From IMG/VR virus record IMGVR_UViG_3300046616_000314, positions 62,001-126,000 of that record: DNA of 64,000 bases. One strand, 5' to 3'. The translations under genes were made by a program, and so were the position numbers. The notes under the pieces are model-generated. The model had not been told where the DNA came from and did not search any database. It saw only the letters and a program-made list of their open reading frames with translations. Shown one piece after another: positions 1-64,000 of the stretch. Numbering within the stretch: position 1 is the first letter of the stretch; the number at the start of each line of letters is the position of its first letter.

Positions 1-2
1 AA

Positions 3-2219
3 GCCCGTATTCAATTCTACGACGGCATGGCTACCGAGACTATCGACAAGCTATTGCTACGCGCCATGATCGATCTAATCGACGTGTCGGATGACCCGGA
101 AACTGGTCACACCAACTACCAATACGTTGCCGGTCGCCAACGTCTGTCCATGCTCCGCAAGGAAGTCTACGGACAATACGAGCCGCCGCGCCTTTATGAT
201 ATCGTCAAGAAGAACGTCAAGGCGAAGCTGTACACCAAGGAACTACTGAACTGGTACAGTGAAGCCGAGTGGGATCAGATCGATTCGTTCATCGATCACA
301 AGAAAGACCTGAAGTATTCGTACGCTGCTATTGAACAATTGGCAGAAAAGTATCTGGTCAAGAACCGCGCCACTAAGGAAATCTACGAAACTCCGCAAGT
401 TCGTTACGCGATTGCTGCTGCAACAGCCTTCCATAACGAACCCAAAGAGAGCCGTATGGGCTATGTTAAGGATTACTATGCCTACGGCTCAAACGGCGCC
501 TTCACCCTGGCTACACCCGTCCTGGCGGGCTTGGGAACCCCCACAAAGCAGTTTTCTTCGTGCGTTCTAATCCGTAGCGATGACGATCTCGATTCCATCT
601 TCGCTACTGGCGAAATGATGGCGAAGTATGCTGCGAAGCGTGCGGGCATCGGTCTCGAAATTGGTCGCTTGCGTGGTCTAGGTGCGCCTATCCGCTTCGG
701 CGAGATCATGCACACCGGCTTGGTTCCCTTCCTGAAGAAATGGTTCGGCGATCTGCGTAGCTGTTCGCAAGGCGGCATCCGCAATGCTTCGGCAACGGTT
801 CACCTTCCGATCTGGCACTACCAGTTTGATGACTATATCGTCCTGAAGAACAATCAGGGCACGGAAGAAAACCGCGTTCGTCACATGGACTATTCGGTTG
901 TCTTGAGCGCGTTCTTCTGGAACCGTTTCAAGCAAGGCGGCATGATTACGTTCTTCGATCCGAATGACGTGCCCGATTTGTACGAAGCGTTCTATTCGGA
1001 CGTGGAAAAGTTCAACGAACTGTACGTCAAGTACGAAAACTCTCCGTTGCTGCGTAAGAAGCAAGTTCCGGCTGAAACCGTCTTTAAGGATTGGTTGCTC
1101 AAGGAACGTTCGGACACCGGTCGTATCTACATGGTGTTTATCGACAACGTTATTCGTCACTCGCCGTTCGACAGCAAGACGCACCCGATCTATCAATCCA
1201 ACCTCTGCCAAGAAATTCTTCTACCTACGAAGTCTTTCAAGCGCATTGATGACGTTGAAGGTCGTATCGCACTCTGCACCTTGGGTTCGATGAACTGGGG
1301 TAAGTTCAAAGAGCCTGCCGACATGGAACGTGCGGCAAAGGTTCTGGTCCGCGCTCTGTCGAACGTCCTAGGCTATCAGGACTTCTTGAGCGTCCAATCG
1401 AAGCTGGCAAACGATGAGTTTGAACCTCTGGGCGTCGGCATCACCAACCTTGCTTACTGGCACGCTAAGCGTGGCTACAAGTACGGCACGGAAGAGTCGC
1501 TGAAGGAAGTTCGTCGTTGGATGGAACACCAAGCGTTCTATCTGACTGAAGCCACGGTTCAACTGGCTGAAGAACGCGGCGCCTGTAAGCTGTCGCATAC
1601 CACGTCGTACGGTCAGGGCGTCTTCCCTTGGGAAAATCGCGCCAAGGGCGTCAACGAACTGACGGACTTCACGCCTAGCCTGGATTGGGAACCGCTGCGC
1701 ACCCGTATGATCAAGTACGGTGTCCGCAACGCTACCCTGATGGCGATTGCCCCGGTGGAATCATCGTCGGTGGTGGTTGACTCGACCAACGGCATTGAAA
1801 TGCCGATGGATTTGATCTCGACCAAGGAATCCAAGGCTGGTTCGTTTATTCAAGTTGTTCCTGAGTATCTGAAGCTCAAGAACAAGTATCAGCTTATGTG
1901 GGATCAAACAGACTGCATCGAATACTTGAAGGTTGCGGCTGTTCTGTCTGCATTCTGTGATCAGTCTATCTCTACCAACACCTTCTATTCTCCGAAGCAC
2001 TTCGCTGATGGTAAGGTTCCGATTACGTTGGTGGCGAAGAACCTGATGCTTGCACATAAATGGGGCATCAAGACATTTTATTATAGCCTCATGGACAAGC
2101 AAGGTGCTAAAAATCAAACGTCGGTTGCGATGGAAAGCGAAGCCCTAACTGCGGTTACGGCTACGTTCAGTGCCTTCGATGAAAGCTTTGAAGACGATTG
2201 TGAAGCCTGCAAACTTTAA
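3..2219 (+). CDS. nrdA: Ribonucleoside-diphosphate reductase class Ia alpha subunit (5' end lies upstream of the window)
   Basis: FSSCVL, QSNLCQEI, CTLG, GIKTFYY and C-terminal CEAC motifs; frame is open from base 3 (ARIQFYDGM), matching the ATP-cone, so the ATG at 27 is internal. Confidence 0.97.
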   Translation, partial: ARIQFYDGMATETIDKLLLRAMIDLIDVSDDPETGHTNYQYVAGRQRLSMLRKEVYGQYEPPRLYDIVKKNVKAKLYTKELLNWYSEAEWDQIDSFIDHKKDLKYSYAAIEQLAEKYLVKNRATKEIYETPQVRYAIAAATAFHNEPKESRMGYVKDYYAYGSNGAFTLATPVLAGLGTPTKQFSSCVLIRSDDDLDSIFATGEMMAKYAAKRAGIGLEIGRLRGLGAPIRFGEIMHTGLVPFLKKWFGDLRSCSQGGIRNASATVHLPIWHYQFDDYIVLKNNQGTEENRVRHMDYSVVLSAFFWNRFKQGGMITFFDPNDVPDLYEAFYSDVEKFNELYVKYENSPLLRKKQVPAETVFKDWLLKERSDTGRIYMVFIDNVIRHSPFDSKTHPIYQSNLCQEILLPTKSFKRIDDVEGRIALCTLGSMNWGKFKEPADMERAAKVLVRALSNVLGYQDFLSVQSKLANDEFEPLGVGITNLAYWHAKRGYKYGTEESLKEVRRWMEHQAFYLTEATVQLAEERGACKLSHTTSYGQGVFPWENRAKGVNELTDFTPSLDWEPLRTRMIKYGVRNATLMAIAPVESSSVVVDSTNGIEMPMDLISTKESKAGSFIQVVPEYLKLKNKYQLMWDQTDCIEYLKVAAVLSAFCDQSISTNTFYSPKHFADGKVPITLVAKNLMLAHKWGIKTFYYSLMDKQGAKNQTSVAMESEALTAVTATFSAFDESFEDDCEACKL

Positions 2220-2461
2220 TGAATTTTCGCCTGAAACTTGCCCCGGATTTGATTGATAGAGTTTATGGATGGGCGGCTGATAACCACTCATTCATAACTC
2301 TCCGGGTGAGTATGGCGTATAAGAAATACACGGTTAGTCCTGAAGCGATCAGAATAATTGTTGTCGGTCTTAAGAATGACGAAGAACAGATTTCACATTT
2401 TAAGCTGAAATTTTCAGACTATATTTTAAACGATGAATTAAATTATATAGGTAATAGATGA
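2219..2461 (+). CDS. FKLK-motif family small protein between nrdA and nrdB
   Basis: LKNDEEQISHFKLKFSD; overlaps both neighbours. Confidence 0.7.
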   Translation: MNFRLKLAPDLIDRVYGWAADNHSFITLRVSMAYKKYTVSPEAIRIIVVGLKNDEEQISHFKLKFSDYILNDELNYIGNR

Positions 2462-3558
2462 GCCAATACGACTTTAGTAAAGTACCCAATTACTTAAACC
2501 GACAAATGTTCCTTGATCCGGCTGGTGGTGTAACCGTCCAACGCTTTGAAGATTTCGCCTATCCCAAGGTTGCCAAGTTCGAAGAATTGGGTCGTAGCTT
2601 CTTCTGGAACCCCGAAGAAATCTCGCTGACCCAAGACAAGTCTGACCATAAGAACGTTTCCGAAGCGACTAAGTTCGTCTTCACGCAAAACCTTCTGCGT
2701 CAAACTGCCCTGGACAGCATTCAAGGTCGCGCTCCTGCGCAAATCTTTGGTCCGGTTGCATCTGTTCCTGAATTGGAAGCGATGGTTATGGCTTGGAGTT
2801 TCTTTGAAGGAAACATCCACTCGCGTAGCTACAGCCACATTATCCAGAACGTCTACAACGTCCCCAAGGATCAATTCAATACGATCCATGACACGTCGGC
2901 TATCATTGATATGGCTGCGTCCATCGGTCGTTATTACGAGCATCTTCACATTCTGAATTGCCGCAAGGAAGTCGGCATGACGGTGACTGAAGAGGAACAT
3001 ATTCGGGCTATTTGGATGGCTATGAACGCCTCTTACGCCCTGGAAGCTCTGCGCTTCATGGTGTCGTTTGCAACCTCATTGGCGATGGTTGAAAACCGCA
3101 TTTACATCGGCAACGGCAACATCATCAGCCTGATTCTTCAGGACGAATTGTTGCACACCGAATGGACTGCCTATCTGATCAATCAGGTAGTCAAAGACGA
3201 TCCTCGCTTTGCTAAGGCGAAGGCTGAAATGGCTGGCGAAGTTTACGCCATGTACCAAGAAGTCATCGGCGAAGAAAAAGCGTGGGCTGACCACTTGTTC
3301 CAAAAGGGCGTCGTGGTTGGTCTGAACCCAGAGATCATGAAGACTTTCGTGGATTACATTGCGACTTTGCGACTGAAAGAAATCGGTCTGAAGTACGTTG
3401 AACATCCGACGAAGGTCAACCCGATCCCTTGGTTCAACAAGCACATGAACACGTCGAAGAAGCAAACGGCTCTCCAAGAATCGGAAAGCACGAGCTACGT
3501 CATCGGCATCATGAGCACGAATATTAATTACGAAGAATTACCCGATCTGGATATGTAA
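2458..3558 (+). CDS. nrdB: Ribonucleoside-diphosphate reductase class Ia beta subunit
   Basis: Di-iron/tyrosyl motifs LDSIQGR, EGNIHSRSY, LEALRF, DELLH and C-terminal ESTSY. Confidence 0.97.
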   Translation: MSQYDFSKVPNYLNRQMFLDPAGGVTVQRFEDFAYPKVAKFEELGRSFFWNPEEISLTQDKSDHKNVSEATKFVFTQNLLRQTALDSIQGRAPAQIFGPVASVPELEAMVMAWSFFEGNIHSRSYSHIIQNVYNVPKDQFNTIHDTSAIIDMAASIGRYYEHLHILNCRKEVGMTVTEEEHIRAIWMAMNASYALEALRFMVSFATSLAMVENRIYIGNGNIISLILQDELLHTEWTAYLINQVVKDDPRFAKAKAEMAGEVYAMYQEVIGEEKAWADHLFQKGVVVGLNPEIMKTFVDYIATLRLKEIGLKYVEHPTKVNPIPWFNKHMNTSKKQTALQESESTSYVIGIMSTNINYEELPDLDM

Positions 3559-3568
3559 GGAAAAAATT

Positions 3569-3811
3569 ATGAAAGCAGAAGTATACTCAAAGCCCAATTG
3601 CACCTATTGCACCGCTGCCGAAGAACTGTTGAAGCGTCGTGGCATCGATTACGTTAAGACCGATCTGACCGAAGGCGACAACCTTTCTAAGCTGATGGAG
3701 CGTTTCGACTCTTCCGGTCTGCAACGTCCGCAAAAGGTACCGCAAATCTTCTTGGATGGAGAATACGTTGGTGGATTCGACAAGCTCAACGCCCTTCTCG
3801 CTGCCAAGTAA
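3569..3811 (+). CDS. Glutaredoxin (RNR reductant)
   Basis: CTYC active site, VPQIF..GEYVGGFD; follows nrdB; SD AAGGA. Confidence 0.92.
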   Translation: MKAEVYSKPNCTYCTAAEELLKRRGIDYVKTDLTEGDNLSKLMERFDSSGLQRPQKVPQIFLDGEYVGGFDKLNALLAAK

Positions 3812-3963
3812 TTTCACAGAAATTACCAATCTGCATGAGTATGCTTATTTGTGTAACGAGAACGATGAAGAAATTCCTCCGAAACATACACCGGAGTTTG
3901 ATCGTTGGATGTACATAGATAAGCTACTATGCGATTACGAGAATTATAATACACGTGGATAAG

Positions 3964-3993
3964 AAAAGGGCTGTGATATTTCGCAGCCCTTTT
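3964..3993. terminator. Intrinsic, potentially bidirectional terminator
   Basis: AAAAGGGCTG-N10-CAGCCCTTTT inverted repeat after the nrd operon. Confidence 0.85.
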
Positions 3994-3996
3994 TCG

Positions 3997-4025
3997 TTGA
4001 CCTGACGATAATTTTCCCGTAGGTT
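3997..4025 (+). promoter_or_regulatory. sigma70-like promoter for ileS
   Basis: TTGACC-N17-TAGGTT about 25 nt upstream of the ATG. Confidence 0.55.
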
Positions 4026-4050
4026 AGAACTTTCCGTTTAAGGCGTAGCT

Positions 4051-6837
4051 ATGACCATCGACTACAAAGATACCATCTTCCTCCCGAAGACAGATTTCCC
4101 CATGAATCGCGTCGCGGATGAAGCTGCTATTTTGGGTGGCATGGCTAACCATTACGCTTTCATGAGCGCGAACAATACCGGGACGCCGAAGTTCGTACTG
4201 CATGATGGACCGCCCTACGCCAACGGCAACCTTCATATGGGTCACGCCCTGAACAAGATCATCAAGGATATGGTGGTCCGTTCCAAGTATGGTCTAGGTT
4301 TTTCTGTCGATTATACGCCCGGCTGGGACTGCCACGGTCTTCCTATCGAGTGGAAGGTTGAACGCGAGCTTATGGAAGCTGGCGACAGCAAGTCCAATTA
4401 CACCGTCATGCAATTCCGTGAAATGTGTCGTGCGGAAGCCCTGAAGTGGGTTGATATCCAGCGCGAGCAATTCAAGAAGCTTGGTGTGCAAGCCAACTGG
4501 GATAATCCCTATCTGTCCACCAATACCGAAGCGGTCATCGCTGACGAACTGCTGAAGATCGCAGAGAGCGGTAAGCTGTATCGCGATCTCAAGCCCGTTC
4601 TGTGGAGCCCGATTGAAAAGACGGCTCTGGCTGAAGCCGAAGTTGACCACAAGGAACTGAACACCAAGCAAATCTGGGTGGGCTTCCCGGTCAAGAGCGG
4701 TTACGTGAACCTCCCCACGGATATGCGCCCCAATTCGGTGTCGGTCTTGATCTGGACGACGACGCCTTGGACCATTCCGTCTAACAAGGCGGTCGCGTTC
4801 AACCCAAAGATCGAATACGGACTGTATAAGCGTCCCGACCATACCGGCGGGGTGATCGTTGCTAAGTTCTATGCCCCTGATAGCTGGACGCTGTTGGGTG
4901 ACGTGAATCCTGCCCAACTGGAACTGTATCATCCGTTGCGCGGGCAAGCGGAACGCTATGACATCACCGTTCCCGTTCTAGAAGCCGATTTCGTGGAAGA
5001 AGGCGTGGGTACGGGGCTGGTGCATATCGCCCCGGAACATGGACCCGACGATTTCGCTGTTTGGAAAAAATATTTCCCACATGATCGCCTGGGCATGACG
5101 GTCGGGTCGGAAGGCGAATGGCAGTTCGACCTTGGATTCCCCTTCGGTGGCGTGAAGGTCGTTGAGGAATACGTCAAGGAAAAGAAAGGCAAGAAAGAAT
5201 ACACTTATTCTTTCAACGCAGCCAATCAGGTTGTGATCGATGTCTTGCGCGGTAATGGTCGCCTGTTCGGTGTAGAACCGATCAAGCTTTCGTATCCGCA
5301 TTCCTGGCGTTCAGGTTCGCCTCTGATCTATCGTGCGACGAAGCAATGGTTCATGAAACTTGATGGTGTTCGCCAGCAAGCCTTGGATTCACTCAAGAAA
5401 GTGACCTTTGTTCCCGATCAACGGCAAGCAAGACTTGAGAATGCCGTTTCAGGGCGTCCAGATTGGCTCCTAAGCCGTCAACGGGTCTGGGGCACGCCTA
5501 TGTGCCTTTTCACCAATAAAGGCTCTGGTGAGCTTCTAATCAACTCTGTGGTCAACGACAACATTCGCCGAGTGTTGGCGCAAGACCCTGATGCTTGGTG
5601 GACAACGCTGATCCCAGAATTCTTTGAAGGTTCTGGGCTGAATCATTACGACTACGAAAAGTGCAACGATGTCCTTGACGTTTGGTTTGACAGTGCTTGT
5701 AGCCTGAACCAAGCGGGTCTAGACGCGCCTGCTGATCTTTATATTGAAGGGTCGGACCAACATCGCGGTTGGTTCGGATCATCCTTGCTGAAGACCATCG
5801 CATCGGATGGTGTGGCGCCGTTTGAAACGTTGATCACGCATGGCTTCGTCCTTGATGGCAAGGGTGAGAAGATGTCCAAGTCCAAGGGCAACGTGATCGA
5901 TCCGCAAACGATCATCGATCAGTATGGTACCGACACGCTGCGTCTCTGGGTCGCCATGAGCGATTGGACGCAGGATGTCCGCGCGAGCGATGAGTCGTTC
6001 AAGACGGCGCATGACGCCTATCGCAAGCTGCGCAACACGCTGAAATATCTGATCGGGGCTACGAAGGATTTCAATCCGTTCGCCATTTCGGGTGGTCCGC
6101 TTGGAAACCATTCGGTCCTGCACGATTTGATGTATAAAGAAATGCAGATGGTGCAGCACAAAGCTCAACACGCCTACGACGAATATCGTTTCAAGGACGT
6201 TGTTAAGTTGATCATGGATTTCTGCACCAACGATCTGTCTTCGTTCTATTTCGATGTTTTCAAAGACACGCTGTATTGTGATCCTTTGGAATCAGCGGAG
6301 CGTCGTCACTATCTTTCTACTCTGTCAGCAATCTATATGATGCTGTCAAATATGTTGATGCCTATCATCCCCTTCACGTGCGAAGAGGGTGCTGATCATT
6401 CACAGAAGGGTCGTTGGATCACGACAAGCCGTTGGTATGTTAGTGAAAACTACGGCTGGGATCGTCGTCGCCTGGACGCCATCAAGGATGTTGTTCGTCG
6501 CGTCAATCTCGCATTGGAAGAAGCGCGCAACAACAAACTGATCGGCTCATCGGCGGAAGCCCACGTAATCGTTCAAGTCACGCCGTACGAAGAAGAATTG
6601 CTGAATGATGAAAGACCATCAGCGGCGATGATCTTCCGTACAAGCCAAGCCACGCTTGAAGTCGTGTACACAAGCCCGTCTGTATTGCAGGTCACAGTTG
6701 AAAAAGCCAAAGGTAAAAAATGCGCCCGAAGCTGGCTTTATAATGAAGGGGTGGGGAACGATAGTGAATACCCGGACATTTCCGAGCGGGATGCTGTCGC
6801 TGTACGCGAGTGGGTCAAGCGAAATGTTTCCGCTTGA
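4051..6837 (+). CDS. ileS: Isoleucyl-tRNA synthetase (bacterial type 1)
   Basis: LHDGPPYANGNLHMGH (HIGH), GWDCHGLPIE, WTTTPWT and GTGLVHIAPEHGPDD (editing domain), EGSDQHRGWF, KMSKS, C-terminal KCARSW. Confidence 0.97.
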   Translation: MTIDYKDTIFLPKTDFPMNRVADEAAILGGMANHYAFMSANNTGTPKFVLHDGPPYANGNLHMGHALNKIIKDMVVRSKYGLGFSVDYTPGWDCHGLPIEWKVERELMEAGDSKSNYTVMQFREMCRAEALKWVDIQREQFKKLGVQANWDNPYLSTNTEAVIADELLKIAESGKLYRDLKPVLWSPIEKTALAEAEVDHKELNTKQIWVGFPVKSGYVNLPTDMRPNSVSVLIWTTTPWTIPSNKAVAFNPKIEYGLYKRPDHTGGVIVAKFYAPDSWTLLGDVNPAQLELYHPLRGQAERYDITVPVLEADFVEEGVGTGLVHIAPEHGPDDFAVWKKYFPHDRLGMTVGSEGEWQFDLGFPFGGVKVVEEYVKEKKGKKEYTYSFNAANQVVIDVLRGNGRLFGVEPIKLSYPHSWRSGSPLIYRATKQWFMKLDGVRQQALDSLKKVTFVPDQRQARLENAVSGRPDWLLSRQRVWGTPMCLFTNKGSGELLINSVVNDNIRRVLAQDPDAWWTTLIPEFFEGSGLNHYDYEKCNDVLDVWFDSACSLNQAGLDAPADLYIEGSDQHRGWFGSSLLKTIASDGVAPFETLITHGFVLDGKGEKMSKSKGNVIDPQTIIDQYGTDTLRLWVAMSDWTQDVRASDESFKTAHDAYRKLRNTLKYLIGATKDFNPFAISGGPLGNHSVLHDLMYKEMQMVQHKAQHAYDEYRFKDVVKLIMDFCTNDLSSFYFDVFKDTLYCDPLESAERRHYLSTLSAIYMMLSNMLMPIIPFTCEEGADHSQKGRWITTSRWYVSENYGWDRRRLDAIKDVVRRVNLALEEARNNKLIGSSAEAHVIVQVTPYEEELLNDERPSAAMIFRTSQATLEVVYTSPSVLQVTVEKAKGKKCARSWLYNEGVGNDSEYPDISERDAVAVREWVKRNVSA

Positions 6838-7291
6838 TATCGTCTCCAAACACGTATTGAGCCGAACCCGTAAGTACGGTGCGGGTCATCCTGACCTGAA
6901 GCTAAACGTTCGCAAGTACCTTGATGCCCATTTTGGGCAATGGTCTTGGCAAGTTCGTACCGATGTTGTCGATTCGGACATGAAGCCTATTAAGCTGGTC
7001 CGCTTCAATTTGAATGGCGGACCCGGTATTGACGTGCGAAAAGAGGTACTTCTTTTCTACGTCAAGTTCACTAAGATGTACCAATTCGATTGGTTGAGTC
7101 TTTCGAGAGATCAAATGCATGTTGTTCGCATAACAAAGCCCGATTTCTATATCTCGACAGAAGTCAACGCATGGTTGGATGAACTGTGTACCGATCAAGG
7201 ATGGGTGTGCCTGGACGAAGGTCGGGATGGCGTCACTGTGTTCTTCTCCAATGAGGATAACGCGGCAACCTTCAAGTTGAAGTACGGATGA
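6824..7291 (+). CDS. FKLK-motif family protein
   Basis: FFSNEDNAATFKLKYG*; start moved to ATG 6824, overlapping the ileS end. Confidence 0.75.
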   Translation: MFPLDIVSKHVLSRTRKYGAGHPDLKLNVRKYLDAHFGQWSWQVRTDVVDSDMKPIKLVRFNLNGGPGIDVRKEVLLFYVKFTKMYQFDWLSLSRDQMHVVRITKPDFYISTEVNAWLDELCTDQGWVCLDEGRDGVTVFFSNEDNAATFKLKYG

Positions 7292-7527
7292 GACCAATCC
7301 CGCGCCATATTCTGTACGTGGATCGGGACAAATCAATTGATCCCGCGACCGGGGTGTTTTTGCCTGAATTCTATAAGTTCATGACGGACCAATATGGAAC
7401 AGCGAGTGGGGCATGGGCACGAGATTATATGTATTATTCTCGCACCGGGGATAACAATAAAATTGTGATCTTCATCTTTAAGGAAGACCCGGAATTCGCA
7501 ATGATGTTTAAGTTGAAATACGGATGA
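7288..7527 (+). CDS. FKLK-motif family protein
   Basis: FKEDPEFAMMFKLKYG*; ATGA overlap. Confidence 0.8.
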   Translation: MRPIPRHILYVDRDKSIDPATGVFLPEFYKFMTDQYGTASGAWARDYMYYSRTGDNNKIVIFIFKEDPEFAMMFKLKYG

Positions 7528-7901
7528 AAAGTCTCTTCGAAGCTATGCGCGAACGCGGATATGAGCCAACCGAAGCTTGTTGTGGTCCTATCCCGCGCGA
7601 CGCGCATGACGCATTTCTATATGAGCGAGTGTATGTCAAAGAAGCTGGTGGACCCCGATCCGTTACGGGTGATCGTGTCTCCCGTTCCAGTGAAGATATT
7701 TTCGATAATCATTGGCTGATAGTTGCATTTGACCAACCAGTCGCCATGAAAAGCGAACGATGGATTCAATGGATTGATTTGATCCAACAAGAGAAATATC
7801 AACCCTTTTTCTTTGATATGCGCAATCAGGCGAAGACAGTCCTCGCCTTTGGCTTTGCTGACGAAGAAGATGCAGTTCTAATGCGGTTGAAAATGCTATG
7901 A
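7524..7901 (+). CDS. FKLK-motif family protein
   Basis: FADEEDAVLMRLKML*; ATGA overlap. Confidence 0.8.
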   Translation: MKSLFEAMRERGYEPTEACCGPIPRDAHDAFLYERVYVKEAGGPRSVTGDRVSRSSEDIFDNHWLIVAFDQPVAMKSERWIQWIDLIQQEKYQPFFFDMRNQAKTVLAFGFADEEDAVLMRLKML

Positions 7902-8206
7902 AGGGTCATCGTATCTATTTCCCAATGAATGCCGGTGGATGCTGGCAGTATTTGGACCCTAGCCTTAGAAATCTAGAATTCACGTCGCCGGGAGCCGATA
8001 CTATTCCCGAGAACGCCGCCATCCTAACCTTTTCTAATTTCGGTACGCAACCGGATGACAGTAAAGAGAATATACGATGGAACGAATTCATGCGATTACA
8101 GGCATCGGGGCATAACGCATGGTTCATTTCGTTTGACACGCCGACGTTTGCTCTAGAGTTTGAAACCGAAGAAGAAGCTTTCAAGTTCAAGTTGAAATTC
8201 GGATGA
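7898..8206 (+). CDS. FKLK-motif family protein
   Basis: FETEEEAFKFKLKFG*; ATGA overlap. Confidence 0.8.
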   Translation: MKGHRIYFPMNAGGCWQYLDPSLRNLEFTSPGADTIPENAAILTFSNFGTQPDDSKENIRWNEFMRLQASGHNAWFISFDTPTFALEFETEEEAFKFKLKFG

Positions 8207-8616
8207 GCCTGCAACATTTTCGGTCTGACGTTAACAAAGAGGTTTTCTTTCTGGAAACCAAGTGGGTAGGGCAAACTGCCACTACCTACGTTATTTCTAT
8301 GGATGACCATGGGAACCGGAGATATTACGCGGTTGTTCCGTTAGAAGATGTAAAAGCACTTGCTAAAACCGATCTGCATTACCACGTTCGGAAAGATTTC
8401 GCAGTCAACGTCAAGATTCCTGTTCCCGAACATAGGGAGACAGGGGTGACGACTTATAGCTTGCTCGCGCCCCATATGTCATGGATCGCCCATAACGTGA
8501 AAACAAAATGGTCGATGACCACTCCGTTTGCCAATAAAAACGTCATGGCTATCAACATGACCTTTTACTTTGGTGACGAAATCGAGGCGGCTGCGTTCAA
8601 GCTGAAATTCGTATGA
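8203..8616 (+). CDS. FKLK-motif family protein
   Basis: FGDEIEAAAFKLKFV*; ATGA overlap. Confidence 0.8.
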   Translation: MSLQHFRSDVNKEVFFLETKWVGQTATTYVISMDDHGNRRYYAVVPLEDVKALAKTDLHYHVRKDFAVNVKIPVPEHRETGVTTYSLLAPHMSWIAHNVKTKWSMTTPFANKNVMAINMTFYFGDEIEAAAFKLKFV

Positions 8617-8945
8617 TTTTGATGGATGTATTAGAAGGCGTTTCGCGCGGAGAAATTCGCGCCCTTGGTCTCATTGAAGAGGATGATGGGCAAGTTCGGT
8701 GTGATTTTTTGAATTACACTCAAAAACTTGACCCATTGCATATAACGACCGATGGTTTCTTCTTAGTGTTAAGCAACGGCGATGATGGATTGTGTACGGG
8801 CACACGTTGGAGTAACATCATTGCGTTTTGTCATTCGTTCAGAGGCAAGATGTATCAATCTAATGACCGAAGAGACCAAGTGTATATAATCTTCGACATG
8901 CCTTCAGAAGAAGAAGCTATGCTATTGAAGTTGAGACTCGGATGA
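8613..8945 (+). CDS. FKLK-motif family protein
   Basis: MPSEEEAMLLKLRLG*; ATGA overlap. Confidence 0.8.
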   Translation: MILMDVLEGVSRGEIRALGLIEEDDGQVRCDFLNYTQKLDPLHITTDGFFLVLSNGDDGLCTGTRWSNIIAFCHSFRGKMYQSNDRRDQVYIIFDMPSEEEAMLLKLRLG

Positions 8946-9292
8946 AACTCGTTGACGCAGTTCCGCATATGTCGCGATACCGGCACGTATTTCCTATGGG
9001 GCGAACACCGGGTAAATTTTTTCTCCTCCATAAGGACAAAGAAGAAAAAATCTCCAATACAATTCACTGGGACAAGGTACGTAAAATCACGGGCAAGCGT
9101 TGGGTGATTTTCGAGTTTGAAAACCGAAACAATTACTTAAAAAATCATTGGTCAGAATTCTCCCGGTATTGTAAGAGCCGGGCTCAGGCTGGTTACATGA
9201 TTGTGGATCGCTATGGAAATAATGTAACGATTGCATTGAATTTCCGCGCGGACGAAGATGCGTCCTATTGCAGATTGAGATTCAGCAAATGA
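8942..9292 (+). CDS. FKLK-motif family protein
   Basis: FRADEDASYCRLRFSK*; ATGA overlap. Confidence 0.75.
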   Translation: MKLVDAVPHMSRYRHVFPMGRTPGKFFLLHKDKEEKISNTIHWDKVRKITGKRWVIFEFENRNNYLKNHWSEFSRYCKSRAQAGYMIVDRYGNNVTIALNFRADEDASYCRLRFSK

Positions 9293-9618
9293 TCCAGCTA
9301 CGCCCCAACGAATTAATTACCGGGTTGATCATCGAAATCGCGTATTACTCGCGGGCAGATGGTACAAAGTACATTCGATATTCGAGTGTGCTAAATTCTA
9401 GAGGCGGACACGATAGACAAGAACTTACTCTATGTAGTCCGTTTGTTGTAAGCATAAAAAATAACAGACACATTGTTGATGATCCGCGTTTTATTGACTT
9501 TGTTGACAAGTTCACCGGAACTGTTGTATATAAGGACTCGACAGATGAAATCTTCATGGATTTTGCAAGTGAAGAAGACATCGTAATGTTCAAGTTTAAA
9601 ATGACAGGGCAATGCTAG
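9289..9618 (+). CDS. FKLK-motif family protein
   Basis: FASEEDIVMFKFKM; start moved to the ATGA overlap at 9289. Confidence 0.75.
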   Translation: MIQLRPNELITGLIIEIAYYSRADGTKYIRYSSVLNSRGGHDRQELTLCSPFVVSIKNNRHIVDDPRFIDFVDKFTGTVVYKDSTDEIFMDFASEEDIVMFKFKMTGQC

Positions 9619-9977
9619 AAGCGCAGCGCATAACAGTACCGACGACAATCCTAGCATATCGTCTATCACCTTGGACGACAGGGTTTTCGCTCACCTATGC
9701 TCAGCGCGATTCTAACCGCAATGGTGTACCCTGCGAAGTCATGGGCGCACACCTAGTCATTTTCCCGATGAAGATACTTTCGGAGATCAAACCGGAGTAT
9801 GAAAAATTTGTCGAGTTTTCGAAAACGTTTCCCGGTGAGATTTATTCGATCAAGCGGTTCTTCACACATGACCTTTCGCCTGGACGTGGCGAGCATATGC
9901 ATTTCTTGCTTTCATTCCCGACCGCTGAAGATGCCGTAATCTTCAAGATGCGTATGAAAGTGGATTACAACCTATGA
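9612..9977 (+). CDS. FKLK-motif family protein
   Basis: FPTAEDAVIFKMRM. Confidence 0.75.
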   Translation: MLEAQRITVPTTILAYRLSPWTTGFSLTYAQRDSNRNGVPCEVMGAHLVIFPMKILSEIKPEYEKFVEFSKTFPGEIYSIKRFFTHDLSPGRGEHMHFLLSFPTAEDAVIFKMRMKVDYNL

Positions 9978-10264
9978 ACGGCGCGGATGAAGTATACGCG
10001 GGTTATGTGGTCGAAATCTCAGATGACGAAATCAGCTATAAACTTAATGCACGCGGAAAGCAAATGCATGTGAGTTATCCATGCAATGAATGCGCCGTTC
10101 TGCGTCTTGATAAATCAACCGCATTGGGAGATTTGGACGTTACAGATTTCAGAAAAACTATGCAAACAATCTCAAGGAAAGCTACGGTATTCTTTGGCGG
10201 ATCATATGTTTTTCATTTCAAGAACCCAGATGATCTTATCCTGCATTGTCTGAAATACTCATGA
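9974..10264 (+). CDS. FKLK-motif family protein (divergent)
   Basis: FKNPDDLILHCLKYS*; ATGA overlap. Confidence 0.7.
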   Translation: MNGADEVYAGYVVEISDDEISYKLNARGKQMHVSYPCNECAVLRLDKSTALGDLDVTDFRKTMQTISRKATVFFGGSYVFHFKNPDDLILHCLKYS

Positions 10265-10641
10265 AACAAGTTACAGCTAAAATCATGAAACTTAGCGAAT
10301 TTGTTGCTCTACACAATCCGCGAGTTTGCGACGGCACGGTGGATTGCTATATCGATGAAGCAACGACTTGTGAGGACGAAGACCCGCGCAACTATTCCTG
10401 TGAACCCATTGCCGATGACGATCTTGAACTAATTGAATATCCTTGTTACACCGCGCATCATTTCACGCATTCTGAAATCTATAGCGACCGCTGGAACAGT
10501 GTGTTCAAAGCCGTCAAGGTGCATAAACTTCCGGCGTATTTTGTGGATTACCATCTAGGCGGTGTTCCCATAGAATCGTGCATTATCTTGGCGCACAAAA
10601 GCGACGAAGATGGCATGTTGTTTAAATTGAAACTCACATGA
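10261..10641 (+). CDS. FKLK-motif family protein
   Basis: HKSDEDGMLFKLKLT*; start moved to the ATGA overlap. Confidence 0.75.
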   Translation: MKQVTAKIMKLSEFVALHNPRVCDGTVDCYIDEATTCEDEDPRNYSCEPIADDDLELIEYPCYTAHHFTHSEIYSDRWNSVFKAVKVHKLPAYFVDYHLGGVPIESCIILAHKSDEDGMLFKLKLT

Positions 10642-10946
10642 CTGTTCACAAAGGCTGGAAAGTCACCATTGAACCGACCGATGTCGCCGGGATCGAATGG
10701 GAAGCGCATCGTTATGGTGGTCCGCAAATAATCACGGGTGATTGCTTGTATACACCCATTTTTGACGTGAGAGATATAACGCGATGGAATGCATTTTTGA
10801 ATTTTGCTCATACCTATGAGAGAACAATTTGGCAAATTGCGCGGGATCATGGTGAAGCCCCCGATACCTATTATGCTCCTGTTGGCTATGTGATCGATTT
10901 CGCTTCTGAAGAAGAAGCGTTGTTGTATAAGTTGAAACACGAATGA
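10638..10946 (+). CDS. FKLK-motif family protein
   Basis: FASEEEALLYKLKHE*. Confidence 0.8.
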   Translation: MTVHKGWKVTIEPTDVAGIEWEAHRYGGPQIITGDCLYTPIFDVRDITRWNAFLNFAHTYERTIWQIARDHGEAPDTYYAPVGYVIDFASEEEALLYKLKHE

Positions 10947-11425
10947 TCCCTGTATTTGACAACGACAGTCTCAAGCCAGATATCACGCGCTTCGTAATAG
11001 AGAAGACGAACCTTCCTGCACGTCATAACAGTGCAGTCGTATATGTCTTAAATCAAGTGGACTATTCCCCTGGCATATATTCTTTAGATCAGCAAACGTC
11101 TAAGATTGAATTCTTTCGCGTTGGCGTAATCAAACACACGAATATGAAGAAATTCCAATCAATGGAATTCGATACGGATGTTGCTGGACAACATGAAGTA
11201 GAACTATTCAACAAAGAATTAACAGCACTCGACGCAAGCTATCATCACCCCGTGAATATTGGAATAATGACCAATTGGCGATCTGAAGTCATAAACTGGA
11301 TCATCGAAAACATTGACGGTGCTTGGACGCTTATGTCACTTCTGCATGAGAATCGGAAATGGGGTTGCACTTTTTATTTTGCATCTGACGAAGATGCGGC
11401 TACAATAAAATTTAAGTTTGGTTAA
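10943..11425 (+). CDS. FKLK-motif family protein
   Basis: FYFASDEDAATIKFKFG*. Confidence 0.8.
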   Translation: MIPVFDNDSLKPDITRFVIEKTNLPARHNSAVVYVLNQVDYSPGIYSLDQQTSKIEFFRVGVIKHTNMKKFQSMEFDTDVAGQHEVELFNKELTALDASYHHPVNIGIMTNWRSEVINWIIENIDGAWTLMSLLHENRKWGCTFYFASDEDAATIKFKFG

Positions 11426-11888
11426 AGCGTATTTTTACGAGATTTTTATGAAGCCCAGTCATGCTCTCATTGGTGGTGAATTAATTCCAATTCAATTTTA
11501 TGAACTGGAAAGCCCCAATCAATTCGGAACCTATCTTGTCCCATTCGCCAAAGCGTTGTTGGTCGAACAGACCCCGTGTCTGAACGTGTACGACATCAAG
11601 GGCACGAAGTTCCTTGTGCTTGCTGGATCGGCGCCAGAGACCCCGTTCAACGTCATCGTAGCCGAATTCAACGAGCGTGGTTTCGATCTGGGTTTGGAAA
11701 TCCCTAGCGTTGAAACGCGCAACATTCTGTCGATGTTCACACTGTTGGAAGTCGATGACGCTTTTGAAGTAGAATTCTACGAAGAAGAGGTTATCCTGTC
11801 GAGCATGGGCGATATCGTCATGGAAGATGTCAGAATCGCCATTGAATGTGATTCCGATCCATACTTCACGGATGAGCCGCCATTTTGA
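11418..11888 (+). CDS. Hypothetical acidic protein
   Basis: ORF fills the gap in a coupled operon; no FKLK motif; start uncertain. Confidence 0.65.
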   Translation: MVKAYFYEIFMKPSHALIGGELIPIQFYELESPNQFGTYLVPFAKALLVEQTPCLNVYDIKGTKFLVLAGSAPETPFNVIVAEFNERGFDLGLEIPSVETRNILSMFTLLEVDDAFEVEFYEEEVILSSMGDIVMEDVRIAIECDSDPYFTDEPPF

Positions 11889-12253
11889 TCCTCGCTGATT
11901 ATATCAAAAAGCATTTCGCGGATGGATATAATAGTCTCAAGGTAGGGACTACGACTGATCCTGCGTTGATTATTGAACACGGAAATAAATGGTGTTACAA
12001 CGTCGATAACGACGCAGATGCGGATTTTCAGAAAGCCGCTTACTATTCGCATTACTGCTTTCCAAGCGGGACAGTTTTCAATGATCAATGGAAGCGATTG
12101 TATGAATACATCGTTGCCCGAGACATTGAAATATTTTTCATTAGAGTCCACGATTACTACGCTACAATTAATAACCCTCGACAAATATCAGTAGTTGTCA
12201 TTCCGCACGATACAGAAGAAGAGGCGGTATTTGCTAAGGTAAAGGTCGGATGA
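11885..12253 (+). CDS. FKLK-motif family protein (PHDTEEEA subfamily)
   Basis: PHDTEEEAVFAKVKVG*; close paralog of the next gene. Confidence 0.75.
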   Translation: MILADYIKKHFADGYNSLKVGTTTDPALIIEHGNKWCYNVDNDADADFQKAAYYSHYCFPSGTVFNDQWKRLYEYIVARDIEIFFIRVHDYYATINNPRQISVVVIPHDTEEEAVFAKVKVG

Positions 12254-12615
12254 TCCTTACTGAATACATCGATACCATCATGTACGATTACAACAGCATC
12301 AGGGAAGGGAGACCGGACGACCCGTTTTCAATGCCATCGGTGTCAAATATAATTTACCGCTATACCAAAACACATATTAATCCCGACACCGTAGATCATG
12401 CCTGTTATTCCCATTATGTTTTCCAGTCTGGAACGCTAAGAGGCTCCCGATGGGAACGACTACATTCGTATGTTTTAGGAAGAAAATCTAAAATATATTT
12501 TATTACTCGCTATGCTTCCGACGTTAATTTCATACACTATCAACAAGAAGCCGTTATCATCGTTCCACACGATACGGAAGAAGAAGCATTCTTCGCTAGA
12601 GTTAAAAACGGATGA
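12250..12615 (+). CDS. FKLK-motif family protein (PHDTEEEA subfamily)
   Basis: PHDTEEEAFFARVKNG*. Confidence 0.75.
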   Translation: MILTEYIDTIMYDYNSIREGRPDDPFSMPSVSNIIYRYTKTHINPDTVDHACYSHYVFQSGTLRGSRWERLHSYVLGRKSKIYFITRYASDVNFIHYQQEAVIIVPHDTEEEAFFARVKNG

Positions 12616-13313
12616 TCTACCATCTTGAACCCATCGGTGATTGGTCTACGGTAGCTGATGAAGATCGCTTTAGCGGTTTTCTAGACGGCGACCGCCGAGC
12701 ACTACATAATCCAAAGTGGCGCGGAAACGTGCGCGATGCTTTCCGTAATACATCGCACCAATACAATTTCTTTTTCCTTCAAGACGTAAAAGATCGTCGT
12801 TCAACGTACACGGCTAAATCTCTATTTGAAGTGAGTGATTACCTTCTTGACTATACATTCGATATGTCAGTACCAGACTCAATCAACGTGGTGTTCACGA
12901 ACAATTTCGGTACTGATCGCGTCGCAATGACACCCTGGATCATTGCTCATAGAACGTCGCACACAATCCACGAACACTTGGATGATGGCAAGGGTGTAGA
13001 ATACGTTCAAATATTACACGATATGTGTATTCATATCAAAAATATCAATAATTGCCATCATCGATTGAATAAAGACTTGCGCCAAGTCTTGAAATTCCGC
13101 AGCGCAAAGAAACAGCTTACGCGATATGGCGAATTGTTTCATGAAATATTCGCTCAATACTTGATACAAGGAAGCGTGACATTCATCAAACTCCCAAACA
13201 CCGTTCCTGATGCGGATGTAATCAATTCGATTACTAGAAAATATGCACCGAAGATCAATGCCTCTATCAAGAGACTATTAGATCAATCTGTTGGTAACAT
13301 TTATATTCTTTAG
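12612..13313 (+). CDS. Hypothetical protein with atypical zincin-like motif
   Basis: MTPWIIAHRTSH and ELFHEIFAQYL. Confidence 0.6.
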   Translation: MIYHLEPIGDWSTVADEDRFSGFLDGDRRALHNPKWRGNVRDAFRNTSHQYNFFFLQDVKDRRSTYTAKSLFEVSDYLLDYTFDMSVPDSINVVFTNNFGTDRVAMTPWIIAHRTSHTIHEHLDDGKGVEYVQILHDMCIHIKNINNCHHRLNKDLRQVLKFRSAKKQLTRYGELFHEIFAQYLIQGSVTFIKLPNTVPDADVINSITRKYAPKINASIKRLLDQSVGNIYIL

Positions 13314-14200
13314 TAATAGCCGTCGTCTTCGCGAGGATCGAAGACGCCTGGAACATAGATGTCATCCAATGCCAGACGCTTGACCATTTTGACATTGTGC
13401 AGCAACGGTTCGCCATCGGCTCCATCGTCTTCTAGCTCTGTTCCCTGGACAAGGAAGATATCGCGCTTACCCTTAGCGGTAGCCGAGAACAAACCGTCCA
13501 TCGTTCCATTGAGCGTGTTTTCATTGATGCCGTCCCCGATTGCCCAACGTTGTTCTTCCATTTCCCAATCGGCATGATAGGCGGATACGCCCTTTTCCCA
13601 CACCGGATGACCTTCTTCGCGAGAGGCTAGGAAATTCTGTGAACGTTCATCATCGCGCCATAGACCGAAACGAACATAATATCTGCCTAGCATGTAGGCT
13701 TTGTTTTCAGGCGTGAACATTTGTTTGACATATCGTCTTGCCAAATCAAGTGCGCCAGGAAGCGGAATAGAGATCAGTTCGCCACGATATGTGCCGCCCG
13801 TGTCTACGATATTGCCATCTAGATCGAAGACAACGCGCAGATGATCAGGTTCAGCTTTTGAACCACGATTGGGGTGATATGAGATAGCCGGGACGTTGTA
13901 GATAGCAAAAGTGTTCTTGTGCTTGTCTAGGTATTTTTGGACGGTTACTTGCGTCCAGCTACGCCAGCCAAAATAAGCATAGAATGCAAGCCACTCAGGG
14001 TTTTGCATTACCTTGCCTTCAATGCGCTTTAAGTCTGCCCCAGAGGGTGGCCACGTCTCAGGGGTGAAATCGGGCTTGCCTTCGGCATCCATTTGCGAGG
14101 ATGTCTTGTAGTGGGGAGCTAAGTCCTGCCAATAAGAACGCCCAACGTCTGTCGGATGCTCGCGATAATACTTTTCTTCAAACAGTTCTGACAGGCGCAT
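13310..14200 (-). CDS. Putative R-S-E type ADP-ribosyltransferase-fold protein with capsid-targeting-like N-terminus
   Basis: MRLSELFE; YVRFG..RS.N, EKGVSAY and GADGEPLL spacing suggests an R-S-E triad. Confidence 0.5.
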   Translation of the reverse strand: MRLSELFEEKYYREHPTDVGRSYWQDLAPHYKTSSQMDAEGKPDFTPETWPPSGADLKRIEGKVMQNPEWLAFYAYFGWRSWTQVTVQKYLDKHKNTFAIYNVPAISYHPNRGSKAEPDHLRVVFDLDGNIVDTGGTYRGELISIPLPGALDLARRYVKQMFTPENKAYMLGRYYVRFGLWRDDERSQNFLASREEGHPVWEKGVSAYHADWEMEEQRWAIGDGINENTLNGTMDGLFSATAKGKRDIFLVQGTELEDDGADGEPLLHNVKMVKRLALDDIYVPGVFDPREDDGYY

Positions 14201-14203
14201 CCA

Positions 14204-14497
14204 TTATTTATTATGGGCGTGGAAGCATCCGTTTGCGATGTTGAACATGACACATCCACCGATGAAACATAGGACACTGATGCCGATGAAAGAATCAACT
14301 CCCGTTGCATCATACAGAGTGAAACCAGCGACCAGAAGGAACGGTGACGTGATGAAAAGAATGGCGCCTGCGATCAGGGCGACGTAACCCGTGATGGCTT
14401 CGGATCGTGCGCGCTCGCGGATCATGATCAAGGATCGGTTAGCCAATCCATGCAACATTTTATTGAGAACATTGATGTTGTGGGAAACCATTTTCAT
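14204..14497 (-). CDS. Small membrane protein
   Basis: Two hydrophobic segments; coupled operon. Confidence 0.65.
   Translation of the reverse strand: MKMVSHNINVLNKMLHGLANRSLIMIRERARSEAITGYVALIAGAILFITSPFLLVAGFTLYDATGVDSFIGISVLCFIGGCVMFNIANGCFHAHNK
14205..14210 (-). promoter_or_regulatory. T4-late-like promoter element TAAATA
   Basis: TAAATA-ATGG-ATG (gene start 14200). Confidence 0.7.
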
Positions 14498-14745
14498 ATT
14501 CTTTCCTCAACATGAACGAAGAAAATTGTTGCAACGGCGATCACCAGGGCGACCACTGCTAAGAACACGTTATGATGCGCTGCACTCATGCCAAACATCA
14601 TGCCAAGCATGATGATAAACACGTGTTTCACTGCGAGCAATATGTGAGTGTATCTCGCAGTTTTGGTGGCGTTTTCGCGTTGACGCAAACGATCTTTGTT
14701 GCGTTGCTCATTGATGAGCCTAACGAATTCGTCTTTTACAAACAT
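14494..14745 (-). CDS. Small membrane protein
   Basis: Two C-terminal hydrophobic segments. Confidence 0.65.
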   Translation of the reverse strand: MFVKDEFVRLINEQRNKDRLRQRENATKTARYTHILLAVKHVFIIMLGMMFGMSAAHHNVFLAVVALVIAVATIFFVHVEERI

Positions 14746-15053
14746 TATTTCATACCGAAGAAGTGTGCCCGATGCACGGTCTTATAGGAATCCATTGCGT
14801 ATGCGGGTAAATGCGAAACCCCAACGATATCGAACATCGCTTTCGATCCCGCGCCGAAGAACAGCAAATGGATTAAGAGCAAGCCCAATCCGACACCTGT
14901 GACGATGGGCGATTGGATATGGATACCGAAGGCGAGGATCAGACTCAACACGATAGTACCATGCACTAACACCAACACTGTGCCTATCGCAACACGGAAT
15001 TGGTTTTCGGCTTCTTTGCGTATCGATTTATATTCGTAGCGAACTTCGTTCAT
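14745..15053 (-). CDS. Small membrane protein
   Basis: Two hydrophobic segments. Confidence 0.65.
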   Translation of the reverse strand: MNEVRYEYKSIRKEAENQFRVAIGTVLVLVHGTIVLSLILAFGIHIQSPIVTGVGLGLLLIHLLFFGAGSKAMFDIVGVSHLPAYAMDSYKTVHRAHFFGMK

Positions 15054-15316
15054 CGGTATTCACAACCTTTGAACCAATGCGTTTGCCCAACTCTTTTAAG
15101 ATCGACTTTGAAAAGAGCAATGAACACACCGGTTGCAGGAACAGTGAGCGCAATTATTGCCAATGCCACCATATAGTCTTTATTGAAAATACAAGTTACG
15201 ATCAATCCAATCATAACCGAGAGCATGGTAGCATGAAATGAAGTATTCATATACAAATCGCGCAGAGCATCTTCCGCACAAGTACGAACATCTTCGATTT
15301 CATACGGTTTAGGCAT
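15050..15316 (-). CDS. Small membrane protein
   Basis: Two hydrophobic segments. Confidence 0.65.
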   Translation of the reverse strand: MPKPYEIEDVRTCAEDALRDLYMNTSFHATMLSVMIGLIVTCIFNKDYMVALAIIALTVPATGVFIALFKVDLKRVGQTHWFKGCEYR

Positions 15317-15548
15317 TGCTCATCCATTTCAACTTGAACAAGATCATGTCTTCTGCGTTCGCAAACTCGATGAAATCGTGAAAGTATCCTTCAGTATACC
15401 AATACCAACCCTTAGTCAAGTTAGTACGACACCAATCCTCAACGTCTTCATTGAGATACGTTTTTTCTATAAGTCTACCGTGACCTTTTGCAGCCGTTTG
15501 AACAAACATTGCATAGGTCAAATAAGAGGGAAGGTTGATCCTAAACAT
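15309..15548 (-). CDS. FKLK-motif family protein
   Basis: EDWCRTN..KGW; FANAEDMILFKLKW. Confidence 0.8.
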   Translation of the reverse strand: MFRINLPSYLTYAMFVQTAAKGHGRLIEKTYLNEDVEDWCRTNLTKGWYWYTEGYFHDFIEFANAEDMILFKLKWMSNA

Positions 15549-15798
15549 GATTCAATTCGTCAGGAATGTCGCGCGTGAGTGCAGAGACACAATAACTTAA
15601 ACCGGCTGCTACGGCGAAAAAACAGGTCACGATTAAAAGAATGGCGGTGTGCATCAAAGCCCAAATACCAATCGGAACAAATATAACCAAAAGAATGAAG
15701 CCGACACAATACTCACGAAGTTGTGTGCTGGCGGTAACTTCGGCTGTACGTCTTTTGTATTTAAGAGTTGCGTGTCTTAATTCTTGCATCGAAGCCAT
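15541..15798 (-). CDS. Small membrane protein
   Basis: Two hydrophobic segments. Confidence 0.6.
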   Translation of the reverse strand: MASMQELRHATLKYKRRTAEVTASTQLREYCVGFILLVIFVPIGIWALMHTAILLIVTCFFAVAAGLSYCVSALTRDIPDELNHV

Positions 15799-15799
15799 A

Positions 15800-16000
15800 T
15801 CAACACCACTTCAATTTGAAAGTGATCATTTCTTCGTCGCTATGGAAATTGAGAACTAAGTTTCCATTCACGTCTTCGAACGGAGGATCAATTTTGATAT
15901 CATTGTCGATAAGCCATGCAACAACGTCTGGGTTGATAGCCATAGTTGTTTTGTAATTCCAGATATGATGTTCTGGAACGATGACTTGTTTGTTGCTCAT
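15800..16000 (-). CDS. FKLK-motif family protein (minimal, 66 aa)
   Basis: FHSDEEMITFKLKWC*. Confidence 0.8.
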   Translation of the reverse strand: MSNKQVIVPEHHIWNYKTTMAINPDVVAWLIDNDIKIDPPFEDVNGNLVLNFHSDEEMITFKLKWC

Positions 16001-16344
16001 AAGTATTTCAACTTGAAAGCGGTATACGCTTCATCATTCGGAAAGATGAATTCGTTGTTGCCCGTCTTTTCGATTGTAGTTTTGACATCATGGGCTTTCA
16101 ACCACTGACGAAACTCATTAGTCAATTTCGGCGGATCAACCCAACGATGCTCAGGCGCGCTCATACGTGGGTCAGCCCATATATAAATGAGACCCAATGC
16201 CATATGAATTTTGTCTTCCCAACGCCAATAATCGGGAGGCGGAATACCCGTCATGTCCAATGTCCCATCGGTATTGGTTGAACTTTTCAAAAAATGTTTC
16301 CATTCGGTTTCGGAATACAGCCGAGGATAGGGATTCGTTTTCAT
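15997..16344 (-). CDS. FKLK-motif family protein
   Basis: FPNDEAYTAFKLKYL*. Confidence 0.8.
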   Translation of the reverse strand: MKTNPYPRLYSETEWKHFLKSSTNTDGTLDMTGIPPPDYWRWEDKIHMALGLIYIWADPRMSAPEHRWVDPPKLTNEFRQWLKAHDVKTTIEKTGNNEFIFPNDEAYTAFKLKYL

Positions 16345-16598
16345 GAGCCGAAACGCATCTTGAAGGCTACGGCATTTTCGAGCGTGGTGAAAGTAAGAAT
16401 GTATCGCCCACGTGCCGTTTCGGGTGCGCGATCAAAGAAATAAAAGAATTGGATTTCGCAGGCTTGCATCCACGCTGCCATGTCATCGGTAACAGGACCG
16501 CGCACGGCATTGCGAGGAATTTCCATACCAAATGGGAAAACATGCCCGTGGTGAGAGAATGCGGTGATCTCGAATAATGCAGGTTCAGTCATTGCCAT
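16341..16598 (-). CDS. FKLK-motif family protein
   Basis: FTTLENAVAFKMRFGS*. Confidence 0.75.
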   Translation of the reverse strand: MAMTEPALFEITAFSHHGHVFPFGMEIPRNAVRGPVTDDMAAWMQACEIQFFYFFDRAPETARGRYILTFTTLENAVAFKMRFGS

Positions 16599-16861
16599 TT
16601 CAACTTGAACATCACACGGTCTTCATCCGACGTGAAAGAAATCGAGGGATAATTCGACCAGCCGTTGTCATACGTCAGCCAAAACGTGGAATAACGAATT
16701 TCATTGTCTAGAAGATAGTCCAGCACTTTCGCCGAAAGCAACGGACGCATTAAGCCCGCGCCTCCGCGTTGTGTTACAAGTCGGAAAGCAATAGTCATGG
16801 CAAACGGATACCCGGTCTTGAATTCCGGTATATCCATGAACGCTTCAATCTTATCGGTCAC
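16589..16861 (-). CDS. FKLK-motif family protein
   Basis: FTSDEDRVMFKLKWQ*. Confidence 0.8.
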   Translation of the reverse strand: MTDKIEAFMDIPEFKTGYPFAMTIAFRLVTQRGGAGLMRPLLSAKVLDYLLDNEIRYSTFWLTYDNGWSNYPSISFTSDEDRVMFKLKWQ

Positions 16862-17490
16862 AGTGTCTTCCGCTCATAGTAGCGTAGAAGCGTTCTAATC
16901 GCTTCCTTGCCCTCTGTAGACAGGTCACGGCTACCGATGCCCGTCCACACGCCATGGGGCTCTGGTGGGCTTTCTAGAGCGTTCCAGCGCACACGACTGT
17001 TCAGACCATTCCAGACGTACCATTGTTCGGTTAGTTGATCGAAGACGTAGCATTCGCACGCTGCACCATTGACGCGATCAATGAACATTTGAACAGCCCA
17101 AGCCGTTCCGCCTGATACCATACCATCTTCAATATCAGCCACGGCGTATACTCGTTCGGTATCTTTGACTTGATAGTAATTACGGCGCAACAGATTACGA
17201 ACGTAAAGATATTTGTCAGGAATGTTGGCGGGCGTATTGAGTTGAAAACTCTTTCGAGTCTTCACACCAGCGGCTTTGTATCGCGCATTCATGTTCTTCG
17301 CAGCGGTATGACACGCCTTGTTCGCCGCTTCTAATTGCTCATCGGTCAGCCGGGCAACTTCGGCTTCGGGAACATAGACCTTTGCATCAGCGAAAGACCA
17401 ATGGACGACTTCATGTCCAGCCGTACCGGCACACATGCCCCATTGGGCATCGGCGCCTTTAGCTCCACCACTGAGACAGATCGGTTTCAT
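16858..17490 (-). CDS. SLOG-superfamily (DprA/YpsA/MoCo-carrier-like) nucleotide-binding protein
   Basis: LSGGAKGADAQW, LLRRNYYQV, SGGTAWAV, TGIGSR motifs. Confidence 0.65.
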   Translation of the reverse strand: MKPICLSGGAKGADAQWGMCAGTAGHEVVHWSFADAKVYVPEAEVARLTDEQLEAANKACHTAAKNMNARYKAAGVKTRKSFQLNTPANIPDKYLYVRNLLRRNYYQVKDTERVYAVADIEDGMVSGGTAWAVQMFIDRVNGAACECYVFDQLTEQWYVWNGLNSRVRWNALESPPEPHGVWTGIGSRDLSTEGKEAIRTLLRYYERKTL

Positions 17491-17921
17491 TTGCTTTTAG
17501 TGATTCCGAGGACGGGAAGATCATTCCAATTTTTCAACATGCAGCTTTCCGTATCGAAATAGACAATCGGCTTATTCGAGGCGGTGAAACGATTCTTGAG
17601 CATGGTGATCATCATGTTGGTTTTACCCATCCCACGACCAGCCATCATGGCAAAACCAGTTTTCCACCGAGTGGCATACATCGTGCTCAGCCGCGCGGAA
17701 TATTTCAGCTTGAAGGTAGCTGCATCTTCGCTGTTCTTGATTTTGACCTGAACAACGTTGGTATAATAAAACTCATCAAGGCGAGTATTCTTCTCCCATG
17801 ATCCCCGAGTCTTGACGCGACCTTGCGTGCAGTTTTCAGCCAACCACGTTCGCAATTCTGCCGTGGCAGATGTTGGGGATGAATCTTTTAGATCATAGGT
17901 GAAAGTATGCCACTTACTCAT
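17487..17921 (-). CDS. FKLK-motif domain fused to a P-loop-like fragment
   Basis: IKNSEDAATFKLKYS, then AGRGMGKT and IVYFDTE. Confidence 0.65.
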   Translation of the reverse strand: MSKWHTFTYDLKDSSPTSATAELRTWLAENCTQGRVKTRGSWEKNTRLDEFYYTNVVQVKIKNSEDAATFKLKYSARLSTMYATRWKTGFAMMAGRGMGKTNMMITMLKNRFTASNKPIVYFDTESCMLKNWNDLPVLGITKSK

Positions 17922-18198
17922 TGATGATCTTCACTTTGATAGCGGTTGCTCTGAAGGAGTAAAACTTGCTGTATTCGAATTGATTGAGTTTCAAACGCAA
18001 AATGAACAAATCTTCTTCCGAACCTTCAACACGAACTTCGGGATTTATGTAGGACGCTCTCTCGTTGGCATCTATGTTAAAATCACCGATGTTTGCGCAA
18101 AATGCTACCAACGACTCTCGCCAGCACCAGAAAATATTATTCCTGGCGGCTTCTCGTCCACAGATGACCAGACACGATTGCATAAACCAATTTACCAA
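17914..18198 (-). CDS. FKLK-motif family protein (divergent)
   Basis: EGSEEDLFILRLKL. Confidence 0.6.
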   Translation of the reverse strand: MVNWFMQSCLVICGREAARNNIFWCWRESLVAFCANIGDFNIDANERASYINPEVRVEGSEEDLFILRLKLNQFEYSKFYSFRATAIKVKIINE

Positions 18199-18213
18199 AA
18201 ATTTACGACAAAA

Positions 18214-18444
18214 TCAACGTCCAAAAATGCTGATCGCGTGGGACCAACGTAGCATGACCAGGGCTCGTTGCTCGTCGGTTAAATCCTTGGCTAGGATGAC
18301 ACCATATACCGATTTGTCATATACCTTCACTGTAGGAAGATTTTCGGCAAACCAAGCTAAGATGGGAGCCGCGATACCATTCCATGCCTCAATGCTACGG
18401 ATTAACGGTCCCGGTGTGAGTTTGAGATCATAGAGTTTTTGCAT
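18214..18444 (-). CDS. FKLK-motif family protein (divergent)
   Basis: LAWFAEN; LTDEQRALVMLRWS. Confidence 0.55.
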   Translation of the reverse strand: MQKLYDLKLTPGPLIRSIEAWNGIAAPILAWFAENLPTVKVYDKSVYGVILAKDLTDEQRALVMLRWSHAISIFGR

Positions 18445-18763
18445 TGATTTCCGTCAGGGGAAACGAATAGAACTTCCCGTTGGTATGTTGGAAAGAGAAT
18501 TTCTCATATTTGATTTTGAACATAACTGCATCTTCGGGAGCCTTGAACTTGATCCGAATGCAATGCTCTGTACGAGAGGCACCATCACCAAATCGTGCAA
18601 GTTGCTTATGCATATTGATATTGATGCGTCCCTGCGTTTCAGCACCCAAAAACTCGCGCAGCATCGTAACAACAAGGCGATATTTCGCAATGTCTCGTGG
18701 ATAATACGATTGTTCGTTCAGGACATAAACATCAAGCGCAACAATGGAACCCCAATTAGACAT
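18428..18763 (-). CDS. FKLK-motif family protein
   Basis: FKAPEDAVMFKIKYE. Confidence 0.75.
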   Translation of the reverse strand: MSNWGSIVALDVYVLNEQSYYPRDIAKYRLVVTMLREFLGAETQGRININMHKQLARFGDGASRTEHCIRIKFKAPEDAVMFKIKYEKFSFQHTNGKFYSFPLTEINAKTL

Positions 18764-19082
18764 TTAGCGTCCCCATGAATTTATTGATGCCAGTAGGGTC
18801 CGTGACATCGAACATGATTGTACAAGTGACATCATCGGAATTGCTGTAAACAAAATACACTCGTGGATCATTAACGATTCGATCACTGAACTTCATCTTG
18901 AACAAGATCATATTCTCTTCTGTATCGAAATACAGAGCCATCAAGCGCGTATATTCTTGCGTGATTTCGCGCCCGAAACCCGAAACGCCAGGGTTAGCAG
19001 CACGCCACGCCGTAACGTCGTCCAGATTTTCATCGGTAGACAACACGTTGACTTCGTATTCAGTACGAATGAGTTTATTCAT
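18756..19082 (-). CDS. FKLK-motif family protein
   Basis: FDTEENMILFKMKFS. Confidence 0.75.
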   Translation of the reverse strand: MNKLIRTEYEVNVLSTDENLDDVTAWRAANPGVSGFGREITQEYTRLMALYFDTEENMILFKMKFSDRIVNDPRVYFVYSNSDDVTCTIMFDVTDPTGINKFMGTLNV

Positions 19083-19297
19083 CGAACCATCTTATAGAAA
19101 ACGCTTCCGGGCATTTGAAACAGGCTTGTGTAGTCAGCCGTAACCAAATGGCTAAACTTCAGCAAGAAAACCGTTGCGCTTTCATCGTCATAGAATATCA
19201 CGTGATTGCTACCAAGAGTATTGAACGGAGTCATGGTTTCTTTCAACCACGCATCAATCGTGCTTTGGTGTTTTTCAAGGAAAGCGTAGATTTTCAT
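19079..19297 (-). CDS. FKLK-motif family protein
   Basis: FYDDESATVFLLKFS. Confidence 0.75.
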   Translation of the reverse strand: MKIYAFLEKHQSTIDAWLKETMTPFNTLGSNHVIFYDDESATVFLLKFSHLVTADYTSLFQMPGSVFYKMVR

Positions 19298-19512
19298 TCC
19301 ATTTCCTTAACACGAAAATGGCGAATGATCGACGCAAATTTTAGACGAAACAAAGCAGCCTCACCCTCATCAGCAAACTTGATATGCTGATAGACAGTGC
19401 TGATATGGCGACCCGTTTGGATATCGTTTTGCACCATCCATTCATCAACGCGCGGCTTATGTTGATGCGGGTAGCTGAACCGATACGGATAAAACGTGGG
19501 AGCATCAGACAT
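19294..19512 (-). CDS. FKLK-motif family protein
   Basis: FADEGEAALFRLKFA. Confidence 0.75.
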   Translation of the reverse strand: MSDAPTFYPYRFSYPHQHKPRVDEWMVQNDIQTGRHISTVYQHIKFADEGEAALFRLKFASIIRHFRVKEME

Positions 19513-19846
19513 CGTTCACCGCTCGATATTCTCGCGCAGGAGTGTTAACACCGAACGTGTATTCACCCACGATGCCGTCACCAAACTTCAGCTTGAACAG
19601 CATCGCCGTTTCGGTGTCATACAATTGCACCCGCAGCAGATAATGCTTGTTCGACTTGCTATGGAACTTGCGCATCAAGTGCGCCGGAAGATCGCGGGCT
19701 TGCTTTTGCGGAACGTTGAACAAAGGCGTCCAGCCCTCCGGTGAGGGGTTGGCTTCCAACCAATCCTTGACGCGATTGATCTCGTCAATGCACTCGCCAC
19801 AAGTGGTCGCTTGGGGAAACGCATACCTGAAATTATAGGTGATCAT
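19505..19846 (-). CDS. FKLK-motif family protein
   Basis: LYDTETAMLFKLKFG. Confidence 0.75.
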   Translation of the reverse strand: MITYNFRYAFPQATTCGECIDEINRVKDWLEANPSPEGWTPLFNVPQKQARDLPAHLMRKFHSKSNKHYLLRVQLYDTETAMLFKLKFGDGIVGEYTFGVNTPAREYRAVNDV

Positions 19847-20190
19847 TCGGGCGCCCGCTTCTCATAGAACTGGGTCGTTTTATCGGCGAACTTCAGCATG
19901 AACGCAGCCATGTCCGAACCGATCATCATATCCAGTTGAGCGTAAACGTGCGTCATCCCCTTGGGCTCCGGTAGCGTAACCCAGAACCAAGCATTCGAGT
20001 TGGAACCGTTTTGGATATAATAGCCGCCCATGTCGTGAAACAGGGGAGAGGATAGCCTGAACTTGGCGCGGGCGTTTTCGTTCAACCAAGCCTTATACAT
20101 ATGGAGGCGTGCAACAACCATGTCGAAAGTTTGAAACTCGACACCGGGGTCTTTCCAATCCATATAATAAGTGAGTTTGAAAGCTGCCAT
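19843..20190 (-). CDS. FKLK-motif family protein
   Basis: IGSDMAAFMLKFA; SD-like AGAGGA upstream. Confidence 0.7.
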   Translation of the reverse strand: MAAFKLTYYMDWKDPGVEFQTFDMVVARLHMYKAWLNENARAKFRLSSPLFHDMGGYYIQNGSNSNAWFWVTLPEPKGMTHVYAQLDMMIGSDMAAFMLKFADKTTQFYEKRAPE

Positions 20191-20213
20191 AAAATCCTCT
20201 AATGTAATACCTT

Positions 20214-20241
20214 ACTGTACTACACTTTGGGATTATGTCAA
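20214..20241 (-). promoter_or_regulatory. sigma70-like promoter
   Basis: TTGACA-N16-TACAGT. Confidence 0.65.
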
Positions 20242-20756
20242 CGACTTAGTACATATTGGATTTTGTAGGGGTTTAGATATCTATCCTTACCACTGTCGGC
20301 TATAGTCCAACGTACTGCATCGATTTCTGCATTGAAAAATCTATCCGAAAATGCATTCGCATGAGCTTTGGATTTGAATTTAATTTCCGTCCAACGATGG
20401 CGAAGCAATATGCGATGAACCTTCGGAGACTCGTCCGTAACTGTCGCAATAGGATATGGAATATTGTTACGCAACCATTCATCTATTTCATCGGGAAACG
20501 ATGCATAACGATCAGCCCACAAATCCATATCGTATTCGCCCATCAGGCGTTCGCCATAATAGCGCACCCATTCACTAGGAACGTAAAGGCTATACATATA
20601 GGGAACTAATCGATACAGTGGATTAGAAACTCTATGCTTTACAATAGCTTCGGGAGGCTTTGCATAGTAAGTAATACTTTCAAAGGGGCAGAGACGTTGC
20701 CAGCCTTTAGTGAAAGTCTTCGTTCTAGTAAAAGTTTGTTTGGTTGTAATGTACAT
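20238..20756 (-). CDS. Hypothetical protein, possible divergent FKLK-family member
   Basis: IDEWLRNN; IKFKSKAHANAFSDRF. Confidence 0.55.
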   Translation of the reverse strand: MYITTKQTFTRTKTFTKGWQRLCPFESITYYAKPPEAIVKHRVSNPLYRLVPYMYSLYVPSEWVRYYGERLMGEYDMDLWADRYASFPDEIDEWLRNNIPYPIATVTDESPKVHRILLRHRWTEIKFKSKAHANAFSDRFFNAEIDAVRWTIADSGKDRYLNPYKIQYVLSR

Positions 20757-21390
20757 TTTGAATCAAAAGGTTTTCTACCCGAGCATGTAGAGTTTCGAGA
20801 GTATCATCGTTTTCGATAACGTGGTCAAATTTATTTTGGTAGCTCAACCATGCCCACTCTGATTCGTGAATTTCGTATTTGTCAGCCATCATCACGATAG
20901 CCGGTTCATATCCGCGTGCAGCAGCTTCAGCCGTTGCGAACCATTCGGGTTCATTACCGCGCTTCACTCTGGCGACCTTGCCTTGGAATTGATGGACCAA
21001 TTCTAATTCGTTCGGGAAGCGTCCATCAGTGATTACGACATCGGCATTCGCAGGCATGTTCAACAGCTTGCGTTCGATATTCATGATCCAGATATCGGGG
21101 TTGAAATGTTTCCGAAACAGATTGGTCCCCACCAACTGCATAGCCTTGCGAGGCGTGAATTCGGGAATGTCTAATTTATTAGACCACCAGGGATCGACAG
21201 TTTCACGCCACTCGCGGCTTTCTTTGGTGAGACCTTCTAGAAGCTCACGATCCCAAATGAAGATGGTAGCCAGGGTGTCTTTTAGACTATCGGCGAAACT
21301 GAACGCGGTGTAACCGTGCTGTTCAACTAGATATGTACCGGCGGTGTCTTTACCGCTGCCTTGAAACCCAACCAACCCAATGAGACGCAT
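20725..21390 (-). CDS. Deoxynucleoside monophosphate kinase (T4 gp1-like)
   Basis: GFQGSGKDT P-loop, FADSLKD, SREWRE, TPRKAMQLVGT, ITDGRFPNE. Confidence 0.9.
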   Translation of the reverse strand: MRLIGLVGFQGSGKDTAGTYLVEQHGYTAFSFADSLKDTLATIFIWDRELLEGLTKESREWRETVDPWWSNKLDIPEFTPRKAMQLVGTNLFRKHFNPDIWIMNIERKLLNMPANADVVITDGRFPNELELVHQFQGKVARVKRGNEPEWFATAEAAARGYEPAIVMMADKYEIHESEWAWLSYQNKFDHVIENDDTLETLHARVENLLIQNVHYNQTNFY

Positions 21391-21451
21391 TTAACTATCC
21401 AAGAAAGAATAGTTAACAATACCTCACTGGGTTGACATTTGCATTATTTAA

Positions 21452-21658
21452 TTACTGCCCGAACAGAATTGCGAACGCCAGGGCGACCGCAGACAGGACA
21501 GCGATCACGGCGCAAACAAAGGCGATTAGAATGCCCAGGAAGCCCGCGCTTGGACCCTTGCCGTTGAAGATGAATCCTTGGACGAAGATGCCCAGGATTG
21601 CCACGATGAGGACGCATGAAAGGGTATGAGTAACTGACATATTAATTCTCCGGTGCAA
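21452..21658 (-). CDS. Small membrane protein
   Basis: Two hydrophobic helices; start uncertain. Confidence 0.55.
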   Translation of the reverse strand: MHRRINMSVTHTLSCVLIVAILGIFVQGFIFNGKGPSAGFLGILIAFVCAVIAVLSAVALAFAILFGQ

Positions 21659-22247
21659 ATTGTTTTAGAAGATACGGGACGTAATCAATCGGCGTGGTAT
21701 AGCCTTGGTTTTCGGCGTACTCCAACGTCGGCTCAATAGTGTCCGTATCCTTGTTGGGCATCAAGGTCATGGCGATCTTGTCGCGCTTACCCCACCATTG
21801 ATCAATGTGTTTTTGGAAATTGGGGAAGCGCAGTTTCGCGGTGACGATCAGATCGCCCATCAGTCCGCGCAAGACACGATGATGTTCCATCGTGATAATC
21901 GCCGCCATGACATCACGGGGAACGATCACGCCGTAATGCACGGCACTATTCTTGTTGAGCTTGCTCACGTCCGTCTGATCTTCGAAGATCAAGACTCGTG
22001 GCGCGGGACCGATGGACAAAATGTCACGTTCGCATTTGCGTAACAGTGCCAGATTGTAATTGAATTCGTCGCTAAACTTCGACGCAGCGAGAACGAATTC
22101 TTCAATTTGCTGACGATGTTGCGGATGGTCGAACCGATGAATGATCGCGGACAGCACTTCGGGGTCCTTGGCGACCAGCCAAGGGAATTGGCTATAGCAC
22201 CTAGCACCGGTTTCGCGAAGCGATACTGTTCCGAGAAGCATATTCAT
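21642..22247 (-). CDS. Hypothetical protein
   Basis: 201-aa ORF with phage-like codon use and an upstream SD. Confidence 0.7.
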   Translation of the reverse strand: MNMLLGTVSLRETGARCYSQFPWLVAKDPEVLSAIIHRFDHPQHRQQIEEFVLAASKFSDEFNYNLALLRKCERDILSIGPAPRVLIFEDQTDVSKLNKNSAVHYGVIVPRDVMAAIITMEHHRVLRGLMGDLIVTAKLRFPNFQKHIDQWWGKRDKIAMTLMPNKDTDTIEPTLEYAENQGYTTPIDYVPYLLKQFAPEN

Positions 22248-22292
22248 ATGGCTATCCTATAAACAATACTTATAGAATAACACAGAAATGAA

Positions 22293-22631
22293 TTATTGCA
22301 ATACCTTAAACATGGCTAAGTCTTCTGCATCCTTGAAGAAGAAACCATAGCCGCTTACACCAAAGAAAAATGTCCATTCATCTTTAAATGGAGATTCGTG
22401 CTTCACGATACGCTGTAAAATTGGAACGATTTCTTTGAACACTGATGCCGATGGAATCTTAACTAGCGCATAATGCGGTAAGGTAAGTTCGACAGACCAT
22501 TCATGAGCATGGGCTTCATCGTCGTAAAAGCCATCGCGAGTTACTGATAGAAATGTCGTGTTTTCGAGTGCCTTGCGGCAATCTAGAATCGCATTAAATA
22601 TTTCCATCGGACTATTCGGTGCGCCAAGCAT
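22293..22631 (-). CDS. FKLK-motif family protein
   Basis: FFFKDAEDLAMFKVLQ*. Confidence 0.7.
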   Translation of the reverse strand: MLGAPNSPMEIFNAILDCRKALENTTFLSVTRDGFYDDEAHAHEWSVELTLPHYALVKIPSASVFKEIVPILQRIVKHESPFKDEWTFFFGVSGYGFFFKDAEDLAMFKVLQ

Positions 22632-23028
22632 TTCTTAAATCTTTAAGCGTGTACAGGGCAAGATCATTCTCGGATTGGAATCCGATGATCAATCCTTCAT
22701 GTGGCGGGGTCGTAGCAACTTTAGACCAACCCGTATAGCACAAGAATGTCCATGGTGCTTCGAATTGGCTGCTATTGTCGATGACAGCCTTGATATTGCA
22801 CCAAAGAATATTCGCCATACTATGCTTTGCAAGCGGCGCCAATCCAAATTCTCTTGTCGAAACGTTTGATTGGCTGCTATGCATGTAGCCATGGTAATCG
22901 AGATAATCGATTGCAACTACTTCGGTATGTCGAAACATTTCCGTAAAACTTTTATAGTTCGCCCCCGGAACGTGTTTCATTCCATGGGCGGGACCGGCAT
23001 CGATCAAATCAAGTAAGGATTCGCTCAT
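22612..23028 (-). CDS. FKLK-motif family protein
   Basis: FQSENDLALYTLKDL; shares FEAPWTF/FKDEWTF with its neighbour; start moved to the ATGA overlap. Confidence 0.65.
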   Translation of the reverse strand: MSESLLDLIDAGPAHGMKHVPGANYKSFTEMFRHTEVVAIDYLDYHGYMHSSQSNVSTREFGLAPLAKHSMANILWCNIKAVIDNSSQFEAPWTFLCYTGWSKVATTPPHEGLIIGFQSENDLALYTLKDLRNAWRTE

Positions 23029-23363
23029 TTTTTGAATCCGCGCGGCTTTGGCGTTGTCCAATCATGGAAACGCACCGCTTCATGCTTGAACCCACACCAT
23101 GCCAGGATTTGAACGACAGGATGTCCAACGAGGTTATGGAACGCCCAGGCGCCTTGCTTCCACTTCAGGCGACGCCCCTCAAGCGCAGAAGGCTTGCCGA
23201 AGACCCAGATAGCCTCGATAGCGTCGAAGCCATGGGCTTCATACACCGTACCGTCATAGAGTGTGATCTTCACGACTTCCTGTTCGATATCCGTGATATC
23301 GATGTCGTGAACCTCATCCACCAACACTAATTTGTTGCCAGCCTTGATGGATAGGGGAATCAT
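23025..23363 (-). CDS. Hypothetical phage protein
   Basis: HNLVGHP..Q..HD.T.P motif; coupled ORF. Confidence 0.7.
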   Translation of the reverse strand: MIPLSIKAGNKLVLVDEVHDIDITDIEQEVVKITLYDGTVYEAHGFDAIEAIWVFGKPSALEGRRLKWKQGAWAFHNLVGHPVVQILAWCGFKHEAVRFHDWTTPKPRGFKK

Positions 23364-23566
23364 TTAATACCAAACTTCATGTAGAGCATCAGGGCATCGT
23401 CTTCGGAACACCCTGACGCCGTTTCGATCTTATAGGGGCGACCGCCGATTGTAATCATGAAATGGGGACAGACGTTCTCGTGATAGTCAATCATTTCATC
23501 GACGCGGGTTTCATCCACGTCGAATATCCACACCGGTCCATACCCATATTCACGTTGCTGCATCAT
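23360..23566 (-). CDS. FKLK-motif family protein (divergent)
   Basis: CSEDDALMLYMKFG. Confidence 0.6.
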   Translation of the reverse strand: MMQQREYGYGPVWIFDVDETRVDEMIDYHENVCPHFMITIGGRPYKIETASGCSEDDALMLYMKFGIK

Positions 23567-24189
23567 TGGATGATGTTGTAACCGCCCATGAGGTTAGCCC
23601 ACGGGCAGAACCCTTCGGCGCCATCACCGATCCGACGAAGCTTGATCAGTTGCGTTCCGCTCTTGGGAGCGTTCAGCTTCTCGACAGCCGTCAAACATTC
23701 GAATTCTTGACCGACATCCATGGGGATCGCGGTTTCGTTGTCATAGTCGATTTCGGTGGTGGAATACAGCGCGGCGTAGTTCGTGCCGTCAGTCGGCTTC
23801 ATCTTGATCTTCACGCCCGGTTGCAGCAAATCCTTCGCCTTGGGCTTAGCACCCACCAGGGCAGGCGGGACAACAGCCGTGGCACCGATATGGTCGCAGT
23901 TGGCGCGCAGTTCGCACCAGTAGACGTGACCTTGAACGCCCGTGGCGACTTCCTTCACGATGGCGGTGTTGATGCCTTGGGTCTTCTTGGGAGCCCGAAC
24001 CACTTCTAGTTCAGTGCCGCCGTGGATGGCGCGCGTGCCGTCGAACAAACCACCGGCTTCAGCCGTCATGGACATATGCGGAATGGTTTGGTCTTGACCG
24101 AAGGCGAAAGCACCCGTGACGCCACTCTTCAGAACACCAAGGCGAACCTTCATGCGGTTGCCAGGAACCATCAATTCTTTCTTCAGCAT
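23563..24189 (-). CDS. Hypothetical protein with two similar beta-rich (SH3-like) repeats
   Basis: GNRMKVR..GTELEVV..GHVYWCEL versus GVKIKMK..GQEFECL..GFCPWANL. Confidence 0.7.
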   Translation of the reverse strand: MLKKELMVPGNRMKVRLGVLKSGVTGAFAFGQDQTIPHMSMTAEAGGLFDGTRAIHGGTELEVVRAPKKTQGINTAIVKEVATGVQGHVYWCELRANCDHIGATAVVPPALVGAKPKAKDLLQPGVKIKMKPTDGTNYAALYSTTEIDYDNETAIPMDVGQEFECLTAVEKLNAPKSGTQLIKLRRIGDGAEGFCPWANLMGGYNIIQ

Positions 24190-24192
24190 CGG

Positions 24193-24939
24193 TTAGTCCT
24201 TTCGAGCCAGACGCATCATGACCGCGATCTCTTCGATACTGTCGGGCATACGCATAATTTTACGGGTAGCATTGTTTTCAAGCGGAATGCGGTCCACTTC
24301 GCCGCTCTCGACGCTTTCGATGACCACACGGGTTTCGTCCGAGAAACCTTTGACCAAACAAAGGTCAAGACCGGCACCATAGTTGTAGGCGACGACGACG
24401 AGATCACCGATGTTGACTTCTTGTCCCAGGCGATCTTCAAACGTCAGCGGACGCTTCTTTTCGTCCATGCAGAACACGGGATCGCCTTCGTAGTCGAGAA
24501 GCAGACTACAATTTCTGAGGACTTCTTGCGCGCAGAACGTCGGATAGATGGTATGGTTTTGGACCTTGATAGGTTGATCGCCCCAACCGATATGCATGGA
24601 AAAATGATTAGTGAAGATCGGAGCTTGATCCTTGAGCTTCGGTTCGCCACGCTCTGCCGAATACGTCGGTGATTTCCAAACTGCTTCCGGGTAAATGTGA
24701 ACGCTAACCGATTCGCGGCGACGCGAATTGGAATGTGGGTTTGCGCGGAAGATCGTACCCTTGAAAATCCCGTTGTTGATCTTCAGCCAGTGGCTAGAAG
24801 CCCCGACTTCGATGGCGAGACGATCAATGATCGCTTGACGCTCAGCAAGCTTCTTCTTGTCGTTGGCGGTCAAATTCTGACTGGGAATAATCCGCGACAG
24901 AGGCGACGACCAAGTTGACGAGTGTTTGACTTCGATCAT
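24193..24939 (-). CDS. Hypothetical protein
   Basis: 248-aa ORF in operon; C-terminal DRLGQEVNIGDLVV beta-rich module. Confidence 0.7.
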   Translation of the reverse strand: MIEVKHSSTWSSPLSRIIPSQNLTANDKKKLAERQAIIDRLAIEVGASSHWLKINNGIFKGTIFRANPHSNSRRRESVSVHIYPEAVWKSPTYSAERGEPKLKDQAPIFTNHFSMHIGWGDQPIKVQNHTIYPTFCAQEVLRNCSLLLDYEGDPVFCMDEKKRPLTFEDRLGQEVNIGDLVVVAYNYGAGLDLCLVKGFSDETRVVIESVESGEVDRIPLENNATRKIMRMPDSIEEIAVMMRLARKD

Positions 24940-25160
24940 TTGTACGACTTCTGATTAGAGCGTTCAGCGATGAGATCATAGCCGCGAACGATGAACGTGA
25001 GAACGAGCATGGCGACCAGCAGAGGCGAGGCAATAACGAATACCGCAGCTTCGTTTGCGTTACGGACAAATGCATTGTCCATCTTGCGCGTGGCGAACCA
25101 GATGATAGCCGTGATGCTCAGCAGCACCGCCATAAACCAAGGAAGATCGGGACCGTACAT
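24936..25160 (-). CDS. Small membrane protein
   Basis: Two hydrophobic segments. Confidence 0.6.
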   Translation of the reverse strand: MYGPDLPWFMAVLLSITAIIWFATRKMDNAFVRNANEAAVFVIASPLLVAMLVLTFIVRGYDLIAERSNQKSYK

Positions 25161-25393
25161 CAGATGTACTCCACAAACTTCGACTGCCAGCCGTAGTTGC
25201 CGGTCGCACCGCCTGCGATCAGAGCGTGAAGAGGAACTTCTTCTTCATCGATCACGCGCTTGAACCTCATGCCCAGGACGTGAGTCGTTTCGATCAGATA
25301 TTGCTTGTGAACTTCATCGGTACCGATGTAGCCACGCGGAGCGGGGACGTTGAACTTGCGATGGACAACGGAGCGGGTGCGCTTGAAATTCAT
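25160..25393 (-). CDS. Hypothetical protein
   Basis: Start moved to the TAATG overlap at 25393. Confidence 0.6.
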   Translation of the reverse strand: MNFKRTRSVVHRKFNVPAPRGYIGTDEVHKQYLIETTHVLGMRFKRVIDEEEVPLHALIAGGATGNYGWQSKFVEYI

Positions 25394-25596
25394 TAGTCGA
25401 TCTCCCACCGATGGTTGACGACCCAGCCATCCGGTTGATCGTATTGGTTGCGATAGAGCACCAGTTGTTCGCCGCACGGGATACCTTCGAAGGTATGTTC
25501 CGTGCGAATCACGCGCCAGCCCTCGCGGGTATAGTCGGCGGTGATTTGCGCGGCTTCCGCTTCGTTCAGCGTGGGTTGATTGAAGAGATTGCTCAT
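25393..25596 (-). CDS. Hypothetical protein
   Basis: Coupled ORF. Confidence 0.6.
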   Translation of the reverse strand: MSNLFNQPTLNEAEAAQITADYTREGWRVIRTEHTFEGIPCGEQLVLYRNQYDQPDGWVVNHRWEID

Positions 25597-25597
25597 T

Positions 25598-25972
25598 CTA
25601 GACTTCCACGATCACGGGCAGTTCAGTGATGTCGAACGGATCGATGGAGCCACCACCGCCCCACGAATACCAACCCTTTTGCACTACCGCCCACCGGATC
25701 GCGGCTTCCAGCGTGCCATGCACATAGCCCAGGATGCGCCCAGCGCGGTCTTCGCCTTCGCCTTGAGCGCGCCAGTAGCCGACCGTTTCGAGCGTGATGC
25801 CCTTCTTGGTCATGTAGCTCATCGAATAGCTGTTCAGGAATTGCTCGAAACTCTTTTGTTCCGGGGTCTTCAGCAGTTCAACATCCCACGCATCGGCTTC
25901 AGCTTCGGTGTCGAACACCTTGCCGTCGGCAGCAGAAAACTTCGTGATGATTTCGACAATGGGCTTAGCCAT
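25598..25972 (-). CDS. Hypothetical protein
   Basis: Directly downstream of the promoter at 26005-26032. Confidence 0.65.
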   Translation of the reverse strand: MAKPIVEIITKFSAADGKVFDTEAEADAWDVELLKTPEQKSFEQFLNSYSMSYMTKKGITLETVGYWRAQGEGEDRAGRILGYVHGTLEAAIRWAVVQKGWYSWGGGGSIDPFDITELPVIVEV

Positions 25973-26004
25973 GCAAAAATGTCCCAAACAATGATCGTTA
26001 GACT

Positions 26005-26032
26005 ATAGTACCACCATATTAAAAGCTGTCAA
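26005..26032 (-). promoter_or_regulatory. sigma70-like promoter
   Basis: TTGACA-N16-TACTAT with TGG before the -10 box. Confidence 0.7.
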
Positions 26033-26072
26033 CTTCGAATATTGGAACAGTTAATGTCCGTTAGTGCTAAAG

Positions 26073-26100
26073 AAAAAGCCTCTGAGATCAGAGGCTTTTT
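26073..26100. terminator. Intrinsic terminator
   Basis: AAAAAGCCTCTG-AGAT-CAGAGGCTTTTT. Confidence 0.85.
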
Positions 26101-26456
26101 TGTATCTTCAAATTGGACATCTTCAGTTTGAACATCATTCCCACGTCCGCATCCCCGAAGAATAGGTAGTAGCTACTACCATGATAAATGCGATGTCTGT
26201 CAGTGTCTTTGTATTGAGCCGAAGTCCACCGTTCGGGACGAAAATTCGTAAAGCTCAATTCATGAATCAAGTAATCCAAATTTTCATGAAGTTCGGTTTC
26301 ATATTCCGAATGCCCGAAAATGGCATAATATGGCATACGAATACGTTTCGCGAACTTGGATAGCCCCATGTTTCCGGGGCGCGTGAAATCTACGTGCCCC
26401 GTGTGTGCCGGAAAAGAAAGCCAGGGCATAAACATTAGTGATTCGCCGCGAACCAC
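26088..26456 (-). CDS. FKLK-motif family protein
   Basis: FFGDADVGMMFKLKMS. Confidence 0.7.
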   Translation of the reverse strand: MVRGESLMFMPWLSFPAHTGHVDFTRPGNMGLSKFAKRIRMPYYAIFGHSEYETELHENLDYLIHELSFTNFRPERWTSAQYKDTDRHRIYHGSSYYLFFGDADVGMMFKLKMSNLKIQKSL

Positions 26457-26576
26457 GCCAGGAGACTAATGATCTTCCCCACGGTCAGGACAATACCAAC
26501 GCCCGTGGCAAGCCCCGCGCCAATCGTTGCAGACATAATGAACAGGATGCCGAGGGTCTTACCGAATGGCACGTCT

Positions 26577-27032
26577 TTAGTTTCCGACTGTTCCAAAATA
26601 AGTCCCTCCGAATTTCAATTTAAACAATGTTAGATCATTTTCGTTAGAAAAGAAAATGAAATTGTCGCGGACCATCCACGAACCGGATAGACTATTATAC
26701 ACCCATTCGGCTATCTCGTGGTCCAAGCCGACATAGTTGTCACACCCACTTACCGAACACGTGTATACGCTCGTCATTTTCGACGTATCGGTCAGTACAA
26801 AAATTCTATCAATCGAAGTCGAACGATCTTTGGTGAACCAATGATACCGATCATGGCGCGAGAAAATGATATCTCTTACCAACGGTGGAGGCAAAGCATT
26901 ATCAAACTCAACTGCCCTACGGAATGCTGACAATTTTTCTAATGCCAAACTATTACGATTTTGTAATAACTGAATATCGCCTATCGTTAGCGAATAGAAA
27001 TCAGCGAAAGCTATTAGCGAAATGTCGCGCAT
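26577..27032 (-). CDS. FKLK-motif family protein
   Basis: IAEWVYNSLSGSW..FFSNENDLTLFKLKFG. Confidence 0.8.
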   Translation of the reverse strand: MRDISLIAFADFYSLTIGDIQLLQNRNSLALEKLSAFRRAVEFDNALPPPLVRDIIFSRHDRYHWFTKDRSTSIDRIFVLTDTSKMTSVYTCSVSGCDNYVGLDHEIAEWVYNSLSGSWMVRDNFIFFSNENDLTLFKLKFGGTYFGTVGN

Positions 27033-27152
27033 TAGAAATCTGGAAAATAATGTTCAGAACGATTGTTCTTGTTCTCGTATTCATAGTGATTGCGCATCCA
27101 ACCAACAAAGATTGCGATCACAAGAACAGCAATGATAGCAATCGGGATGATA

Positions 27153-27323
27153 CTATTCATCTGATTCGCCATGGAAGGCGGCTGCATCAGCTTTAGCACG
27201 GTCGTACTTGCGTTTGGCGCGGTGAGCTTGATAGCAGAAGAATGCAGCCACCAATCCCATCATCAACAGAACGCAGAGCATGATGGTGTTCATTTGGTCG
27301 ATAGGGTCGTGACTAGTAGTCAT
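27153..27323 (-). CDS. Small membrane protein
   Basis: One hydrophobic helix; start adjusted. Confidence 0.5.
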   Translation of the reverse strand: MTTSHDPIDQMNTIMLCVLLMMGLVAAFFCYQAHRAKRKYDRAKADAAAFHGESDE

Positions 27324-27528
27324 CGGGGTTCTCCACGATGCCGTAATTAGTGAAACCTTCGCCGCCGTTGGCGGCATCGTTCAGGTACTCCAAAAGGTCT
27401 TCCAATTTTTCATCTTCCAAATCGCGCACGATCTCGCGAATCGAACCTTCTTGACCACGGGTCAAGAGATCAACGAACAAATCTTCAGCACGTTCGCGCG
27501 TGATAAGCATGGTGGACTTAACGCCCAT
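27313..27528 (-). CDS. Hypothetical acidic protein
   Basis: Coupled ORF; start adjusted. Confidence 0.55.
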   Translation of the reverse strand: MGVKSTMLITRERAEDLFVDLLTRGQEGSIREIVRDLEDEKLEDLLEYLNDAANGGEGFTNYGIVENPDDY

Positions 27529-27783
27529 TGGATAACCCTTTGAAATAACGACGAATAGCCCAGGCACCAACACCGCCTAAGCTAAGAACAAACACGACAT
27601 AGCCAACGGCTATCCAGTCACCCAAGGTCATCGGTAGACTCCGGTTTGTTGATCACCGTGGCATCTGGGAAATGATTTTCCATCATATCTTCGCCAGGAG
27701 GAAATCTGACAAAGAAATCATCGCACATTTTGCAACCTTCGCGAGGACGGCTCCAAAAATTGCACCAGATATGATGGTCGCCT

Positions 27784-28005
27784 CTAGCCATTCGGAATGT
27801 GTGTTCCGAAGATGTTCACAGTTTCGGCTTTGAACACAGACATAGGAACGCCGCTGAAAGCCGATTCGTCCAGCCGGTGTTCAATATTCATCTTGTGATT
27901 TTCGGCGCGATCTTGTTTGCTGTCGGCAATATCCCGATCAGCGCGGGCGAACATCCGAATGCGCAGCATTTCGTCGTTAGTTGTTTTCTTCATATCAGTT
28001 TCCAA
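27784..28005 (-). CDS. Hypothetical protein
   Basis: Coupled ORF. Confidence 0.55.
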   Translation of the reverse strand: METDMKKTTNDEMLRIRMFARADRDIADSKQDRAENHKMNIEHRLDESAFSGVPMSVFKAETVNIFGTHIPNG

Positions 28006-28417
28006 TCACAACGATGTCGGGTTGATCGACTCGACCACTGAAATGCCAATGATCGTCCGTCACACCTTCATCAAGACTTTTCTGCATGTAGTCCGCGACT
28101 TCAAGCAGATGCTTTCCAATGACGCGAAGGTCTTTGGGACCAGTCTTGATGACAATACTTTTCAGAGGAATATTGTGCTCGCCCTCTTCGTCATCCTTGT
28201 GAATGCCCGTCAGTTCCATTTCAACGAGGTTTTCGTCACGTTCCACGCGATAGTAGACGATGTTGTCACCTTCAGCAGGTTCTTCATCGTCGTACAGCGA
28301 GCCGTCAACGATCATACGACCATCACCGTAACACGTGGTACAGGTCTTGAAGCCCATGCCCTTGCACGTCGGACACAGGACAATAGTTTCATCTGCGTCT
28401 AACGTTGCAGTTCTCAT
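27995..28417 (-). CDS. Hypothetical protein with DnaJ-type CxxCxGxG zinc-finger motifs
   Basis: CPTCKGMG and CTTCYGDG. Confidence 0.65.
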   Translation of the reverse strand: MRTATLDADETIVLCPTCKGMGFKTCTTCYGDGRMIVDGSLYDDEEPAEGDNIVYYRVERDENLVEMELTGIHKDDEEGEHNIPLKSIVIKTGPKDLRVIGKHLLEVADYMQKSLDEGVTDDHWHFSGRVDQPDIVVIGN

Positions 28418-29673
28418 GCGACCAGCCCACCCGTCTTAGCCGACAGATCGAAGTTAGCTTCGATGAAGTCGATGATGCGTTCCGGCGGGGTATCCCGCGA
28501 GAACACGATGTTCGGACCATGCTTGTCCAGCATGACAGCCTTCAGCCCGTCGAAATCCTTCAGACCGCGCGAAGTCGCTTCGCCGCATTGGTGCGAGCCG
28601 CATTCGTTAGGAGCTTGGTCCACCAGGGGCAGAAGGTCGCGAGCATCAGCGCGCAAGGGAACGTGCGCGTGAACGATGCAATCCAAGCCAGGGTGTTCTT
28701 CGAAGATCACCCGTTGAGATTGACCGCCCACGGAAGGTTTCGCACCGTGTGCGATCACCTTGTCATAGCCTTCGTAATCCACGGCGACCAAGCCGATGTC
28801 CGACAGGAAATTGTAGTTGGTCTTGCGCTTGGACGTGAGGATGCGATTGTCATCCACGCGGACGGCGAAATGACCGGCTGTCACACCACGGAACGGCTTG
28901 TAGGCACCGCGATTGATGCAGTGATTGACAACCGTTCGCAGGTTTTCGGGAACGTCTTGCGAATTCCAATCGATACTGTCGCCAGGGACAACAGTCGAAC
29001 GGGTGAAGGTGTTGCTGGATCGCGACAGAACCATTTCGACCAGCTTGGACAGAACTTGGTTGCGATCAGTCGTTTCGCTGTAGCGGGTTTCTTCCGGGGC
29101 GACGATCATATTGTTGCGAGTGACGGTATCATTCGCCAGCATGAGATTGATCGAACCCGCCTTCAGCGAATTCAGAGCCGTAACATATTGTTCTTGGCTC
29201 GTTGCGTTCGTCGTGGTCTTGAAACCAACGACGAAGATGTCTTTGCGCGTCTTGCGGATTTCGCCGATCAGCTTCGCAGCGGGCGTCAGCTTCAGGGCTT
29301 GTTCGCCTTCCGCAGTCTTCAGGCGTTGAGCGTGTGAGCCCGAGGCGACATCACCGACTTGACCATCATAGTCACAGAGCGCGGCATTCATGATGATGAC
29401 CCGAGTGTCGGGGTCAGCCTTCAGGGTTTCCAGCAGTTCAGCAACGTCGTCATTGGTAACGAGGTAGCGCGTCTCGGATTCGACACTGGCGCCGCCCGTA
29501 GCCATCTTGGTCAGATGTAGATGGACGGACAGTTCGTCATTGTAAAAAGTTTTCTTGCTCAGTTCCTTATAGAGGAAGCGAGCGGTATTACCGAACGCAA
29601 TAGCCGACAGAGCCATGTGATTGCGGATCGGGCTGAACGTGCCGCCGCCGATAACGTGAATCTTTTTGGTCAT
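28414..29673 (-). CDS. CoaB/DFP-like nucleotidyl-ligase domain fused to a class II aldolase/adducin-like domain
   Basis: GGGTFSPI, AFGNTA, MNAALCDY, VVGFKTT, LMLAND (CoaB-like); AGHFAVR, KPSVG, CIVHAH (aldolase II-like). Confidence 0.65.
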   Translation of the reverse strand: MTKKIHVIGGGTFSPIRNHMALSAIAFGNTARFLYKELSKKTFYNDELSVHLHLTKMATGGASVESETRYLVTNDDVAELLETLKADPDTRVIIMNAALCDYDGQVGDVASGSHAQRLKTAEGEQALKLTPAAKLIGEIRKTRKDIFVVGFKTTTNATSQEQYVTALNSLKAGSINLMLANDTVTRNNMIVAPEETRYSETTDRNQVLSKLVEMVLSRSSNTFTRSTVVPGDSIDWNSQDVPENLRTVVNHCINRGAYKPFRGVTAGHFAVRVDDNRILTSKRKTNYNFLSDIGLVAVDYEGYDKVIAHGAKPSVGGQSQRVIFEEHPGLDCIVHAHVPLRADARDLLPLVDQAPNECGSHQCGEATSRGLKDFDGLKAVMLDKHGPNIVFSRDTPPERIIDFIEANFDLSAKTGGLVA

Positions 29674-29765
29674 GACAGTTGCCCAGTGATAAAGCCTGCG
29701 ACGCCACCAATGGCGAGGAAGACAACAAATACGATAGCATACTTGAGGTACTTGTTCATTTTATT

Positions 29766-30137
29766 TCAGCCTCGCTTGATGATCGAGGCGGTTGCATCAC
29801 CACCAATGTCATCACAATTGATAGAGCCACCAGCCTTGGCATTCCCGGCGATGTCATCGCAGTTGACCGATCCACCAGCCGTGACGTTTCCGCCTACGTT
29901 GTCGCAGTTGATCGATCCACCAGCGGTCACGTTGCCCTTAACGGACAAGGCAGTCACCGATTTATCGCTTGTCAGGTGGTTTAGAACACCTTCCAAGATA
30001 CGAACTTCAACGCCGCCTTTGAGTCCGGTGAGGGTTTCATGGACCTTGCCATTGATGATGACATTGCCACCAGCGATGTTCACGCTGGCGTTGTCATCAA
30101 CCTCGATGGTGACACCGTTGATTGTGACTGTAGTCAT
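29766..30137 (-). CDS. Small beta-helix/bactofilin-like repeat protein
   Basis: Tandem G(N/D)V.AGGS(I/V)NCD(N/D) repeats. Confidence 0.7.
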   Translation of the reverse strand: MTTVTINGVTIEVDDNASVNIAGGNVIINGKVHETLTGLKGGVEVRILEGVLNHLTSDKSVTALSVKGNVTAGGSINCDNVGGNVTAGGSVNCDDIAGNAKAGGSINCDDIGGDATASIIKRG

Positions 30138-30568
30138 CGCGCTAGAATCCAATCAGAATATTTGTCAAAAAATCTATTGATAGCCGGGCTCCTAGAAGGT
30201 TGGAAGACTAGGTTCCCCGAACTAAGCAACATTCTGAGTATAGCATATGGAAAGACACTATTCGGAATAGTATCGAAAAATTCTGGCGGCTGTAGCCCCG
30301 ATACATTGGGTACTTTAGACCAATCGTCGCGGGTAACTTCTTCGGGAAAACTATCCATGAGATTGTCAATCCAAGAATTGACAAGCGCATTATGCTCAAG
30401 AACTACGGCATCGTCAAAATCGATTGTGCTGATCGCTTTGGGAGTATTGATGGGTCGTGTTTCTTCAGGCACAATTTCATCAGGAAATTTTACCATTACA
30501 CCAGCCCATGATCCAACTAGGCGTGTGGCGGTATCAAAGAAATATTGACGATCCATCTTTACCACCAT
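30134..30568 (-). CDS. Hypothetical protein
   Basis: Coupled ORF; start adjusted. Confidence 0.55.
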   Translation of the reverse strand: MVVKMDRQYFFDTATRLVGSWAGVMVKFPDEIVPEETRPINTPKAISTIDFDDAVVLEHNALVNSWIDNLMDSFPEEVTRDDWSKVPNVSGLQPPEFFDTIPNSVFPYAILRMLLSSGNLVFQPSRSPAINRFFDKYSDWILAR

Positions 30569-30741
30569 TTGAACACCATGAGGACAACGCCGCCGATGAC
30601 TGCCATGATTCCGATCACACCTTGCCAAGCGGAATGATCAACTTCGCCGTATTCACCCGATGGCGTACCATTCCAGGCGAGATATGACAGGAAGGCGCCG
30701 ATCAACAGAACAACGATCCCGAGACCCATTTGATTGATCAT
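30559..30741 (-). CDS. Small membrane protein
   Basis: Two hydrophobic helices. Confidence 0.6.
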   Translation of the reverse strand: MINQMGLGIVVLLIGAFLSYLAWNGTPSGEYGEVDHSAWQGVIGIMAVIGGVVLMVFKWW

Positions 30742-30974
30742 CAGGAAACAACCACGTCATACCAATCTTGCGATTGGAAATTTTGATCAAAGTCTCGCAT
30801 GGAAATGATCGCTCCCACCTTGGGCGGACTAACGTAGCTCACACCGCTGGCAAAATCAGCTTCCAGACCTTCGCGGAAATCCTTGGCGGCTTCTTCCGGG
30901 GTACCCGTGCCATCAGCGGCGAAGATTTCACCGTAATGGATTTCACGGGCACGAGGATTAGCGATCCGAGTCAT
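30741..30974 (-). CDS. Hypothetical protein
   Basis: SD GAGGT upstream; coupled ORF. Confidence 0.6.
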   Translation of the reverse strand: MTRIANPRAREIHYGEIFAADGTGTPEEAAKDFREGLEADFASGVSYVSPPKVGAIISMRDFDQNFQSQDWYDVVVS

Positions 30975-30983
30975 GACTACCTC

Positions 30984-31712
30984 TTACGGGTGCATCAGCA
31001 GAGCGGACAGGGCGTCAACCGAGTCCTTCTTGCGACAGAACACATAGCCGCCCAGGTCCAGCGGAATGTAGTGAACATATTCGCCATCGACCAGCGGATA
31101 GGTCGGGTCATGCATGATGCCCGCGTGCAGCTTGTCCATGTTGGCGCGCTTGATGGCGCCGTACAGGTCATTCGGCTTCGGAGCCGCCAGGGTGATGCAG
31201 GTACCAAAGCCCAAGGCTTCGTTCTGCCACACGTCCAGCAGACCCTTCAGGGCTTCATCACCCTTGGCGATTTTGGCTTGGGCTTGATAGACCATCTGGT
31301 TCGCGACGTGACCGGCTTGAGCATAGCCCTTACCGACGTTCAGCGACGCCAGATCGGTACGCATAATCATGTAGAAATACGGCACGTAGGGAGCCAGCTT
31401 GCCGCTCAGAGCGAACATGATCTTGCGAATCATGTCTTGAGCCGTCTTATCGCCCGTGTCGGGACCGTTGGTTTGCGTGGCGTGATGCAGAATCGCCAGC
31501 GGAGCCGACAGTTCTTTGATCGCGGCGTTGATGTCAGCCAGAATGGCGCCATCTTCATCTTGATCGTCTTCGGGGGAAGTCAGCAGAGAGATAACCGTCG
31601 TCAGGTCCGCGAAATCCTCGTGGAATTTCTGCGTAACCTTATTACCCCACTTGGAGTAATTTTGCTTCCACCGCAGGGCGGTATTAATGACGGCGTTGCC
31701 TTGAATGCTCAT
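30984..31712 (-). CDS. PTH2-type peptidyl-tRNA hydrolase domain with an N-terminal extension
   Basis: YMIMRTDL..VGKGYAQAGHVA..W..GFGTCITL..AGIMHDPTY. Confidence 0.75.
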   Translation of the reverse strand: MSIQGNAVINTALRWKQNYSKWGNKVTQKFHEDFADLTTVISLLTSPEDDQDEDGAILADINAAIKELSAPLAILHHATQTNGPDTGDKTAQDMIRKIMFALSGKLAPYVPYFYMIMRTDLASLNVGKGYAQAGHVANQMVYQAQAKIAKGDEALKGLLDVWQNEALGFGTCITLAAPKPNDLYGAIKRANMDKLHAGIMHDPTYPLVDGEYVHYIPLDLGGYVFCRKKDSVDALSALLMHP

Positions 31713-31739
31713 AAATTAGTCCTCGAATTTCGAGTGACC

Positions 31740-31768
31740 AATCTACCGCATTTATTTTCGTTTGTCAA
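31740..31768 (-). promoter_or_regulatory. sigma70-like promoter
   Basis: TTGACA-N17-TAGATT. Confidence 0.65.
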
Positions 31769-32432
31769 ACAATTAGATGCCGACAACCCGGTCTGTTAAA
31801 GGCATCAATGCCTTGCGCAGAACCTTTTCAAGGTCTTCTGGCGTTTCGCCGTCTTTGGCGCGCAGGACATATTCAACACCATTGGTATCAACGGTGTATC
31901 CCGCAAACAAACTTGCAATGGCACCGTCTGGAAAAGGAATGTCCAGGGCAACATCGTGCTTCTCATCCCGCCGGATGTACCGAACCATGAATTGAAGGTC
32001 GTTGGTAACAGCCGTGATCTTATAGCGCGGCGACATGATCCGCAGATTATCGGTGTAATCCCAGTTCATAGCTTTCTTGAAGAACTTCATCGGAGGCAGA
32101 GCCATCGCCTTGTCGAGAGCCTTCTGATAACGGCTCTCATCGGTATTGGCGTCGCCCGCATCATTGATGACTTCACTGAACCATTCATCATGGATCAGAC
32201 CGGACGAGCACAAAGCATCGCCCAGCAGTTCATTGGTCAGATTTTTGTCAGGAGCTTCCCCACCCAGGCTCCGCAGCAGCTTGATAGCTTGCGAGCGCGT
32301 GAAGATGGTTTTGAAGTCAGGCGTCTTGCCGTATTCGGAAGCCGGATATTCGCTTGCGTATTGATCGCTCATAAATGGCTCCCTTCAAAGAAGGATACCA
32401 ATACAACATTTATTTTCGTCTGTCAAACAATT
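31749..32432. repeat. 26-bp direct repeat, two copies (31749-31774 and 32407-32432)
   Basis: CATTTATTTTCGT(T/C)TGTCAAACAATT, one mismatch; contains a minus-strand TTGACA. Confidence 0.85.
31773..32372 (-). CDS. Hypothetical protein
   Basis: 199-aa ORF; SD GGGAG. Confidence 0.7.
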   Translation of the reverse strand: MSDQYASEYPASEYGKTPDFKTIFTRSQAIKLLRSLGGEAPDKNLTNELLGDALCSSGLIHDEWFSEVINDAGDANTDESRYQKALDKAMALPPMKFFKKAMNWDYTDNLRIMSPRYKITAVTNDLQFMVRYIRRDEKHDVALDIPFPDGAIASLFAGYTVDTNGVEYVLRAKDGETPEDLEKVLRKALMPLTDRVVGI

Positions 32433-32543
32433 CCCGAAATTCTCGGATGCATTGTTTGGGATTGGTGAGCGGCATAAAGAACCGCTTCACCGCTGAAATG
32501 GCGGTTTCTTTGAACCATTTCCCGTTTAGGACAACATACTTAG

Positions 32544-32789
32544 TCATTTGCCGAAACGCTTTCCAAATTTCCAATCTTCGAAAGTCGGAACTTCCTCGCC
32601 CATATCTTGGAGAGCCTTGACGAACGGAGAGTCAGGAGCAAGAGCCGCCTTCAGAAATTCATTCTGTTTATCGACTTGCTCTTGAAAAAACTGTTCAGTC
32701 AATCGAGCAGCTTCATCCGGCGGGGTATCGGGACCAACGCCAGGAGTGATGTAGAGATCAAAGCTTTGGTTGTCTGTATTCTTGGTCAT
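32544..32789 (-). CDS. Hypothetical protein
   Basis: Coupled ORF. Confidence 0.6.
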   Translation of the reverse strand: MTKNTDNQSFDLYITPGVGPDTPPDEAARLTEQFFQEQVDKQNEFLKAALAPDSPFVKALQDMGEEVPTFEDWKFGKRFGK

Positions 32790-33010
32790 AGCGAAATCTC
32801 TTCGTCTTTGATATCGAACATGGCGGCGCGAATAGAATCGATTGCCGCGAGCCGATATTGTTTCTTGTTATAGACTGACGCATCGCGCCACGAACAAATG
32901 TGTCGTGATCGATTGTATTCGATGCTGGCTTGCGCTTGGCTCTCATACAGAGCAATCGCCACTAACTCGATTTCGGCAATCGAAATCTCACCAATACCGT
33001 CAATGATCAT
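32786..33010 (-). CDS. Hypothetical protein
   Basis: Coupled ORF. Confidence 0.55.
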   Translation of the reverse strand: MIIDGIGEISIAEIELVAIALYESQAQASIEYNRSRHICSWRDASVYNKKQYRLAAIDSIRAAMFDIKDEEISL

Positions 33011-33198
33011 TGTGCCACCGGGTGAATGACGCCCATCAGAACGAGCGAGACGTAGATGAAACGTAGGGCGATGAACGCAACGCCGCTGAAGGCGATGATC
33101 TTCAGATAGAAAACACCGGTTTCAAGCACGCCTTTCCCAAATTCCTTGAGATAGCCTTTGGGAGGCGTGGGTTGCTTGTATTCAGGACCATCGATCAT
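33007..33198 (-). CDS. Small membrane protein
   Basis: C-terminal hydrophobic helix; ATGA overlap. Confidence 0.55.
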   Translation of the reverse strand: MIDGPEYKQPTPPKGYLKEFGKGVLETGVFYLKIIAFSGVAFIALRFIYVSLVLMGVIHPVAQ

Positions 33199-33737
33199 GC
33201 GTATTCGTCCTTCTTGTGATGATCCACGTTCTTCCACGGGGGAAGAGTTGCCATGCGTTCTAGAATTTGCTCAAGCGTTATAGGCTCGAAATTCCAGCAG
33301 TCAACGCCCACGTCTAGACTTTGGTCATTGCCCTCCATAGAGCCATGTGAATGACCGTAGAGCATCAGAGAACCATAGTGAGATTTGTTCCAAACCCGCA
33401 TTGAGTAATGGCATAGAACGATGAGCTTATCCGCTTCCTTGATCTCTAGTGCGTACTGTGACGATGCCCAGAGATCAAGCTTGCGGGTTTGATTGCTGTC
33501 GTGATTTCCCCAAATTAGATGCTTAGTGCCATTGAGGCGCCGCAGAATATTGGGGGCAGCATTCTTGCCCATGGCAAAGTCACCCAAATGGTAAACTGTG
33601 TCATTGGGCTTAACGATGGCATTCCATCGTTCGATCATCGCTTCATCCATTTCATCCGCGTTGGCGAATGGGCGGTTGCAGTAGCGAATCACGTTCTCAT
33701 GTCCGAAATGAGAATCTGAGGTAAAATAATTAGTCAT
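33195..33737 (-). CDS. Calcineurin-like metallophosphoesterase
   Basis: SDSHFGH, HLGDF, GNHD, LCHY, YGHSH motifs. Confidence 0.9.
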   Translation of the reverse strand: MTNYFTSDSHFGHENVIRYCNRPFANADEMDEAMIERWNAIVKPNDTVYHLGDFAMGKNAAPNILRRLNGTKHLIWGNHDSNQTRKLDLWASSQYALEIKEADKLIVLCHYSMRVWNKSHYGSLMLYGHSHGSMEGNDQSLDVGVDCWNFEPITLEQILERMATLPPWKNVDHHKKDEYA

Positions 33738-33772
33738 GCTCGCATTATAACATGAAATGTGGCATGACGAAA

Positions 33773-34108
33773 CTAAAGTTGGTGTCGTAGCACTTTGTCG
33801 ATAAAATCATGAGCGTAATTGGTCGGCACCAAAACGAAGTCTGATGTCTTAAGCTTAAACATCACAAAATCTTCGTCATGAACAATTTCTGCATACCAAA
33901 AATCAATTCCATAAGCGCGTTGTGTAAACACTTCATGCGAAATGTTATGCAGATAGTCACGAAGTTGACTTACGCGCGCTAGACGTTCATCGTATAGTCT
34001 AACCAGTAACATTTCCAGCGTCGTTCGATATGCAGGATAAATTGTGAACATCTGGCTAGCATGTAGCCCGACTCTATCGATGTTATAATGAAGTAGAATG
34101 CGGGTCAT
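33773..34108 (-). CDS. FKLK-motif family protein
   Basis: VHDEDFVMFKLKTS; start moved to the ATGA overlap. Confidence 0.7.
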   Translation of the reverse strand: MTRILLHYNIDRVGLHASQMFTIYPAYRTTLEMLLVRLYDERLARVSQLRDYLHNISHEVFTQRAYGIDFWYAEIVHDEDFVMFKLKTSDFVLVPTNYAHDFIDKVLRHQL

Positions 34109-34461
34109 GCTTCTGGGATATTTTCGATGTAGTCGTGAACACAGTCCGCGATATTTTCGGGGATGATAGAAATGTAGGGGCATTTCAACTTGAAGATCAT
34201 CGCGTCGTCTTCGGACGAAATTTCGATACTATACAGTTCGACATTCTGATAGAGATTGTATGCCACCGAATACTTGATGCCGCTGTTTTCCAGGGCATTT
34301 TTCATATCATCCATTTCGGCTTTGATGTCCGCATACCAGACATTTGCTTTCACCGAATCAATGGTGTGGTAGATGGTCGCCGTCATGTCGGAGCCGCCAC
34401 GCTCTCTGGCGCGCAAAGCCAGACTACTCGTTGTCTTGAAGTACAACAGGAAACGGATCAT
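34105..34461 (-). CDS. FKLK-motif family protein
   Basis: ISSEDDAMIFKLKCP. Confidence 0.7.
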   Translation of the reverse strand: MIRFLLYFKTTSSLALRARERGGSDMTATIYHTIDSVKANVWYADIKAEMDDMKNALENSGIKYSVAYNLYQNVELYSIEISSEDDAMIFKLKCPYISIIPENIADCVHDYIENIPEA

Positions 34462-34823
34462 AGCAGCGGGAACTTCATCTTGAGTGTGACAGCGTGTTCA
34501 TCGTCATAAATGAGGATGCCCCAATTGAGATATTTTTCTAGAAAATATTTTTCGTTGGGCGTCCTAGCTGACCGCTGCACCGAATAAAATCGAACGACGT
34601 TGTATTGGATTTCAGCACGGTTTTTTGACAGATAGTCCTCAAGCTCAAACAACATCCGTTTGTTTGGTTCAGGTAAAGTGTTTCCATAGAGAATGTCTGG
34701 AAACACTTGTGGAATGTGATTGTTGATAGGATCGGCATACAGTTTTTCGTGATCCTCAACCTCTTCAAGGTCATTGAATTCAATCAAATCCGCGAAATGC
34801 TCAATGACAACGAACAAATGCAT
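34458..34823 (-). CDS. FKLK-motif family protein
   Basis: IYDDEHAVTLKMKFP. Confidence 0.7.
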   Translation of the reverse strand: MHLFVVIEHFADLIEFNDLEEVEDHEKLYADPINNHIPQVFPDILYGNTLPEPNKRMLFELEDYLSKNRAEIQYNVVRFYSVQRSARTPNEKYFLEKYLNWGILIYDDEHAVTLKMKFPLL

Positions 34824-35350
34824 TACGGAATACGATTTGACAGACGAATAATAGCTCCTAAAACATTGCTGATCCAGCTACGTCCCGGCGCGGGGTGCGC
34901 CTTGAGCATGGCTTGAGTCATTGCCAAATGCTCTTGGGCTGCTTCACGCTGAAACGCCTCGCGGTCGGCAACTTCGCCTTCAGTCAAATCAAAATCGGTG
35001 TAGACGAGATCATATCGGCTAGTGAACATGCGTTCATTTTCGTCATAGTAATAGCCGAATTGTTCAAACACTTCATCTTCATCACCTTCACAGGTCATGA
35101 CGATATCGTAATCACCCGCCCAGGCGAATAGACGATCAGCCAGAATCCCGGCGTCAATCGTGTTCATGTCGCTAGTGAACGGGCTGACGCACGTCACCTT
35201 ACGAATGTAACGAACTAGGTCTTCGCGAGACCATTCCGACATCTTGAAGACGCGATAGTTTTCCGATTGGCAAATCTTGAACCAGTCGCCCTTATCAAGG
35301 TCGAAGCTTTCGTGCGTGTCGAGTTGATGGAGCGAAAACGTATTACTCAT
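34823..35350 (-). CDS. Hypothetical acidic protein
   Basis: 175-aa coupled ORF. Confidence 0.65.
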   Translation of the reverse strand: MSNTFSLHQLDTHESFDLDKGDWFKICQSENYRVFKMSEWSREDLVRYIRKVTCVSPFTSDMNTIDAGILADRLFAWAGDYDIVMTCEGDEDEVFEQFGYYYDENERMFTSRYDLVYTDFDLTEGEVADREAFQREAAQEHLAMTQAMLKAHPAPGRSWISNVLGAIIRLSNRIP

Positions 35351-35561
35351 CGAAAACCTTATCTGCGATAGTGGATGGCTTGGGAGTCATCATGTAATGA
35401 ATGCGCGAAAATGCGATGGCGATTATGATCATGACAGCGACCATAAAGGCATAGACCCACCCGAAGTTGAACAACAACCCCGGCAAAGGTGCAAGGACGA
35501 TCACCAAGAGAAACTTGACAGTAGCGTGTTGGTCAAGCCACTTATGGATTTTGTAGTTCAT
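35343..35561 (-). CDS. Small membrane protein
   Basis: Two hydrophobic helices. Confidence 0.6.
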   Translation of the reverse strand: MNYKIHKWLDQHATVKFLLVIVLAPLPGLLFNFGWVYAFMVAVMIIIAIAFSRIHYMMTPKPSTIADKVFDE

Positions 35562-36547
35562 CAGTACAAATCCTTTAGGGTTTCAGCAGTGATTTCGCCG
35601 TTGACGATGCGGGCGCCGTGCTTCTTCAGCAGTCGCTTCAGCATAACGATTTCTTCCGCCCGATCCCGGTGTTCGGCTTCCGCGTTGATCTTATCATATG
35701 CGTCCTTGACACGCGCATTGTCGTCTTCAAACCACTTCAGGAAGGCGCGTGTCTTGCGATACTCGTCGGACTTCAAGAAATTATCCGTGAAGGTTTCCGA
35801 TTCGGTGATGACGCTATCGGGAATGAAAATGCCATCCATTCCACCTTCACCCGGTTCGAAGTATGCGAAATGGAATCCATTGACTTCGCCGACGCTCTTG
35901 ATGCTCATACCTTCCACCGGAATCGAGGAAACGGCACGAGTCTTCCACACCAGTAACTCAACGCCATCGTTGAGAATGTTCATGTGGATCGGAGAGCGAA
36001 CCGGGTTCACCCCAAACGTCAGGTGGTCGCCCAGTGCTTTTTGCTTACGGATACGCGGGTGTCCGTACAGCGGATGGTCAGGACCGATGTCCTTGACGTT
36101 CTCAACCATCTGGATCGTTTTGTCAGAGGTTTCATAGCCGTTGCGGTCGAAACGATAAGTAGACTCGCCCATGAACCTACACGCGAACTGGTAGTCCGCC
36201 TTGTAACCGCTGCTATGATGAATGTTGGGCGCACCCATGGCGTTGAACGAACGGATGCCGGGGTTGTGTAGTAGAACGTTCATCGCTTTGCGACGACGAT
36301 CCATCCGGCGTTTGTTTTCCGCAATGTCCAGCGGATTTCCATAAGTGGACGTGGAGGAATAATAGTCGCCCGAACGGTTTCTGTCGTACTGTTCTTTTTC
36401 AAATGTACGGCGATGTTCTGCTATAGTCAGCAGACGTTGTTGATCACTGGCGTCCATTTGCAAGAAGCCGTGGGACGCCAAAAACCGAAGGTCGTCATCC
36501 TTGGTGACGGTCAGCAAAGCGGTGTTCATGCGATCAACTAGCGACAT
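35561..36547 (-). CDS. Hypothetical protein
   Basis: 328-aa ORF with strong codon bias; SD AGGA. Confidence 0.75.
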   Translation of the reverse strand: MSLVDRMNTALLTVTKDDDLRFLASHGFLQMDASDQQRLLTIAEHRRTFEKEQYDRNRSGDYYSSTSTYGNPLDIAENKRRMDRRRKAMNVLLHNPGIRSFNAMGAPNIHHSSGYKADYQFACRFMGESTYRFDRNGYETSDKTIQMVENVKDIGPDHPLYGHPRIRKQKALGDHLTFGVNPVRSPIHMNILNDGVELLVWKTRAVSSIPVEGMSIKSVGEVNGFHFAYFEPGEGGMDGIFIPDSVITESETFTDNFLKSDEYRKTRAFLKWFEDDNARVKDAYDKINAEAEHRDRAEEIVMLKRLLKKHGARIVNGEITAETLKDLY

Positions 36548-36595
36548 AAAATTATCCTATCAGTTCGACAGGAATTTATATCAAATATTTTTGTA

Positions 36596-36994
36596 CTAGG
36601 CAACAAGCCAGGATGAATTAGTCGAGAGATCGAATTTCAATCGCACAAGGGTAGCGACTTCATCATCTTCGATCATCAAATCAAAGCCCGTACCATTCAC
36701 CGAAAAGGACGACACGTTCAATGTATCGAGCGGCATTTCACGGACATGCCATCCGTTGTACCGGATGATAGAATATTCTATCGAATTCTCTTCAAGAAAT
36801 TCGATAATGGGTTCAATGTACGCTTTAGAATGGGATGATCCCATTTCATCAAAAGATGAATAGCACCAGGGGCGTTCTTCAAAATCTTCATGTAGCGCAT
36901 GGGCAACATACTCTGCATCACGCTCTTGTTGCGTCAGAGTTTTCGAATAGCTGTTGAGACCATAGGCTCTAAAGAAAATTTTGAACCGATTCAT
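36596..36994 (-). CDS. FKLK-motif family protein
   Basis: IEDDEVATLVRLKFD. Confidence 0.7.
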   Translation of the reverse strand: MNRFKIFFRAYGLNSYSKTLTQQERDAEYVAHALHEDFEERPWCYSSFDEMGSSHSKAYIEPIIEFLEENSIEYSIIRYNGWHVREMPLDTLNVSSFSVNGTGFDLMIEDDEVATLVRLKFDLSTNSSWLVA

Positions 36995-37257
36995 TCACCC
37001 GCCAGCTTATTAAGCCACGCTACCAAGTCTGCATCAAATTTCTTACCCTTGGCTGTTTTCATAAACAATCCCCAAAGGTTACTAATCGTGAGCAACAGCA
37101 CCGAAACCGAGACCAGCCATAACATCATCACCGGAATGATCATTCGCGGAGCATGGGCTTCGGTATACGCCAATGTTGCTGCACCCAGGAAGCCAAGGAA
37201 GTATAACGGTGACATGAACACCATCAATCCCACGAAACCTACGACAAATTTTCTCAT
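36991..37257 (-). CDS. Small membrane protein
   Basis: Two hydrophobic helices; resembles the next ORF. Confidence 0.65.
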   Translation of the reverse strand: MRKFVVGFVGLMVFMSPLYFLGFLGAATLAYTEAHAPRMIIPVMMLWLVSVSVLLLTISNLWGLFMKTAKGKKFDADLVAWLNKLAGE

Positions 37258-37517
37258 TTGCCAGCCGCTTGCTTGATAGCCTTCTCGACTTTATCGCTGA
37301 AGGCTTTACCCATAGGAGTTTCGAGAATCCGGTCGATGAGCTTGGAACCAAATGCCAGAAGCAATAAACAACTCAGAGACGACACGAAACCCACTAGGAA
37401 CATATCGTAGTGACGAGCGCGAGCAAGTTCCATAATCCAGACGTTAAGAATTGCCACGGCAAGGACCGGAGACAATGCTATTGCAAAAATGAATCCCAGA
37501 ACAATGTACTTTCTCAA
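37254..37517 (-). CDS. Small membrane protein
   Basis: Two hydrophobic helices. Confidence 0.65.
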   Translation of the reverse strand: MRKYIVLGFIFAIALSPVLAVAILNVWIMELARARHYDMFLVGFVSSLSCLLLLAFGSKLIDRILETPMGKAFSDKVEKAIKQAAGK

Positions 37518-37732
37518 TCGCTTGCTCCAAACACTGAATCTAAGAAATCATCGAGTTTATCATCGGGGAGGAATTTTCCCTCTCGAATCTGTTGGCGCCC
37601 TCGTTCCATACGGATTTCATCGCTGATTGCTTCGCGCTCTTGGAAGCAAGAGGCGCACAAATCATAGCCTACTAACGACGGCTCAGCGCATTCATGGCAC
37701 AACCAGATTTTTTCGCGCATTTTCAAAACCAT
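37514..37732 (-). CDS. Small zinc-finger protein
   Basis: CHEC..CASC. Confidence 0.6.
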   Translation of the reverse strand: MVLKMREKIWLCHECAEPSLVGYDLCASCFQEREAISDEIRMERGRQQIREGKFLPDDKLDDFLDSVFGASD

Positions 37733-38172
37733 TTCAGTTTGAAAAGCATCATATCTTCTTCGACGGTAAACAACAATTTATATTCCAATTTTCTGGAATA
37801 TTTGTCGATAATTTCGTCAGTGGCGCAGGCTCGAAAATCAATTTCACCCTTCAACGAGTCGGCTTCTAGCCAATCGCTAATATAGGGGTGAAAATCGATA
37901 GGTGTTCCCCACCATTTTGTAAAATCACGATGTTCTTCGAACAGTTTCATAGAGGTTGTCGCATAGCCGCTCAGCGATAACCGATAAGCTGTTGACTGAT
38001 CAATGATGACTTCATGCTTGAACTTCATCATTTTGGCAGCATAGACTTGCCCTCTAGTCGGAGCGACTAAGAACTTAATATAGGTTCTCAACCACCGCAC
38101 GGGATGGTAGGCAACACAGAACGCAAGCCCGAGTAGGAACGTGCCTGTGATGATTTCCATCGCTAGGTTCAC
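37723..38172 (-). CDS. FKLK-motif protein with N-terminal membrane anchor
   Basis: IITGTFLLGLAFCVAY; FTVEEDMMLFKLKWF*. Confidence 0.75.
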   Translation of the reverse strand: MNLAMEIITGTFLLGLAFCVAYHPVRWLRTYIKFLVAPTRGQVYAAKMMKFKHEVIIDQSTAYRLSLSGYATTSMKLFEEHRDFTKWWGTPIDFHPYISDWLEADSLKGEIDFRACATDEIIDKYSRKLEYKLLFTVEEDMMLFKLKWF

Positions 38173-38633
38173 TCACCCATCCACTTCAGCTTGAACATCA
38201 CCATGTCTTCTTTTTTCTTGAAGTGCAGTTCGTAATGTCGTTCGTAATAAACGTCAGTGACTTTATGGTACTCTCGATAGGGGCGTTGATCGTCTCGTAC
38301 GACCAATTTAAATTTTGCGGGAATCCGAACGATGACCGCATACAATTTGGGTTCCGCTATCGAATGGGTTTCGCACCATGCGCGCACTTCATCCCGAACG
38401 TGAATTTTATAGTAGGCTCGATCTTTGTGAGGATTTTCGTAAAATTGCGTGATGTCTTGTGCCGCCCAAAGGCGATCAGCAATCTTTGTCGAACTGAACG
38501 CAATCTTGTTGCGATTCCAACGCCCAGGCTTTTTGAAATAACCATGAATGATCGGTGCGAACAGAAACAGTCCCGCGAACAGAAACCAACCAATCACTAA
38601 TGCAGTGGGTTTATCGCTCACTTCGACATCCAT
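38169..38633 (-). CDS. FKLK-motif protein with N-terminal membrane anchor
   Basis: LVIGWFLFAGLFLFAPII; FKKKEDMVMFKLKWM. Confidence 0.75.
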   Translation of the reverse strand: MDVEVSDKPTALVIGWFLFAGLFLFAPIIHGYFKKPGRWNRNKIAFSSTKIADRLWAAQDITQFYENPHKDRAYYKIHVRDEVRAWCETHSIAEPKLYAVIVRIPAKFKLVVRDDQRPYREYHKVTDVYYERHYELHFKKKEDMVMFKLKWMGE

Positions 38634-39046
38634 TTAAGCTTGAACATAACTATATCATCGGCGTTGCCGCATGTCACCCGATAATGATATCCCCACAGAT
38701 TCCGATGGAAGCTCAAGATTACTTTCTTCTTCAAATGGGTTTTATTCCATTCGTAGACGTGATCGTGAAATGGGATGGTGTGGAACTTTGACGTGCCGTG
38801 TTGGAGGCGCGACCACCATCTATGGTCACATAGATGGTCAATAACAGAGTCGTTAGGCTCACCAAGATAATCGGGCGTTTGGGGATCGATAATCAAGAAA
38901 TGCTTGGCGTGCTTGACTTTTAATTCAGGATTCCCAATTCGTTCGATAAGGGCGGCGAGACCATAGCCGACAGCCAAAGGCGAAATGGCAACCAAGAGGA
39001 AGCCACACGCCTTCAGCCCGATATCGAAGAACTGTTCAGGACTCAT
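38618..39046 (-). CDS. FKLK-motif protein with N-terminal membrane anchor
   Basis: GFLLVAISPLAVGYGLAALI; CGNADDIVMFKLKWM; start moved to the ATGA overlap. Confidence 0.75.
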   Translation of the reverse strand: MSPEQFFDIGLKACGFLLVAISPLAVGYGLAALIERIGNPELKVKHAKHFLIIDPQTPDYLGEPNDSVIDHLCDHRWWSRLQHGTSKFHTIPFHDHVYEWNKTHLKKKVILSFHRNLWGYHYRVTCGNADDIVMFKLKWMSK

Positions 39047-39435
39047 TTCACGGACAACGCTTGAAGTTCGGTTTCTTCCATATACGAACGGCGATAGACC
39101 GTGCGGAAGCGAATCTTGGAGCCGACACACAGTTCGCCCATGTACTGACCAGATTGGAAAGCATAACCACGTTCATCACCGGGACAACCGTTGATGCGTT
39201 GAGCGGTGACATCCGTGAGGGGTCCGCCTTTGAAATTGTAACCCTTGGCGTCCAGATCGGCGAAGTACGATTGGACCTGATTGGCGTCACGTTCCTCTTG
39301 CGACACCTTCGGAGTCGTCAGCGTTTCGCCGCGTTTGAAGGACGCGCCGATGCCCATACCGACCACCAAAACGATGAAAACAGCAATGATTCCGGCGGCG
39401 ACACGAGTGGGGATATTACCAAATCTACTAGACAT
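39043..39435 (-). CDS. Membrane-anchored hypothetical protein
   Basis: N-terminal hydrophobic helix; SD AGGAG. Confidence 0.65.
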   Translation of the reverse strand: MSSRFGNIPTRVAAGIIAVFIVLVVGMGIGASFKRGETLTTPKVSQEERDANQVQSYFADLDAKGYNFKGGPLTDVTAQRINGCPGDERGYAFQSGQYMGELCVGSKIRFRTVYRRSYMEETELQALSVK

Positions 39436-39444
39436 GCAGTTCTC

Positions 39445-40146
39445 CTATGATCCAGCTTTAAACTTAAACATGATTGCGTCTTCTTCGGTATCGAAGCTGA
39501 ACTTGAACAAAATGGCAGGAAGCTTCGTAACATCAGCTTCAAACGACCACTTACAGTTCAGGCTCGCCACCGTATTGAGGCAATGTTGCATCACGTCACA
39601 GTCGATTTCATCCATGCCACCCTTGGCGTGAACAATTACGGTATGCTTACGAGGATATTGGACGAAATTTTTGAAACGTCCACTCTTAAGATTCAACTCT
39701 TCTTTCGTGATTTCAACGTCGTACTCAAGATCAGCCCCGGTATTGGGGCAAATAGCCGTGGTGACGAACACATGATCAGCGGGCGCCATAGTAACGCCAT
39801 TGGAATTGGTGACAGATTGCGTATAGTATTCAACACCGTCATACCGATCATGACGACGGCTATGATACCTGACGCCATAGTGAAAGTCTTGACGAATGAA
39901 TTCACGAGTATACGCCCGGCGGAAGAGATACCGTCCAGGCATATGCATTAGATGATTAACCCGTCGCCGCAGTTCGCGCTTGTTCTTATCGATACCATCC
40001 GTGGCAAGACGAATATCACCACTGTTGATCGACACCATCAGCAGATCGGTGTCGTACATGGAATAGCAAGCCGCGAAGTATGCCGACGAGGCGTCAACGA
40101 ACCGCATTTCCATGTGAACGGGGTTGATGACGAGATACTTAGTCAT
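39445..40146 (-). CDS. FKLK-motif protein with long N-terminal region
   Basis: FSFDTEEDAIMFKFKAGS*. Confidence 0.75.
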   Translation of the reverse strand: MTKYLVINPVHMEMRFVDASSAYFAACYSMYDTDLLMVSINSGDIRLATDGIDKNKRELRRRVNHLMHMPGRYLFRRAYTREFIRQDFHYGVRYHSRRHDRYDGVEYYTQSVTNSNGVTMAPADHVFVTTAICPNTGADLEYDVEITKEELNLKSGRFKNFVQYPRKHTVIVHAKGGMDEIDCDVMQHCLNTVASLNCKWSFEADVTKLPAILFKFSFDTEEDAIMFKFKAGS

Positions 40147-40838
40147 TGCGCCGCCTTGAGCTTGAACATCACCGCATCATCTTCATTTTCAAAATGAAAA
40201 ATCATTTGCGGGTCAGCCATCAAATCGTAAGTCGCAGACAAAGACCATTTGTGAGTCACGGCACGGATTGCCGCGAGACGCATTTCGGGCGTTGCGAAAT
40301 CTGCACACGTGACCGGGTTCCGACGTTCATTTGGATCGAAATTCACAAAGCCCGTGGCGAATTCTTCCGGCGTCACCTTGCATGAGATCGAGGCGCCGTA
40401 ATGATCGTCTTCAAACGAACTTTGCGCGATGAAGAAATACAAATCTACGTCGCCATGGGCATGATGGTGCGTCACATGGCGATAATGATAATTCATTTTA
40501 TCGCCGTCGCATTCGCCTTTATATTCAATCGTGAAGCCCGGTTTCACCACTTGCATAGCCGTATTGAATCGAACGCGACCTTCACCACCCGCAAGAGCTT
40601 CGAAATAGCGTTTGCGATACTTGTTCTCAGCATAGCGTTGGAGATCAAGGGGGTTATCCGAGATCAGCCAGGACCAATCACCAATGATCTTGTGTTTGCC
40701 TTTGCCAATGATGACACCGTTTGCCTTTTTATAGTCGCGGGCGTGCTTCTTCATTGCGTGCTCATGCGACCGCGCCCGCACGATTTCATAACCGAGGCGG
40801 TTCGTTTTCATTACGATGAGGAAGTCACGCAAGCTCAT
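40143..40838 (-). CDS. FKLK-motif protein with long N-terminal region
   Basis: FHFENEDDAVMFKLKAAQ*. Confidence 0.75.
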   Translation of the reverse strand: MSLRDFLIVMKTNRLGYEIVRARSHEHAMKKHARDYKKANGVIIGKGKHKIIGDWSWLISDNPLDLQRYAENKYRKRYFEALAGGEGRVRFNTAMQVVKPGFTIEYKGECDGDKMNYHYRHVTHHHAHGDVDLYFFIAQSSFEDDHYGASISCKVTPEEFATGFVNFDPNERRNPVTCADFATPEMRLAAIRAVTHKWSLSATYDLMADPQMIFHFENEDDAVMFKLKAAQ

Positions 40839-41191
40839 TAGATTTCGACCCCTTCGGCACCGTCCAGGCGATCAAGGAAATCCCGCAGGGCTTCATAGTT
40901 CTTGTCACGGTCGAACGTGAATTCACCCATGGACGTACGGAACACGATCTTGTTGGCGATCACCACCTTGCTCCACTTCAGTAGGAAGTGAGCGGCGAAA
41001 TCCTTGCTATGCAGAAACACGTCGGGTTGCTTCGACTGATATTCCTGCACACGGGAGCGAACGTCTTGATCGCGATGTTGGTAGAGCCACGCGCGCACGG
41101 GATCATCATCACCACGCGGAACTTCATTCCGATAGGTGAACCGATAGACATGGTTCCGGTATTGGAAGCGGAGCTTCTTCGTCTCAGACAT
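40838..41191 (-). CDS. FKLK-motif family protein
   Basis: VRAWLYQ..LHSKDFAAHFLLKWS; start moved to MSETKK. Confidence 0.65.
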   Translation of the reverse strand: MSETKKLRFQYRNHVYRFTYRNEVPRGDDDPVRAWLYQHRDQDVRSRVQEYQSKQPDVFLHSKDFAAHFLLKWSKVVIANKIVFRTSMGEFTFDRDKNYEALRDFLDRLDGAEGVEI

Positions 41192-41426
41192 CTTTTTCAG
41201 TCTTTTCCACGGCGACCAAGCTCGAATTGCCATCCCGCGACGTGGCGATGACGGACGGGACCGGCGACAGACCCGAAAGTTCCATCGCCTTGAACAGGGC
41301 GTCATTGTCCAACGACACCTTGACGCCGCCAATCCACAGGTCGGAGACCCGCGAGCCGGGATAGCCGATGGTCACGTTCAGTTGGACGGTCTTGCCCAGC
41401 AATTCGGGGTTCATCTTCATCAACAA
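41184..41426 (-). CDS. Hypothetical protein
   Basis: SD AGGAG; coupled ORF. Confidence 0.6.
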   Translation of the reverse strand: MLMKMNPELLGKTVQLNVTIGYPGSRVSDLWIGGVKVSLDNDALFKAMELSGLSPVPSVIATSRDGNSSLVAVEKTEKDV

Positions 41427-41431
41427 ATCTC

Positions 41432-41803
41432 CTACAAAAATTTCAGCTTGAACAGAGCGGCATCTTCAGCTTCCACAAACCCAATTTGAATTCTATGGAA
41501 ACAATAATCAGACTCGACTATATTCGATTCACCTTTCGAAATCATATACGGAAGATCAATTTCTATATACGATTTTTCGTTTATGTCAAGATCGGGAATT
41601 TTCGTGTAATGAACCGGGCGGTCGAAAACACAATAATCTCCGATGAAATGCTCATCCATCCAATATTCTATGTCTTCAAAAAACCGGTTCGCCCGGCGCG
41701 CTTCGCGGTTTGGGTTGATAATCTTTTTGAATTGCTCATCCGTTAGTGTCACCCAATACGGGAGAACTTGGAGCACACGATAGGTCAGGCGCGTAACATC
41801 CAT
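41432..41803 (-). CDS. FKLK-motif family protein
   Basis: IEYWMDEHFIGDY; FVEAEDAALFKLKFL*. Confidence 0.8.
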   Translation of the reverse strand: MDVTRLTYRVLQVLPYWVTLTDEQFKKIINPNREARRANRFFEDIEYWMDEHFIGDYCVFDRPVHYTKIPDLDINEKSYIEIDLPYMISKGESNIVESDYCFHRIQIGFVEAEDAALFKLKFL

Positions 41804-42105
41804 CAGTACGGATGCGAGAAAGCCTCGCCCTTCCGGTCCAGATAGTCGCGCAGCTTGATATCAGCCAGTGGCGTGCCAGCCAGTTCTTCGACGGTCACGT
41901 GACCTTCTTGGAATTGCCAGTAGAGATCGTTCAGGATTTCGCCATAGGCAAACTTGGTACGAAATTCTTTTTCAGCGGCATGGGGGCAGCACGCTTGGAT
42001 CAGTTCAGCCGAAACGTATTGATTCGGCTTGCCACGATAGGCGATGTAGCGAACCTTGATCGAACGTTCGTTGTGAACCGCATCAATGTTGCACATATCG
42101 CACAT
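41803..42105 (-). CDS. Hypothetical protein
   Basis: SD GGAG; behind the promoter at 42134-42161. Confidence 0.6.
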   Translation of the reverse strand: MCDMCNIDAVHNERSIKVRYIAYRGKPNQYVSAELIQACCPHAAEKEFRTKFAYGEILNDLYWQFQEGHVTVEELAGTPLADIKLRDYLDRKGEAFSHPY

Positions 42106-42133
42106 AAAAGAATCTCCGAATGATTATCTTCGT

Positions 42134-42161
42134 AAGATACCAAAATTATTTCGATTGTCAA
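42134..42161 (-). promoter_or_regulatory. sigma70-like promoter
   Basis: TTGACA-N16-TATCTT. Confidence 0.7.
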
Positions 42162-42172
42162 GCAAAGACTAG

Positions 42173-42544
42173 TTACAAGAACTTGATCCGAAACATCGCA
42201 GCATCATCCACACTTTCAAAATAGAGAATGTCGCGATAGTACATCGCTTGCGGCGAGACAAGTCGTTGTTCGTCTAGTGTCGGGTTGTCTATTTCGGCGA
42301 GCGTCAATAACTCGCGACGAACTACCCAACGACCTTCGGTGGAACTAAGCCATTCACCGGAGGGTTGGTTGGGTATGAGGTAGAACGCGCCACCACCTGA
42401 ATACCTATAGAAAAATTCAAATGATTTTCGTGCGCTCATTTGGATTGAAGCCGCCGGTTCGAAACCGAACTTGGCTTCGTTATCGGTAGTCGGTTCAATC
42501 ATATACATTAATAATTTTTTGATGCGTGCAAGGGTCGTAGCCAT
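42173..42544 (-). CDS. FKLK-motif family protein
   Basis: YFESVDDAAMFRIKFL*. Confidence 0.75.
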   Translation of the reverse strand: MATTLARIKKLLMYMIEPTTDNEAKFGFEPAASIQMSARKSFEFFYRYSGGGAFYLIPNQPSGEWLSSTEGRWVVRRELLTLAEIDNPTLDEQRLVSPQAMYYRDILYFESVDDAAMFRIKFL

Positions 42545-42581
42545 GCGACGAATTTATAATTTTTAAATTGCGTTGGCAAGG

Positions 42582-42587
42582 TAAATA
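42582..42587 (+). promoter_or_regulatory. TAAATA late-type promoter element upstream of the release factor gene
   Basis: TAAATA 36 nt upstream of the ATG, then a GGATA/TATCC hairpin and SD AAGGAG. Confidence 0.55.
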
Positions 42588-42623
42588 GGCGTAGGATACA
42601 TTTCTATCCAAAGGAGAAAGACG

Positions 42624-43325
42624 ATGAAAAATATCATCGAAATTCGCTCCGCTGAAGGCGGGGCTGATTCAGCACTGTTCACAAAAGACCTTCTCAACGC
42701 ATATGTGCGTCTGTTCAACCGCAAGGGTTGAAAGTACCGCATCGTTCGTGAGAGACCGAGTGATGCAGGTTATAGCGAAATCGCCATCGAAGTTTCTGGC
42801 GATGATCTCACACCACTAAAAAATGAAGCCGGTGGACACCGAGTCCAGCGCGTGCCCGAAACGGAAGCCCGTGGGCGTGTTCACACGTCTACGGTAACTT
42901 GTGCCGTCTTAGATGTAGAAACTACAACGGACACCGATTCGATCTACTCGAAACGTAATCCCGATGATTTTGCCTATCGTTGGTATTCTGGCACAGGTAA
43001 AGGCGGACAAAAAAGAAACAAATCGCAATCGTGCTTAGAGCTAACTCATATTCCAAGTGGGTTATCTCAACAATCGCACGGTCGGTCACGGGAAGTGAAT
43101 TCTACACAAGCCATGACTGCCCTGATCGCAGATTTGGATTCCATGGCAAAAAACGCCAAAGCATCAATTGTTGCGGAAGATCGCAAAGGTCAAATCGGAT
43201 CGGGTATGCGCGGTGATAAACGCCGCACGTATCGTTTCCAAGATGGAACAATTACCGATCACGTCACCGGGCGTACTATTACAACGAAGGCATTTTCTAA
43301 GGGTAACTTAGACCTTCTTTGGTAA
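42624..43325 (+). CDS. prfA: Class I peptide chain release factor (RF1-like, no N-terminal domain 1) with in-frame UGA at codon 36 (42729-42731)
   Basis: ATG 42624 with SD; IEIRSAEGGADSALF..NRKG*KYRIV..NEAGGHRVQRVPETEARGRVHTS (PxT motif)..GTGKGGQ..RRTYRF..ITDH, all in one frame. Confidence 0.85.
42736..42770 (+). promoter_or_regulatory. Hairpin immediately 3' of the in-frame UGA (candidate readthrough stimulator)
   Basis: ACC-GCATC-GTTCG..CGAGT-GATGC-A-GGT: 13 pairs including two G-U, with one bulge. Confidence 0.5.
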
Positions 43326-43991
43326 TCGTCCCATGATCCATCCACTAGCGAGATAACTTTCCAACTCGCTAGTGGATACCATCATCGATTTCGTTTGGTT
43401 GTTTATCCATTTGCGTCCTGCATTGAAGGCGGGTTTTCCAAAATTAAAATGGGATGAACCAGATAGTTTTCGACTATGCGTGGCTCGCCATTCTGGTGGA
43501 TGAATTTTTCCGAACATCGGATTTTTATCACCCGTAAACCTGCCCTTTTTGCTTTGGGACATTTTATCACGAGATTCAGTAGAATGTGACTTTCCATACA
43601 TATGATGGTGGGTTCCACTGATTTTGCTTAAGCTATCAGAAGAATGTTTCTTACCGTAAAAGGGATTGTTTTTACCCATTGTAGATTTTTTTGCGGTATT
43701 GATAAATCTATCATATGCTCTAGCAGTAGGAGCATTTTCTTTCATACGACATAGCGCGTAGAACATTTTCGAACGAGCTTGTGGATTTTTTAATTTAGTC
43801 AGCAATACGTGTGCAATATAATGCTCTCTGGTCGTAAGATACACTAAGTTGTCTTTAGTATTAGGACCACCAAGGCTTTTTGGAATTATGTGATGGCGTT
43901 CTAAACCAGGAGCTTTAACCCGGTCCAATCGAATTGCATTATCTATAATTTTAGTATAGAGTTTTTTATACTTTATTTTTAGCCAAATCAT
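43308..43991 (-). CDS. HNH homing endonuclease with NUMOD3 DNA-binding repeats
   Basis: ERHHIIPKSLGG..DNLV.LT.REHYIAH; NPFYGKKHS, HMYGKSHS, NPMFGKIH repeats. Confidence 0.9.
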   Translation of the reverse strand: MIWLKIKYKKLYTKIIDNAIRLDRVKAPGLERHHIIPKSLGGPNTKDNLVYLTTREHYIAHVLLTKLKNPQARSKMFYALCRMKENAPTARAYDRFINTAKKSTMGKNNPFYGKKHSSDSLSKISGTHHHMYGKSHSTESRDKMSQSKKGRFTGDKNPMFGKIHPPEWRATHSRKLSGSSHFNFGKPAFNAGRKWINNQTKSMMVSTSELESYLASGWIMGRLPKKV

Positions 43992-44006
43992 AACGTATAA
44001 GTATGA

Positions 44007-44270
44007 TTACTTCATGTCCATGAAGGTGTTGGCGAATTTCCACATGCGCGCGGTCGCAGTCAGGATGATAGGTTCACCAGCGTTCGCCGATGCCATGCCG
44101 CCGATCACATTGAAATTGTCGCCTTGCATCAGTTCCCGAACAGCGGCGTCGAAATACTTGTTGTCGGGGGTGATGGTTACGCGCCCATCTTCTGATTCGA
44201 GGAAGCCCTTGGCAATACGTGCCAGCAGGGCGATGCGATAGATATCGTAGTCAGATTGTGGGGGAGACAT
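44007..44270 (-). CDS. Hypothetical protein
   Basis: Behind the promoter at 44304-44333. Confidence 0.6.
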   Translation of the reverse strand: MSPPQSDYDIYRIALLARIAKGFLESEDGRVTITPDNKYFDAAVRELMQGDNFNVIGGMASANAGEPIILTATARMWKFANTFMDMK

Positions 44271-44303
44271 AAACGAAAAATCTCAAAGATGGTTAATATC
44301 CTC

Positions 44304-44333
44304 AAGATACCAAACATTAACCGTCTTTGTCAA
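44304..44333 (-). promoter_or_regulatory. sigma70-like promoter
   Basis: TTGACA-N18-TATCTT. Confidence 0.55.
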
Positions 44334-44334
44334 C

Positions 44335-44595
44335 TTATAATCGGTAGAAAATTATCGGGTGGCTACAGCCTTGATCCCACAAGATGCCAATCCAGTAATA
44401 GACACCTTCAATACACACGACATCATTCCGATCCACTTTCATGTGATCAGTGGTTTTCTTGATACCCGAAGCAATGTTGGTAATCGGAGAGCCATTTTCA
44501 TACTTGGTGATACGATACGCTTTCTTAAGTTCGGTCGAGCGAACGTATTGGTCAAAGACCAAATTAGTTGCGTTTCGTTTGCGGCTCTTAGACAT
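44335..44595 (-). CDS. Hypothetical protein
   Basis: ORF divergent from the gene at 44644. Confidence 0.5.
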   Translation of the reverse strand: MSKSRKRNATNLVFDQYVRSTELKKAYRITKYENGSPITNIASGIKKTTDHMKVDRNDVVCIEGVYYWIGILWDQGCSHPIIFYRL

Positions 44596-44633
44596 AGAGA
44601 ATATCTAGCACAAAATTCGTTTTAGTCTAGTCA

Positions 44634-44639
44634 TAAATA
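44634..44639 (+). promoter_or_regulatory. T4-late-like promoter element TAAATA
   Basis: TAAATA-ATCG-ATG (gene start 44644). Confidence 0.7.
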
Positions 44640-44643
44640 ATCG

Positions 44644-46230
44644 ATGCGCTATCGTGACCTTCTCAAAGAATCTCCCCAGACTGGTTTTAAGCCCGGCTTT
44701 GAGCAATGGTTCGCGGGTTCTAAAGTCGTAGACAAATCCGGTCAGCCTTTGGTTTGCTATCACGGTACGTTCAGAGATTTTGCGGAATTCCAATATAACG
44801 ACAACGGTTGGGCGGGCTCTGGCTTCAATCGTCTAGGGTTCTGGTTCGATACCGATCCCAAGACCCCAGGCTGGCTTGCGGGCGACGAAGAGGGCTATGG
44901 CATCGGAGACGGTGGAAACATCAAGCCTTGCTATCTGTCGATCAAAAAACCTCTCGTCATGTCGGGTGACATGATCTGGAACGAGGACTTGGACGAGCTT
45001 CGTCAGCTTCGTAAAAATGTTTCAGCAACGTATGCGGCGCGGCGCGCAGCCAAGAACGGTGATTGGAACTTCGGACAATTAGACCTAACCTATCGCGATG
45101 CGTCGAGAGCATTTGACGCGGCTATGGAAAAGATGATGCAGAATGACGGTTGGACCCGGATCATGCGTCTTCTTCCGAACGGCATTAAGTCAACTACTGA
45201 GGAAGTCGCTGCGTTCCAGGCTGAATGCATCGCCGAAGGTTACGACGGTATTCATTTCGTGGATACGATGGCTGACTCAGGAACCCGTGACTATGCGCCT
45301 ACTGATTGGTGGTTGGCATTCCATCCAAATCAAATCAAGTCAGTCTTCGCTTCACAATTCAATCCACAGTCCACCAACATGAGCGAAGCTCAAGAGTTGG
45401 ATGAAATCATGGAAATCCCTGATTTTGACGATGACATCAACAATCAACGTCGTTCGCTGAATTGGGGAGAAAAAATTAAAGATTCCAAGAAAGTTGGAAA
45501 GATCGGACCCTATAATTTGGTCGTTCATCGCAGTGCTTGGGGTGATGAATATCTTTTGCTAGATAATCAGAAACACCCAATGGGCAAGGCGACTGTCTCA
45601 AAATATTCAGGTGGCTTCTATCGCGTCGGACACATTTGGTTTGATCCGACCGTCCGAGGCAAGGGCTACGGCTATTTGTTCTATCGTTTTCTGATCGACA
45701 AAGGCATGAAAGTCATCACTGACACCGATCAAACACGGTTCAGCCGAGGCGTGTGGTCTAAGCTGGCGCGCGAAGGTTTCGTGTATGAATATTTTGAAGA
45801 TGATACGCTAGGGTCCAAGGTTACGGACACCCAGGATTTCTACGGCAATCGTCTATCTAGATTGGCGGCTGTTAAGCCCGGCACGGTCAAAGAGAGTGCG
45901 CTTGTTGAGAAGACGATCTTCATTCCAGACTCATCGGGTATGAATTTCGTGGTAATGAAAAATCCGTCGAAGGCACAATATTTTAAATTGCTGCATCCCG
46001 ACTCAGACCTGAAGGGTTTGATTTCGGGCAAGGATTTCTATGTGTGGGCAGCATATCACGCTCACCATGGGCAGATTGCGCACGGGTTGGGTCTAGGCGA
46101 GGATGCGTATCGTATCTTTGTTCGATACAACGCGATCCTCGCTCATCCATCGTTGTTCCCGGCTATTCGAGATAATCCGCAGATGAAATATCTATATGGT
46201 CCGTCTGGACCGAATCTAGAAAGCGAGTAA
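44644..46230 (+). CDS. Polyvalent protein: ART-PolyVal-like ADP-ribosyltransferase + GNAT acetyltransferase + unknown domain
   Basis: WFAGSKVVDKSGQPLVCYHGT..GFWF..CYLSIKKP..GYDGI..AFHPNQIKS; GHIWFDPTVRGKGYG..TDTDQT..GVWSKL. Confidence 0.75.
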   Translation: MRYRDLLKESPQTGFKPGFEQWFAGSKVVDKSGQPLVCYHGTFRDFAEFQYNDNGWAGSGFNRLGFWFDTDPKTPGWLAGDEEGYGIGDGGNIKPCYLSIKKPLVMSGDMIWNEDLDELRQLRKNVSATYAARRAAKNGDWNFGQLDLTYRDASRAFDAAMEKMMQNDGWTRIMRLLPNGIKSTTEEVAAFQAECIAEGYDGIHFVDTMADSGTRDYAPTDWWLAFHPNQIKSVFASQFNPQSTNMSEAQELDEIMEIPDFDDDINNQRRSLNWGEKIKDSKKVGKIGPYNLVVHRSAWGDEYLLLDNQKHPMGKATVSKYSGGFYRVGHIWFDPTVRGKGYGYLFYRFLIDKGMKVITDTDQTRFSRGVWSKLAREGFVYEYFEDDTLGSKVTDTQDFYGNRLSRLAAVKPGTVKESALVEKTIFIPDSSGMNFVVMKNPSKAQYFKLLHPDSDLKGLISGKDFYVWAAYHAHHGQIAHGLGLGEDAYRIFVRYNAILAHPSLFPAIRDNPQMKYLYGPSGPNLESE

Positions 46231-46354
46231 CCGCTTCCTTTTCTTTGCGTTCCTTGATGCGTTCCTGAACGATGCGTAAGAAGCCCAGGTAGGCAAGAAA
46301 AATAAAGAAAGCAGCGAGCAAGATGAGATCAACGGTTTGCGTAGAGATTTGCAT
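46163..46354 (-). CDS. Small membrane protein
   Basis: One hydrophobic helix. Confidence 0.5.
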   Translation of the reverse strand: MQISTQTVDLILLAAFFIFLAYLGFLRIVQERIKERKEKEAVTRFLDSVQTDHIDISSADYLE

Positions 46355-46484
46355 TATCGTTTCACAAGCTTCCGCAGAGCTTTAAACAAGGCAGCAGCCT
46401 CGCCCTTTTCTCCATTGATTAGATAATCAATGGAATATGCCGTAGCAGTCATTACAACTGCTAAGAGAAGAATGGCAAGGAAAA

Positions 46485-47174
46485 TCATTCACGAACATCC
46501 AAGGGACGCTTTACATCCCATCGTTGCGGCAAGAACTTCGGTTGCATCGTCTTTACGAAATGCTCGCGCCAGCGCACGGTGAACGGGTAGTAATCTTCGT
46601 TCAGCATTTGAACCACGCGCTCAGCCCAATCGAATTTCATATCAGGGTTGAATGGTAGCGCGGCGATAGCTTCGATTCGAGCACGACGCTCGTCATCCAT
46701 GTAATGACTGTAGTTCGCAAGCGTACGCTTAGCACGTTCGATTTCGCGGTTTTGGTTCGCGGCGCGTTGCAAATCGTGGAATGCTACACCCAAATATTCC
46801 AGACATACTTCTTGGCGCAAGTCATCGCCCATGCGCTCGTAGGTATGATGGCAGTCATCGCACACCACCAGCAAATCATGATGCGAGTGTGACTTATATT
46901 TTTCAGGGAAGAACCGGCGGAAGCAATACGGGATCACGTGATGCCGGGTTAGGTTTTCTTCCGAGCCACAGACTACGCATTGGTTCTTGAAATTCTGCAT
47001 GTAATAGGGATCGTCTTGAGCCCCTACCCCGCCGGGTTCAAACAGCAGCTTGAAAATTTTATCGGTTTCCCAGGTAGCCAGACCCTTGCGGGTGTACCAA
47101 TCGGCACGCGCGCTATCTACGTTGCAAAGATGCGACCCATCTGGCGCCAGCATTTTATATGATTCGTAAATCAC
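46485..47174 (-). CDS. HNH-like protein resembling the C-terminal domain of eukaryotic EXD2
   Basis: MLAPDGSHLC..ADWY..KGL..LLFEP..YY..NQCVVCG..RHHVIPYC.R..FP..KSH.HHD..CDDCH; start moved to the GTGA overlap. Confidence 0.7.
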   Translation of the reverse strand: MIYESYKMLAPDGSHLCNVDSARADWYTRKGLATWETDKIFKLLFEPGGVGAQDDPYYMQNFKNQCVVCGSEENLTRHHVIPYCFRRFFPEKYKSHSHHDLLVVCDDCHHTYERMGDDLRQEVCLEYLGVAFHDLQRAANQNREIERAKRTLANYSHYMDDERRARIEAIAALPFNPDMKFDWAERVVQMLNEDYYPFTVRWREHFVKTMQPKFLPQRWDVKRPLDVRE

Positions 47175-47389
47175 AGGAACAAAACCTTCAGACCATACAC
47201 CACCCATATCACATAGGCGGCGGTGACGAAAATCCAACTTCCGATAATTAATCGGGCTTGGCTGTAAAATTCATCGTTGTGAGGCTTTGGGAAGCCCTTC
47301 AGGAGGGTTCGGAGGCGGAATGAACCCACGAGTAGCCCAAGACCTAAAAGGGTCGTAGCGAGGATTAGAAAGCCTTGTAGGAGGATCAT
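47171..47389 (-). CDS. Small membrane protein
   Basis: Two hydrophobic helices. Confidence 0.6.
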   Translation of the reverse strand: MILLQGFLILATTLLGLGLLVGSFRLRTLLKGFPKPHNDEFYSQARLIIGSWIFVTAAYVIWVVYGLKVLFL

Positions 47390-47619
47390 GAGAACAGCGT
47401 CGCGATTCGATAGACCACTACGGCAACATAGACGAAATATATGAGCCATAGAGCAATGATCACACCGCCTATTAGGTGATCAAATGCTTTGTCATCCGCA
47501 CTTTTTTCCGCGCGAGGTTCACCATAGATGACACTCACCGCGAAACCGGTTAGTCGCGGCAACATGCTACCGATGCCTACCGCGATGACTGTAAGAACGA
47601 ATGCGAAAAAAACGTTCAT
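47386..47619 (-). CDS. Small membrane protein
   Basis: Two hydrophobic helices. Confidence 0.6.
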   Translation of the reverse strand: MNVFFAFVLTVIAVGIGSMLPRLTGFAVSVIYGEPRAEKSADDKAFDHLIGGVIIALWLIYFVYVAVVVYRIATLFS

Positions 47620-47620
47620 G

Positions 47621-47830
47621 TTAAATCCAAAAAGGCACGGATAGACAGACCCACCAACCGTACATGCCAATGACCATTGCCGTCAGGACAGCCGACGTGA
47701 TACGGAATTCCAGCTTGATCGGCTTCATGCGCCAAATCCGCACGGTTTGCGCGATGATGGCGACGACCGTCAGTCCAACCGCGATGGTGAACATAATCAT
47801 CCCAAGGACGAACCAAGGATCGTTCGGCAT
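47621..47830 (-). CDS. Small membrane protein
   Basis: Two hydrophobic helices. Confidence 0.6.
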   Translation of the reverse strand: MPNDPWFVLGMIMFTIAVGLTVVAIIAQTVRIWRMKPIKLEFRITSAVLTAMVIGMYGWWVCLSVPFWI

Positions 47831-47831
47831 T

Positions 47832-48518
47832 TTAAGTCCCCTCATGAATCATTTTGAGGAAAACGTCAGCGGTGTATCGCGAATCGTTTCCCGCACAATG
47901 GAAATGGGTTGCGCCCACGTGATAGTAATGCGCCAAATCAACAAGCTTCAGCTTACGCCCAAAGCGAGCCTTACACAACTGCGCGGTGTCATAATAATAT
48001 GGGCGCGGCAAATCGTAGCCCGAGTCTCGTAAGGCATCCAAGTCAAAGTGGACGCTATGACCAACGAGGAAATCGGCGGTGTTGAAATGCGACAGCACCA
48101 GACGCTTCATTTGTGCTTCGGTGGCAACCACAATAGTCTCACCAAATTCAAAGGGGATGGTGCGCTTCTTGGTTTCGAGAGCGTAGTTGTACGTCTCAAT
48201 CGAATTGCCACGGAAGACAGTCACGCCGATTTCTTCGATCACGCCTTCAAGGGTGCGTTCCAGATCGAGTGACAGGAACCTCTTACCTTTGCGGAACTTG
48301 TCGAGCGCGATCCGGGTTGACCGCTCCCAAAATTCATCCTGGCGAGCGAAATACCTGCGATCCGAAATCTTTTTGATCTTGTCCTTGATGCGAGCGATCT
48401 TGGGCATTTCGCGATCATACCGAACGCTGGCTCGCATGTAGCCATACGGACCCTCGCGCAAAGCAATCAGCTTGCGCTCATGATCTTCAATGCGTTCGCG
48501 TAAAAGATTCAGGTCCAT
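47832..48518 (-). CDS. DEDDh 3'-5' exonuclease
   Basis: LSLDLE, LVGHSVHFD, YDTAQL, HCAGNDSRYT. Confidence 0.85.
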   Translation of the reverse strand: MDLNLLRERIEDHERKLIALREGPYGYMRASVRYDREMPKIARIKDKIKKISDRRYFARQDEFWERSTRIALDKFRKGKRFLSLDLERTLEGVIEEIGVTVFRGNSIETYNYALETKKRTIPFEFGETIVVATEAQMKRLVLSHFNTADFLVGHSVHFDLDALRDSGYDLPRPYYYDTAQLCKARFGRKLKLVDLAHYYHVGATHFHCAGNDSRYTADVFLKMIHEGT

Positions 48519-49105
48519 TATTCAGCAATACCACGAAGACGTAGTTTGTCAAGAGAAACAGTATGAGTAATCTTGTTGCCCGACAATAGAGCTATGGCGA
48601 TTTCATCGTGTGTCTTGAAGAACAACCACTGACCAAAATTGTGAGCATCGGGGAATTTGGCGAAGAATTTTTTATCATCCGTGCTTCGCAGCATGTACTT
48701 GAATTCGGCATGGTCATCGCGGCTCTGCGTCAAATTGACATACGCAATACCCGCGAGCGCACCATAATTCATGGTGATTTTTTTATAGCGCGGAAGATTT
48801 TTTGTGCGACAGCCGGGGTGCGGATAGTAATGATAGAAGTCCCACTCAGAATTCTTTGCGTTCTGTTTGCTATCGCGCGCCAGGAGCATAGAGAACGCTG
48901 CATCGCGTGAATGGAAATTCGAAATGGGCTGATAGCCATTAGGCAAAATCACGCGCCATTTTTCATAATCAGGAAAGGTGTTATCGGCAAATACGATGCC
49001 GATGTATTCACCAGACCGGCGATACGTCAGATAGCGTGACCCGCCCAAATTTCTGAAACGAGGGTGATCTTTTTCGAATTTATATGGAGGAAATTCGATC
49101 CCCAT
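48518..49105 (-). CDS. Hypothetical protein, divergent FKLK-like C-terminus
   Basis: LFFKTHDEIAIALLSG; start moved to the TAATG overlap. Confidence 0.6.
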   Translation of the reverse strand: MGIEFPPYKFEKDHPRFRNLGGSRYLTYRRSGEYIGIVFADNTFPDYEKWRVILPNGYQPISNFHSRDAAFSMLLARDSKQNAKNSEWDFYHYYPHPGCRTKNLPRYKKITMNYGALAGIAYVNLTQSRDDHAEFKYMLRSTDDKKFFAKFPDAHNFGQWLFFKTHDEIAIALLSGNKITHTVSLDKLRLRGIAE

Positions 49106-49530
49106 TAGTATCGGATCACCGTGCCGAAGGGAGGAACCACGTCCGCAGGCACGTCCATCAGAACAAACGTCGTCGGGCAATAATGCGGATCGGCGCCTTT
49201 GAAATCATAGGTATCGGTGAAGAACGTCAGTTGGTCGGGTTTGACTTCCACGTTCTTCAGGAAAGCCCACAGGCGACCTAGGCTCGTCCCGCCGCCACCG
49301 TGGCTCAAATCGTAAGACGTGATGCCTTCCACCGCCTGATGATGATCAAAGGTCTGGTAGTTGTGAACCACAGTGTCGAGCGAAAAAACGTGCAGCATGA
49401 ACGGCTCGCCTTGGGCGGTATATCGTTGGGCGACGCCCGTGGCGTGAGCCCTGAAAGCTTCCATGGTGTAAGGACCGACGCTACCCGAAGCGTCAAAGAC
49501 GATGGCGTAATGCTTCATGACAAATCCCAC
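49105..49530 (-). CDS. VWA-like domain protein (DUF2201 C-terminal type)
   Basis: IVFDASGSV (MIDAS), GGGGT, FFTD. Confidence 0.75.
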   Translation of the reverse strand: MGFVMKHYAIVFDASGSVGPYTMEAFRAHATGVAQRYTAQGEPFMLHVFSLDTVVHNYQTFDHHQAVEGITSYDLSHGGGGTSLGRLWAFLKNVEVKPDQLTFFTDTYDFKGADPHYCPTTFVLMDVPADVVPPFGTVIRY

Positions 49531-49580
49531 ATATATTAATCAATGTAGGCAGTATCGCTCATAATACTATTTTGTCAAGC

Positions 49581-49892
49581 TTAGACTCGGAGTTTAAATT
49601 CGACCATGCTTTCATCGTCGGGAAACACCACGATTATATGAGATTGTGTCTTCTCAAAATCATAATGATGCCATAGTTCGAATAGATCAGCGGTATTAAG
49701 CTTGTTGTAGACATCAATCATTTTGGATTGTTGTTCAGCGCATTCAGTCGTGCCCTTGTGGACAAACTTGAAAATTCGAGAAGGAAATTCGAATATTCGG
49801 CAGCGTTGGGCGGGCTCGATATACCGGAGCCCCCAATGCATAGCGCCCATGGCAGGCTTAGCCTTTGTGAAATCCATCGGGGGAAATATCAT
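49581..49892 (-). CDS. FKLK-motif family protein
   Basis: VFPDDESMVEFKLRV*. Confidence 0.75.
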   Translation of the reverse strand: MIFPPMDFTKAKPAMGAMHWGLRYIEPAQRCRIFEFPSRIFKFVHKGTTECAEQQSKMIDVYNKLNTADLFELWHHYDFEKTQSHIIVVFPDDESMVEFKLRV

Positions 49893-50425
49893 TCGATTCC
49901 CCGAAGATCGCGAAATTCAATTAGTTTTTCGCCCAGGATCAATCGGGCGATCACCACGTCATCTTCGGTCTTCAACAGACTGATGTTGTCACGGGTGAAA
50001 ATGTTTTCGATCTTTGCCAGCTTAGAGCGGACGGTGATCGGATGGCGAATCAGAAAATGAAATTCTCTCCAATCCTTTCGAGAACGGGTCAGAGACCGAA
50101 ACGTGGAGACCGAACTGTGTCCAGATTTGGTGGCGAGATATTCGATTATCGGTCCCGTGCCAGGAGTATCATTATCCGAAACGTGGTGCCGGATCATAAT
50201 CCCAGGATGGATGGCGGCATTTGTGACCTGAATAGCCGCATCAAACTGTCGAGACTCACACCAATTGGCGACAGTGCCATCAAGTGACACCATTCGCCAA
50301 TTGTACGGTGCGGCTCTGGTAGTGTCTTTGTAGACCCATCCAACGACGGCGTAGCCCTCACACGTGGTCCAATTATGGACTTCATATTTCTTGGGGTTGG
50401 ACCCTTTGACGGGAACAATCATCAT
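49889..50425 (-). CDS. Hypothetical protein, divergent FKLK-like C-terminus
   Basis: LLKTEDDVVIARLILG; similar layout to 48518-49105. Confidence 0.6.
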   Translation of the reverse strand: MMIVPVKGSNPKKYEVHNWTTCEGYAVVGWVYKDTTRAAPYNWRMVSLDGTVANWCESRQFDAAIQVTNAAIHPGIMIRHHVSDNDTPGTGPIIEYLATKSGHSSVSTFRSLTRSRKDWREFHFLIRHPITVRSKLAKIENIFTRDNISLLKTEDDVVIARLILGEKLIEFRDLRGIE

Positions 50426-50793
50426 TAGGAATACATCGGACGCAGATCGATGATGCGCCGAATGCCGACATCGCCGCACTTCAGCTTGATCATCATCAGA
50501 GCATCATCATCGTCCTTGACGAACGTGAAGTTGCTGAACGAGATAGTGTTTTCGACCTTCTCGACCTTCTTCTTGGTGCCGTTCTTACGTTGTACCATAT
50601 AGGCGTAATCCTTGAAGTCGTTGGGACGCATTTCAAAGAACTGCGCGAAAGCGATGCCGCAGTAATCATCAATCGCGTCCAGGGAATCCAAGATATGTTG
50701 GACAGGATCGAAATATCCATTGATCACGTCCAGGCGACGTTGCGTTTCATCGAGCGGAATATTCAAGATGATTTTGATATACGACATGAACAA
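50425..50793 (-). CDS. FKLK-motif family protein
   Basis: FVKDDDDALMMIKLKCG. Confidence 0.7.
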   Translation of the reverse strand: MFMSYIKIILNIPLDETQRRLDVINGYFDPVQHILDSLDAIDDYCGIAFAQFFEMRPNDFKDYAYMVQRKNGTKKKVEKVENTISFSNFTFVKDDDDALMMIKLKCGDVGIRRIIDLRPMYS

Positions 50794-50816
50794 CCCTATG
50801 CATTAATCGATAGGGT

Positions 50817-50844
50817 AATGTACCACGGTCTTAGGCGTTGTCAA
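50817..50844 (-). promoter_or_regulatory. sigma70-like promoter
   Basis: TTGACA-N16-TACATT with TGG before the -10 box. Confidence 0.7.
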
Positions 50845-52529
50845 TAGTCCAAGAAATCATCAAGCGTCTTCGTATATACGGTTGGACCAAATGCACTAAC
50901 CTTGTCGAGTATTGGAACAAGACCCGCAAAGTCGGCTCTCTTATAATTGCCAGCTTCCAAGCATGATCTGATCAACAAATCAAATTTGTCTCTTGAGAAA
51001 CCTTGCTTAGCACCCTCAATAATCAATGCATAAAGGAATTGCAACGATCTATCGCCAAAGAATCGACGCGCATGACTATGTGCTTGTGACCAAAAGCCAA
51101 TTAACTCTTTGGGATCGGTACAAGCCGTCATGACGGTAGATTGGTGATTATATAGCAGATACTTGAAATATTCGGGATTTTCGCGCACATACTTCACAGG
51201 ATCGATTGTTCTATTCCACCAAATACTTAACAGGTGTGCTCGTTGACCGGGCTCAAGGAAATCGGCAGCCAATATCTTAGCCATCAATTCTTGAGTCATA
51301 TGGAAATCTCGTTTACCGAGTTGGTACACGGTGTCATCGGCATTGTCCTTCAACTGTTGAAGATATTCTTCATCAGTGAACGGAATCAAATTGTACGGAT
51401 AAGCCCAGGCGAAATATTTTTCCTTGATTTCGTCCTGAATAGATACGGGAAGAATACCCCAACCGAGTGTTGTAAAAATGCTCACGTGAGAGCCTTCTAG
51501 AACATCGCGGACCAACTTAAGTTCTTCTGGTGTAAATTTACCGCCTTGTTGATATCGCTTGGTAAGAAATTTCTTTAGGGCAAGCGGATTGTCAATATAC
51601 ATATCAACAGGTGTCGGAGTACGATCAACAAGGCGCCGATTACGGATGACATCTACCTCGCGCAAGCCTTTCTTAGAGAAAAACAGTGCTTGAACAGGTT
51701 CATTGGTGTGGATGATACCTTCACCCTCGACATCAACGCAACCATCGTAGCCTAACTGCATGAACAGTTTCGACCAACGAGTTGTCAGCTTGATACCATA
51801 TTCGCGGCGTTGAGCACGAATCGCATCAACAACATTTTCTTTACCGAAACTCAGCAATTCTTTCCAGATCGGTGAGTCCATTGTAGTTTTGTGGACCGCG
51901 TTGTAAGTTGCAATTTTATCGTCAAGGTCTTCTAGACTCTTGACTTGATTGAAATTCAACGGATACCAATATTTGTTAACATACATTTGAATTGGCGTAG
52001 CGTGTGCCATTTGAAAATCATCCGTGTCACTTGCTAGTTCACGTGTGATATTCCAAATCATACCACCAGCCGATTTATTAGTCGCTGAATTTTTCGCTTT
52101 TTCTACGATATGCTTGAATCGAAATTCATAATTTTCATTCTTGACGATAATATCGTGTAGCTTACGAACGTCTTCGTCCATTTGTCTCTCTGTATAAAGA
52201 GAGAAATCAATCATGTTCCCGGTTGCCTGAACAACGTACATATAGGCACGATCTTTGGCGAACGGAACATTGCCTTGTGCCATAAGAACGTAATCAACGG
52301 GATAGACATAGATACCCAGAGGCGTACCGTAGCTATAAGTCGGATTGATACCGATCTTTGTGCCTTTTGTATGGGGAGATTTGTTTCTCACCATCCCTTG
52401 ATCCATGCTGTCAACGAACGAGACAAACATAGTCGGATCATTCGCATATTGCTTCAGTTCTTCAAGGCTATCGATTTTTTTGTTGATATGGGCGTTACGA
52501 CGCTTTTCAAACAATTCAAAAGCGCGCAT
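50841..52529 (-). CDS. RRNP-family protein 1 (putative packaged ART-fold effector)
   Basis: MRAFELFE; FVSF, KIGINP..TPLGIYVYP, LGYDG.VD..GIIH.NEP.QA.FF. Confidence 0.7.
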   Translation of the reverse strand: MRAFELFEKRRNAHINKKIDSLEELKQYANDPTMFVSFVDSMDQGMVRNKSPHTKGTKIGINPTYSYGTPLGIYVYPVDYVLMAQGNVPFAKDRAYMYVVQATGNMIDFSLYTERQMDEDVRKLHDIIVKNENYEFRFKHIVEKAKNSATNKSAGGMIWNITRELASDTDDFQMAHATPIQMYVNKYWYPLNFNQVKSLEDLDDKIATYNAVHKTTMDSPIWKELLSFGKENVVDAIRAQRREYGIKLTTRWSKLFMQLGYDGCVDVEGEGIIHTNEPVQALFFSKKGLREVDVIRNRRLVDRTPTPVDMYIDNPLALKKFLTKRYQQGGKFTPEELKLVRDVLEGSHVSIFTTLGWGILPVSIQDEIKEKYFAWAYPYNLIPFTDEEYLQQLKDNADDTVYQLGKRDFHMTQELMAKILAADFLEPGQRAHLLSIWWNRTIDPVKYVRENPEYFKYLLYNHQSTVMTACTDPKELIGFWSQAHSHARRFFGDRSLQFLYALIIEGAKQGFSRDKFDLLIRSCLEAGNYKRADFAGLVPILDKVSAFGPTVYTKTLDDFLDY

Positions 52530-54418
52530 TAGAATACTCCCTCATCATCGTCGGCTTCAGCCCGATCAGTTTCAAACTTGAGCATTTCCATCACGTTGTT
52601 GAGACCAAGCTTTTCAGCACGATCATAGACGGTTGCCCAATACTTGTTCAGACCTTCCATGCGGTCGGACTGACGAATTTCAGGATGAGTGCGAGCCATT
52701 TCTTCATTGATCAAATGAATCAAGTTTGAAATCTGACCCTGTTGGCAATCATTTGCGTATAACAACAGAGAACCCATCCAAGCGGGAGTACGATCAGCCA
52801 AGCTAACAATGTCGTATACATTGCGTTTGACGAATTGGTAATACTTCATGAAGTCTTGAGGCGTGCGGCGTTGACGCAGGAATGCCATAAGAATCGGTTG
52901 GCTAATCTTATAAATGTTGCCATTGAACAGCCCCGGTTTGCTTCCAATGAAATCAAAGATCATCTTCTGGTGATTGACGATGCCCTGATTGACAATCCCG
53001 GCGATAAGATCAGCCGAGGCGCGGGCATCGTTCACGACTGCCTCAAAGACATGCGGGCGACGTAGAATAGCTCTATAAAAACCCTTGGCGTGTCCACTGA
53101 AGTAATGTGGATCGAAGTTTTGCTGATAGTTCAAAACCTGATTGACCATTTGTTTATCTGTGAAGTCAATCGCATCCAACGGGAAACCAATTCGTTCCCA
53201 GTGTTCGCGAACATAGGACTTCACTTCAGCAGGGAACATCGGATAGATGTCGGCAAATACTTCATTGTCATGATTATAGCCGATGACTTCGGTCATCATC
53301 TTGATTTCGTCGGGAGTATACTCGCCCTTGTGCTTATGAATCCATGCCTTGAACAGCTTAGGCTTTTCAATGAAAATCGTAGTCTGACCTTTTGGCTTCT
53401 CGTGCTGGACGTTGTTGAGGACTTCCAATTCTTGGATACCAGCCTTGGAGAAGAACACGGCTTGAGTGGGTTCATTCTCGTGAATAATTCCCTTACCTTG
53501 TAGGTCAGATGCTCCCGAATAGCCAAGGTCACGGAATAGTTTAGACCAATTGGCGATGCCCTTGGTGGATTGGATGCGCCGGAATTCTTCGACCGCAGCC
53601 AATACTTGTTCCGGTGTAGCCTTATTCAGAGCGTCTACAGCACCTTTGAAGTTTACTTCAAGCAACTCACGAATGGTCATCGGCGTTTTTTCAGTCGCCA
53701 CGGATGATTGTCGGTTGAATGCTGCTTTATATTTTTCAACGTCTTCGGCTGTCTTGAGCGTAGAAGAATGAGGAATTAGCTTACGATCATTCGGCGGAAT
53801 ACCGGTTTCAAAATCAGCACTCTTCCATGTCGCCGAAATCAGCATATTCATAGGCGAACGCTGATTGTACATGCCATGGCGCCGCCCTGACAACAGGCGA
53901 GTCAAATTCCAAATCTTCCCACCAGGGGTTCTAGATGTTGAAGTAGAATCAGCAAGTAATTGCATTTCTTGAAATTGCGTATCGCTCATGAGGTTCATGG
54001 CTCGCAACTTTGCGGCATCCTTGTCGTAGTCTTCTTGCGAATACGTGTGTAAGTCCAACACATTACCGCGCGCCTTGACGACATACAGGTATGGGCGTTT
54101 CGCAGCGAAAGGAACGTCGTTGACAAATTTCTTCAAAACGTAATCGACCGGATAGCAGTAGATACCCACCGGGGTATTGTAATTGGTCTTCGGGTTGATG
54201 CCGATCTTAGAGCCGCGTTGGTTCGCCAGTGTTCCCTTGGAACGAATACCGCCAAACGTTTCGTCACCGATGCTGCGAAGAGAGTGCGCGCCGACATCAT
54301 GCGTGAACGAAACGTACACGTCGGGATGACCTTCATATTTTCGCAAGGCATCGATAGCGGAAACCTTGGGATTCAGGTCTGGATTTCGACGTTTCTCGAA
54401 TAGTTCAAATGCGCGCAT
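52529..54418 (-). CDS. RRNP-family protein 2 (putative packaged ART-fold effector)
   Basis: MRAFELFEKRRNP; same conserved motifs. Confidence 0.7.
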   Translation of the reverse strand: MRAFELFEKRRNPDLNPKVSAIDALRKYEGHPDVYVSFTHDVGAHSLRSIGDETFGGIRSKGTLANQRGSKIGINPKTNYNTPVGIYCYPVDYVLKKFVNDVPFAAKRPYLYVVKARGNVLDLHTYSQEDYDKDAAKLRAMNLMSDTQFQEMQLLADSTSTSRTPGGKIWNLTRLLSGRRHGMYNQRSPMNMLISATWKSADFETGIPPNDRKLIPHSSTLKTAEDVEKYKAAFNRQSSVATEKTPMTIRELLEVNFKGAVDALNKATPEQVLAAVEEFRRIQSTKGIANWSKLFRDLGYSGASDLQGKGIIHENEPTQAVFFSKAGIQELEVLNNVQHEKPKGQTTIFIEKPKLFKAWIHKHKGEYTPDEIKMMTEVIGYNHDNEVFADIYPMFPAEVKSYVREHWERIGFPLDAIDFTDKQMVNQVLNYQQNFDPHYFSGHAKGFYRAILRRPHVFEAVVNDARASADLIAGIVNQGIVNHQKMIFDFIGSKPGLFNGNIYKISQPILMAFLRQRRTPQDFMKYYQFVKRNVYDIVSLADRTPAWMGSLLLYANDCQQGQISNLIHLINEEMARTHPEIRQSDRMEGLNKYWATVYDRAEKLGLNNVMEMLKFETDRAEADDDEGVF

Positions 54419-54422
54419 GACT

Positions 54423-54428
54423 TATTTA
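54423..54428 (-). promoter_or_regulatory. T4-late-like promoter element TAAATA
   Basis: TAAATA-AGTC-ATG (gene start 54418). Confidence 0.7.
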
Positions 54429-56219
54429 TTAGTCCATTTTATGCGCGTCACCGTAAACTTGCGTCACCGGATTTGCTTGATGAATTGCTCGCTTGATCTC
54501 ATCTACATACTTGGGAGCATGAGCCGTAGTCCATGCAAGCAAATTGTTCCACCATGCGCCTTCGTCAGTCGGATGATATGAGAATGCGGGTTCCGAACTG
54601 CGAAGCATATTGGTAACGAGTTGGTCATAGCCTTTGCTCATAGCATATTGAAGACAGCCCATAAGGAAAGTTGGTCCCTTGGCAGATATACCGCTGGAAA
54701 CTAGGGCTCGTTCGACCATTTTACCGATTTCGACAAAGGTTTCCGGGTCTTCAATTCGGCGCATTCCCACTGTTTGAGCAAATGGTGACATTTTGGAGAA
54801 TTCTTCTTTATTATTCTTTATGAACTGATTGACGGCTTCGGTATTTTTAACAATTGACGCCAGTTCGTAGAATACTAAGCTCTTATTACCAGCCGACATA
54901 TAATTTTTGTTCTTTGATTGCATCAAATACAAGAACGTTTCAGGCGTAATGACAAACTTGTCAATTTTGTTGAGAAGGCTTGGGTTACGCATGACCTGAT
55001 AAGCAATCTCGTGTTGCGTCAAGCCAGGAACACATTTGGGATCGAACACACCCTCATACCAGCGAACACGAATATCCTTGCGAATTGATTCGGGAAGCAG
55101 GTTCCAATTGATTACGCGAATAGCTTCTGGGTTCTCCCAAATGAAACTATTAATCAGGTTAACTTCTTCTTCGTTGAATGGCTTGCGGCTATGCTTCTCT
55201 AGATATTTGGCGAACTTCAAATAATCGTAGTACCATTCGGTATCAACGCGATACGGCTTGTGCGAATAGGTGATGTTGTGGATAGTCTCGACTTCACTGA
55301 AGCTTTTCTTATTGAAGAACAACGCTTGTGTGGGTTCGTTCTGGTGAATGATACCATCACCATTATCGATCAGACCATCATAGCCTAGACCTTGGAAAAC
55401 TTTGGACCATCGGGTTGTTGGTTTAGAACCCGAAATGGCACGGAACTTATTCGCGATCTCCGCAAACTCTTCTGGTGACGTGTTTTCGAATTGATCGTAC
55501 ATGCCATTTTGACGAAGGCTGTCACGGAAATTTGTGAGCAACGCTTTCTTCAACGCAACGCCAGTACGATCAGCGATTACTTCCTTATAAGACCACGGTG
55601 AATTCAAATAAATCTTGGCGATGAATTCGTGTAGGCCATCGGTGTATCGCAAATGTTGTGCTTCGAAGGTAGGAAACTCGCGGCAGATGTTGAAGAAATA
55701 TCCGCCAGGAGATTGCACTTTGGCTTCGTAACTGGCTCGATTTACAAACTCTTTCCAGTCATCGTCATCAACGTCTGGAACGTCGGCTTGCAATGCGGCG
55801 CAATCGTTCTCTAAATCATCTTGAGAATACTTTTGTAGATCAAGCATGTTGCCCGTAGAGCGAATGACCTGAATGTATGGACGGTCGGCAGCATAGGGAA
55901 CATCCGGTTCACCGCTGCTTCGATCAAGTACGTAAGAAATTGGGTAGGCGTAGATACCTAGAGGCGTGCCGTGGTCATATTTCGGATTGATGCCGATCTT
56001 GGAGCCGCGCGAGTTATGGCTTTTGCCTTTGGCGTTGATGCCCGTTCCGGTGTTGTACGGTTCAGCGGCAACGTCAGGATTGGATTTCGTACCAACATCA
56101 TCGGTGAAACTGACGTAAACGTCATCGCGACCCTTGTACTTCTTTAAGGAGTCCAGGGCAGAAACCTTGGGGTTCTGTTCGGGATTACGTCGGGCTTCAA
56201 GGATTTCGTATGCGCGCAT
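54429..56219 (-). CDS. RRNP-family protein 3 (putative packaged ART-fold effector)
   Basis: MRAYEILEARRNP; same conserved motifs. Confidence 0.7.
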   Translation of the reverse strand: MRAYEILEARRNPEQNPKVSALDSLKKYKGRDDVYVSFTDDVGTKSNPDVAAEPYNTGTGINAKGKSHNSRGSKIGINPKYDHGTPLGIYAYPISYVLDRSSGEPDVPYAADRPYIQVIRSTGNMLDLQKYSQDDLENDCAALQADVPDVDDDDWKEFVNRASYEAKVQSPGGYFFNICREFPTFEAQHLRYTDGLHEFIAKIYLNSPWSYKEVIADRTGVALKKALLTNFRDSLRQNGMYDQFENTSPEEFAEIANKFRAISGSKPTTRWSKVFQGLGYDGLIDNGDGIIHQNEPTQALFFNKKSFSEVETIHNITYSHKPYRVDTEWYYDYLKFAKYLEKHSRKPFNEEEVNLINSFIWENPEAIRVINWNLLPESIRKDIRVRWYEGVFDPKCVPGLTQHEIAYQVMRNPSLLNKIDKFVITPETFLYLMQSKNKNYMSAGNKSLVFYELASIVKNTEAVNQFIKNNKEEFSKMSPFAQTVGMRRIEDPETFVEIGKMVERALVSSGISAKGPTFLMGCLQYAMSKGYDQLVTNMLRSSEPAFSYHPTDEGAWWNNLLAWTTAHAPKYVDEIKRAIHQANPVTQVYGDAHKMD

Positions 56220-56223
56220 CCTT

Positions 56224-56229
56224 TATTTA
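56224..56229 (-). promoter_or_regulatory. T4-late-like promoter element TAAATA
   Basis: TAAATA-AAGG-ATG (gene start 56219). Confidence 0.7.
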
Positions 56230-56238
56230 TTTGAGGAT

Positions 56239-56451
56239 TTATCTGAACTTCAACTTGAATAGCAATGCATCTTCTTCTGTACGAAACCATATTGTTTTCC
56301 GTACACACTCGTCATCAATCAAGTCGGTTTGTTCCTTATATTCCATTGTGGGATTCTTCTTAAAATATGCGCGAAGTCTCTGGCGCAACACTACGGATGC
56401 AGCCAGCGAATAATCTACTTCAATGGTTACGGAATGTTGATAGTCCTTCAT
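56239..56451 (-). CDS. FKLK-motif family protein
   Basis: WFRTEEDALLFKLKFR*. Confidence 0.8.
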   Translation of the reverse strand: MKDYQHSVTIEVDYSLAASVVLRQRLRAYFKKNPTMEYKEQTDLIDDECVRKTIWFRTEEDALLFKLKFR

Positions 56452-56714
56452 CCGAACTTCAGCTTGAAAATCATGGCGATCTCTTCGTCATCGAAATAGA
56501 ACGCTTGGGTTCGAATTCCGGTTGTATACATATTATTGTCGCGATGGTCGTATTCCCACATAACGTCTTCGGACAACGCACGGAACCATTCGGTGATAGG
56601 GTCATAGTCGTCGGGGTGATTGAGCGTGACCACGACTTTGCAAAGCCATGGATCATTTTTCTGGATCGCACTGAAACTACGGTCGGCTACGCCGTCTATG
56701 ACCAATTCTTTCAT
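56448..56714 (-). CDS. FKLK-motif family protein
   Basis: ITEWF; FYFDDEEIAMIFKLKFG*; start moved to the ATGA overlap. Confidence 0.8.
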   Translation of the reverse strand: MKELVIDGVADRSFSAIQKNDPWLCKVVVTLNHPDDYDPITEWFRALSEDVMWEYDHRDNNMYTTGIRTQAFYFDDEEIAMIFKLKFG

Positions 56715-57055
56715 TGGAATTTCAACTTGAACATCAGAAAGTCGTCTTCGCTTTCGAACACGAATTTCTTTTTGCAGCATTTTTCCAGTTTGCGGAGTGC
56801 GTAACCAACAGTTGTCGGCATAGCAGACCAATTGCCTACCGTTCCTGCCAGATGGTCGGTGAGACGCTGATAGAAGGCGCGGGTTTCCTCATCACATTGC
56901 GAATAGTTGTCGCTATGGTTGTTGAGTCCGAGTTTGTGGAACGGAAGATCGATTTCGATGATGTTGGGGTTTCCGCGCATACGAAGATGCAATCCGTTCA
57001 CCTTGCCACAGGCAACGGGATAGACCACACCAGCAGTACGCGGAACAAATGTCAT
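56711..57055 (-). CDS. FKLK-motif family protein
   Basis: GNW; FVFESEDDFLMFKLKFQ*. Confidence 0.8.
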   Translation of the reverse strand: MTFVPRTAGVVYPVACGKVNGLHLRMRGNPNIIEIDLPFHKLGLNNHSDNYSQCDEETRAFYQRLTDHLAGTVGNWSAMPTTVGYALRKLEKCCKKKFVFESEDDFLMFKLKFQ

Positions 57056-57369
57056 TTGCGATACTCGAATTTAATTTTGAACAACGCGCATTCATCAACA
57101 TTCTCAAACGCAAACGTCTTGAGAATGATATCATTTCGCCCCGGTCCCCGTCGTGCGCGTAGAGCCGAAACTTCTGTGCCATGATTGCGATAGGCGATCC
57201 AGGCGCCCTTCACGTGCTCCATATGAGCGGACAGCTTGCCGTAAATCTCTTCATCGGGTACGCCCCACGGAATCAAGACATCGACGGTGAGCGCATTCAC
57301 AAAGACGTACTCAGCCGCACGCTCGCATGACATGATCCAGCCACCGTGGATCAGCATGGGGCAGACCAT
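57052..57369 (-). CDS. FKLK-motif family protein
   Basis: KGAW; FAFENVDECALFKIKFE. Confidence 0.8.
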   Translation of the reverse strand: MVCPMLIHGGWIMSCERAAEYVFVNALTVDVLIPWGVPDEEIYGKLSAHMEHVKGAWIAYRNHGTEVSALRARRGPGRNDIILKTFAFENVDECALFKIKFEYRK

Positions 57370-57758
57370 TTCATACGGAAAAGCATACGATCCTCTTCGC
57401 TGAAGAAAATCAGACTATACACGGAATAGCGATTAAAACGCTCGCAAAGTTCTCTTCCATCCCGAAAATGGTCAAGATAAGTTTCGCTGAAGACCGGAGT
57501 ATAGCCAAGGGTTGTTTCACACCATTCCCTGATGTTGTCGTGCAGATTCGTGCGCTGTTCACCCGTTGGTTTGCCATCGGCGGCGAGCACGACCTTGGGA
57601 CCGAACATCGAGCGATTCACCGCATGATCGCGATTATGGTATTCCCAACGAATCAAGTACAATTGAGCTTGGAAGTGGGCTGTCCAGCCTGAACGAATGG
57701 AGCCTGTCTGCACGTTTCCCGTGCGTCCATCGACAAAATGTAAAGGCAGCATGGACAT
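57351..57758 (-). CDS. FKLK-motif family protein
   Basis: IREWCETTLG; FFSEEDRMLFRMKWS. Confidence 0.8.
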   Translation of the reverse strand: MSMLPLHFVDGRTGNVQTGSIRSGWTAHFQAQLYLIRWEYHNRDHAVNRSMFGPKVVLAADGKPTGEQRTNLHDNIREWCETTLGYTPVFSETYLDHFRDGRELCERFNRYSVYSLIFFSEEDRMLFRMKWSAPC

Positions 57759-57781
57759 AAAAATTTGGTCTCCAAATATAA

Positions 57782-57811
57782 ATTATGGGGATGGTCGCCC
57801 ACCCCCATAAT
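57782..57811 (-). terminator. Intrinsic terminator-like hairpin closing the intergenic transcript
   Basis: ATTATGGGG..CCCCATAAT stem followed by a T-rich tract on the minus strand. Confidence 0.65.
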
Positions 57812-57990
57812 CTCCTGTCGTAGTCCGCACTTTACTTCAAGACACTTCTATATGTCGCAGCGTACCGCAACATCAACCAACACTTCTATATGCCAGTCTA
57901 TCATAGCTTCTTAGCTTGCGCTCCACTAAGACCACCCCACGGGCTTCAATTACATCGGGATCGGGGCGTCGGGTCTGTTCCCCACCGAGA
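57782..57990 (-). ncRNA. Candidate ~200-nt non-coding RNA
   Basis: No substantial ORF; own promoter and terminator; AGC-GCAA-GCT tetraloop hairpin; 13-nt direct repeat at 38-nt spacing. Confidence 0.4.
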
Positions 57991-57995
57991 ATTAC

Positions 57996-58023
57996 ACTCT
58001 ACTATACTCTAAAATTCTGTCAA
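57996..58023 (-). promoter_or_regulatory. sigma70-like promoter
   Basis: TTGACA-N16-TAGAGT. Confidence 0.6.
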
Positions 58024-58027
58024 GCAC

Positions 58028-58270
58028 TTATTTGTACCAACCTGATCGCACCGCGTTTTCGATACGAAAGGTTTCGAAATTCCGTATCATAACCAATCGG
58101 ATAGCAGCCATGTATGCCAGCCAATTCAAAACTGGGACAAGGGCGACTAAGATCATGACCACCATAAGCTCATCGTCATGGTATGCCTTGTGATTATCCA
58201 AAACATAGACTGTTGAGCACGCGGCGGCGCCTGTGATGTATATGACGAAGAATATAAGTGCGCTAATCAT
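58028..58270 (-). CDS. Small membrane protein
   Basis: Two hydrophobic helices, VPVLN motif. Confidence 0.6.
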   Translation of the reverse strand: MISALIFFVIYITGAAACSTVYVLDNHKAYHDDELMVVMILVALVPVLNWLAYMAAIRLVMIRNFETFRIENAVRSGWYK

Positions 58271-58514
58271 AGGCGGCAACCGACTGCACACGACGGTCAG
58301 GGATCGACCGCCAGAACAGGTAAGCTTTGTACAATGACGCCACAGCCAGATTCACAAACGGAATGACGGACGCGATAAGAAGGACTACCCCAAACAGGGC
58401 AGAATCGCGGAAAGCCTCGCCTTCAACGTTATCATCTTCGATCCACAGGAACGCACACCACAGACCACCTATGGCATATTGCAAAATAAGGAAGCTTTGT
58501 ACGAACGAGGGCAT
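58263..58514 (-). CDS. Small membrane protein (probable paralog of its neighbour)
   Basis: Two hydrophobic helices, IPFVN motif. Confidence 0.6.
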   Translation of the reverse strand: MPSFVQSFLILQYAIGGLWCAFLWIEDDNVEGEAFRDSALFGVVLLIASVIPFVNLAVASLYKAYLFWRSIPDRRVQSVAAYD

Positions 58515-58545
58515 CCCAAACGCATACTAAAATGCGCGGAAGGTG

Positions 58546-59925
58546 TCAATATTTTCGTTTTTGGAGCAACGCCGAATAATTGACCGGATGGCGCACTAGT
58601 TCTTTTTCCAATTCGCTAACGAATTTTTTGATCGCCAGCTTCCAACGCTTCGGGGCATTGTCTTTCAGCGCACTAAAGAAACTACTAGTGAAACCAACGT
58701 GACCCTTCTCGGCTTCCGTCAATCCAACGAACACATTGATAGCATCCCGCAAGGTCGGAGGGGCAGGAAGATAAACGCTGTATTTTTTAATCATTTCCAA
58801 CAGATCATAGAAGTCAGCGATTGCCGAAATAATTTGCGGATCGAATTCAACCGGAGAGGTCAAATAAGGTTCCGCAACACTTCCGTCCGTAGGATGTTTC
58901 TTCTTTTGATCGGGATGGCGCAACACGTTGTATTGGATCATGTGTTGCATTTCATGATGCAAGGTTTTCTTGATACGATCCAATGCAATTTCCAACTCAC
59001 CTAACTTCGCTCCGTTAGGATAATTCTTTAGCGCACCGTTGGTTGGCTGAATGACAATAGAATTCATATCAGGATAATATGCAGCCATGGTCGTTTCGTT
59101 TTCGGGTTTCCACTGCATACCGATGAAGAAATAGCCTTTCCGCACTGGGGCTAGTTTCTGATAGCTTAGAGGTAAGTCTGTAATATCAAATGTGAATGTT
59201 TTGAGATCAAATTTCTCTGGATAATCTTCTTTCGGAATTCTGACGCCATGTTTCTTACATACGTCTTGGAATTCCTGCCACAGAGCCGCATTCTCTTTGG
59301 TCTGGAACATCGGTGTCAGGTCGCGCCATTGATCCCGAGCGTGCCACAAAATCTGTGTGACGACCCAATGATAAGCGAGGACCATAGCAAGAGGCGGGAC
59401 AGCGATCACGCCTTCCATTAGCACGTTGGTATGGGCTTCCAAAGCTTCGGTGAACGTCGCAGCATTTTTAAATTTTTCAAAATGGGGATCGTAGGTAACG
59501 GTTGCCTCGATTTCGTGGCGCCCTGCCAGGATTTGAAGACAGATGCGGTGATGCCCTTCCATGACCCAGTACATACCGTTGGGTAGGGCGACCAATTCAG
59601 GAAGCGGAGCGGTATCCCAATGACTTAGAACTTTTTGGAGATTTTTCAGCCCAACACCGTTTTGATCTTGCGTAACGAGCTTTTCAACCGGAATGAGTTG
59701 GGTCTTGTGGGTTTGGGTTACGATTTCCTCATAGGGAGCCTTACCCATGAGCACCTTCAAATACTCTGGGTTCATGTCTTTCTCGTCGTGGTTCAAACCG
59801 AATGAAGAGAAAGGAATGTCAATATCTTCCCAATTTTTGGTTTCGCGATTGGAATGTGTTTGTGCAAAGAAACGCAGTAACTTAAGCAGGTTCTTTTGTT
59901 CGTCTGAAGTGAAAGGCTTAAGCAT
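58546..59925 (-). CDS. Two-domain protein: ParB/Srx-like domain + zincin (HExxH) domain
   Basis: IPVEKL..WVMEGHHRI..EIEATV; TLHHEMQHMIQ..YLTSPVEFD. Confidence 0.7.
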   Translation of the reverse strand: MLKPFTSDEQKNLLKLLRFFAQTHSNRETKNWEDIDIPFSSFGLNHDEKDMNPEYLKVLMGKAPYEEIVTQTHKTQLIPVEKLVTQDQNGVGLKNLQKVLSHWDTAPLPELVALPNGMYWVMEGHHRICLQILAGRHEIEATVTYDPHFEKFKNAATFTEALEAHTNVLMEGVIAVPPLAMVLAYHWVVTQILWHARDQWRDLTPMFQTKENAALWQEFQDVCKKHGVRIPKEDYPEKFDLKTFTFDITDLPLSYQKLAPVRKGYFFIGMQWKPENETTMAAYYPDMNSIVIQPTNGALKNYPNGAKLGELEIALDRIKKTLHHEMQHMIQYNVLRHPDQKKKHPTDGSVAEPYLTSPVEFDPQIISAIADFYDLLEMIKKYSVYLPAPPTLRDAINVFVGLTEAEKGHVGFTSSFFSALKDNAPKRWKLAIKKFVSELEKELVRHPVNYSALLQKRKY

Positions 59926-61510
59926 CTTCGGTACCTGTCAATCCATAACGAGAAAGTTGTAATATCTGTTCGGCACGTTCGTCTTTGCCATAGGTGAGAC
60001 GGAGGACACCTAAAACTTTAGAGCGAATTTGCGCACTACGAGAACTAATATGAGCGTATTCAGTGAGAATATCATTGAAATACGCCAGAGTAATGTAATC
60101 ATGCTTATCGATGATCACTGAAGCAACTGACCGGAGCCAACTATACTCATCGTCTCGCAATAGTAATTCGCGAGCAAATAGTTCTGGAATAGTATTGCTA
60201 TGAATAAAACTATGAAGCATTTGCGCATACTCGCGCGGATTCGTGATATTCGAGATAGCACGGGTTTTGACAACATTCGGGAAGAATCGAATGAATGTCG
60301 AATGATCCTTCAGAAATTTTAACGAATCAAATTCGAAATCGGCTCCACATTCAACCGCGAGTGTTTTAAATCTGCCCGTCTTCTGACTATTGTCCAGCAC
60401 TTCTTTTGCAAATGTATCGAGTAATTGCACGTATTGTTGGCGTGTAATAAGCGGTTTCATGAAACGGGTCATGATCCAAGGTTCTTCAGCCACGGCGGCG
60501 AAGATTTCTTCTGGTGATACGTTAGGTAGGTAATACGGATAGATGACGTTGACTGCCCACGAATCTTTCAACCACTGTTGAATAATGGTCGGCACGTTTT
60601 TCCAATTGAATTGGAGGTTGTCTAGGAATGTATCATCGGAACGGAAATCACCAATGTAATCCATGATCTGAGTGTTCTCAGTCTCATTGGTATTACCTTT
60701 ACGATTATTAAGAAACTTGAAGAATGAATTTTGGTTCTTCAACCAGATGTCATATAGCGATGGGGTTCTTTTGGGAGCGGGTGTGTTGTGAATGACTTCG
60801 ACAACCCGGAAGGATTTTTTACTAAAGAACAACGCTTGGTTGGGCTCGTTTTTGTGAATGATCCCATAGCCAGGATCAACCAGACCGGCGTATCCAAGTT
60901 GACTGAAGATACGTGACCACCGAGTTGTCATCTTGGCTTGTACGGCAGATTTTTCCGCTGTTTTCTTATCGAGTGCAAACATGCGAGTGATGTTGAACAT
61001 CTTACCCGCCCACGTGTCTGTAGAAGCGTTATATTCGCCATCATCGATAATGTGTTCATCGTCATAACCGAGAGCCTTCAGCTTCTCGATATCTTCGTTC
61101 ATGTCGCGTTCTGTATACAGTTCAAAATCCAGCATCTTGCCGGTTGGTTCCAGAACGTAAATGTATGGACGCTCGCCAGCGAAAGGAACTTTCACTTCTA
61201 CAGCAGAAGAATTTTTCAAGACATAATTGACGGGGTAGGCGTAGATACCCAAAGGCGTACCATAACCGTATGTAGGGTTGATCCCAATCTTAGGTCCGCG
61301 AGCATTGTGGACATGACCTTTGGCTCTTACGCCATCTTCGGTCTTTTTAACTTTTTGATTGCCTGCATTGTTGGCAGATAGAACGCCGACATCGGCAGTG
61401 AACGATAGAAACACGTCTTTGTCTGTGTACTTGCGCAGTTGTTTCATAACCGGAGCCTTCTGATTTTGTTCAGGATTCCGGCGGGCTTCGATCAGTTCAT
61501 GAAAACGCAT
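59918..61510 (-). CDS. RRNP-family protein 4 (putative packaged ART-fold effector)
   Basis: MRFHELIEARRNP; start moved to the TAATG overlap at 61510. Confidence 0.7.
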   Translation of the reverse strand: MRFHELIEARRNPEQNQKAPVMKQLRKYTDKDVFLSFTADVGVLSANNAGNQKVKKTEDGVRAKGHVHNARGPKIGINPTYGYGTPLGIYAYPVNYVLKNSSAVEVKVPFAGERPYIYVLEPTGKMLDFELYTERDMNEDIEKLKALGYDDEHIIDDGEYNASTDTWAGKMFNITRMFALDKKTAEKSAVQAKMTTRWSRIFSQLGYAGLVDPGYGIIHKNEPNQALFFSKKSFRVVEVIHNTPAPKRTPSLYDIWLKNQNSFFKFLNNRKGNTNETENTQIMDYIGDFRSDDTFLDNLQFNWKNVPTIIQQWLKDSWAVNVIYPYYLPNVSPEEIFAAVAEEPWIMTRFMKPLITRQQYVQLLDTFAKEVLDNSQKTGRFKTLAVECGADFEFDSLKFLKDHSTFIRFFPNVVKTRAISNITNPREYAQMLHSFIHSNTIPELFARELLLRDDEYSWLRSVASVIIDKHDYITLAYFNDILTEYAHISSRSAQIRSKVLGVLRLTYGKDERAEQILQLSRYGLTGTEDA

Positions 61511-62247
61511 TAAATTTTCTCCGCAACGGAGAAGAAATTGCTTCCATCTTTTTTGAGTAATTTCAGATCGGTCTTGAGCATACGCCAGCATTCGGAAGGA
61601 TGGATCGTCCCCGCATGGGCGACGTGCATACCACGGTTGATCGCTTCGATCTTCAAATGATCGGGCATCTTCTTCAGCACACGTTTGCCGCCTTGAGCGA
61701 AGTAAGCGTACTCGCCATCAAGAACACGTTTGCGTTGATTTTCGGTCATGCTCCAACCGATGTAATCGTACAGTTGTCTACCGGCATAATCTGATTGCGG
61801 CAGAGAACATTTATAACCAACGGTGACGGGATGCCCATAGCGACCCATTTGTGTGATGGGCTCAGAATTGTGGCTATAAAATTCACCGATGGAATCTTCG
61901 TCAGGCTGCACGTCTACGAGATCGGCGCCTTTGATAACGAACACATATCCATAAGGATCGGTTCGCATATCGTCTTTGAAATCGCCAGCGGCTTCTTGCA
62001 TGGCATGAGTAAAATTGCCACCAAGGGCATACATGATGGCGTATGCGATATCGGATGTAATATAGACGCGCCCGGCAACAGGAGCAAGCATACCCTTGCC
62101 TTGGGTCTCGCGACCTTTCAGACCTTCGGTAGCAACGACATTGGCTGCACGAGTCGATGACGTGCCGTGATAGTACGTTTTTGCACGAACGTTATCGTCC
62201 GGTGCAGCCTCGTCAATTTCGGTACCAAATAATTCGTGAAAACGCAT
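61510..62247 (-). CDS. H-Y-type ADP-ribosyltransferase-fold protein with capsid-targeting-like N-terminus
   Basis: MRFHELF..IDE; YYHGTS..EGL..VYITSDIAYAIMYA..YVFVI..PDED. Confidence 0.65.
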   Translation of the reverse strand: MRFHELFGTEIDEAAPDDNVRAKTYYHGTSSTRAANVVATEGLKGRETQGKGMLAPVAGRVYITSDIAYAIMYALGGNFTHAMQEAAGDFKDDMRTDPYGYVFVIKGADLVDVQPDEDSIGEFYSHNSEPITQMGRYGHPVTVGYKCSLPQSDYAGRQLYDYIGWSMTENQRKRVLDGEYAYFAQGGKRVLKKMPDHLKIEAINRGMHVAHAGTIHPSECWRMLKTDLKLLKKDGSNFFSVAEKI

Positions 62248-62250
62248 CCA

Positions 62251-62496
62251 TTATTTATAGTGGAGTGCGAACGCCTCGTTAGCTAATCGTTTGGCTTCGA
62301 CCATAGCATCTTCTTTGAGCAAGAACGTTTCGCCTACTGCATGTCTAGTCTCAGGCGAATGGATAACGTACGTGCGATTGCTCAGTTCAAGGACATCGAA
62401 ACGAATACGAACATCGTCGTATTGTTCATCATTCTCGCGGTCGATTTCATCGGGGAAGACGTGCCAGTGATCGGCAATGGTATTGGGCGGAATCAT
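62251..62496 (-). CDS. Hypothetical protein
   Basis: SD GGAG; stop codon overlaps the late promoter. Confidence 0.55.
   Translation of the reverse strand: MIPPNTIADHWHVFPDEIDRENDEQYDDVRIRFDVLELSNRTYVIHSPETRHAVGETFLLKEDAMVEAKRLANEAFALHYK
62252..62259 (-). promoter_or_regulatory. T4-late-like promoter TATAAATA
   Basis: TATAAATA-ATGG-ATG (gene start 62247). Confidence 0.75.
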
Positions 62497-62846
62497 TCTG
62501 GTGGAATCTCCTTGCATAACTCACTCAATTCATCAACGCTTTGAGATAAAACGTTAAACAGTTGATCTAAGCCCTTTTGATTTACATTATTCTTGAGAGC
62601 TTCATTATATGCTTTTTGTGCAGCATCAACGGCGGCACTAGCATCAGATAATTTCAAAATAAAATTTGACATATATTAATCATATCGAAAAATTACCAAA
62701 AATTCAATTTATTTCGCAACCTTTCATCCCGATCACGCACCAAAATTGTATGGACGCGGGGGATTCAGCCCGAATTGTCCATCATAATAGGTGAGCCTGT
62801 CACAAACACCCTGGCTCGTCTCCTAATAGATGAAAGGAACCCAAAC

Positions 62847-63059
62847 ATGCAAATCCTAGAGCTTGATCCCGTGTGGACCCTGAACCTCAACACCAATGAC
62901 CTTCGGCTCGTTTTAAAGGCTCTAGGAGGGCGTTTACGAGAGGATGACACCAAGGATGCATTCGACCTTGGAGAACGGCTCACAGAGGCTCGTATCAGCG
63001 TCACACGGTCGCGGCTGAAGGCTATCGACAAGCTAGAGGAAAACTTTCGTAAGCCTTGA
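62847..63059 (+). CDS. Hypothetical protein
   Basis: SD AAGGA; start moved to MQILEL. Confidence 0.6.
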   Translation: MQILELDPVWTLNLNTNDLRLVLKALGGRLREDDTKDAFDLGERLTEARISVTRSRLKAIDKLEENFRKP

Positions 63060-63083
63060 CAATTTACGGAATTTTGGTAGTCT
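63056..63083 (+). promoter_or_regulatory. sigma70-like promoter
   Basis: TTGACA-N16-TAGTCT, six nt before the ATG at 63090. Confidence 0.65.
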
Positions 63084-63089
63084 GTTCGA

Positions 63090-63416
63090 ATGAACAAGGT
63101 GGAACTTCATCTTCTCGAAAAAAGCCGCTATGTGGCGCGACCAGGGAAACTCCTAAAGGACTTCCCTGATTGTGCCATTGTGGTGTTGGAGTATCGCATA
63201 TCGTTCTATCAAAATTTCGATATCGAGTCTGTTCACAACGAGATTACTAATCTGGTGATTGGTAAACTTGAAGGTAAATGGTCTCGGCGTAATCCTCATG
63301 GTTGGCAAGAACAACGTGAAATGGGTTACAATATCAGACAAACGTTCCTTTTCGAACGCGAAGAGGACGCGATGATGTTCAAAATTCTAACGAGTGTGCT
63401 CCCCTATGTTCAATAA
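63090..63416 (+). CDS. FKLK-motif family protein
   Basis: LEGKW; FLFEREEDAMMFKILT. Confidence 0.75.
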   Translation: MNKVELHLLEKSRYVARPGKLLKDFPDCAIVVLEYRISFYQNFDIESVHNEITNLVIGKLEGKWSRRNPHGWQEQREMGYNIRQTFLFEREEDAMMFKILTSVLPYVQ

Positions 63417-63867
63417 GCTGGTTGACATCGCGAAAGACGCTTGGAAAACGTTTCGGGAAGACGAGACGATTGCTCGTGTCAACGTGCGTGTGCCTGAGAA
63501 AATGGTCAGCACGGATCAAGATGTTCTCCAACTTCTGGCGCAACTTCGCACCACATGGCGTGCAAATATGGCGACTGGGGCTATTTCTCCTAACACACCG
63601 ATGCCAGTTCCACCGATTCCCGGTATCCACCGGAAGTCTTTCAACATCCAAGCGGGAAGCCAGCAGTCCAATCGCTATGGGCGCCCTGGCAATGCCTATG
63701 ATTGGGCTGAACCAGAAATTCTCGAATGGTTGCAAAAGACCTATCGCTATCCTGTCGTGTTGACCCGCTATTTCGACTACGGGACTCAGCAGCAAGAATA
63801 TCGCGTGACGTTCAAAACGGACGAACATGCGTCGCTGTTCATCCTGCGCTGGGTTGGCAATAAATGA
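63406..63867 (+). CDS. FKLK-motif family protein
   Basis: ILEWLQ; TFKTDEHASLFILRWVG. Confidence 0.7.
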   Translation: MFNKLVDIAKDAWKTFREDETIARVNVRVPEKMVSTDQDVLQLLAQLRTTWRANMATGAISPNTPMPVPPIPGIHRKSFNIQAGSQQSNRYGRPGNAYDWAEPEILEWLQKTYRYPVVLTRYFDYGTQQQEYRVTFKTDEHASLFILRWVGNK

Positions 63868-64000
63868 GCCATGAAATGCTCATAAAACACGCTCTGTTCG
63901 GTAAGGTGTGGTACCCGGTGATCTCTATGGAAGAGGACGTGGGCATACAACCGTCTATCAGCTTTCAAAATTGGGCGAAAAAACATATCGCGGGTTTCGA

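What the first reader, a model, noticed from the sequence alone, without database searches (positions are those of the whole stretch)
14200..62259. Five late promoters with invariant TAAATA-N4-ATG geometry: probable leaderless late mRNAs
Seen in sequence: TAAATA lies exactly 4 nt before the start codon at 14205-14210(-), 44634-44639(+), 54423-54428(-), 56224-56229(-) and 62252-62257(-). Each ATG is followed by an Arg codon (CGC/CGT), and there is no room for a Shine-Dalgarno. Established: T4 late promoters are a lone TATAAATA -10 element read by gp55, with initiation a few nt downstream. Inference: transcription starts at or next to the A of ATG, so this effector class is translated from leaderless mRNA. 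That could let it escape, or exploit, phage-induced changes to canonical initiation.
Basis: partly seen in the sequence, partly recalled or inferred. Interest (0 to 1): 0.7.

Follow-up and report, generated by a model that had tools for sequence, protein, structure and literature searches.

The report
Late promoters abutting start codons
In this 561-kb uncultivated phage, about fifty late genes, including five for proteins probably packed into the capsid, have a T4-type late promoter box 4-5 bases before their ATG, so their mRNAs probably start at the start codon; transcript 5' ends have not been mapped.

Summary
There are five TAAATA-N4-ATG sites in the window (0.53 expected by chance), each followed by an Arg codon and with no Shine-Dalgarno.

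The window lies in a 561-kb phage genome from a rhizosphere metagenome. Genome-wide, TAAATA-Nk-ATG spikes only at k=4 (24 sites) and k=5 (28 sites), against about 3 expected per spacing. 49 of these 52 sites open an ORF of at least 60 aa.

The same box, [A/C]TAAATA with no -35 element, also lies 13-80 nt upstream of Shine-Dalgarno-led genes for portal, tail sheath, baseplate, capsid and protease. Almost none lie 8-12 nt upstream. The genome encodes a gp55-family late sigma factor.

With T4 numbering, N5 places the A of ATG at +1. Leaderless late mRNAs are therefore the best reading, but no RNA data exist to map the 5' ends.

The Arg codon comes from the protein, not the promoter. It belongs to an N-terminal tag, MRxxE(L/I)(F/L)E, that resembles the T4 Alt and internal-protein capsid-targeting peptides. 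Unrelated proteins carry this tag, including operon-internal copies that do have a Shine-Dalgarno.

The geometry is not specific to effectors. It recurs in many uncultivated IMG/VR phages. It is absent from T4, Syn9, PA5oct and Phosso.

The parts
14205..14210 (-). TAAATA late-promoter box, 4 nt before the ATG at 14198-14200
   Evidence: Its last three bases plus the next A form the stop codon of a weakly supported 97-aa upstream ORF (14204-14497).
13310..14200 (-). 296-aa gene starting MRLSELFEE (capsid-targeting-like tag); function unknown
   Evidence: No Pfam or PHROG family. The Atlas search gave no convincing match.
44634..44639 (+). TAAATA box, 4 nt before the ATG at 44644
44644..46230 (+). 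528-aa gene starting MRYRDLLKE; N-terminal ART-PolyVal ADP-ribosyltransferase domain
   Evidence: Pfam PF18760, E=3e-19, 70.6 bits against a cut-off of 31.2.
54423..54428 (-). TAAATA box, 4 nt before the ATG at 54416-54418; it directly follows the stop codon of the upstream gene
52529..54418 (-). 629-aa gene starting MRAFELFEKRRN; member of the 'RRNPEQNPKVS' family
56224..56229 (-). TAAATA box, 4 nt before the ATG at 56217-56219
   Evidence: The nearest upstream same-strand gene call is 491 nt away.
54429..56219 (-). 596-aa gene starting MRAYEILEARRN; conserved alpha/beta N-terminal domain plus a C-terminal helical-repeat domain; function unknown
   Evidence: Alignments. Structure model with pLDDT 79.7. 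Fold searches matched only helical repeats.
62252..62257 (-). TAAATA box, 4 nt before the ATG at 62245-62247
   Evidence: It overlaps the stop codon of a weakly supported 81-aa upstream ORF.
61510..62247 (-). 245-aa gene starting MRFHELFGTE; probably has an ADP-ribosyltransferase-type fold (DarT / Arr / PARP-like). This is a lead only.
   Evidence: Atlas search: feature score 0.94, structure TM 0.59-0.61 by hit to DUF3990, DUF4433 and Arr clusters. No Pfam hit.
50841..52529 (-). Operon-internal paralog (562 aa) with the same tag, MRAFELFEKRRN. It is preceded by a Shine-Dalgarno (GAGGGAG, 7 nt before the ATG) and has no TAAATA.
59918..61510 (-). Operon-internal paralog (530 aa) starting MRFHELIEARRN. 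It is preceded by GGAG, 8 nt before the ATG, and has no TAAATA.
21445..21450 (-). Possible leadered TAAATA site, 54 nt upstream of gene 20725-21390(-). It is a weaker candidate because it is preceded by T rather than A or C.

Best explanation
TAAATA, in the fuller form [A/C]TAAATA[A/T/C] with no -35 element, is the late promoter of this phage. It is read by host RNA polymerase carrying the phage's gp55-family sigma.

The phage uses this promoter in two layouts:
- In about 65 cases the box lies 13-80 nt upstream of a gene with an ordinary Shine-Dalgarno leader. These genes include portal, tail sheath, baseplate, fibres, capsid and protease.
- In about 50 cases, including the five in the window, the box lies 4 or 5 nt (rarely 6-7) before an ATG. 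Transcription then starts at, or within a base or two of, the A of AUG, and the gene is translated as a leaderless mRNA.

Steps shown here: the motif, its spacing statistics, its intergenic position, its presence in front of virion genes, the encoded sigma, the exclusive use of ATG, and the weak structure of the first 40 nt.

Steps inferred: the actual transcription start sites, and leaderless initiation by ribosomes.

The Arg codon belongs to a separate, protein-level signal. This is an N-terminal tag, M-R-x-x-(E/D)-(L/I)-(F/L/I)-x0-1-E, shared by unrelated proteins. It closely resembles the T4 capsid-targeting peptides of Alt (MELITELFDE) and IPII/IPIII (MKTYQEFIAE) and ends in the (L/I)-x-E motif. 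From general knowledge, T4-type prohead protease cleaves after that motif, and this genome encodes such a protease.

The five window genes are therefore most likely late-made, capsid-packaged, injected proteins. One is an ART-PolyVal ADP-ribosyltransferase and a second probably has an ART-type fold.

One likely consequence, which is inference only: without a Shine-Dalgarno, only transcripts that begin at the late promoter carry a translatable 5'-terminal AUG, so translation would be tied strictly to late promoter firing.
For: - Window: 5 sites against 0.53 expected.
- Genome, spacing spike: TAAATA-Nk-ATG counts are 24 at k=4 and 28 at k=5, against about 3.0 expected per spacing (Poisson P = 3.5e-14 and 6e-18). 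Of these, 22 and 27 open ORFs of at least 60 aa. The GTG and TTG counts at the same spacings are 2+2 and 0+1; only 2 of them (GTG at N5) open ORFs of at least 60 aa.
- Genome, position: only 46 of the 188 TAAATA copies lie inside gene calls. Distances to the next gene start are bimodal: 3-7 nt (51 sites) or 13-80 nt, most of those with a Shine-Dalgarno-like 4-mer in the leader. Only one site falls at 8-12 nt.
- The logo shows no information upstream of the box except A or C at the preceding position.
- In the leadered class, the 6th base after the box is A in 46% and a purine in 68% of sites. In the N5 class, the 5th base is a pyrimidine in 24 of 27 sites and the 6th is the A of ATG, which is a Y(-1)R(+1) start context.
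- T4 numbering: gp55 flips the bases at -12, -9 and -8 (PMC7892883). This places the last A of the box at -6 and the N5 ATG at +1.
- gp55-family sigma at genome 407851-408741(-): T4 gp55 E=4.5e-7; phrog_12791 E=2.9e-81 and phrog_234 E=1.7e-22; PDB 7d7c gp55 E=5.7e-7.
- Leadered-class genes include tail sheath, portal, baseplate wedge, fibre and virion proteins; boxes also lie upstream of the capsid and protease genes. Short-spacing genes include a 2251-aa virion protein, a tail-sheath-family protein (phrog_11196) and another virion protein.
- 24 of the 50 short-spacing genes have a divergent upstream neighbour, and in 10 of these the spacer is 60 nt or less. Two divergent pairs have only 23 and 27 nt between their ATGs, each gene with its own box.
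- The first 40 nt of the short-spacing genes are less structured: -3.4 against -5.3 kcal/mol, P=8e-7.
- Independent replication:
  - Six metagenome contigs that carry homologs show 8 of 8 N4 sites and 9 of 12 N5 sites opening ORFs.
  - Across IMG/VR, box-plus-tag patterns give 78 hits at N4, 66 at N5 and 29 at N7, but only 3 at N9.
  - In those 174 loci, with the seed matches excluded, TAAATA-Nk-ATG opens 46 ORFs at N4 and 97 at N5, against roughly 2-8 at the other spacings up to N14 apart from a shoulder of 23, 18 and 14 at N6-N8. Only 7 GTG/TTG starts occur at N4/N5.
  - Several of these loci encode a capsid protein 63-71% identical to this phage's.
- Tag: 18 of 50 short-spacing genes carry it, against 3 of 747 other genes. 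The T4 Alt and IP N-termini were read from the T4 genome. A Peptidase_S77 prohead protease is encoded. The capsid protein N-terminus contains LFE and LME motifs.
Against: - No transcript 5' end has been seen for any of these genes, because no RNA run was listed.
- With strict T4 spacing, an N4 site would start at the U of AUG. N4 sites therefore need initiation one base earlier than in T4.
- 11 of the 50 short-spacing genes, including three of the five in the window, directly follow a same-strand ORF whose stop lies in or next to the box. Termination-reinitiation could serve those genes.
- gp33 and gp45 homologs were not detected.
- The capsid gene's box is followed immediately by AAGGAG, which a start 5-6 nt downstream would leave out of the transcript. 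Not every TAAATA therefore needs to fire as modelled.
- Cultured relatives (T4, Syn9, PA5oct, Phosso) lack the geometry. No experimental precedent exists for gp55-type promoters.
- The host is unknown, so its capacity for leaderless translation is unknown.
Confidence: 0.7

Rival explanations
1. TAAATA is the late promoter, but these genes are translated mainly from longer transcripts. Ribosomes would reach the ATG either by termination-reinitiation after an upstream ORF whose stop lies in or next to TAAATAA, or by Shine-Dalgarno-independent loading on the A/U-rich box. On this view the closeness of box and ATG reflects genome compaction, not leaderless mRNA.
For: 11 of the 50 short-spacing genes have a same-strand ORF ending 12 nt or less before the ATG. 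Three of these are in the window: 14200, 54418 and 62247. At N4 sites where the box is followed by an A, that in-frame TAA sits one codon before the ATG. In more distant homolog contigs, the same gene family is translationally coupled and has no box.
Against: 24 of the 50 genes have divergent neighbours, 10 of them with spacers of 60 nt or less, and 8 more have gaps over 60 nt. The sharp N4/N5 spike, with almost nothing at 8-12 nt, is what a fixed distance from box to transcription start predicts; compaction would not produce it. ATG is used almost exclusively: 49 ATG, 2 GTG and 0 TTG, against 256, 50 and 60 in Shine-Dalgarno-led gene calls. Two of the upstream small ORFs in the window have weak coding scores.
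Confidence: 0.15
2. TAAATA at N4/N5 is chiefly a translation-initiation signal: a non-Shine-Dalgarno ribosome-binding element, perhaps read by ribosomes modified by the phage's own S21. Its resemblance to the late promoter would then be secondary.
For: The spacing to the ATG is strict, as it is for a ribosome-binding site. The phage encodes a ribosomal protein S21 homolog.
Against: The identical box, with the same flanking preferences, heads Shine-Dalgarno-containing leaders of virion genes 13-80 nt upstream, where it cannot act as a ribosome-binding site. It matches the gp55-type consensus and a gp55 homolog is present. No mechanism is known for a UAAAUA element placed 4-5 nt from AUG.
Confidence: 0.07
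3. The pattern is an artefact of chance or of recent duplication of one 5' cassette.
For: The five window genes share an N-terminal peptide, and two are paralogs.
Against: Nothing is conserved upstream of the box. Three of the five proteins are not detectably related to each other or to the paralog pair. About 50 unrelated genes share the geometry. It also recurs in independent metagenomes.
Confidence: 0.01

Closest known systems
Bacteriophage T4 late promoters (TATAAATA, read by gp55 with gp33 and the gp45 clamp)
   Same: A lone A/T-rich -10-like box with no -35 element, a gp55-family sigma encoded by the phage, and a position in front of virion genes. The core TAAATA is identical to the last six bases of the T4 octamer.
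   Different: The first two bases of the T4 octamer are not conserved; only A or C is preferred at the base before TAAATA. gp33 and gp45 were not detected. In T4 no TATAAATA lies closer than 13 nt to an ORF-opening ATG, whereas here nearly half of the promoter-like boxes lie 4-5 nt from the ATG.
Leaderless mRNAs of bacteria and temperate phages (lambda cI from PRM; Actinobacteria, Deinococcus, Caulobacter)
   Same: A -10-type element at a short fixed distance before the start codon, no Shine-Dalgarno, a near-obligatory AUG, and a weakly structured 5' end. These features are described in PMC4007540, PMC4633059 and the Caulobacter study listed. The lambda cI example is from general knowledge.
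   Different: Here the promoter is of the phage late gp55 type, not a housekeeping sigma type. The class also forms a large late regulon of a lytic-type huge phage. No experimental start sites exist.
T4 capsid-targeting sequence of internal proteins IPI-III and Alt
   Same: A peptide of about 10 residues at the N-terminus of otherwise unrelated proteins, ending in (L/I)-x-E. One cargo is an ADP-ribosyltransferase, as Alt is. A T4-type prohead protease and capsid protein are encoded. T4 internal proteins share only the CTS (PMC3012670).
   Different: The consensus is MRxxE(L/I)(F/L)E rather than MKTYQEFIAE. Packaging and cleavage have not been shown. In T4 these genes have Shine-Dalgarno leaders.
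Poxvirus late promoters (TAAATG initiator overlapping the start codon)
   Same: An A/T-rich late element of the TAAAT type placed at the ATG. This is an analogy from general knowledge and was not tested here.
   Different: The polymerase and host domain are unrelated. Poxvirus late mRNAs acquire a poly(A) leader by slippage. There is no evolutionary link.

Membership tests
T4-type (gp55-dependent) late promoter | Single A/T-rich -10-like box of the TATAAATA type, with no conserved -35 element | tested here: met
   The logo is [A/C]TAAATA[A/T/C], with about 0 bits of information from -30 to -2. The core six bases equal the T4 box, but the first two T4 bases are not conserved.
T4-type (gp55-dependent) late promoter | Phage encodes a gp55-family sigma factor | tested here: met
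   Located at genome 407851-408741(-). T4 gp55 E=4.5e-7; phrog_12791 E=2.9e-81; PDB 7d7c gp55 E=5.7e-7.
T4-type (gp55-dependent) late promoter | Co-activator gp33 and sliding clamp gp45 | tested here: inconclusive
   No match to Pfam gp45-slide_C. phmmer with T4 gp45 and gp33 found nothing, although the gp44 clamp loader is present at E=1.7e-21. Divergent homologs could have been missed.
T4-type (gp55-dependent) late promoter | Precedes late (virion) genes | tested here: met
   The box precedes portal, tail sheath, baseplate, fibres, capsid, protease and virion proteins.
T4-type (gp55-dependent) late promoter | Transcription starts about 6 nt after the box, late in infection and dependent on replication | not testable with these tools
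   No RNA run was listed, and the phage is uncultivated.
Leaderless mRNA | The transcript 5' end coincides with the start codon | not testable with these tools
   No RNA data. The only support is geometric: N5 puts the A of ATG at +1 by T4 numbering.
Leaderless mRNA | No Shine-Dalgarno, and the promoter -10 element at a fixed short distance from the start codon | tested here: met
Leaderless mRNA | Strong preference for AUG as start codon | tested here: met
   49 ATG, 2 GTG and 0 TTG at N4/N5, against 256, 50 and 60 in Shine-Dalgarno-led calls. In IMG/VR loci the counts are 143 ATG against 7 GTG/TTG.
Leaderless mRNA | Accessible, weakly structured 5' end | tested here: met
   Mean folding energy of the first 40 nt is -3.4 against -5.3 kcal/mol, P=8e-7. 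Part of this reflects lower GC content.
T4-type capsid-targeting / prohead-protease propeptide | Short N-terminal peptide shared by otherwise unrelated proteins | tested here: met
   Present on 18 of 50 short-spacing genes against 3 of 747 others.
T4-type capsid-targeting / prohead-protease propeptide | Ends in an (L/I)-x-E motif, and the phage encodes a gp21-type (Peptidase_S77) protease | tested here: met
   The tags end in LFE, ILE, LKE, IVE and similar. PF03420 E=5.5e-27. That gp21 cleaves after this motif is taken from general knowledge.
T4-type capsid-targeting / prohead-protease propeptide | The proteins are present in virions and are N-terminally processed | not testable with these tools
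   The phage is uncultivated and no proteome exists.
ART-PolyVal ADP-ribosyltransferase (gene 44644-46230) | Pfam PF18760 match above the gathering score | tested here: met
   70.6 bits against 31.2, residues 30-238. Catalytic residues were not examined.

The most novel reading that the evidence does not exclude
A whole clade of uncultivated large and huge T4-related phages runs a dedicated leaderless late regulon. The gp55-type box is fused to the AUG, so translation is licensed only by late promoter firing, because read-through transcripts lack any ribosome-binding site. The unit of box plus capsid-targeting tag acts as a portable 5' cassette that lets new effector genes be plugged into late expression and capsid packaging in one step. 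Phage-encoded ribosomal protein S21 may tune the balance between Shine-Dalgarno-led and leaderless initiation.
Probability: 0.3. Interest if true: 0.8.

Novelty: new variant of a known kind. Interest (0 to 1): 0.65.

Why it matters
gp55-type late promoters and leaderless mRNAs are each well known. I found no description of the two fused into one architecture, in any phage, in the literature I could search. The cultured models I examined (T4, Syn9, PA5oct, Phosso) lack it.

If the transcripts really start at the AUG, several things follow:
- This phage clade makes a large share of its late proteins, especially the proteins it packs into the capsid and injects, by a Shine-Dalgarno-independent route.
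- That would be a simple way to tie translation to late transcription, which may matter for proteins such as ADP-ribosyltransferases that could harm the producing cell.
- It would also bear on why huge phages carry ribosomal protein genes.

In practice, the box-ATG rule and the MRxxE(L/I)xE tag give a cheap sequence-only way to fix start codons and to flag candidate packaged effector proteins in metagenomic phage genomes.

Tried and rejected
- RNA evidence: two run searches listed only DNA runs from rhizosphere metagenomes.
- Close DNA relatives among GenBank phages: none found.
- Known relatives by sigma similarity (PA5oct, Phosso, 121Q) were fetched or scanned. They show no N4/N5 spike, and their commonest upstream hexamers are Shine-Dalgarno sequences. 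T4 and Syn9 also show no spike.
- The PA5oct transcriptome paper reports only sigma-70-like promoters.
- A second hexamer enriched near starts, TTCAAG, turned out to be the conserved C-terminal coding sequence of a tandem small-gene family, not a promoter.
- Sigma-70-like promoters and terminators are not enriched around the sites.
- gp45, gp33 and IF3 searches were negative.
- The structure model of the 596-aa protein gave only helical-repeat matches for its C-terminal half and nothing informative for the conserved N-terminal domain.
- The full metagenome contigs of the homologs could not be searched for a sigma factor.
- Low-GC homolog contigs (L081-L083) do not show the geometry.

Full report
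**1.

Shuffles give a mean of 0.53 and never more than 2. The spacers are ATGG, ATCG, AGTC, AAGG and ATGG. The next codon is CGC four times and CGT once. Each ATG opens a long ORF of 296, 528, 629, 596 or 245 aa. An alignment of the five regions shows nothing conserved upstream of the box. Downstream, the only conservation matches a shared N-terminal peptide.

**2. Where the window sits**

The window is bases 62001-126000 of a single 561,116-bp contig with 48% GC. The record is classed as a virus and estimated 97% complete. The only sequencing runs that hold it are rhizosphere metagenome DNA runs.

The genome encodes:
- a T4-type major capsid protein (PF07068, E=7.8e-78);
- a T4-type prohead protease (PF03420, E=5.5e-27);
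- a portal, tail sheath, baseplate and fibre proteins;
- a gp44-like clamp loader.

By similarity of its sigma factor, its nearest named relatives are Pseudomonas phage PA5oct, Sinorhizobium phage Phosso and the 121Q/RaK2 group.

**3. The motif across the genome**

The following counts use no gene calling. TAAATA followed by k bases and then ATG occurs 24 times at k=4 and 28 times at k=5, and 0-9 times at every other k from 0 to 20. About 3.0 are expected per spacing (Poisson P = 3.5e-14 and 6e-18). Of the N4 and N5 sites, 22 and 27 open ORFs of at least 60 aa. With GTG or TTG in place of ATG there is no spike.

Only 46 of the 188 TAAATA copies fall inside my crude gene calls, although those calls cover 84% of the genome.

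The distance from box to the next same-strand gene start is bimodal. It is 3-7 nt at 51 sites and 13-80 nt at about 65 sites, and only one site falls between 8 and 12 nt. A gap like this is expected if transcription starts about 5-6 nt after the box. Leaders of 2-6 nt would be too short to hold a Shine-Dalgarno and too long to count as leaderless.

The logo is [A/C]TAAATA[A/T/C], with no information further upstream, so there is no -35 element.

**4. Evidence that the box is the late promoter**

- The T4 gp55 protein finds one ORF, at genome 407851-408741(-), with E=4.5e-7.
- That ORF matches the PHROG families 'sigma factor for late transcription' (E=2.9e-81) and 'late sigma transcription factor' (E=1.7e-22). 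It also matches the solved gp55 chain 7d7c_F.
- Large genes preceded by a box and a Shine-Dalgarno-containing leader include tail sheath, portal, baseplate wedge, fibre and virion structural proteins. Boxes also lie upstream of the capsid and protease genes.
- The short-spacing class includes a 2251-aa virion structural protein, a tail-sheath-family protein (phrog_11196) and another virion protein.
- gp33 and gp45 homologs were not detected, so full membership of the T4 late-transcription system is not established.

**5. Geometry and the leaderless reading**

The cryo-EM study of the gp55 open complex reports flipped bases at -12 (an adenine), -9 and -8 (PMC7892883). This places TATAAATA at -13 to -6. 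On that numbering an N5 spacer puts the A of ATG at +1, and an N4 spacer puts it at -1.

In N5 sites the base before ATG is a pyrimidine in 24 of 27 cases, which gives the usual Y(-1)R(+1) start context. In the leadered class the 6th base after the box is A in 46% of sites and a purine in 68%.

Three further features match what is described for leaderless mRNAs:
- near-exclusive use of ATG: 49 ATG, 2 GTG and 0 TTG, against 256, 50 and 60 in Shine-Dalgarno-led calls;
- weaker predicted structure in the first 40 nt: -3.4 against -5.3 kcal/mol, P=8e-7;
- no Shine-Dalgarno.

Translational coupling cannot be the general explanation. 24 of the 50 short-spacing genes have a divergent upstream neighbour, and in ten of these the spacer is 60 nt or less. 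Two divergent pairs have only 23 and 27 nt between their ATGs, each gene with its own box (genome 392675/392699 and 324706/324734).

Coupling does remain possible for 11 of the 50 genes. Three are in the window (14200, 54418, 62247), where a same-strand ORF ends in or next to the box. The window sites at 44644 (divergent neighbour, 48-nt spacer) and 56219 (491-nt gap) cannot be coupled.

No RNA run was listed for this DNA. The start sites are therefore inferred, not observed.

**6. The Arg codon is a protein feature**

Genome-wide, about 25 genes start with MRxx(E/D)(L/I)(F/L/I), usually followed within one or two residues by E. The strict form of this tag is on 18 of 50 short-spacing genes and on 3 of 747 others.

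Two paralogs in the window carry the same N-terminus but sit inside operons. They are preceded by GAGGGAG or GGAG at normal Shine-Dalgarno distance and have no TAAATA (50841-52529 and 59918-61510).

Three of the five window proteins are not detectably related to each other or to the paralog pair. The shared peptide therefore behaves like a sorting signal.

Read directly from the T4 genome, Alt starts MELITELFDE and IPII/IPIII start MKTYQEFIAE. A T4 head review states that the internal proteins are diverse and share only a capsid-targeting sequence (PMC3012670). The tags here end in LFE, ILE, LKE, IVE and similar. From general knowledge, this (L/I)-x-E form is where the T4 prohead protease cleaves.

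In the head gene module:
- a small gene next to the portal starts MKIFEFVDE;
- the capsid protein has LFE at residues 4-6 and LME at residues 51-53.

I therefore read the five window genes as late-made, capsid-targeted and probably injected proteins.

**7. What the five genes encode**

- 44644-46230 has an ART-PolyVal ADP-ribosyltransferase domain (Pfam, 70.6 bits).
- 61510-62247 resembles DarT, Arr and PARP-type ADP-ribosyltransferase clusters in the Atlas search (feature score 0.94, TM about 0.6 by hit). This is a lead, not a proof.
- 52529-54418 and 54429-56219 belong to a family with 83 metagenomic homologs. The family's N-terminus, M(R/K)xxE(I/L)xEARRNPEQNPKVS, is strikingly conserved. 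The structure model (pLDDT 79.7) has an alpha/beta N-terminal domain with invariant K74, Y90, H292, E295 and Q298, plus a helical-repeat C-terminal half. Fold searches gave no functional match.
- 13310-14200 remains unknown.

**8. Comparative evidence**

The geometry is absent from T4: no TATAAATA lies closer than 13 nt to an ORF-opening ATG, and the leader peak is near 28 nt. It is also absent from Syn9, PA5oct and Phosso.

It is present in uncultivated phages:
- Six metagenome contigs that carry homologs (GC about 40%, from several samples) show 8 of 8 N4 sites and 9 of 12 N5 sites opening ORFs. The boxes often sit at the head of operons of tagged genes.
- A degenerate pattern for box plus tag finds 78 IMG/VR stretches at N4, 66 at N5 and 29 at N7, but only 3 at N9. 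Many are on contigs of 200-580 kb.
- Within those 174 loci (1.54 Mb), with the seed matches excluded, TAAATA-Nk-ATG opens 46 ORFs at N4 and 97 at N5. The counts at the other spacings up to N14 are roughly 2-8, apart from a shoulder of 23, 18 and 14 at N6-N8. Only 7 GTG/TTG starts occur at N4/N5.
- Several of these loci encode capsid proteins 63-71% identical to this phage's, and proteases about 57% identical.

Some of these loci are near-duplicates from related samples, so the counts overstate the number of independent lineages. Even so, the architecture is clearly shared by a clade.

**9. Verdict**

The boxes are late promoters of the gp55 type (confidence about 0.9). It is likely, but not shown, that the mRNAs of the short-spacing class begin at or next to the AUG and are translated as leaderless messages (confidence about 0.7).

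- the spacing is N4 or N5, not invariant N4;
- the class is not restricted to effectors;
- the Arg codon belongs to a capsid-targeting-like tag.

I found no paper describing gp55-type promoters fused to start codons. The library is incomplete, though, and the Syn9 transcriptome paper was not retrieved. I rate this as a new variant of known kinds, of moderate to high interest.

Noticed in passing
window 16598(-), 34183(-), 37732(-), 38633(-); genome clusters at 0.5-5.6 kb, 127-130 kb and 362-385 kb: At least 60 tandem small genes (about 75-160 aa) end in a conserved C-terminus..EEDAxx(M/L)FKLKW. The coding sequence TTCAAG(T/C)TGAA is followed by the next gene's ATG or GTG, which overlaps the stop codon (ATGGCCATGA). 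This is a very large paralog family with overlapping stop-start junctions.
   Followed up: partly
genome 216637-216792(+), outside the window: The phage encodes a ribosomal protein S21 homolog (PF01165, E=6e-17, above the cut-off). No IF3 was found. This may bear on the balance between Shine-Dalgarno-led and leaderless initiation.
   Followed up: no
genome 392675(-)/392699(+) and 324706(-)/324734(+), outside the window: Two divergent gene pairs have ATGs only 23 and 27 nt apart. Each gene has its own TAAATA box at N4 or N5, so the two promoters are interleaved back to back.
   Followed up: partly
genome 52785, 181514, 225478, 282793, 317900 and 474518; also the leader of the window 21450(-) site: A TGTCAA(C/G) motif lies 2-4 nt upstream of a subset of the TAAATA boxes (about 13 nt at 317900), and inside one leader. 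It could be a second regulatory element.
   Followed up: no
genome 336265-336286(-), capsid gene upstream region: The TAAATA box before the major capsid gene is followed immediately by AAGGAG. A start 5-6 nt after the box would therefore exclude the Shine-Dalgarno. Either this box is not used, or the capsid gene is translated from an upstream transcript.
   Followed up: no
L084:3337-5232(+): In a related metagenome contig, the genes of the RRNPEQNPKVS family sit next to a 631-aa gene that combines an Acb1 domain (PF23474; from general knowledge an anti-CBASS nuclease) with ART-PolyVal. This fits an anti-defence role for the neighbourhood.
   Followed up: no
L088 (PA5oct NC_071039 179881-180267): PA5oct gp213 lies divergent from the head maturation protease. 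It has a TAAATA-N5-ATG at 180252 that opens MKIKEIILE, five codons inside the annotated start. This is the one PA5oct ORF that pairs a tag-like N-terminus with a TAAATA-N5-ATG box.
   Followed up: partly
W03 (phage 121Q) 121.9-131.3 kb, minus strand: Eight repeats of TAAATATAGTATAATG (one variant copy) recur at intervals of about 0.8-2.4 kb. This suggests a tandem gene family with a conserved 5' cassette in 121Q.
   Followed up: no

Follow-up and report, generated by a model that had tools for sequence, protein, structure and literature searches.

The question raised by this locus is whether a UGA codon that interrupts a phage release factor (RF) gene is an error, a sign of gene decay or of a changed genetic code, or a control element. 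The stretch of DNA analysed, called the window here, comprises 64 kb and corresponds to positions 62001-126000 of the 561,116-bp IMG/VR contig IMGVR_UViG_3300046616_000314; its content, including ribonucleotide reductase genes, a DprA-like gene, an HNH-NUMOD3 endonuclease gene, and many unknown ORFs, fits a huge phage. The gene at window positions 42624-43325 encodes a 233-codon RF1-like protein that lacks domain 1, with a TGA at codon 36, where canonical RF1 has Trp. An earlier note, based on the sequence alone, had described the Shine-Dalgarno (SD) motif, the start codon, the 35 codons of RF homology (MKNIIEIRSAEGGADSALF...), the in-frame TGA, and the continuation of the same frame through PET and GGQ to a TAA, and every one of these sequence observations was confirmed. 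Pfam PCRF matched profile positions 102-134 before the stop and 136-193 after it, followed by the RF-1 domain; the TGA therefore stands for exactly one residue of the domain. The features of the gene are listed in the table.

Table. Features of the interrupted release factor gene and its surroundings (window coordinates).
Position	Strand	Feature	Observation
42573-42602	+	Sigma-70-like promoter match (TTGGCA, 18 nt, TACATT) upstream of the gene	Consensus match only
42611-42616	+	Shine-Dalgarno AAGGAG, 7 nt before the ATG	SD-like motif upstream of the codon -35 start in 120 of 141 relatives
42624-42728	+	ORF part 1, ATG at 42624; 35 codons encoding the N-terminal strand and helix alpha5 of RF domain 2	Mean information by codon position across 141 relatives 1.15 / 1.36 / 0.42, the pattern of purifying selection on a translated frame
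42651-42668	+	AEGGAD	Helix tip that reads the stop codon's U1 in RF1
42726-42734	+	Immediate context GGT TGA AAG	Family consensus GGY UGA A, +4 never U; synonymous-codon bias on both sides
42729-42731	+	In-frame TGA at codon 36, the recoding site	Position of the conserved Trp of RF1
42732-43322	+	ORF part 2; 197 codons covering the rest of domain 2/4 and domain 3	Same frame as part 1
42737-42768	+	Candidate stimulatory hairpin starting 5 nt after the TGA; 5' arm 42737-42744, 3' arm 42761-42768	Conserved with covariation in the window's own subgroup only
42855-42863	+	PET	Domain 2/4
42882-42893	+	HTST	Domain 2/4
43002-43010	+	GGQ	Domain 3
43323-43325	+	True terminator TAA	TAA in 127 of 139 relatives

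The assignment of the product to the RF1 type, which the note had also made, held. NCBIfam prfA was the best match, and both the window piece and its relatives were placed on the RF1 models from about position 107 of 347 onwards, with scores of 155-202 bits, far below the equivalog cut-offs of 400 and 423 because the first 100 residues (domain 1, the RF3/stalk-binding domain) are missing; RF2 models scored lower still. The absence of domain 1 was not recognised in the note. The best PDB sequence matches were RF1 chains, at E = 4e-31 against 6e-19 for RF2. The RF1-type decoding loop of the window reads QRVPETEARGRVHTST, and a PxT tripeptide is present in 128 of 141 genes (PPT in 123; PET only in the window), PxN occurs in 10, and GGQ is conserved. 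From the established roles of these motifs, the factor is predicted to read UAA and UAG and, lacking domain 1, to act without RF3, although peptide release was not assayed. An AF2 model of an uninterrupted relative (the ORF of locus L091), built from an alignment in which the N- and C-pieces of interrupted genes were kept as separate rows, had a pLDDT of 91.2 and superposed on ribosome-bound RF1 at TM 0.83-0.87 and rmsd 2.4-3.0 Å, with RF2 ranking below. In this model, the residue equivalent to codon 36 lies at the junction of helix alpha5 and the next strand.

Membership in PrfH (RF-H), the RtcB-paired release factor homologue that likewise lacks domain 1 and keeps a decoding-like domain and GGQ (PMC1586002; PMC6514570), was rejected. 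The PrfH model (TIGR03072) scored 36-49 bits against a cut-off of 166.65, the fold match to PrfH was only rank 50 with TM 0.63, the window protein keeps the RF1 PxT loop, no RtcB domain was found in the 10 flanking ORFs scanned (about 3 kb on each side), and no recoding is described for prfH. The domain composition is the same as that of engineered E. coli RF1/RF2 lacking domain 1 (Mora et al. 2003, cited in PMC6514570); these laboratory constructs reportedly still release peptides at stop codons in vitro but no longer respond to RF3, which is a lead for the predicted RF3 independence and not evidence for it. Among GenBank phages, no DNA match was found and protein matches reached at most 41% identity; of two huge-phage hits examined, LR745208 is a different RF-like form without the PxT loop, and LR745206 shows only a 138-aa GGQ-domain ORF whose nature was not resolved.

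A sequencing error, a recent nonsense mutation, or a decaying pseudogene would be the simplest explanation, since a single base separates TGA from TGG and gene callers report only a truncated 157-aa ORF. The note had named conservation of the TGA in homologous phage genes as the way to examine its reading, and TGG in relatives or pseudogene decay as the outcomes that would overturn it; the TGA proved to be conserved, and neither of those outcomes was found. A protein search with the post-stop piece returned many relatives at 50-62% identity, most of them 177-194 residues long and starting at varied codons shortly after the position of the stop. A minority of 222-232 residues show Trp at codon 36, but the two longer entries that were inspected come from short contigs, have TGA in their DNA, and were called with code 4, so their Trp is not independent evidence. 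At the DNA level, 79 of the 80 closest viral loci have TGA at codon 36, and the 80th, locus L042, has TGG there and a TGA four codons later, at codon 40. The same TGA occurs in 10 loci from bacterial genomes, including the isolates Thalassospira xianhensis (MCCC 1A02616) and Jiella and a Kiloniella MAG. In an independent set of 80 metagenome loci chosen with the C-terminal piece only, all 74 evaluable loci have TGA as the first in-frame upstream stop, 70 of these have the conserved N-peptide directly upstream in frame 0, and none is uninterrupted. In total, the TGA is present in more than 150 diverged relatives from independent samples, far more than expected by chance, and 141 distinct gene sequences were obtained, in most of which SD and ATG lie exactly 35 codons upstream. 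Sequencing reads and transcripts of the window's own copy were not examined; with both halves under purifying selection and no other stops or frameshifts, the error or pseudogene explanation is nevertheless refuted by the comparative data. That the gene belongs to a large family was not recognised in the note.

A genome-wide or late-gene reassignment of TGA to Trp (code 4), as in Jade phages, was also judged very unlikely, although only the 64-kb window of the 561-kb contig was analysed for it. In a greedy ORF set, TGA is the commonest stop in the window, ending 56 of 114 ORFs, 36 of them in ATGA start-stop overlaps, and TGG makes up 1.69% of codons. ORF statistics under TGA, TAG, and TAA recoding showed no gain specific to TGA. 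The only other place in the window where a TGA extension was not covered by another ORF (32871-33194, minus strand) holds five stops; the RF gene is thus the single exception in 64 kb. All 293 other Trp codons in the family genes are TGG. ARAGORN found no tRNA in the window, and none of 951 tRNAs in relatives' loci has anticodon UCA; only the 64-kb window of the 561-kb contig was scanned, so a dedicated UGA-reading tRNA elsewhere in this genome is not excluded. Jade phages do encode an RF1, proposed to favour UAA/UAG termination (preprint 10.1101/2021.08.26.457843), but their "code change module" is written in standard code and sits with a tRNA(UCA) and TrpRS in a phage whose lysis genes contain in-frame TGA, whereas here TGA is the main stop and only the RF gene itself carries the in-frame TGA. 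Selenocysteine insertion directed by the downstream hairpin is equally doubtful: uninterrupted homologues have Trp, Tyr, or Leu at the site and never Cys, most of the family lacks the hairpin, and no tRNA labelled selenocysteine was listed for 45 loci, although selB was not searched.

Selection acts on the nucleotides and not only on the protein. Third codon positions around the site are close to random, indicating deep divergence, while the A of TGA is invariant. The flanks of the stop are biased beyond what the protein requires: Gly at -1 is GGY in 92% against 66% gene-wide, Lys at +1 is AAG in 97% against 42%, and Thr at +1 is ACT in 84% against 26%. The p-values for this bias ignore the relatedness of the sequences, but the effects are large. 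The +4 base is A in 113, C in 21, G in 7, and U in 0 of 141 genes, whereas 28 of the window's 56 ordinary TGA stops are followed by T; +4 U is reported to reduce readthrough in bacteria (PMC5289835). Production of two separate polypeptides, a 35-residue peptide and a C-terminal protein made by reinitiation, was considered because gene callers find start codons downstream, for example GTG at 42852. This reading is very unlikely, since the downstream starts lie at different places in different relatives, there is no in-frame ATG, GTG, or TTG between 42732 and 42851, the two parts are always in the same frame in the readthrough clade, and the first 35 residues supply the first strand and alpha5 of the decoding domain in the model, so that a product starting after the stop would lack them.

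No RNA structure is shared by the whole family: RNAalifold on 38 mixed and on 93 short-form sequences predicted no pairs downstream of the UGA, so any stimulator beyond the local context is restricted to a subgroup. The window's own subgroup, which has the K.R[IV]VRERPSDAG segment after the stop, carries the 8-bp hairpin listed in the table. In 14 sequences, 96.4% of cells pair, against 27-48% when the 3' arm is slid, two pairs covary (CG/AU/UA/UG and GC/AU), and none of 500 shuffles reaches the observed covariation; with 14 related sequences, the evidence is moderate. The spacing is inferred to put the stem at the mRNA entrance of a ribosome that holds the UGA in its A site, where recoding stimulators usually lie. 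Other long-form members have a hairpin in a shifted register. An upstream hairpin predicted for the window, which would place the UGA in its 3' arm (42714-42732), is not conserved: only 51% of cells pair across 141 genes, no better than shifted registers, and 424 of 500 permutations do as well.

A tree of the post-site part, with 149 rows and rooted on two full-length phage RF1 genes, separated two clades. Clade A (support 99) holds all codon-36 readthrough genes, three separately nested genes with TGG at codon 36 and TGA at codon 40 (L042 among them), and one frameshift form. Clade B (support 84), the sister clade, is mostly from Myxococcota, including the isolates Nannocystis exedens DSM 71 and Minicystis rosea DSM 24000, which carry the +1 frameshift form. 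Here the N and C parts are in frames 0 and +1 and are joined at an SD-like GGAGG or GGGGG followed by CTT TGA C or CTT TAG C, which is the prfB cassette (motif as described in PMC3711429) at the same place in the protein. The tree holds 31 TGA and 12 TAG genes of this kind, with sister pairs that differ only in this codon (loci L161/L140 and L136/L139), and TAA never occurs. A subgroup has its site about 12 codons further on, where it is either a frameshift (four loci) or an in-frame TGA (four loci). Recoding has been lost only twice, in three loci with Tyr (L091 among them) and in one with Leu at the Trp position. A stop codon near the start of the gene is thus the conserved feature, while the means of escape and the exact site are interchangeable, and this is the strongest argument that the stop is a control element.

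These findings bear on a further possibility, that the stop is a plain attenuator that keeps a potentially harmful extra release factor at a few per cent of the mRNA's translation and has no sensing role. Overexpression of RF1 or RF2 lowers fitness in B. subtilis (PMC12421855), and the leaky context would give a low, fairly constant yield. However, a weak SD or promoter would achieve the same, yet a stop is kept in essentially every member, has been re-created at codons 40 and about 50, and is replaced by a stop-dependent +1 frameshift site in the sister clade, and TAA, the most efficient stop, is never used at the site. This explanation was considered unlikely.

The best reading, held with somewhat better than even confidence, is programmed UGA readthrough, probably inserting Trp, that ties synthesis of a spare RF1-type factor to failure of RF2-dependent termination. 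In E. coli, UGA is read through at 2-4%, as set by competition between the Trp-tRNATrp ternary complex and RF2 helped by RF3, and extra tRNATrp raises the level (PMC10570021). In the proposed mechanism, ribosomes that terminate at codon 36 through host RF2 and RF3 would make only a 35-residue peptide, whereas those on which Trp-tRNATrp (anticodon CCA, near-cognate for UGA) wins would insert Trp and complete the 233-residue factor. Output would rise when UGA termination is slow relative to tRNATrp decoding, as when RF2 or RF3 is limiting or trapped or when phage tRNATrp is abundant. The product would add RF3-independent UAA/UAG termination capacity, and taking over UAA codons would free RF2 and close a negative feedback loop. 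What the analysis itself establishes is that the stop is real, in frame, gene-specific, and conserved under selection, that its flanks carry a nucleotide-level signal, and that the protein is RF1-like with intact decoding and catalytic motifs; the insertion of Trp, the setting of yield by RF2 level, the reading of UAA/UAG, and the homeostatic loop are inferences, and neither a readthrough product nor the inserted residue was sought experimentally.

The interpretation offered in the note was partly supported. Its core, a programmed readthrough switch, is strongly supported by the conservation of the TGA. That full-length protein is made when RF2 activity is low is a reasonable inference from the E. 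coli competition, but nothing in this analysis tests it. The note had further proposed cross-regulation rather than autoregulation, unless the factor also reads UGA. With a PxT motif the factor is not expected to read UGA, so classic prfB-style autoregulation does not apply directly; yet the sister clade swaps TGA and TAG freely with the same PPT motif, which fits a general termination-efficiency sensor better than a specific RF2 sensor. The logic is thus neither simply cross-regulation nor simply autoregulation, and, as codon specificity was not measured, whether the sensor stop is one that the encoded factor itself reads was left undecided by these observations. The note's suggestion that a TAAATA upstream indicates late expression is not supported: this motif lies in the spacer of the sigma-70-like promoter match, and the T4-type motif TATAAATA occurs once in 64 kb, which is chance level.

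An alternative is a timing switch in which the UGA is decoded efficiently only once the phage expresses its own UGA-reading tRNA, either a suppressor tRNA(UCA) or a tRNATrp(CCA) whose anticodon stem is unpaired at 27:43, so that the stop sets when the factor appears and does not sense RF2. In many relatives, the RF gene sits inside tRNA arrays, next to a phage tmRNA. Ten of 32 distinct tRNATrp(CCA) genes in RF-bearing loci have an unpaired 27:43 pair, against 98 of 807 (12%) other tRNAs (Fisher p = 0.0045), and seven of the ten are C27.U43, which corresponds to the G43U variant said to mediate UGA readthrough in E. coli (PMC13092985). On the other hand, the window has no tRNA, although the tRNA set of the rest of the 561-kb contig was not surveyed, its closest huge-phage relatives (four loci) have none or one unrelated tRNA near the gene, two thirds of the co-located tRNATrp genes have normal stems, and bacterial-chromosome and plasmid members keep the TGA without any tRNA array. 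In addition, a strong UGA reader would damage a phage that ends half of its genes in TGA. This switch is possible but was considered unlikely.

Among known systems, prfB (RF2), with its autoregulatory +1 programmed frameshift at CUU UGA C, is similar in that a class-I release factor gene carries an early in-frame stop codon that must be bypassed, so that yield depends on termination efficiency. In the window, however, both parts are in one frame and the frameshift cassette is absent, the factor is of RF1 type, and the site lies in domain 2 (codon 36 of a protein without domain 1) and not at codon 26 of domain 1; the sister clade also uses TAG, which was never seen in 8,164 prfB motifs (PMC12421855). 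The Mimivirus/Megavirus class-I release factor gene is translated past internal stop codons by one readthrough and one frameshift, interpreted as autoregulation (PMC3521657), but that factor is of the eukaryotic/archaeal eRF1 type in a virus of amoebae, whereas this one is a bacterial RF1-type protein in a phage, has one recoding event, and is part of a family spread over phages, plasmids, and bacteria. The leaky UGA of the RNA phage Qbeta coat gene is read at a low level by normal tRNATrp and yields the A1 readthrough protein, a C-terminally extended structural protein made as a minor product. Here the readthrough product would be the only functional product, the stop sits at a Trp codon inside a domain, and the gene encodes a termination factor.

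A 2016 recoding review states that the readthrough arrangement is unknown for RF2 and RF1 genes, and a 2025 survey found no programmed recoding in prfA and no TAG in the prfB motif (PMC12421855). A 2019 survey of release-factor evolution discusses PrfH and ArfB as the other bacterial RF-type hydrolases besides RF1 and RF2 and contains neither the word "phage" nor "frameshift," and the GeneTack analysis discusses only prfB among release factor genes. No description of this family or its recoding was found in the literature, although papers behind subscriptions were outside the search and a prior description is not fully excluded. It is about as likely as not that the gene is one member of a widespread and so far unrecognised class of spare release factors in huge phages, plasmids, and bacteria, whose synthesis would be switched on by failure of normal termination, sensed through an early stop codon escaped either by UGA readthrough or by a prfB-like +1 frameshift at UGA or UAG. 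That would be the first natural case of the readthrough-type control of a bacterial-type RF gene that was predicted before RF genes were sequenced, as well as the first programmed frameshift in an RF1-type gene, including at UAG, and the family would supply both cases missing from the 2025 survey. It also points to a way for huge phages to add termination capacity only when host termination falters, which bears on how phages with tRNA and tmRNA islands take over translation. The short GGY UGA A cassette, with or without the hairpin, is a natural and compact candidate reporter of RF2/RF3 activity.

A search of the window against Rfam gave no hit at gathering thresholds. The neighbours of the Thalassospira copy, examined for signs of a prophage, are mostly unknown genes plus an AbiEii domain and did not inform on this point. 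The recoding also affects annotation: gene callers truncate these genes or translate them with the wrong code on short contigs, and RefSeq splits a Variovorax member into a "hypothetical protein" and a "peptide chain release factor-like protein."

Recoding sites of a second type were found in the sister clade of short RF1-type genes (loci L104-L161, including L112, L127, L146 from Nannocystis exedens, and L131 from Minicystis rosea). In these genes, the N and C parts were in frames 0 and +1 and were joined at an SD-like motif plus CTT TGA C or CTT TAG C, which is a prfB-like +1 frameshift cassette in an RF1-type gene; TAG was used in about a quarter of cases, and TAA was never used. In some members, the in-frame TGA itself had moved. 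In three loci, L042, L205, and L234, it was at codon 40, in the context GAT or CGT followed by TGA CTA/CTG, with TGG restored at codon 36, whereas in a proteobacterial and plasmid subgroup, L101, L103/L166, L110, and L111, it was at about codon 47-50 and was preceded by Gly, Ser, or Ala. Database proteins that show Trp at codon 36 are code-4 translations of TGA on short contigs (L164 and L165), and the Variovorax member is split in RefSeq into a 56-aa “hypothetical protein” and a 172-aa “peptide chain release factor-like protein.”

In many large-phage relatives, the RF gene was located in a tRNA array, directly beside a permuted phage tmRNA gene; these loci included L011, L013, L015, L023, L027, L030, L031, L040, and L043, all within 2.5 kb of the RF gene except L013, at about 8 kb. 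Eight tRNAs with anticodon CUA and one with UUA occurred in RF-bearing loci, and none had UCA. In addition, phage tRNATrp(CCA) genes near the RF gene often had an unpaired 27:43 pair, mostly C27.U43, giving a 4-bp anticodon stem. This was the case for 10 of 32 such genes (in loci L021, L042, L062, L037, L053, L064, L204, L019, L191, and L222), compared with 12% of the other tRNAs in the same loci.

In bacterial replicons, the family was found among accessory or defense-type genes: an AbiEii domain lies near the Thalassospira copy (L084), and RAMP, Cas6, and HipA genes flank the copy on the Bosea plasmid (L167). A different short RF form was present in a published huge-phage genome (LR745208, a 485-kb uncultured phage; L249), in which a 197-aa RF-like ORF has a shortened decoding loop that lacks PxT (QRTSNGRIHSS).

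Within the window, a run of about 17 small ORFs (96-233 aa) was chained mostly by 4-nt ATGA overlaps; only the last of these was tested, and it had no PHROG match. An HNH plus NUMOD3 homing-endonuclease-like gene converges on the RF gene, with the two 3' ends overlapping by 18 nt, and a perfect 12-bp inverted repeat with a 12-nt loop lies just inside it. Farther along, 1.3 kb downstream of the RF gene, is a gene encoding a 528-aa protein with an N-terminal ART-PolyVal ADP-ribosyltransferase domain (E = 3e-19).

Coordinates of the loci and window features, with strand where recorded
Sequence	Position	Strand	Feature
L112	1132-1792		frameshift-type RF1-like gene
L127	10001-10658		frameshift-type RF1-like gene
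L042	10106-10123		relocated in-frame TGA
L021; L042; L062	9718-9791; 17175-17249; 561-635		tRNATrp(CCA), 27:43 unpaired
L164, L165; L166	152-838, 75-752; 3788-4492		code-4 database proteins; member split in RefSeq
L084; L167	14248-15186; 936-3572 and 5269-6558		accessory or defense-type surroundings
L249	1114-1707		RF-like ORF lacking PxT
Window	7524-13313	+	run of small ORFs
Window	12612-13313	+	last ORF of the run
Window	43308-43991	-	HNH plus NUMOD3 gene
Window	43341-43376		inverted repeat
Window	44644-46230	+	ART-PolyVal protein gene

What the first reader, a model, noticed from the sequence alone, without database searches (positions are those of the whole stretch)
44644..46230. Effector polyprotein: ART + GNAT + unknown domain separated by head-protease-like sites
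The domain boundaries coincide with clusters of (L/I/M/V)-x-E motifs: LLKE|S at the start, MSE|AQELDE|IME between ART and GNAT, and VKE|SALVE|K before the third domain. Inference: one late gene is packaged and cut by the prohead protease into three separate injected enzymes.
Basis: partly seen in the sequence, partly recalled or inferred. Interest (0 to 1): 0.65.

Follow-up and report, generated by a model that had tools for sequence, protein, structure and literature searches.

The report
Capsid-targeted three-module phage effector protein
A giant (561 kb) T4-like phage encodes a late protein that joins an ADP-ribosyltransferase, an acetyltransferase-like domain and an unnamed third module. 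It carries a short N-terminal tag that, in a related phage, marks proteins found in the virion, and head-protease-type cut sites conserved at every module boundary, so it is probably loaded into the capsid, trimmed and perhaps cut apart, and injected with the DNA.

Summary
The quoted (L/I/M/V)-x-E clusters sit in the N-terminus and the two low-confidence linkers.

- Late gene: a T4-type late-promoter motif (ATAAATA) lies 4 nt before the ATG. The same motif precedes portal, protease, terminase and virion genes.
- Protease: the genome has a T4 gp21-type (S77) protease. The scaffold-like neighbour is the genome's most [LIMV]xE-rich protein.
- Leader: the N-terminus MRYRDLLKE belongs to a leader class (M-R-x3-4-h-h-x-E) shared by about 18-26 proteins here and by most homologues elsewhere.
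- Virion link: in related phage Atu_ph07, 20 of 24 such leader proteins are in the published virion proteome (p 5e-13), including a D2 homologue.
- Boundary sites: E254 is [LIVM]xE in 36/36 aligned D2 domains, and the same motif precedes most D3 copies. Stand-alone D2 and D3 proteins carry the leader where the fusion has its linkers.

Cleavage itself is not shown, and D3 has no recognisable enzyme fold. ART+GNAT polyvalent proteins and T4 Alt/CTS processing are known. The leader class, the D3 family and protease-site-bounded modules look new.

The parts
44632..44639 (+). Late-promoter-type motif CATAAATA, ending 4 nt before the ATG. This spacing would give a leaderless or near-leaderless mRNA.
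   Evidence: Sequence read. ATAAATA is the most enriched upstream 7-mer of the genome (61 genes, 17x). It precedes portal, protease, TerL and virion structural genes. The motif is depleted elsewhere: 8 in the window against 21.8 expected.
44644..46230 (+). Single CDS of 528 aa (P0001), with no internal late motif and no internal start signal.
44644..44670 (+). N-terminal leader MRYRDLLKE (res 1-9), like a T4 capsid-targeting sequence and ending in L-K-E.
   Evidence: Shared pattern in about 18-26 proteins of this genome and in most homologues from other contigs. In Atu_ph07, 20 of 24 leader proteins are virion proteins.
44698..45378 (+). ART-PolyVal ADP-ribosyltransferase domain (res ~19-245); H40, Y97 and D201 are conserved.
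   Evidence: Pfam PF18760 E 3e-19. Invariant residues in alignment A1. The H-Y-D active site of this clade is described in PMC5512222.
45379..45405 (+). Linker 1 (res 246-254): MSE, AQE and LDE. E254 is the family-invariant [LIV]xE just before the first strand of D2.
   Evidence: pLDDT 57-65 for res 236-255. E254 column 36/36 in A5 and 97/98 over all instances. The segment aligns with the N-terminus of stand-alone D2 proteins.
45406..45876 (+). D2: divergent GNAT-fold acyltransferase-like domain (res 255-411) with R338-G-K-G341-Y-G343.
   Evidence: Homologues pass the Pfam Acetyltransf_1 cut-off. Model pLDDT 90.7. All top 50 Foldseek PDB hits are GNATs. R338 and G341 are nearly invariant.
45877..45909 (+). 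Linker 2 (res 412-422): VKE|S and LVE|K.
   Evidence: The first 8 residues of the D3 model have pLDDT 67. [LIVM]-[KN]-E-S follows D2 in 8 of 12 homologues with a C-terminal extension. [LI]xE precedes D3 in stand-alone and repeated copies.
45910..46227 (+). D3: unnamed alpha/beta module (res 423-528); invariant N440, P441, W468, H475.
   Evidence: Alignment A4. Model pLDDT 91.7. No Pfam, NCBIfam, PHROG or PDB match. Paralogues in the same genome.
46221..46246 (+). Terminator-like hairpin plus T-rich tail straddling the stop codon.
   Evidence: Consensus scan only; weak evidence.

Best explanation
The gene encodes a late-expressed cargo ('polyvalent') protein of a T4-like megaphage of the Rak2/Atu_ph07 clade.

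Proposed mechanism:
1. The 9-residue leader MRYRDLLKE works like a T4 capsid-targeting sequence and takes the protein into the prohead core.
2. The gp21-type prohead protease removes the leader after L-K-E9.
3. The protease probably also cuts in the two disordered linkers, after E248/E251/E254 and after E417/E422.
4. This would release an acidic ART of about 27 kDa (H-Y-D type), a basic GNAT-fold acyltransferase of about 19 kDa, and a 12-kDa D3 module.
5. The pieces are ejected with the DNA and modify host targets early in infection, in the way shown for T4 Alt on RNA polymerase.

Shown: the domains, motifs, promoter motif, protease gene, family-wide conservation of the boundary motifs, and the association of the leader with virions in a relative.
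Inferred: packaging of this particular protein, every cleavage, ejection, and the targets.

My separate odds: packaged about 0.7; N-terminal trimming about 0.65; cut into separate modules about 0.45-0.5.
For: Late-type motif shared with structural genes, also found upstream of homologues on other contigs.

Protease and its likely specificity:
- S77 protease PF03420, E 5.5e-27, in a head module with gp23-type capsid protein and portal.
- The adjacent 415-aa coiled-coil protein has 33 [LIMV]xE against 14 expected, the top value of 875 proteins.
- The capsid protein N-terminus carries LFE, LCE, MME, VLE and LME before the conserved core.

Leader class:
- Together with the 4-6-nt promoter spacing: 26/42 against 102/833, Fisher p 4e-13.
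- In Atu_ph07 the leader predicts virion proteins, OR 29, p 5e-13. A conservative symmetric control gives OR 7.1, p 4e-10.
- Atu_ph07 gp672, a D2-family homologue with the leader, is in virions.
- Some Atu_ph07 leader proteins run far below their predicted size (87 kDa mostly in the ~22-kDa band).

Modules and boundaries:
- Each module exists alone and in other fusions.
- The fusion's linkers align with the leaders of the stand-alone forms.
- Boundary [LIV]xE motifs are conserved and lie in low-pLDDT segments.

Precedent: T4 gp21 cuts after L/I-X-E; a 10-aa CTS suffices for packaging; Alt is a packaged ART trimmed at both ends (PMC9026906; PMC3012670).
Against: - There is no proteomic or biochemical datum for this phage or this protein.
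- The total motif count is only marginally above the genome background (p 0.06).
- P1' after the invariant E254 is I or V in 90/98 instances and starts the first beta-strand, so this conserved motif could be structural.
- The M-S-E after the ART domain is conserved in proteins that end 2-4 residues later.
- Most Atu_ph07 leader proteins run at full size, so internal cutting is not the rule.
- The Atu_ph07 ART-like virion protein is only a sub-threshold match.
- The protease's specificity is inferred, not measured. Its phiKZ relatives use S/A-X-E instead.
Confidence: 0.5

Rival explanations
1. The protein is packaged and trimmed only at the N-terminus. It enters the host as one 58-kDa three-domain polyvalent effector. 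The conserved [LIV]xE at the internal boundaries are leftovers of the leaders of formerly separate genes, or structural caps of the domains.
For: - Polyvalent proteins are generally thought to be delivered as multidomain chains (PMC5512222).
- E254 is followed by a conserved I/V that starts a strand.
- Most Atu_ph07 leader proteins run at their predicted size.
- The paralogue ART+D3 (375 aa) shows that ART and D3 recur together, which could mean they act as one unit.
Against: - The boundary motifs stay conserved in deep internal copies, for example 7-10 D3 repeats in one chain, where no start codon has existed for a long time.
- They lie in low-confidence segments rather than in the packed core.
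- Some leader proteins of Atu_ph07 do appear as much smaller species.
Confidence: 0.27
2. The protein is not packaged. It is a late cytoplasmic enzyme that modifies host or phage components in the producing cell. The N-terminal leader then serves another purpose, such as translation of leaderless mRNA, stability, or localisation.
For: - In this genome the leader class coincides with a promoter motif only 4-6 nt from the ATG and with ATG-CGC as the first codons, which could point to a translation-initiation constraint.
- The gene lies about 230 kb from the head module.
Against: - In Atu_ph07 the same peptide leader is encoded behind ordinary Shine-Dalgarno leaders 19-21 nt long, and those proteins are in virions.
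- Codons 3-9 vary synonymously while the peptide pattern is kept.
- Internal domain copies keep the [LIV]xE part without any start codon.
Confidence: 0.13
3. The motif clusters are a by-product of acidic, helix-prone linkers and have no function.
For: Linker 1 is very acidic (pI 4.05). hydrophobic-x-E is 13% commoner than composition predicts across the whole proteome.
Against: Column-specific conservation: 36/36 at E254, and only the boundary columns recur. The distance of the motif to the N-P of D3 peaks sharply at 17-19 residues.
Confidence: 0.06

Closest known systems
Phage T4 Alt (packaged ADP-ribosyltransferase)
   Same: A late-made ART, incorporated into the prohead, trimmed by the gp21 protease after L/I-X-E (N-terminal 7-residue propeptide and a C-terminal cut), and ejected with the DNA to modify host RNA polymerase (PMC9026906; PMC5512222). 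The protein here has a 9-residue leader ending L-K-E, and the genome has a gp21-type protease.
   Different: A different ART clade: H-Y-D ART-PolyVal here against the R-S-E Alt/VIP2 clade. The protein here is fused to a GNAT and D3. No experimental data exist for it.
Polyvalent proteins with neighbouring ART and GNAT domains (Iyer et al. 2017, PMC5512222)
   Same: Phage-encoded multidomain proteins combining disparate activities. [quoted passage not shown] One homologue found here adds Acb1 (anti-CBASS) to ART and D2.
   Different: That work proposes processing by in-built zincin-like metallopeptidases. This protein has no peptidase domain. Its modules are instead bounded by prohead-protease-type sites and it carries a CTS-like leader. 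D3 matches none of the Pfam models, LPD families included.
T4 internal proteins IPI-III and their capsid-targeting sequence
   Same: A short N-terminal peptide ending in a protease site is the only feature shared by otherwise unrelated cargo proteins (PMC3012670; PMC9026906). Here 18-26 unrelated proteins share the leader. The leader proteins of this phage and of Atu_ph07 are not homologous beyond the leader.
   Different: The consensus is M-R-x-x-x-h-h-x-E with E at residue 8 or 9, not the T4 sequence. The class is much larger here, and it includes large multidomain enzymes.
Inner-body and ejection proteins of phiKZ, 201phi2-1 and SPN3US
   Same: Giant phages whose gp21-related protease cuts many head proteins after glutamate, often at several redundant sites in a propeptide.
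   Different: A different phage lineage and a different motif (S/A-X-E). There, propeptides are removed rather than enzyme modules separated.

Membership tests
ART-PolyVal (Pfam PF18760; Tox-ART-HYD2-like clade) | Profile match above the curated cut-off | tested here: met
   70.6 bits against 31.2, E 3e-19, res 30-238 covering profile positions 1-137 of 140.
ART-PolyVal (Pfam PF18760; Tox-ART-HYD2-like clade) | Active site: His in strand 1, Tyr in strand 2, Asp in strand 5 (PMC5512222) | tested here: met
   H40 (Y-H-G-T), Y97 and D201 (E-G-Y-D-G) are invariant among the four closest homologues. H40 and D201 are also invariant in the two paralogues. Their assignment to strands was not checked on a model.
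ART-PolyVal (Pfam PF18760; Tox-ART-HYD2-like clade) | NAD+-dependent ADP-ribosyl transfer | not testable with these tools
   Needs an enzyme assay.
GNAT acyltransferase superfamily | Profile match above the curated cut-off | tested here: inconclusive
   P0001 itself scores 15.9 bits against the 20.7 cut-off. Homologues of the same domain pass: P0009 32.6, P0016 25.2, P0013 24.0, P0015 23.4 bits.
GNAT acyltransferase superfamily | GNAT fold | tested here: met
   Model pLDDT 90.7. All top 50 Foldseek PDB matches are GNATs, best E 5e-5, but TM-scores are only 0.26-0.41, so the domain is divergent.
GNAT acyltransferase superfamily | Acyl-CoA pyrophosphate-binding loop Q/R-x-x-G-x-G/A | tested here: met
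   R338-G-K-G341-Y-G343. R338 and G341 are at least 90% conserved in A5. That this loop defines the family is established knowledge, not tested here.
Polyvalent proteins (Iyer et al. 2017) | Two or more domains of disparate biochemical activity in one phage or plasmid polypeptide | tested here: met
   ART + GNAT + D3 in one ORF of a 561-kb virus record.
Polyvalent proteins (Iyer et al. 2017) | Delivered into the host with the DNA | not testable with these tools
   Indirect support only: the leader class is enriched in Atu_ph07 virions.
Polyvalent proteins (Iyer et al. 2017) | In-built processing peptidase (a common theme, not obligatory) | tested here: not met
   No peptidase family in Pfam, PHROGs or NCBIfam.
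T4-type CTS-bearing, gp21-processed head cargo | Short N-terminal peptide ending in L/I-x-E | tested here: met
   M-R-Y-R-D-L-L-K-E9; the leader class is described.
T4-type CTS-bearing, gp21-processed head cargo | gp21-family (S77) prohead protease in the same genome | tested here: met
   PF03420, 92.8 bits; phrog_207, E 8e-61.
T4-type CTS-bearing, gp21-processed head cargo | Found in the head and cleaved at the predicted bond | not testable with these tools
   No proteome for this phage and no RNA or protein data.
T4 Alt/ModA/ModB family | R-S-E ART of the Alt/VIP2 clade | tested here: not met
   The domain is ART-PolyVal (H-Y-D), and no Alt-type family was reported by Pfam. It works like Alt but is not a member.

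The most novel reading that the evidence does not exclude
In the Rak2/Atu_ph07 clade of giant phages, an 8-9-residue leader (M-R/K-x3-4-h-h-x-E) together with flanking [LIV]xE prohead-protease sites may form a general cassette system.
- Dozens of unrelated cargo modules (ART, GNAT, Acb1, the D3 family and many unknowns) would be interchangeable units.
- They are encoded either as solo genes or strung into polyproteins, with up to 7-10 D3 copies in one chain.
- Capsid maturation would then double as polyprotein processing that loads a cocktail of separate effectors for injection.
- In this phage the cargo genes would additionally form a regulon of leaderless late mRNAs.
Probability: 0.35. Interest if true: 0.8.

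Novelty: new variant of a known kind. Interest (0 to 1): 0.62.

Why it matters
If the reading is right, the cargo that giant T4-like phages inject could be read straight from sequence as leader plus protease-site-bounded modules. That would give a candidate list of about 20-40 early-acting effectors per genome, nearly all of unknown function, including a widespread unnamed module (D3).

It would also change the picture of polyvalent proteins. Instead of one large multi-tool protein, or self-processing by its own peptidase, the head maturation protease would act as a polyprotein processor.

The leader could serve as a packaging tag for engineering cargo into jumbo-phage capsids, as the T4 CTS has done.

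All of this can be tested with existing phages (Atu_ph07, Phosso) and even with existing mass-spectrometry data.

Tried and rejected
- Composite full-length alignment (A3). MAFFT placed a third of each D2 fragment onto D3, so it was discarded and no full-length model was made. Contacts between domains are therefore unknown.
- Phage database. No DNA match for the region, and only two weak ART hits by tblastn.
- Word-based protein search with the whole protein found ART homologues only. The domain search was needed to find D2 and D3.
- D3 function.
  - Foldseek against PDB gave nothing (best E 0.13).
  - VIA-align best Z was 5.0, below the noise level stated by the tool.
  - Weak recurring NFACT-R/CCDC25/Rqc2 similarity (Z 3.7-4.0; atlas TM 0.50) and TM 0.64 to an 'RHS repeat-associated' cluster are recorded as leads only.
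  - The ESM-atlas feature search, the PDB profile search, NCBIfam and PHROGs gave nothing.
  - A basic DNA-binding role is not supported: pI ranges from 4.6 to 9.0 across the family.
- Expression data. Only DNA metagenome runs hold the region (rhizosphere metagenome).
- Internal promoters or starts that could make D2 or D3 separately: none. There is no HTAAATA inside the gene, V415 is GTC, and M246 has no upstream signal.
- Homology between this phage's leader proteins and Atu_ph07 virion proteins: none beyond the leader.
- A gp55-type late sigma factor was not identified (one search was inconclusive).
Full report
THE OBJECT. window:44644-46230(+) is one uninterrupted ORF of 528 aa. The window is G000:C1:62001-126000 of a 561,116-bp virus record that CheckV rates 97% complete. 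The capsid protein is 80.9% identical to that of Sinorhizobium phage Phosso (469 kb) and 67.5% to Agrobacterium phage Atu_ph07 (490 kb). This places the phage in the Rak2/Atu_ph07 group of T4-core jumbo phages. The only run holding the region in full is a rhizosphere metagenome.

DOMAINS.
- Res 30-238 match ART-PolyVal (PF18760, E 3e-19, well above the cut-off). H40, Y97 and D201 are invariant among the closest homologues. This fits the H-Y-D active site described for the clade (PMC5512222).
- The middle part matches GNAT only weakly by itself (15.9 bits against 20.7).
- An exhaustive search with res 240-528 found 148 relatives. Stand-alone homologues of the middle domain (165-185 aa) pass the Acetyltransf_1 cut-off.
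- The AlphaFold model of res 236-425 is confident (pLDDT 90.7). All of its top 50 PDB neighbours are GNATs, though at modest TM-scores.
- The CoA-binding loop R338-G-K-G-Y-G343 is kept.
- The third module, D3 (res 423-528), also folds confidently (pLDDT 91.7, beta-beta-alpha-beta-beta-alpha-beta-beta-alpha-alpha-beta). It has invariant N440, P441, W468 and H475. It matches nothing in Pfam, NCBIfam, PHROGs, PDB sequences or PDB folds.
- D3 is widespread. It occurs as stand-alone 95-130-aa proteins, as tandem arrays (7 copies in a 1060-aa protein, at least 7 in a 2722-aa one) and next to ART or D2.
- Four D3 carriers lie in this genome: the target, a 375-aa ART+D3 paralogue, a 983-aa protein and a 152-aa solo protein.
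- D3's function is open. I would not call it an enzyme on present evidence.

THE MOTIFS.
- As a simple count they are weak: 10 against 5.05 in shuffles, and p 0.06 after correcting for the genome-wide excess.
- Their placement is not weak. Five of the ten glutamates lie in the 44 residues outside the modelled domains (p 7e-4). These segments have low model confidence: 57-65 for res 236-255 and 67 for res 415-422.
- The decisive point is conservation.
  - In the alignment of 36 D2 domains, the E254 column is the only one where [LIVM]xE occurs in every sequence. Over 98 instances, E is present in 97.
  - After D2, 8 of 12 homologues that continue carry [LIVM]-[KN]-E-S.
  - In 109 D3 copies, 86 motifs end 15-22 residues before the N-P, peaking at 17-19. 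This includes every repeat of the long arrays, typically as L/I-x-E followed by A, G, S, K or Y.
- The linkers of the fusion align with the N-terminal leaders of the stand-alone proteins. 'E-L-D-E-I-M-E-I-P-D-F-D-D-D' lines up with 'M-R-I-D-E-I-N-L-I-P-D-F-G-D-D'. 'V-K-E-S-A-L-V-E-K-T-I' lines up with 'M-R-L-S-E-I-L-K-E-H-T-I'.

THE PROTEASE AND ITS LIKELY SPECIFICITY.
- The genome encodes an S77 (T4 gp21-type) prohead protease (PF03420, E 5.5e-27). It sits in a head module with a gp23-type capsid protein and the portal.
- The 415-aa coiled-coil protein between protease and capsid gene has 33 [LIMV]xE (14 expected) at 11-14-residue spacing. It is the most motif-enriched of 875 proteins. That is what a gp22-like scaffold degraded at L/I-x-E would look like.
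- The capsid protein has five such motifs before its conserved core.
- T4 gp21 cuts after L/I-X-E, whereas phiKZ-type relatives prefer S/A-X-E (PMC9026906). The internal calibration favours the T4-type rule here, but the specificity remains an inference.

LATE EXPRESSION.
- The most enriched upstream 7-mer in the genome is ATAAATA (17-fold), the core of the T4 late promoter TATAAATA. The T4 consensus is from my own knowledge.
- [ACT]TAAATA lies 21-52 nt upstream of the portal, protease, large terminase and virion structural genes.
- It lies 3-7 nt (mostly 4-6) upstream of 42 other genes, the target among them (CATAAATA-atcg-ATG).
- The motif is avoided elsewhere: 8 in the window against 21.8 expected.
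- Homologues on other contigs carry it too.
- The short spacing predicts leaderless late mRNAs. This is untested.

THE LEADER.
- MRYRDLLKE is one of a family of N-termini (M-R-x3-4-h-h-x-E, with E at residue 8 or 9) on 18-26 proteins of this genome. These include both ART paralogues and three large paralogues in the window.
- The leader and the short promoter spacing go together (Fisher p 4e-13).
- Of 151 homologues from other metagenomes that start with Met (of 155 listed), 69 start with M-R and 101 have [LIMV]xE within about 15 residues.
- This resembles the T4 capsid-targeting sequence. That is a 10-residue N-terminal peptide ending in the protease site, sufficient for packaging, and the only feature shared by otherwise unrelated internal proteins.

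EMPIRICAL LINK TO VIRIONS.
- I mapped the published Atu_ph07 virion proteome (supplementary Table S5 of PMC6102473) onto the ORFs of MF403008.1 by molecular weight and gene order. This placed 131 proteins.
- Twenty of the 24 ORFs matching ^M[RK].{3,6}[LIMV].E are virion proteins (odds ratio 29, p 5e-13).
- A symmetric control that allows any alternative start codon still gives OR 7.1, p 4e-10.
- All 20 have E at residue 8.
- One of them, gp672, is a D2-family homologue (hmmsearch 1.4e-6; hhalign 87%), although it lacks the CoA loop.
- Another, gp381, has a sub-threshold ART-PolyVal N-terminal half.
- In Atu_ph07 these genes have ordinary Shine-Dalgarno leaders. The peptide is therefore not a by-product of leaderless initiation.
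- Gel-band data show that a few leader proteins run far below predicted size: gp53 at 87 kDa lies mostly in the ~22-kDa band, gp482 at 31.7 kDa in the ~15-kDa band, and gp63 at 41 kDa in the ~29-kDa band. The 30-kDa paralogues run at size. Internal cutting therefore happens to some cargo proteins, not all.

WHAT IS KNOWN ALREADY.
- ART-PolyVal next to a GNAT in phage polyvalent proteins is published, as is the idea that such proteins are packaged and injected, with T4 Alt as the model (PMC5512222; PMC7824862).
- A homologue found here even adds the anti-CBASS enzyme Acb1.
- T4 Alt is trimmed at both ends by gp21.
- I did not find three things described in the held library (a limited search): the leader class in this clade, the D3 family, and module boundaries marked by prohead-protease-type sites in place of an in-built peptidase.

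VERDICT.
- Late expression and packaging with N-terminal trimming are likely.
- Separation into three pieces is plausible, at roughly even odds.
- 'Three enzymes' overstates what is known about D3.
- The strongest caveat is that the conserved E254 is followed by a conserved I/V that begins a strand, so it could be structural. The M-S-E after the ART domain is also conserved in proteins that end there.
The gene is intact, and it is a phage effector aimed at bacteria.

Noticed in passing
window 50841-52529(-), 52529-54418(-), 54429-56219(-); also 13310-14200(-) and 61510-62247(-): Three large paralogues (562, 629 and 596 aa) start MRAFELFEKRRN or MRAYEILEARRN. Two further proteins also belong to the leader class. 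ATAAATA lies exactly 4 nt before the ATG of four of the five; none was found before the 562-aa gene. They have no Pfam hit, and the three large paralogues also have no PHROG hit. They are candidate capsid cargo of unknown function.
   Followed up: partly
whole genome G000; in the window 14205, 44633, 54423, 56224, 62252: A class of 42 genes has the late-type motif [ACT]TAAATA only 3-7 nt from the start codon and no Shine-Dalgarno sequence. This predicts leaderless late mRNAs, and about 20 of these genes begin ATG-CGC/CGT. The motif is otherwise depleted (8 in the window against 21.8 expected).
   Followed up: partly
G000:C1:336284-337531(-), outside the window: A 415-aa coiled-coil protein between the prohead protease and the capsid gene carries 33 [LIMV]xE at about 11-14-residue spacing, the highest enrichment in the genome. 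It is a likely gp22-type scaffold and a useful internal calibrator of protease specificity.
   Followed up: partly
P0018 (L026:1924-5106), P0010, P0044, P0045 (other metagenomic contigs): The D3 module occurs as tandem arrays of 3-10 copies in proteins of 700-2700 aa. Each copy is preceded by L/I-x-E. These look like polyproteins that multiply one small module.
   Followed up: partly
P0012 (L025:5001-8243): A 1080-aa homologue joins Acb1 (anti-CBASS, PF23474), ART-PolyVal and the D2 GNAT-like domain in one chain. This ties the module set to counter-defence.
   Followed up: no
G000:C1:545926-547053(-) and 293578-294777(+), outside the window: Two ART paralogues occur in the same genome, both with the leader. 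One is ART+D3 without the GNAT (375 aa; L-D-E-K at the junction). The other has a 180-aa N-terminal extension and ends I-S-E-T-S-R-K right after the ART domain.
   Followed up: partly
window 43308-43991(-) and 46485-47237(-): The target gene is flanked on both sides by opposite-strand ORFs whose sequences read like HNH-type homing endonucleases (H-H-I-I-P...N...H, and C-x-x-C...H-H-V-I-P...C-x-x-C-H). This is read from the sequence only and was not checked against profiles.
   Followed up: no
window 42852-43325(+): A 157-aa ORF contains a G-G-Q motif in a context reminiscent of the peptidyl-tRNA-hydrolase domain of release factors (RF-1/ArfB-like). An RF-1-domain gene also lies near the homologue P0012 (L025). 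Not checked.
   Followed up: no
window 46163-46354(-): A 63-aa ORF with a hydrophobic stretch lies on the opposite strand and overlaps the last 68 nt of the target gene. It may be a small membrane protein or a shadow ORF.
   Followed up: no
window 3-2219(+), 2458-3558(+): Class Ia ribonucleotide reductase large and small subunits (phrog_84, phrog_86) lie at the left end of the window.
   Followed up: no
Atu_ph07 MF403008.1, about 32.1-50.6 kb (gp43, gp47, gp53-gp63): A block of genes holds about ten ~30-kDa proteins, all starting M-R/K-W-x-Q-L-x-E, plus larger members (gp53, 87 kDa), and gp43 and gp47 with related leaders. All are in the published virion proteome. They are apparently an expanded cargo family that the original paper lists as hypothetical proteins.
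   Followed up: partly
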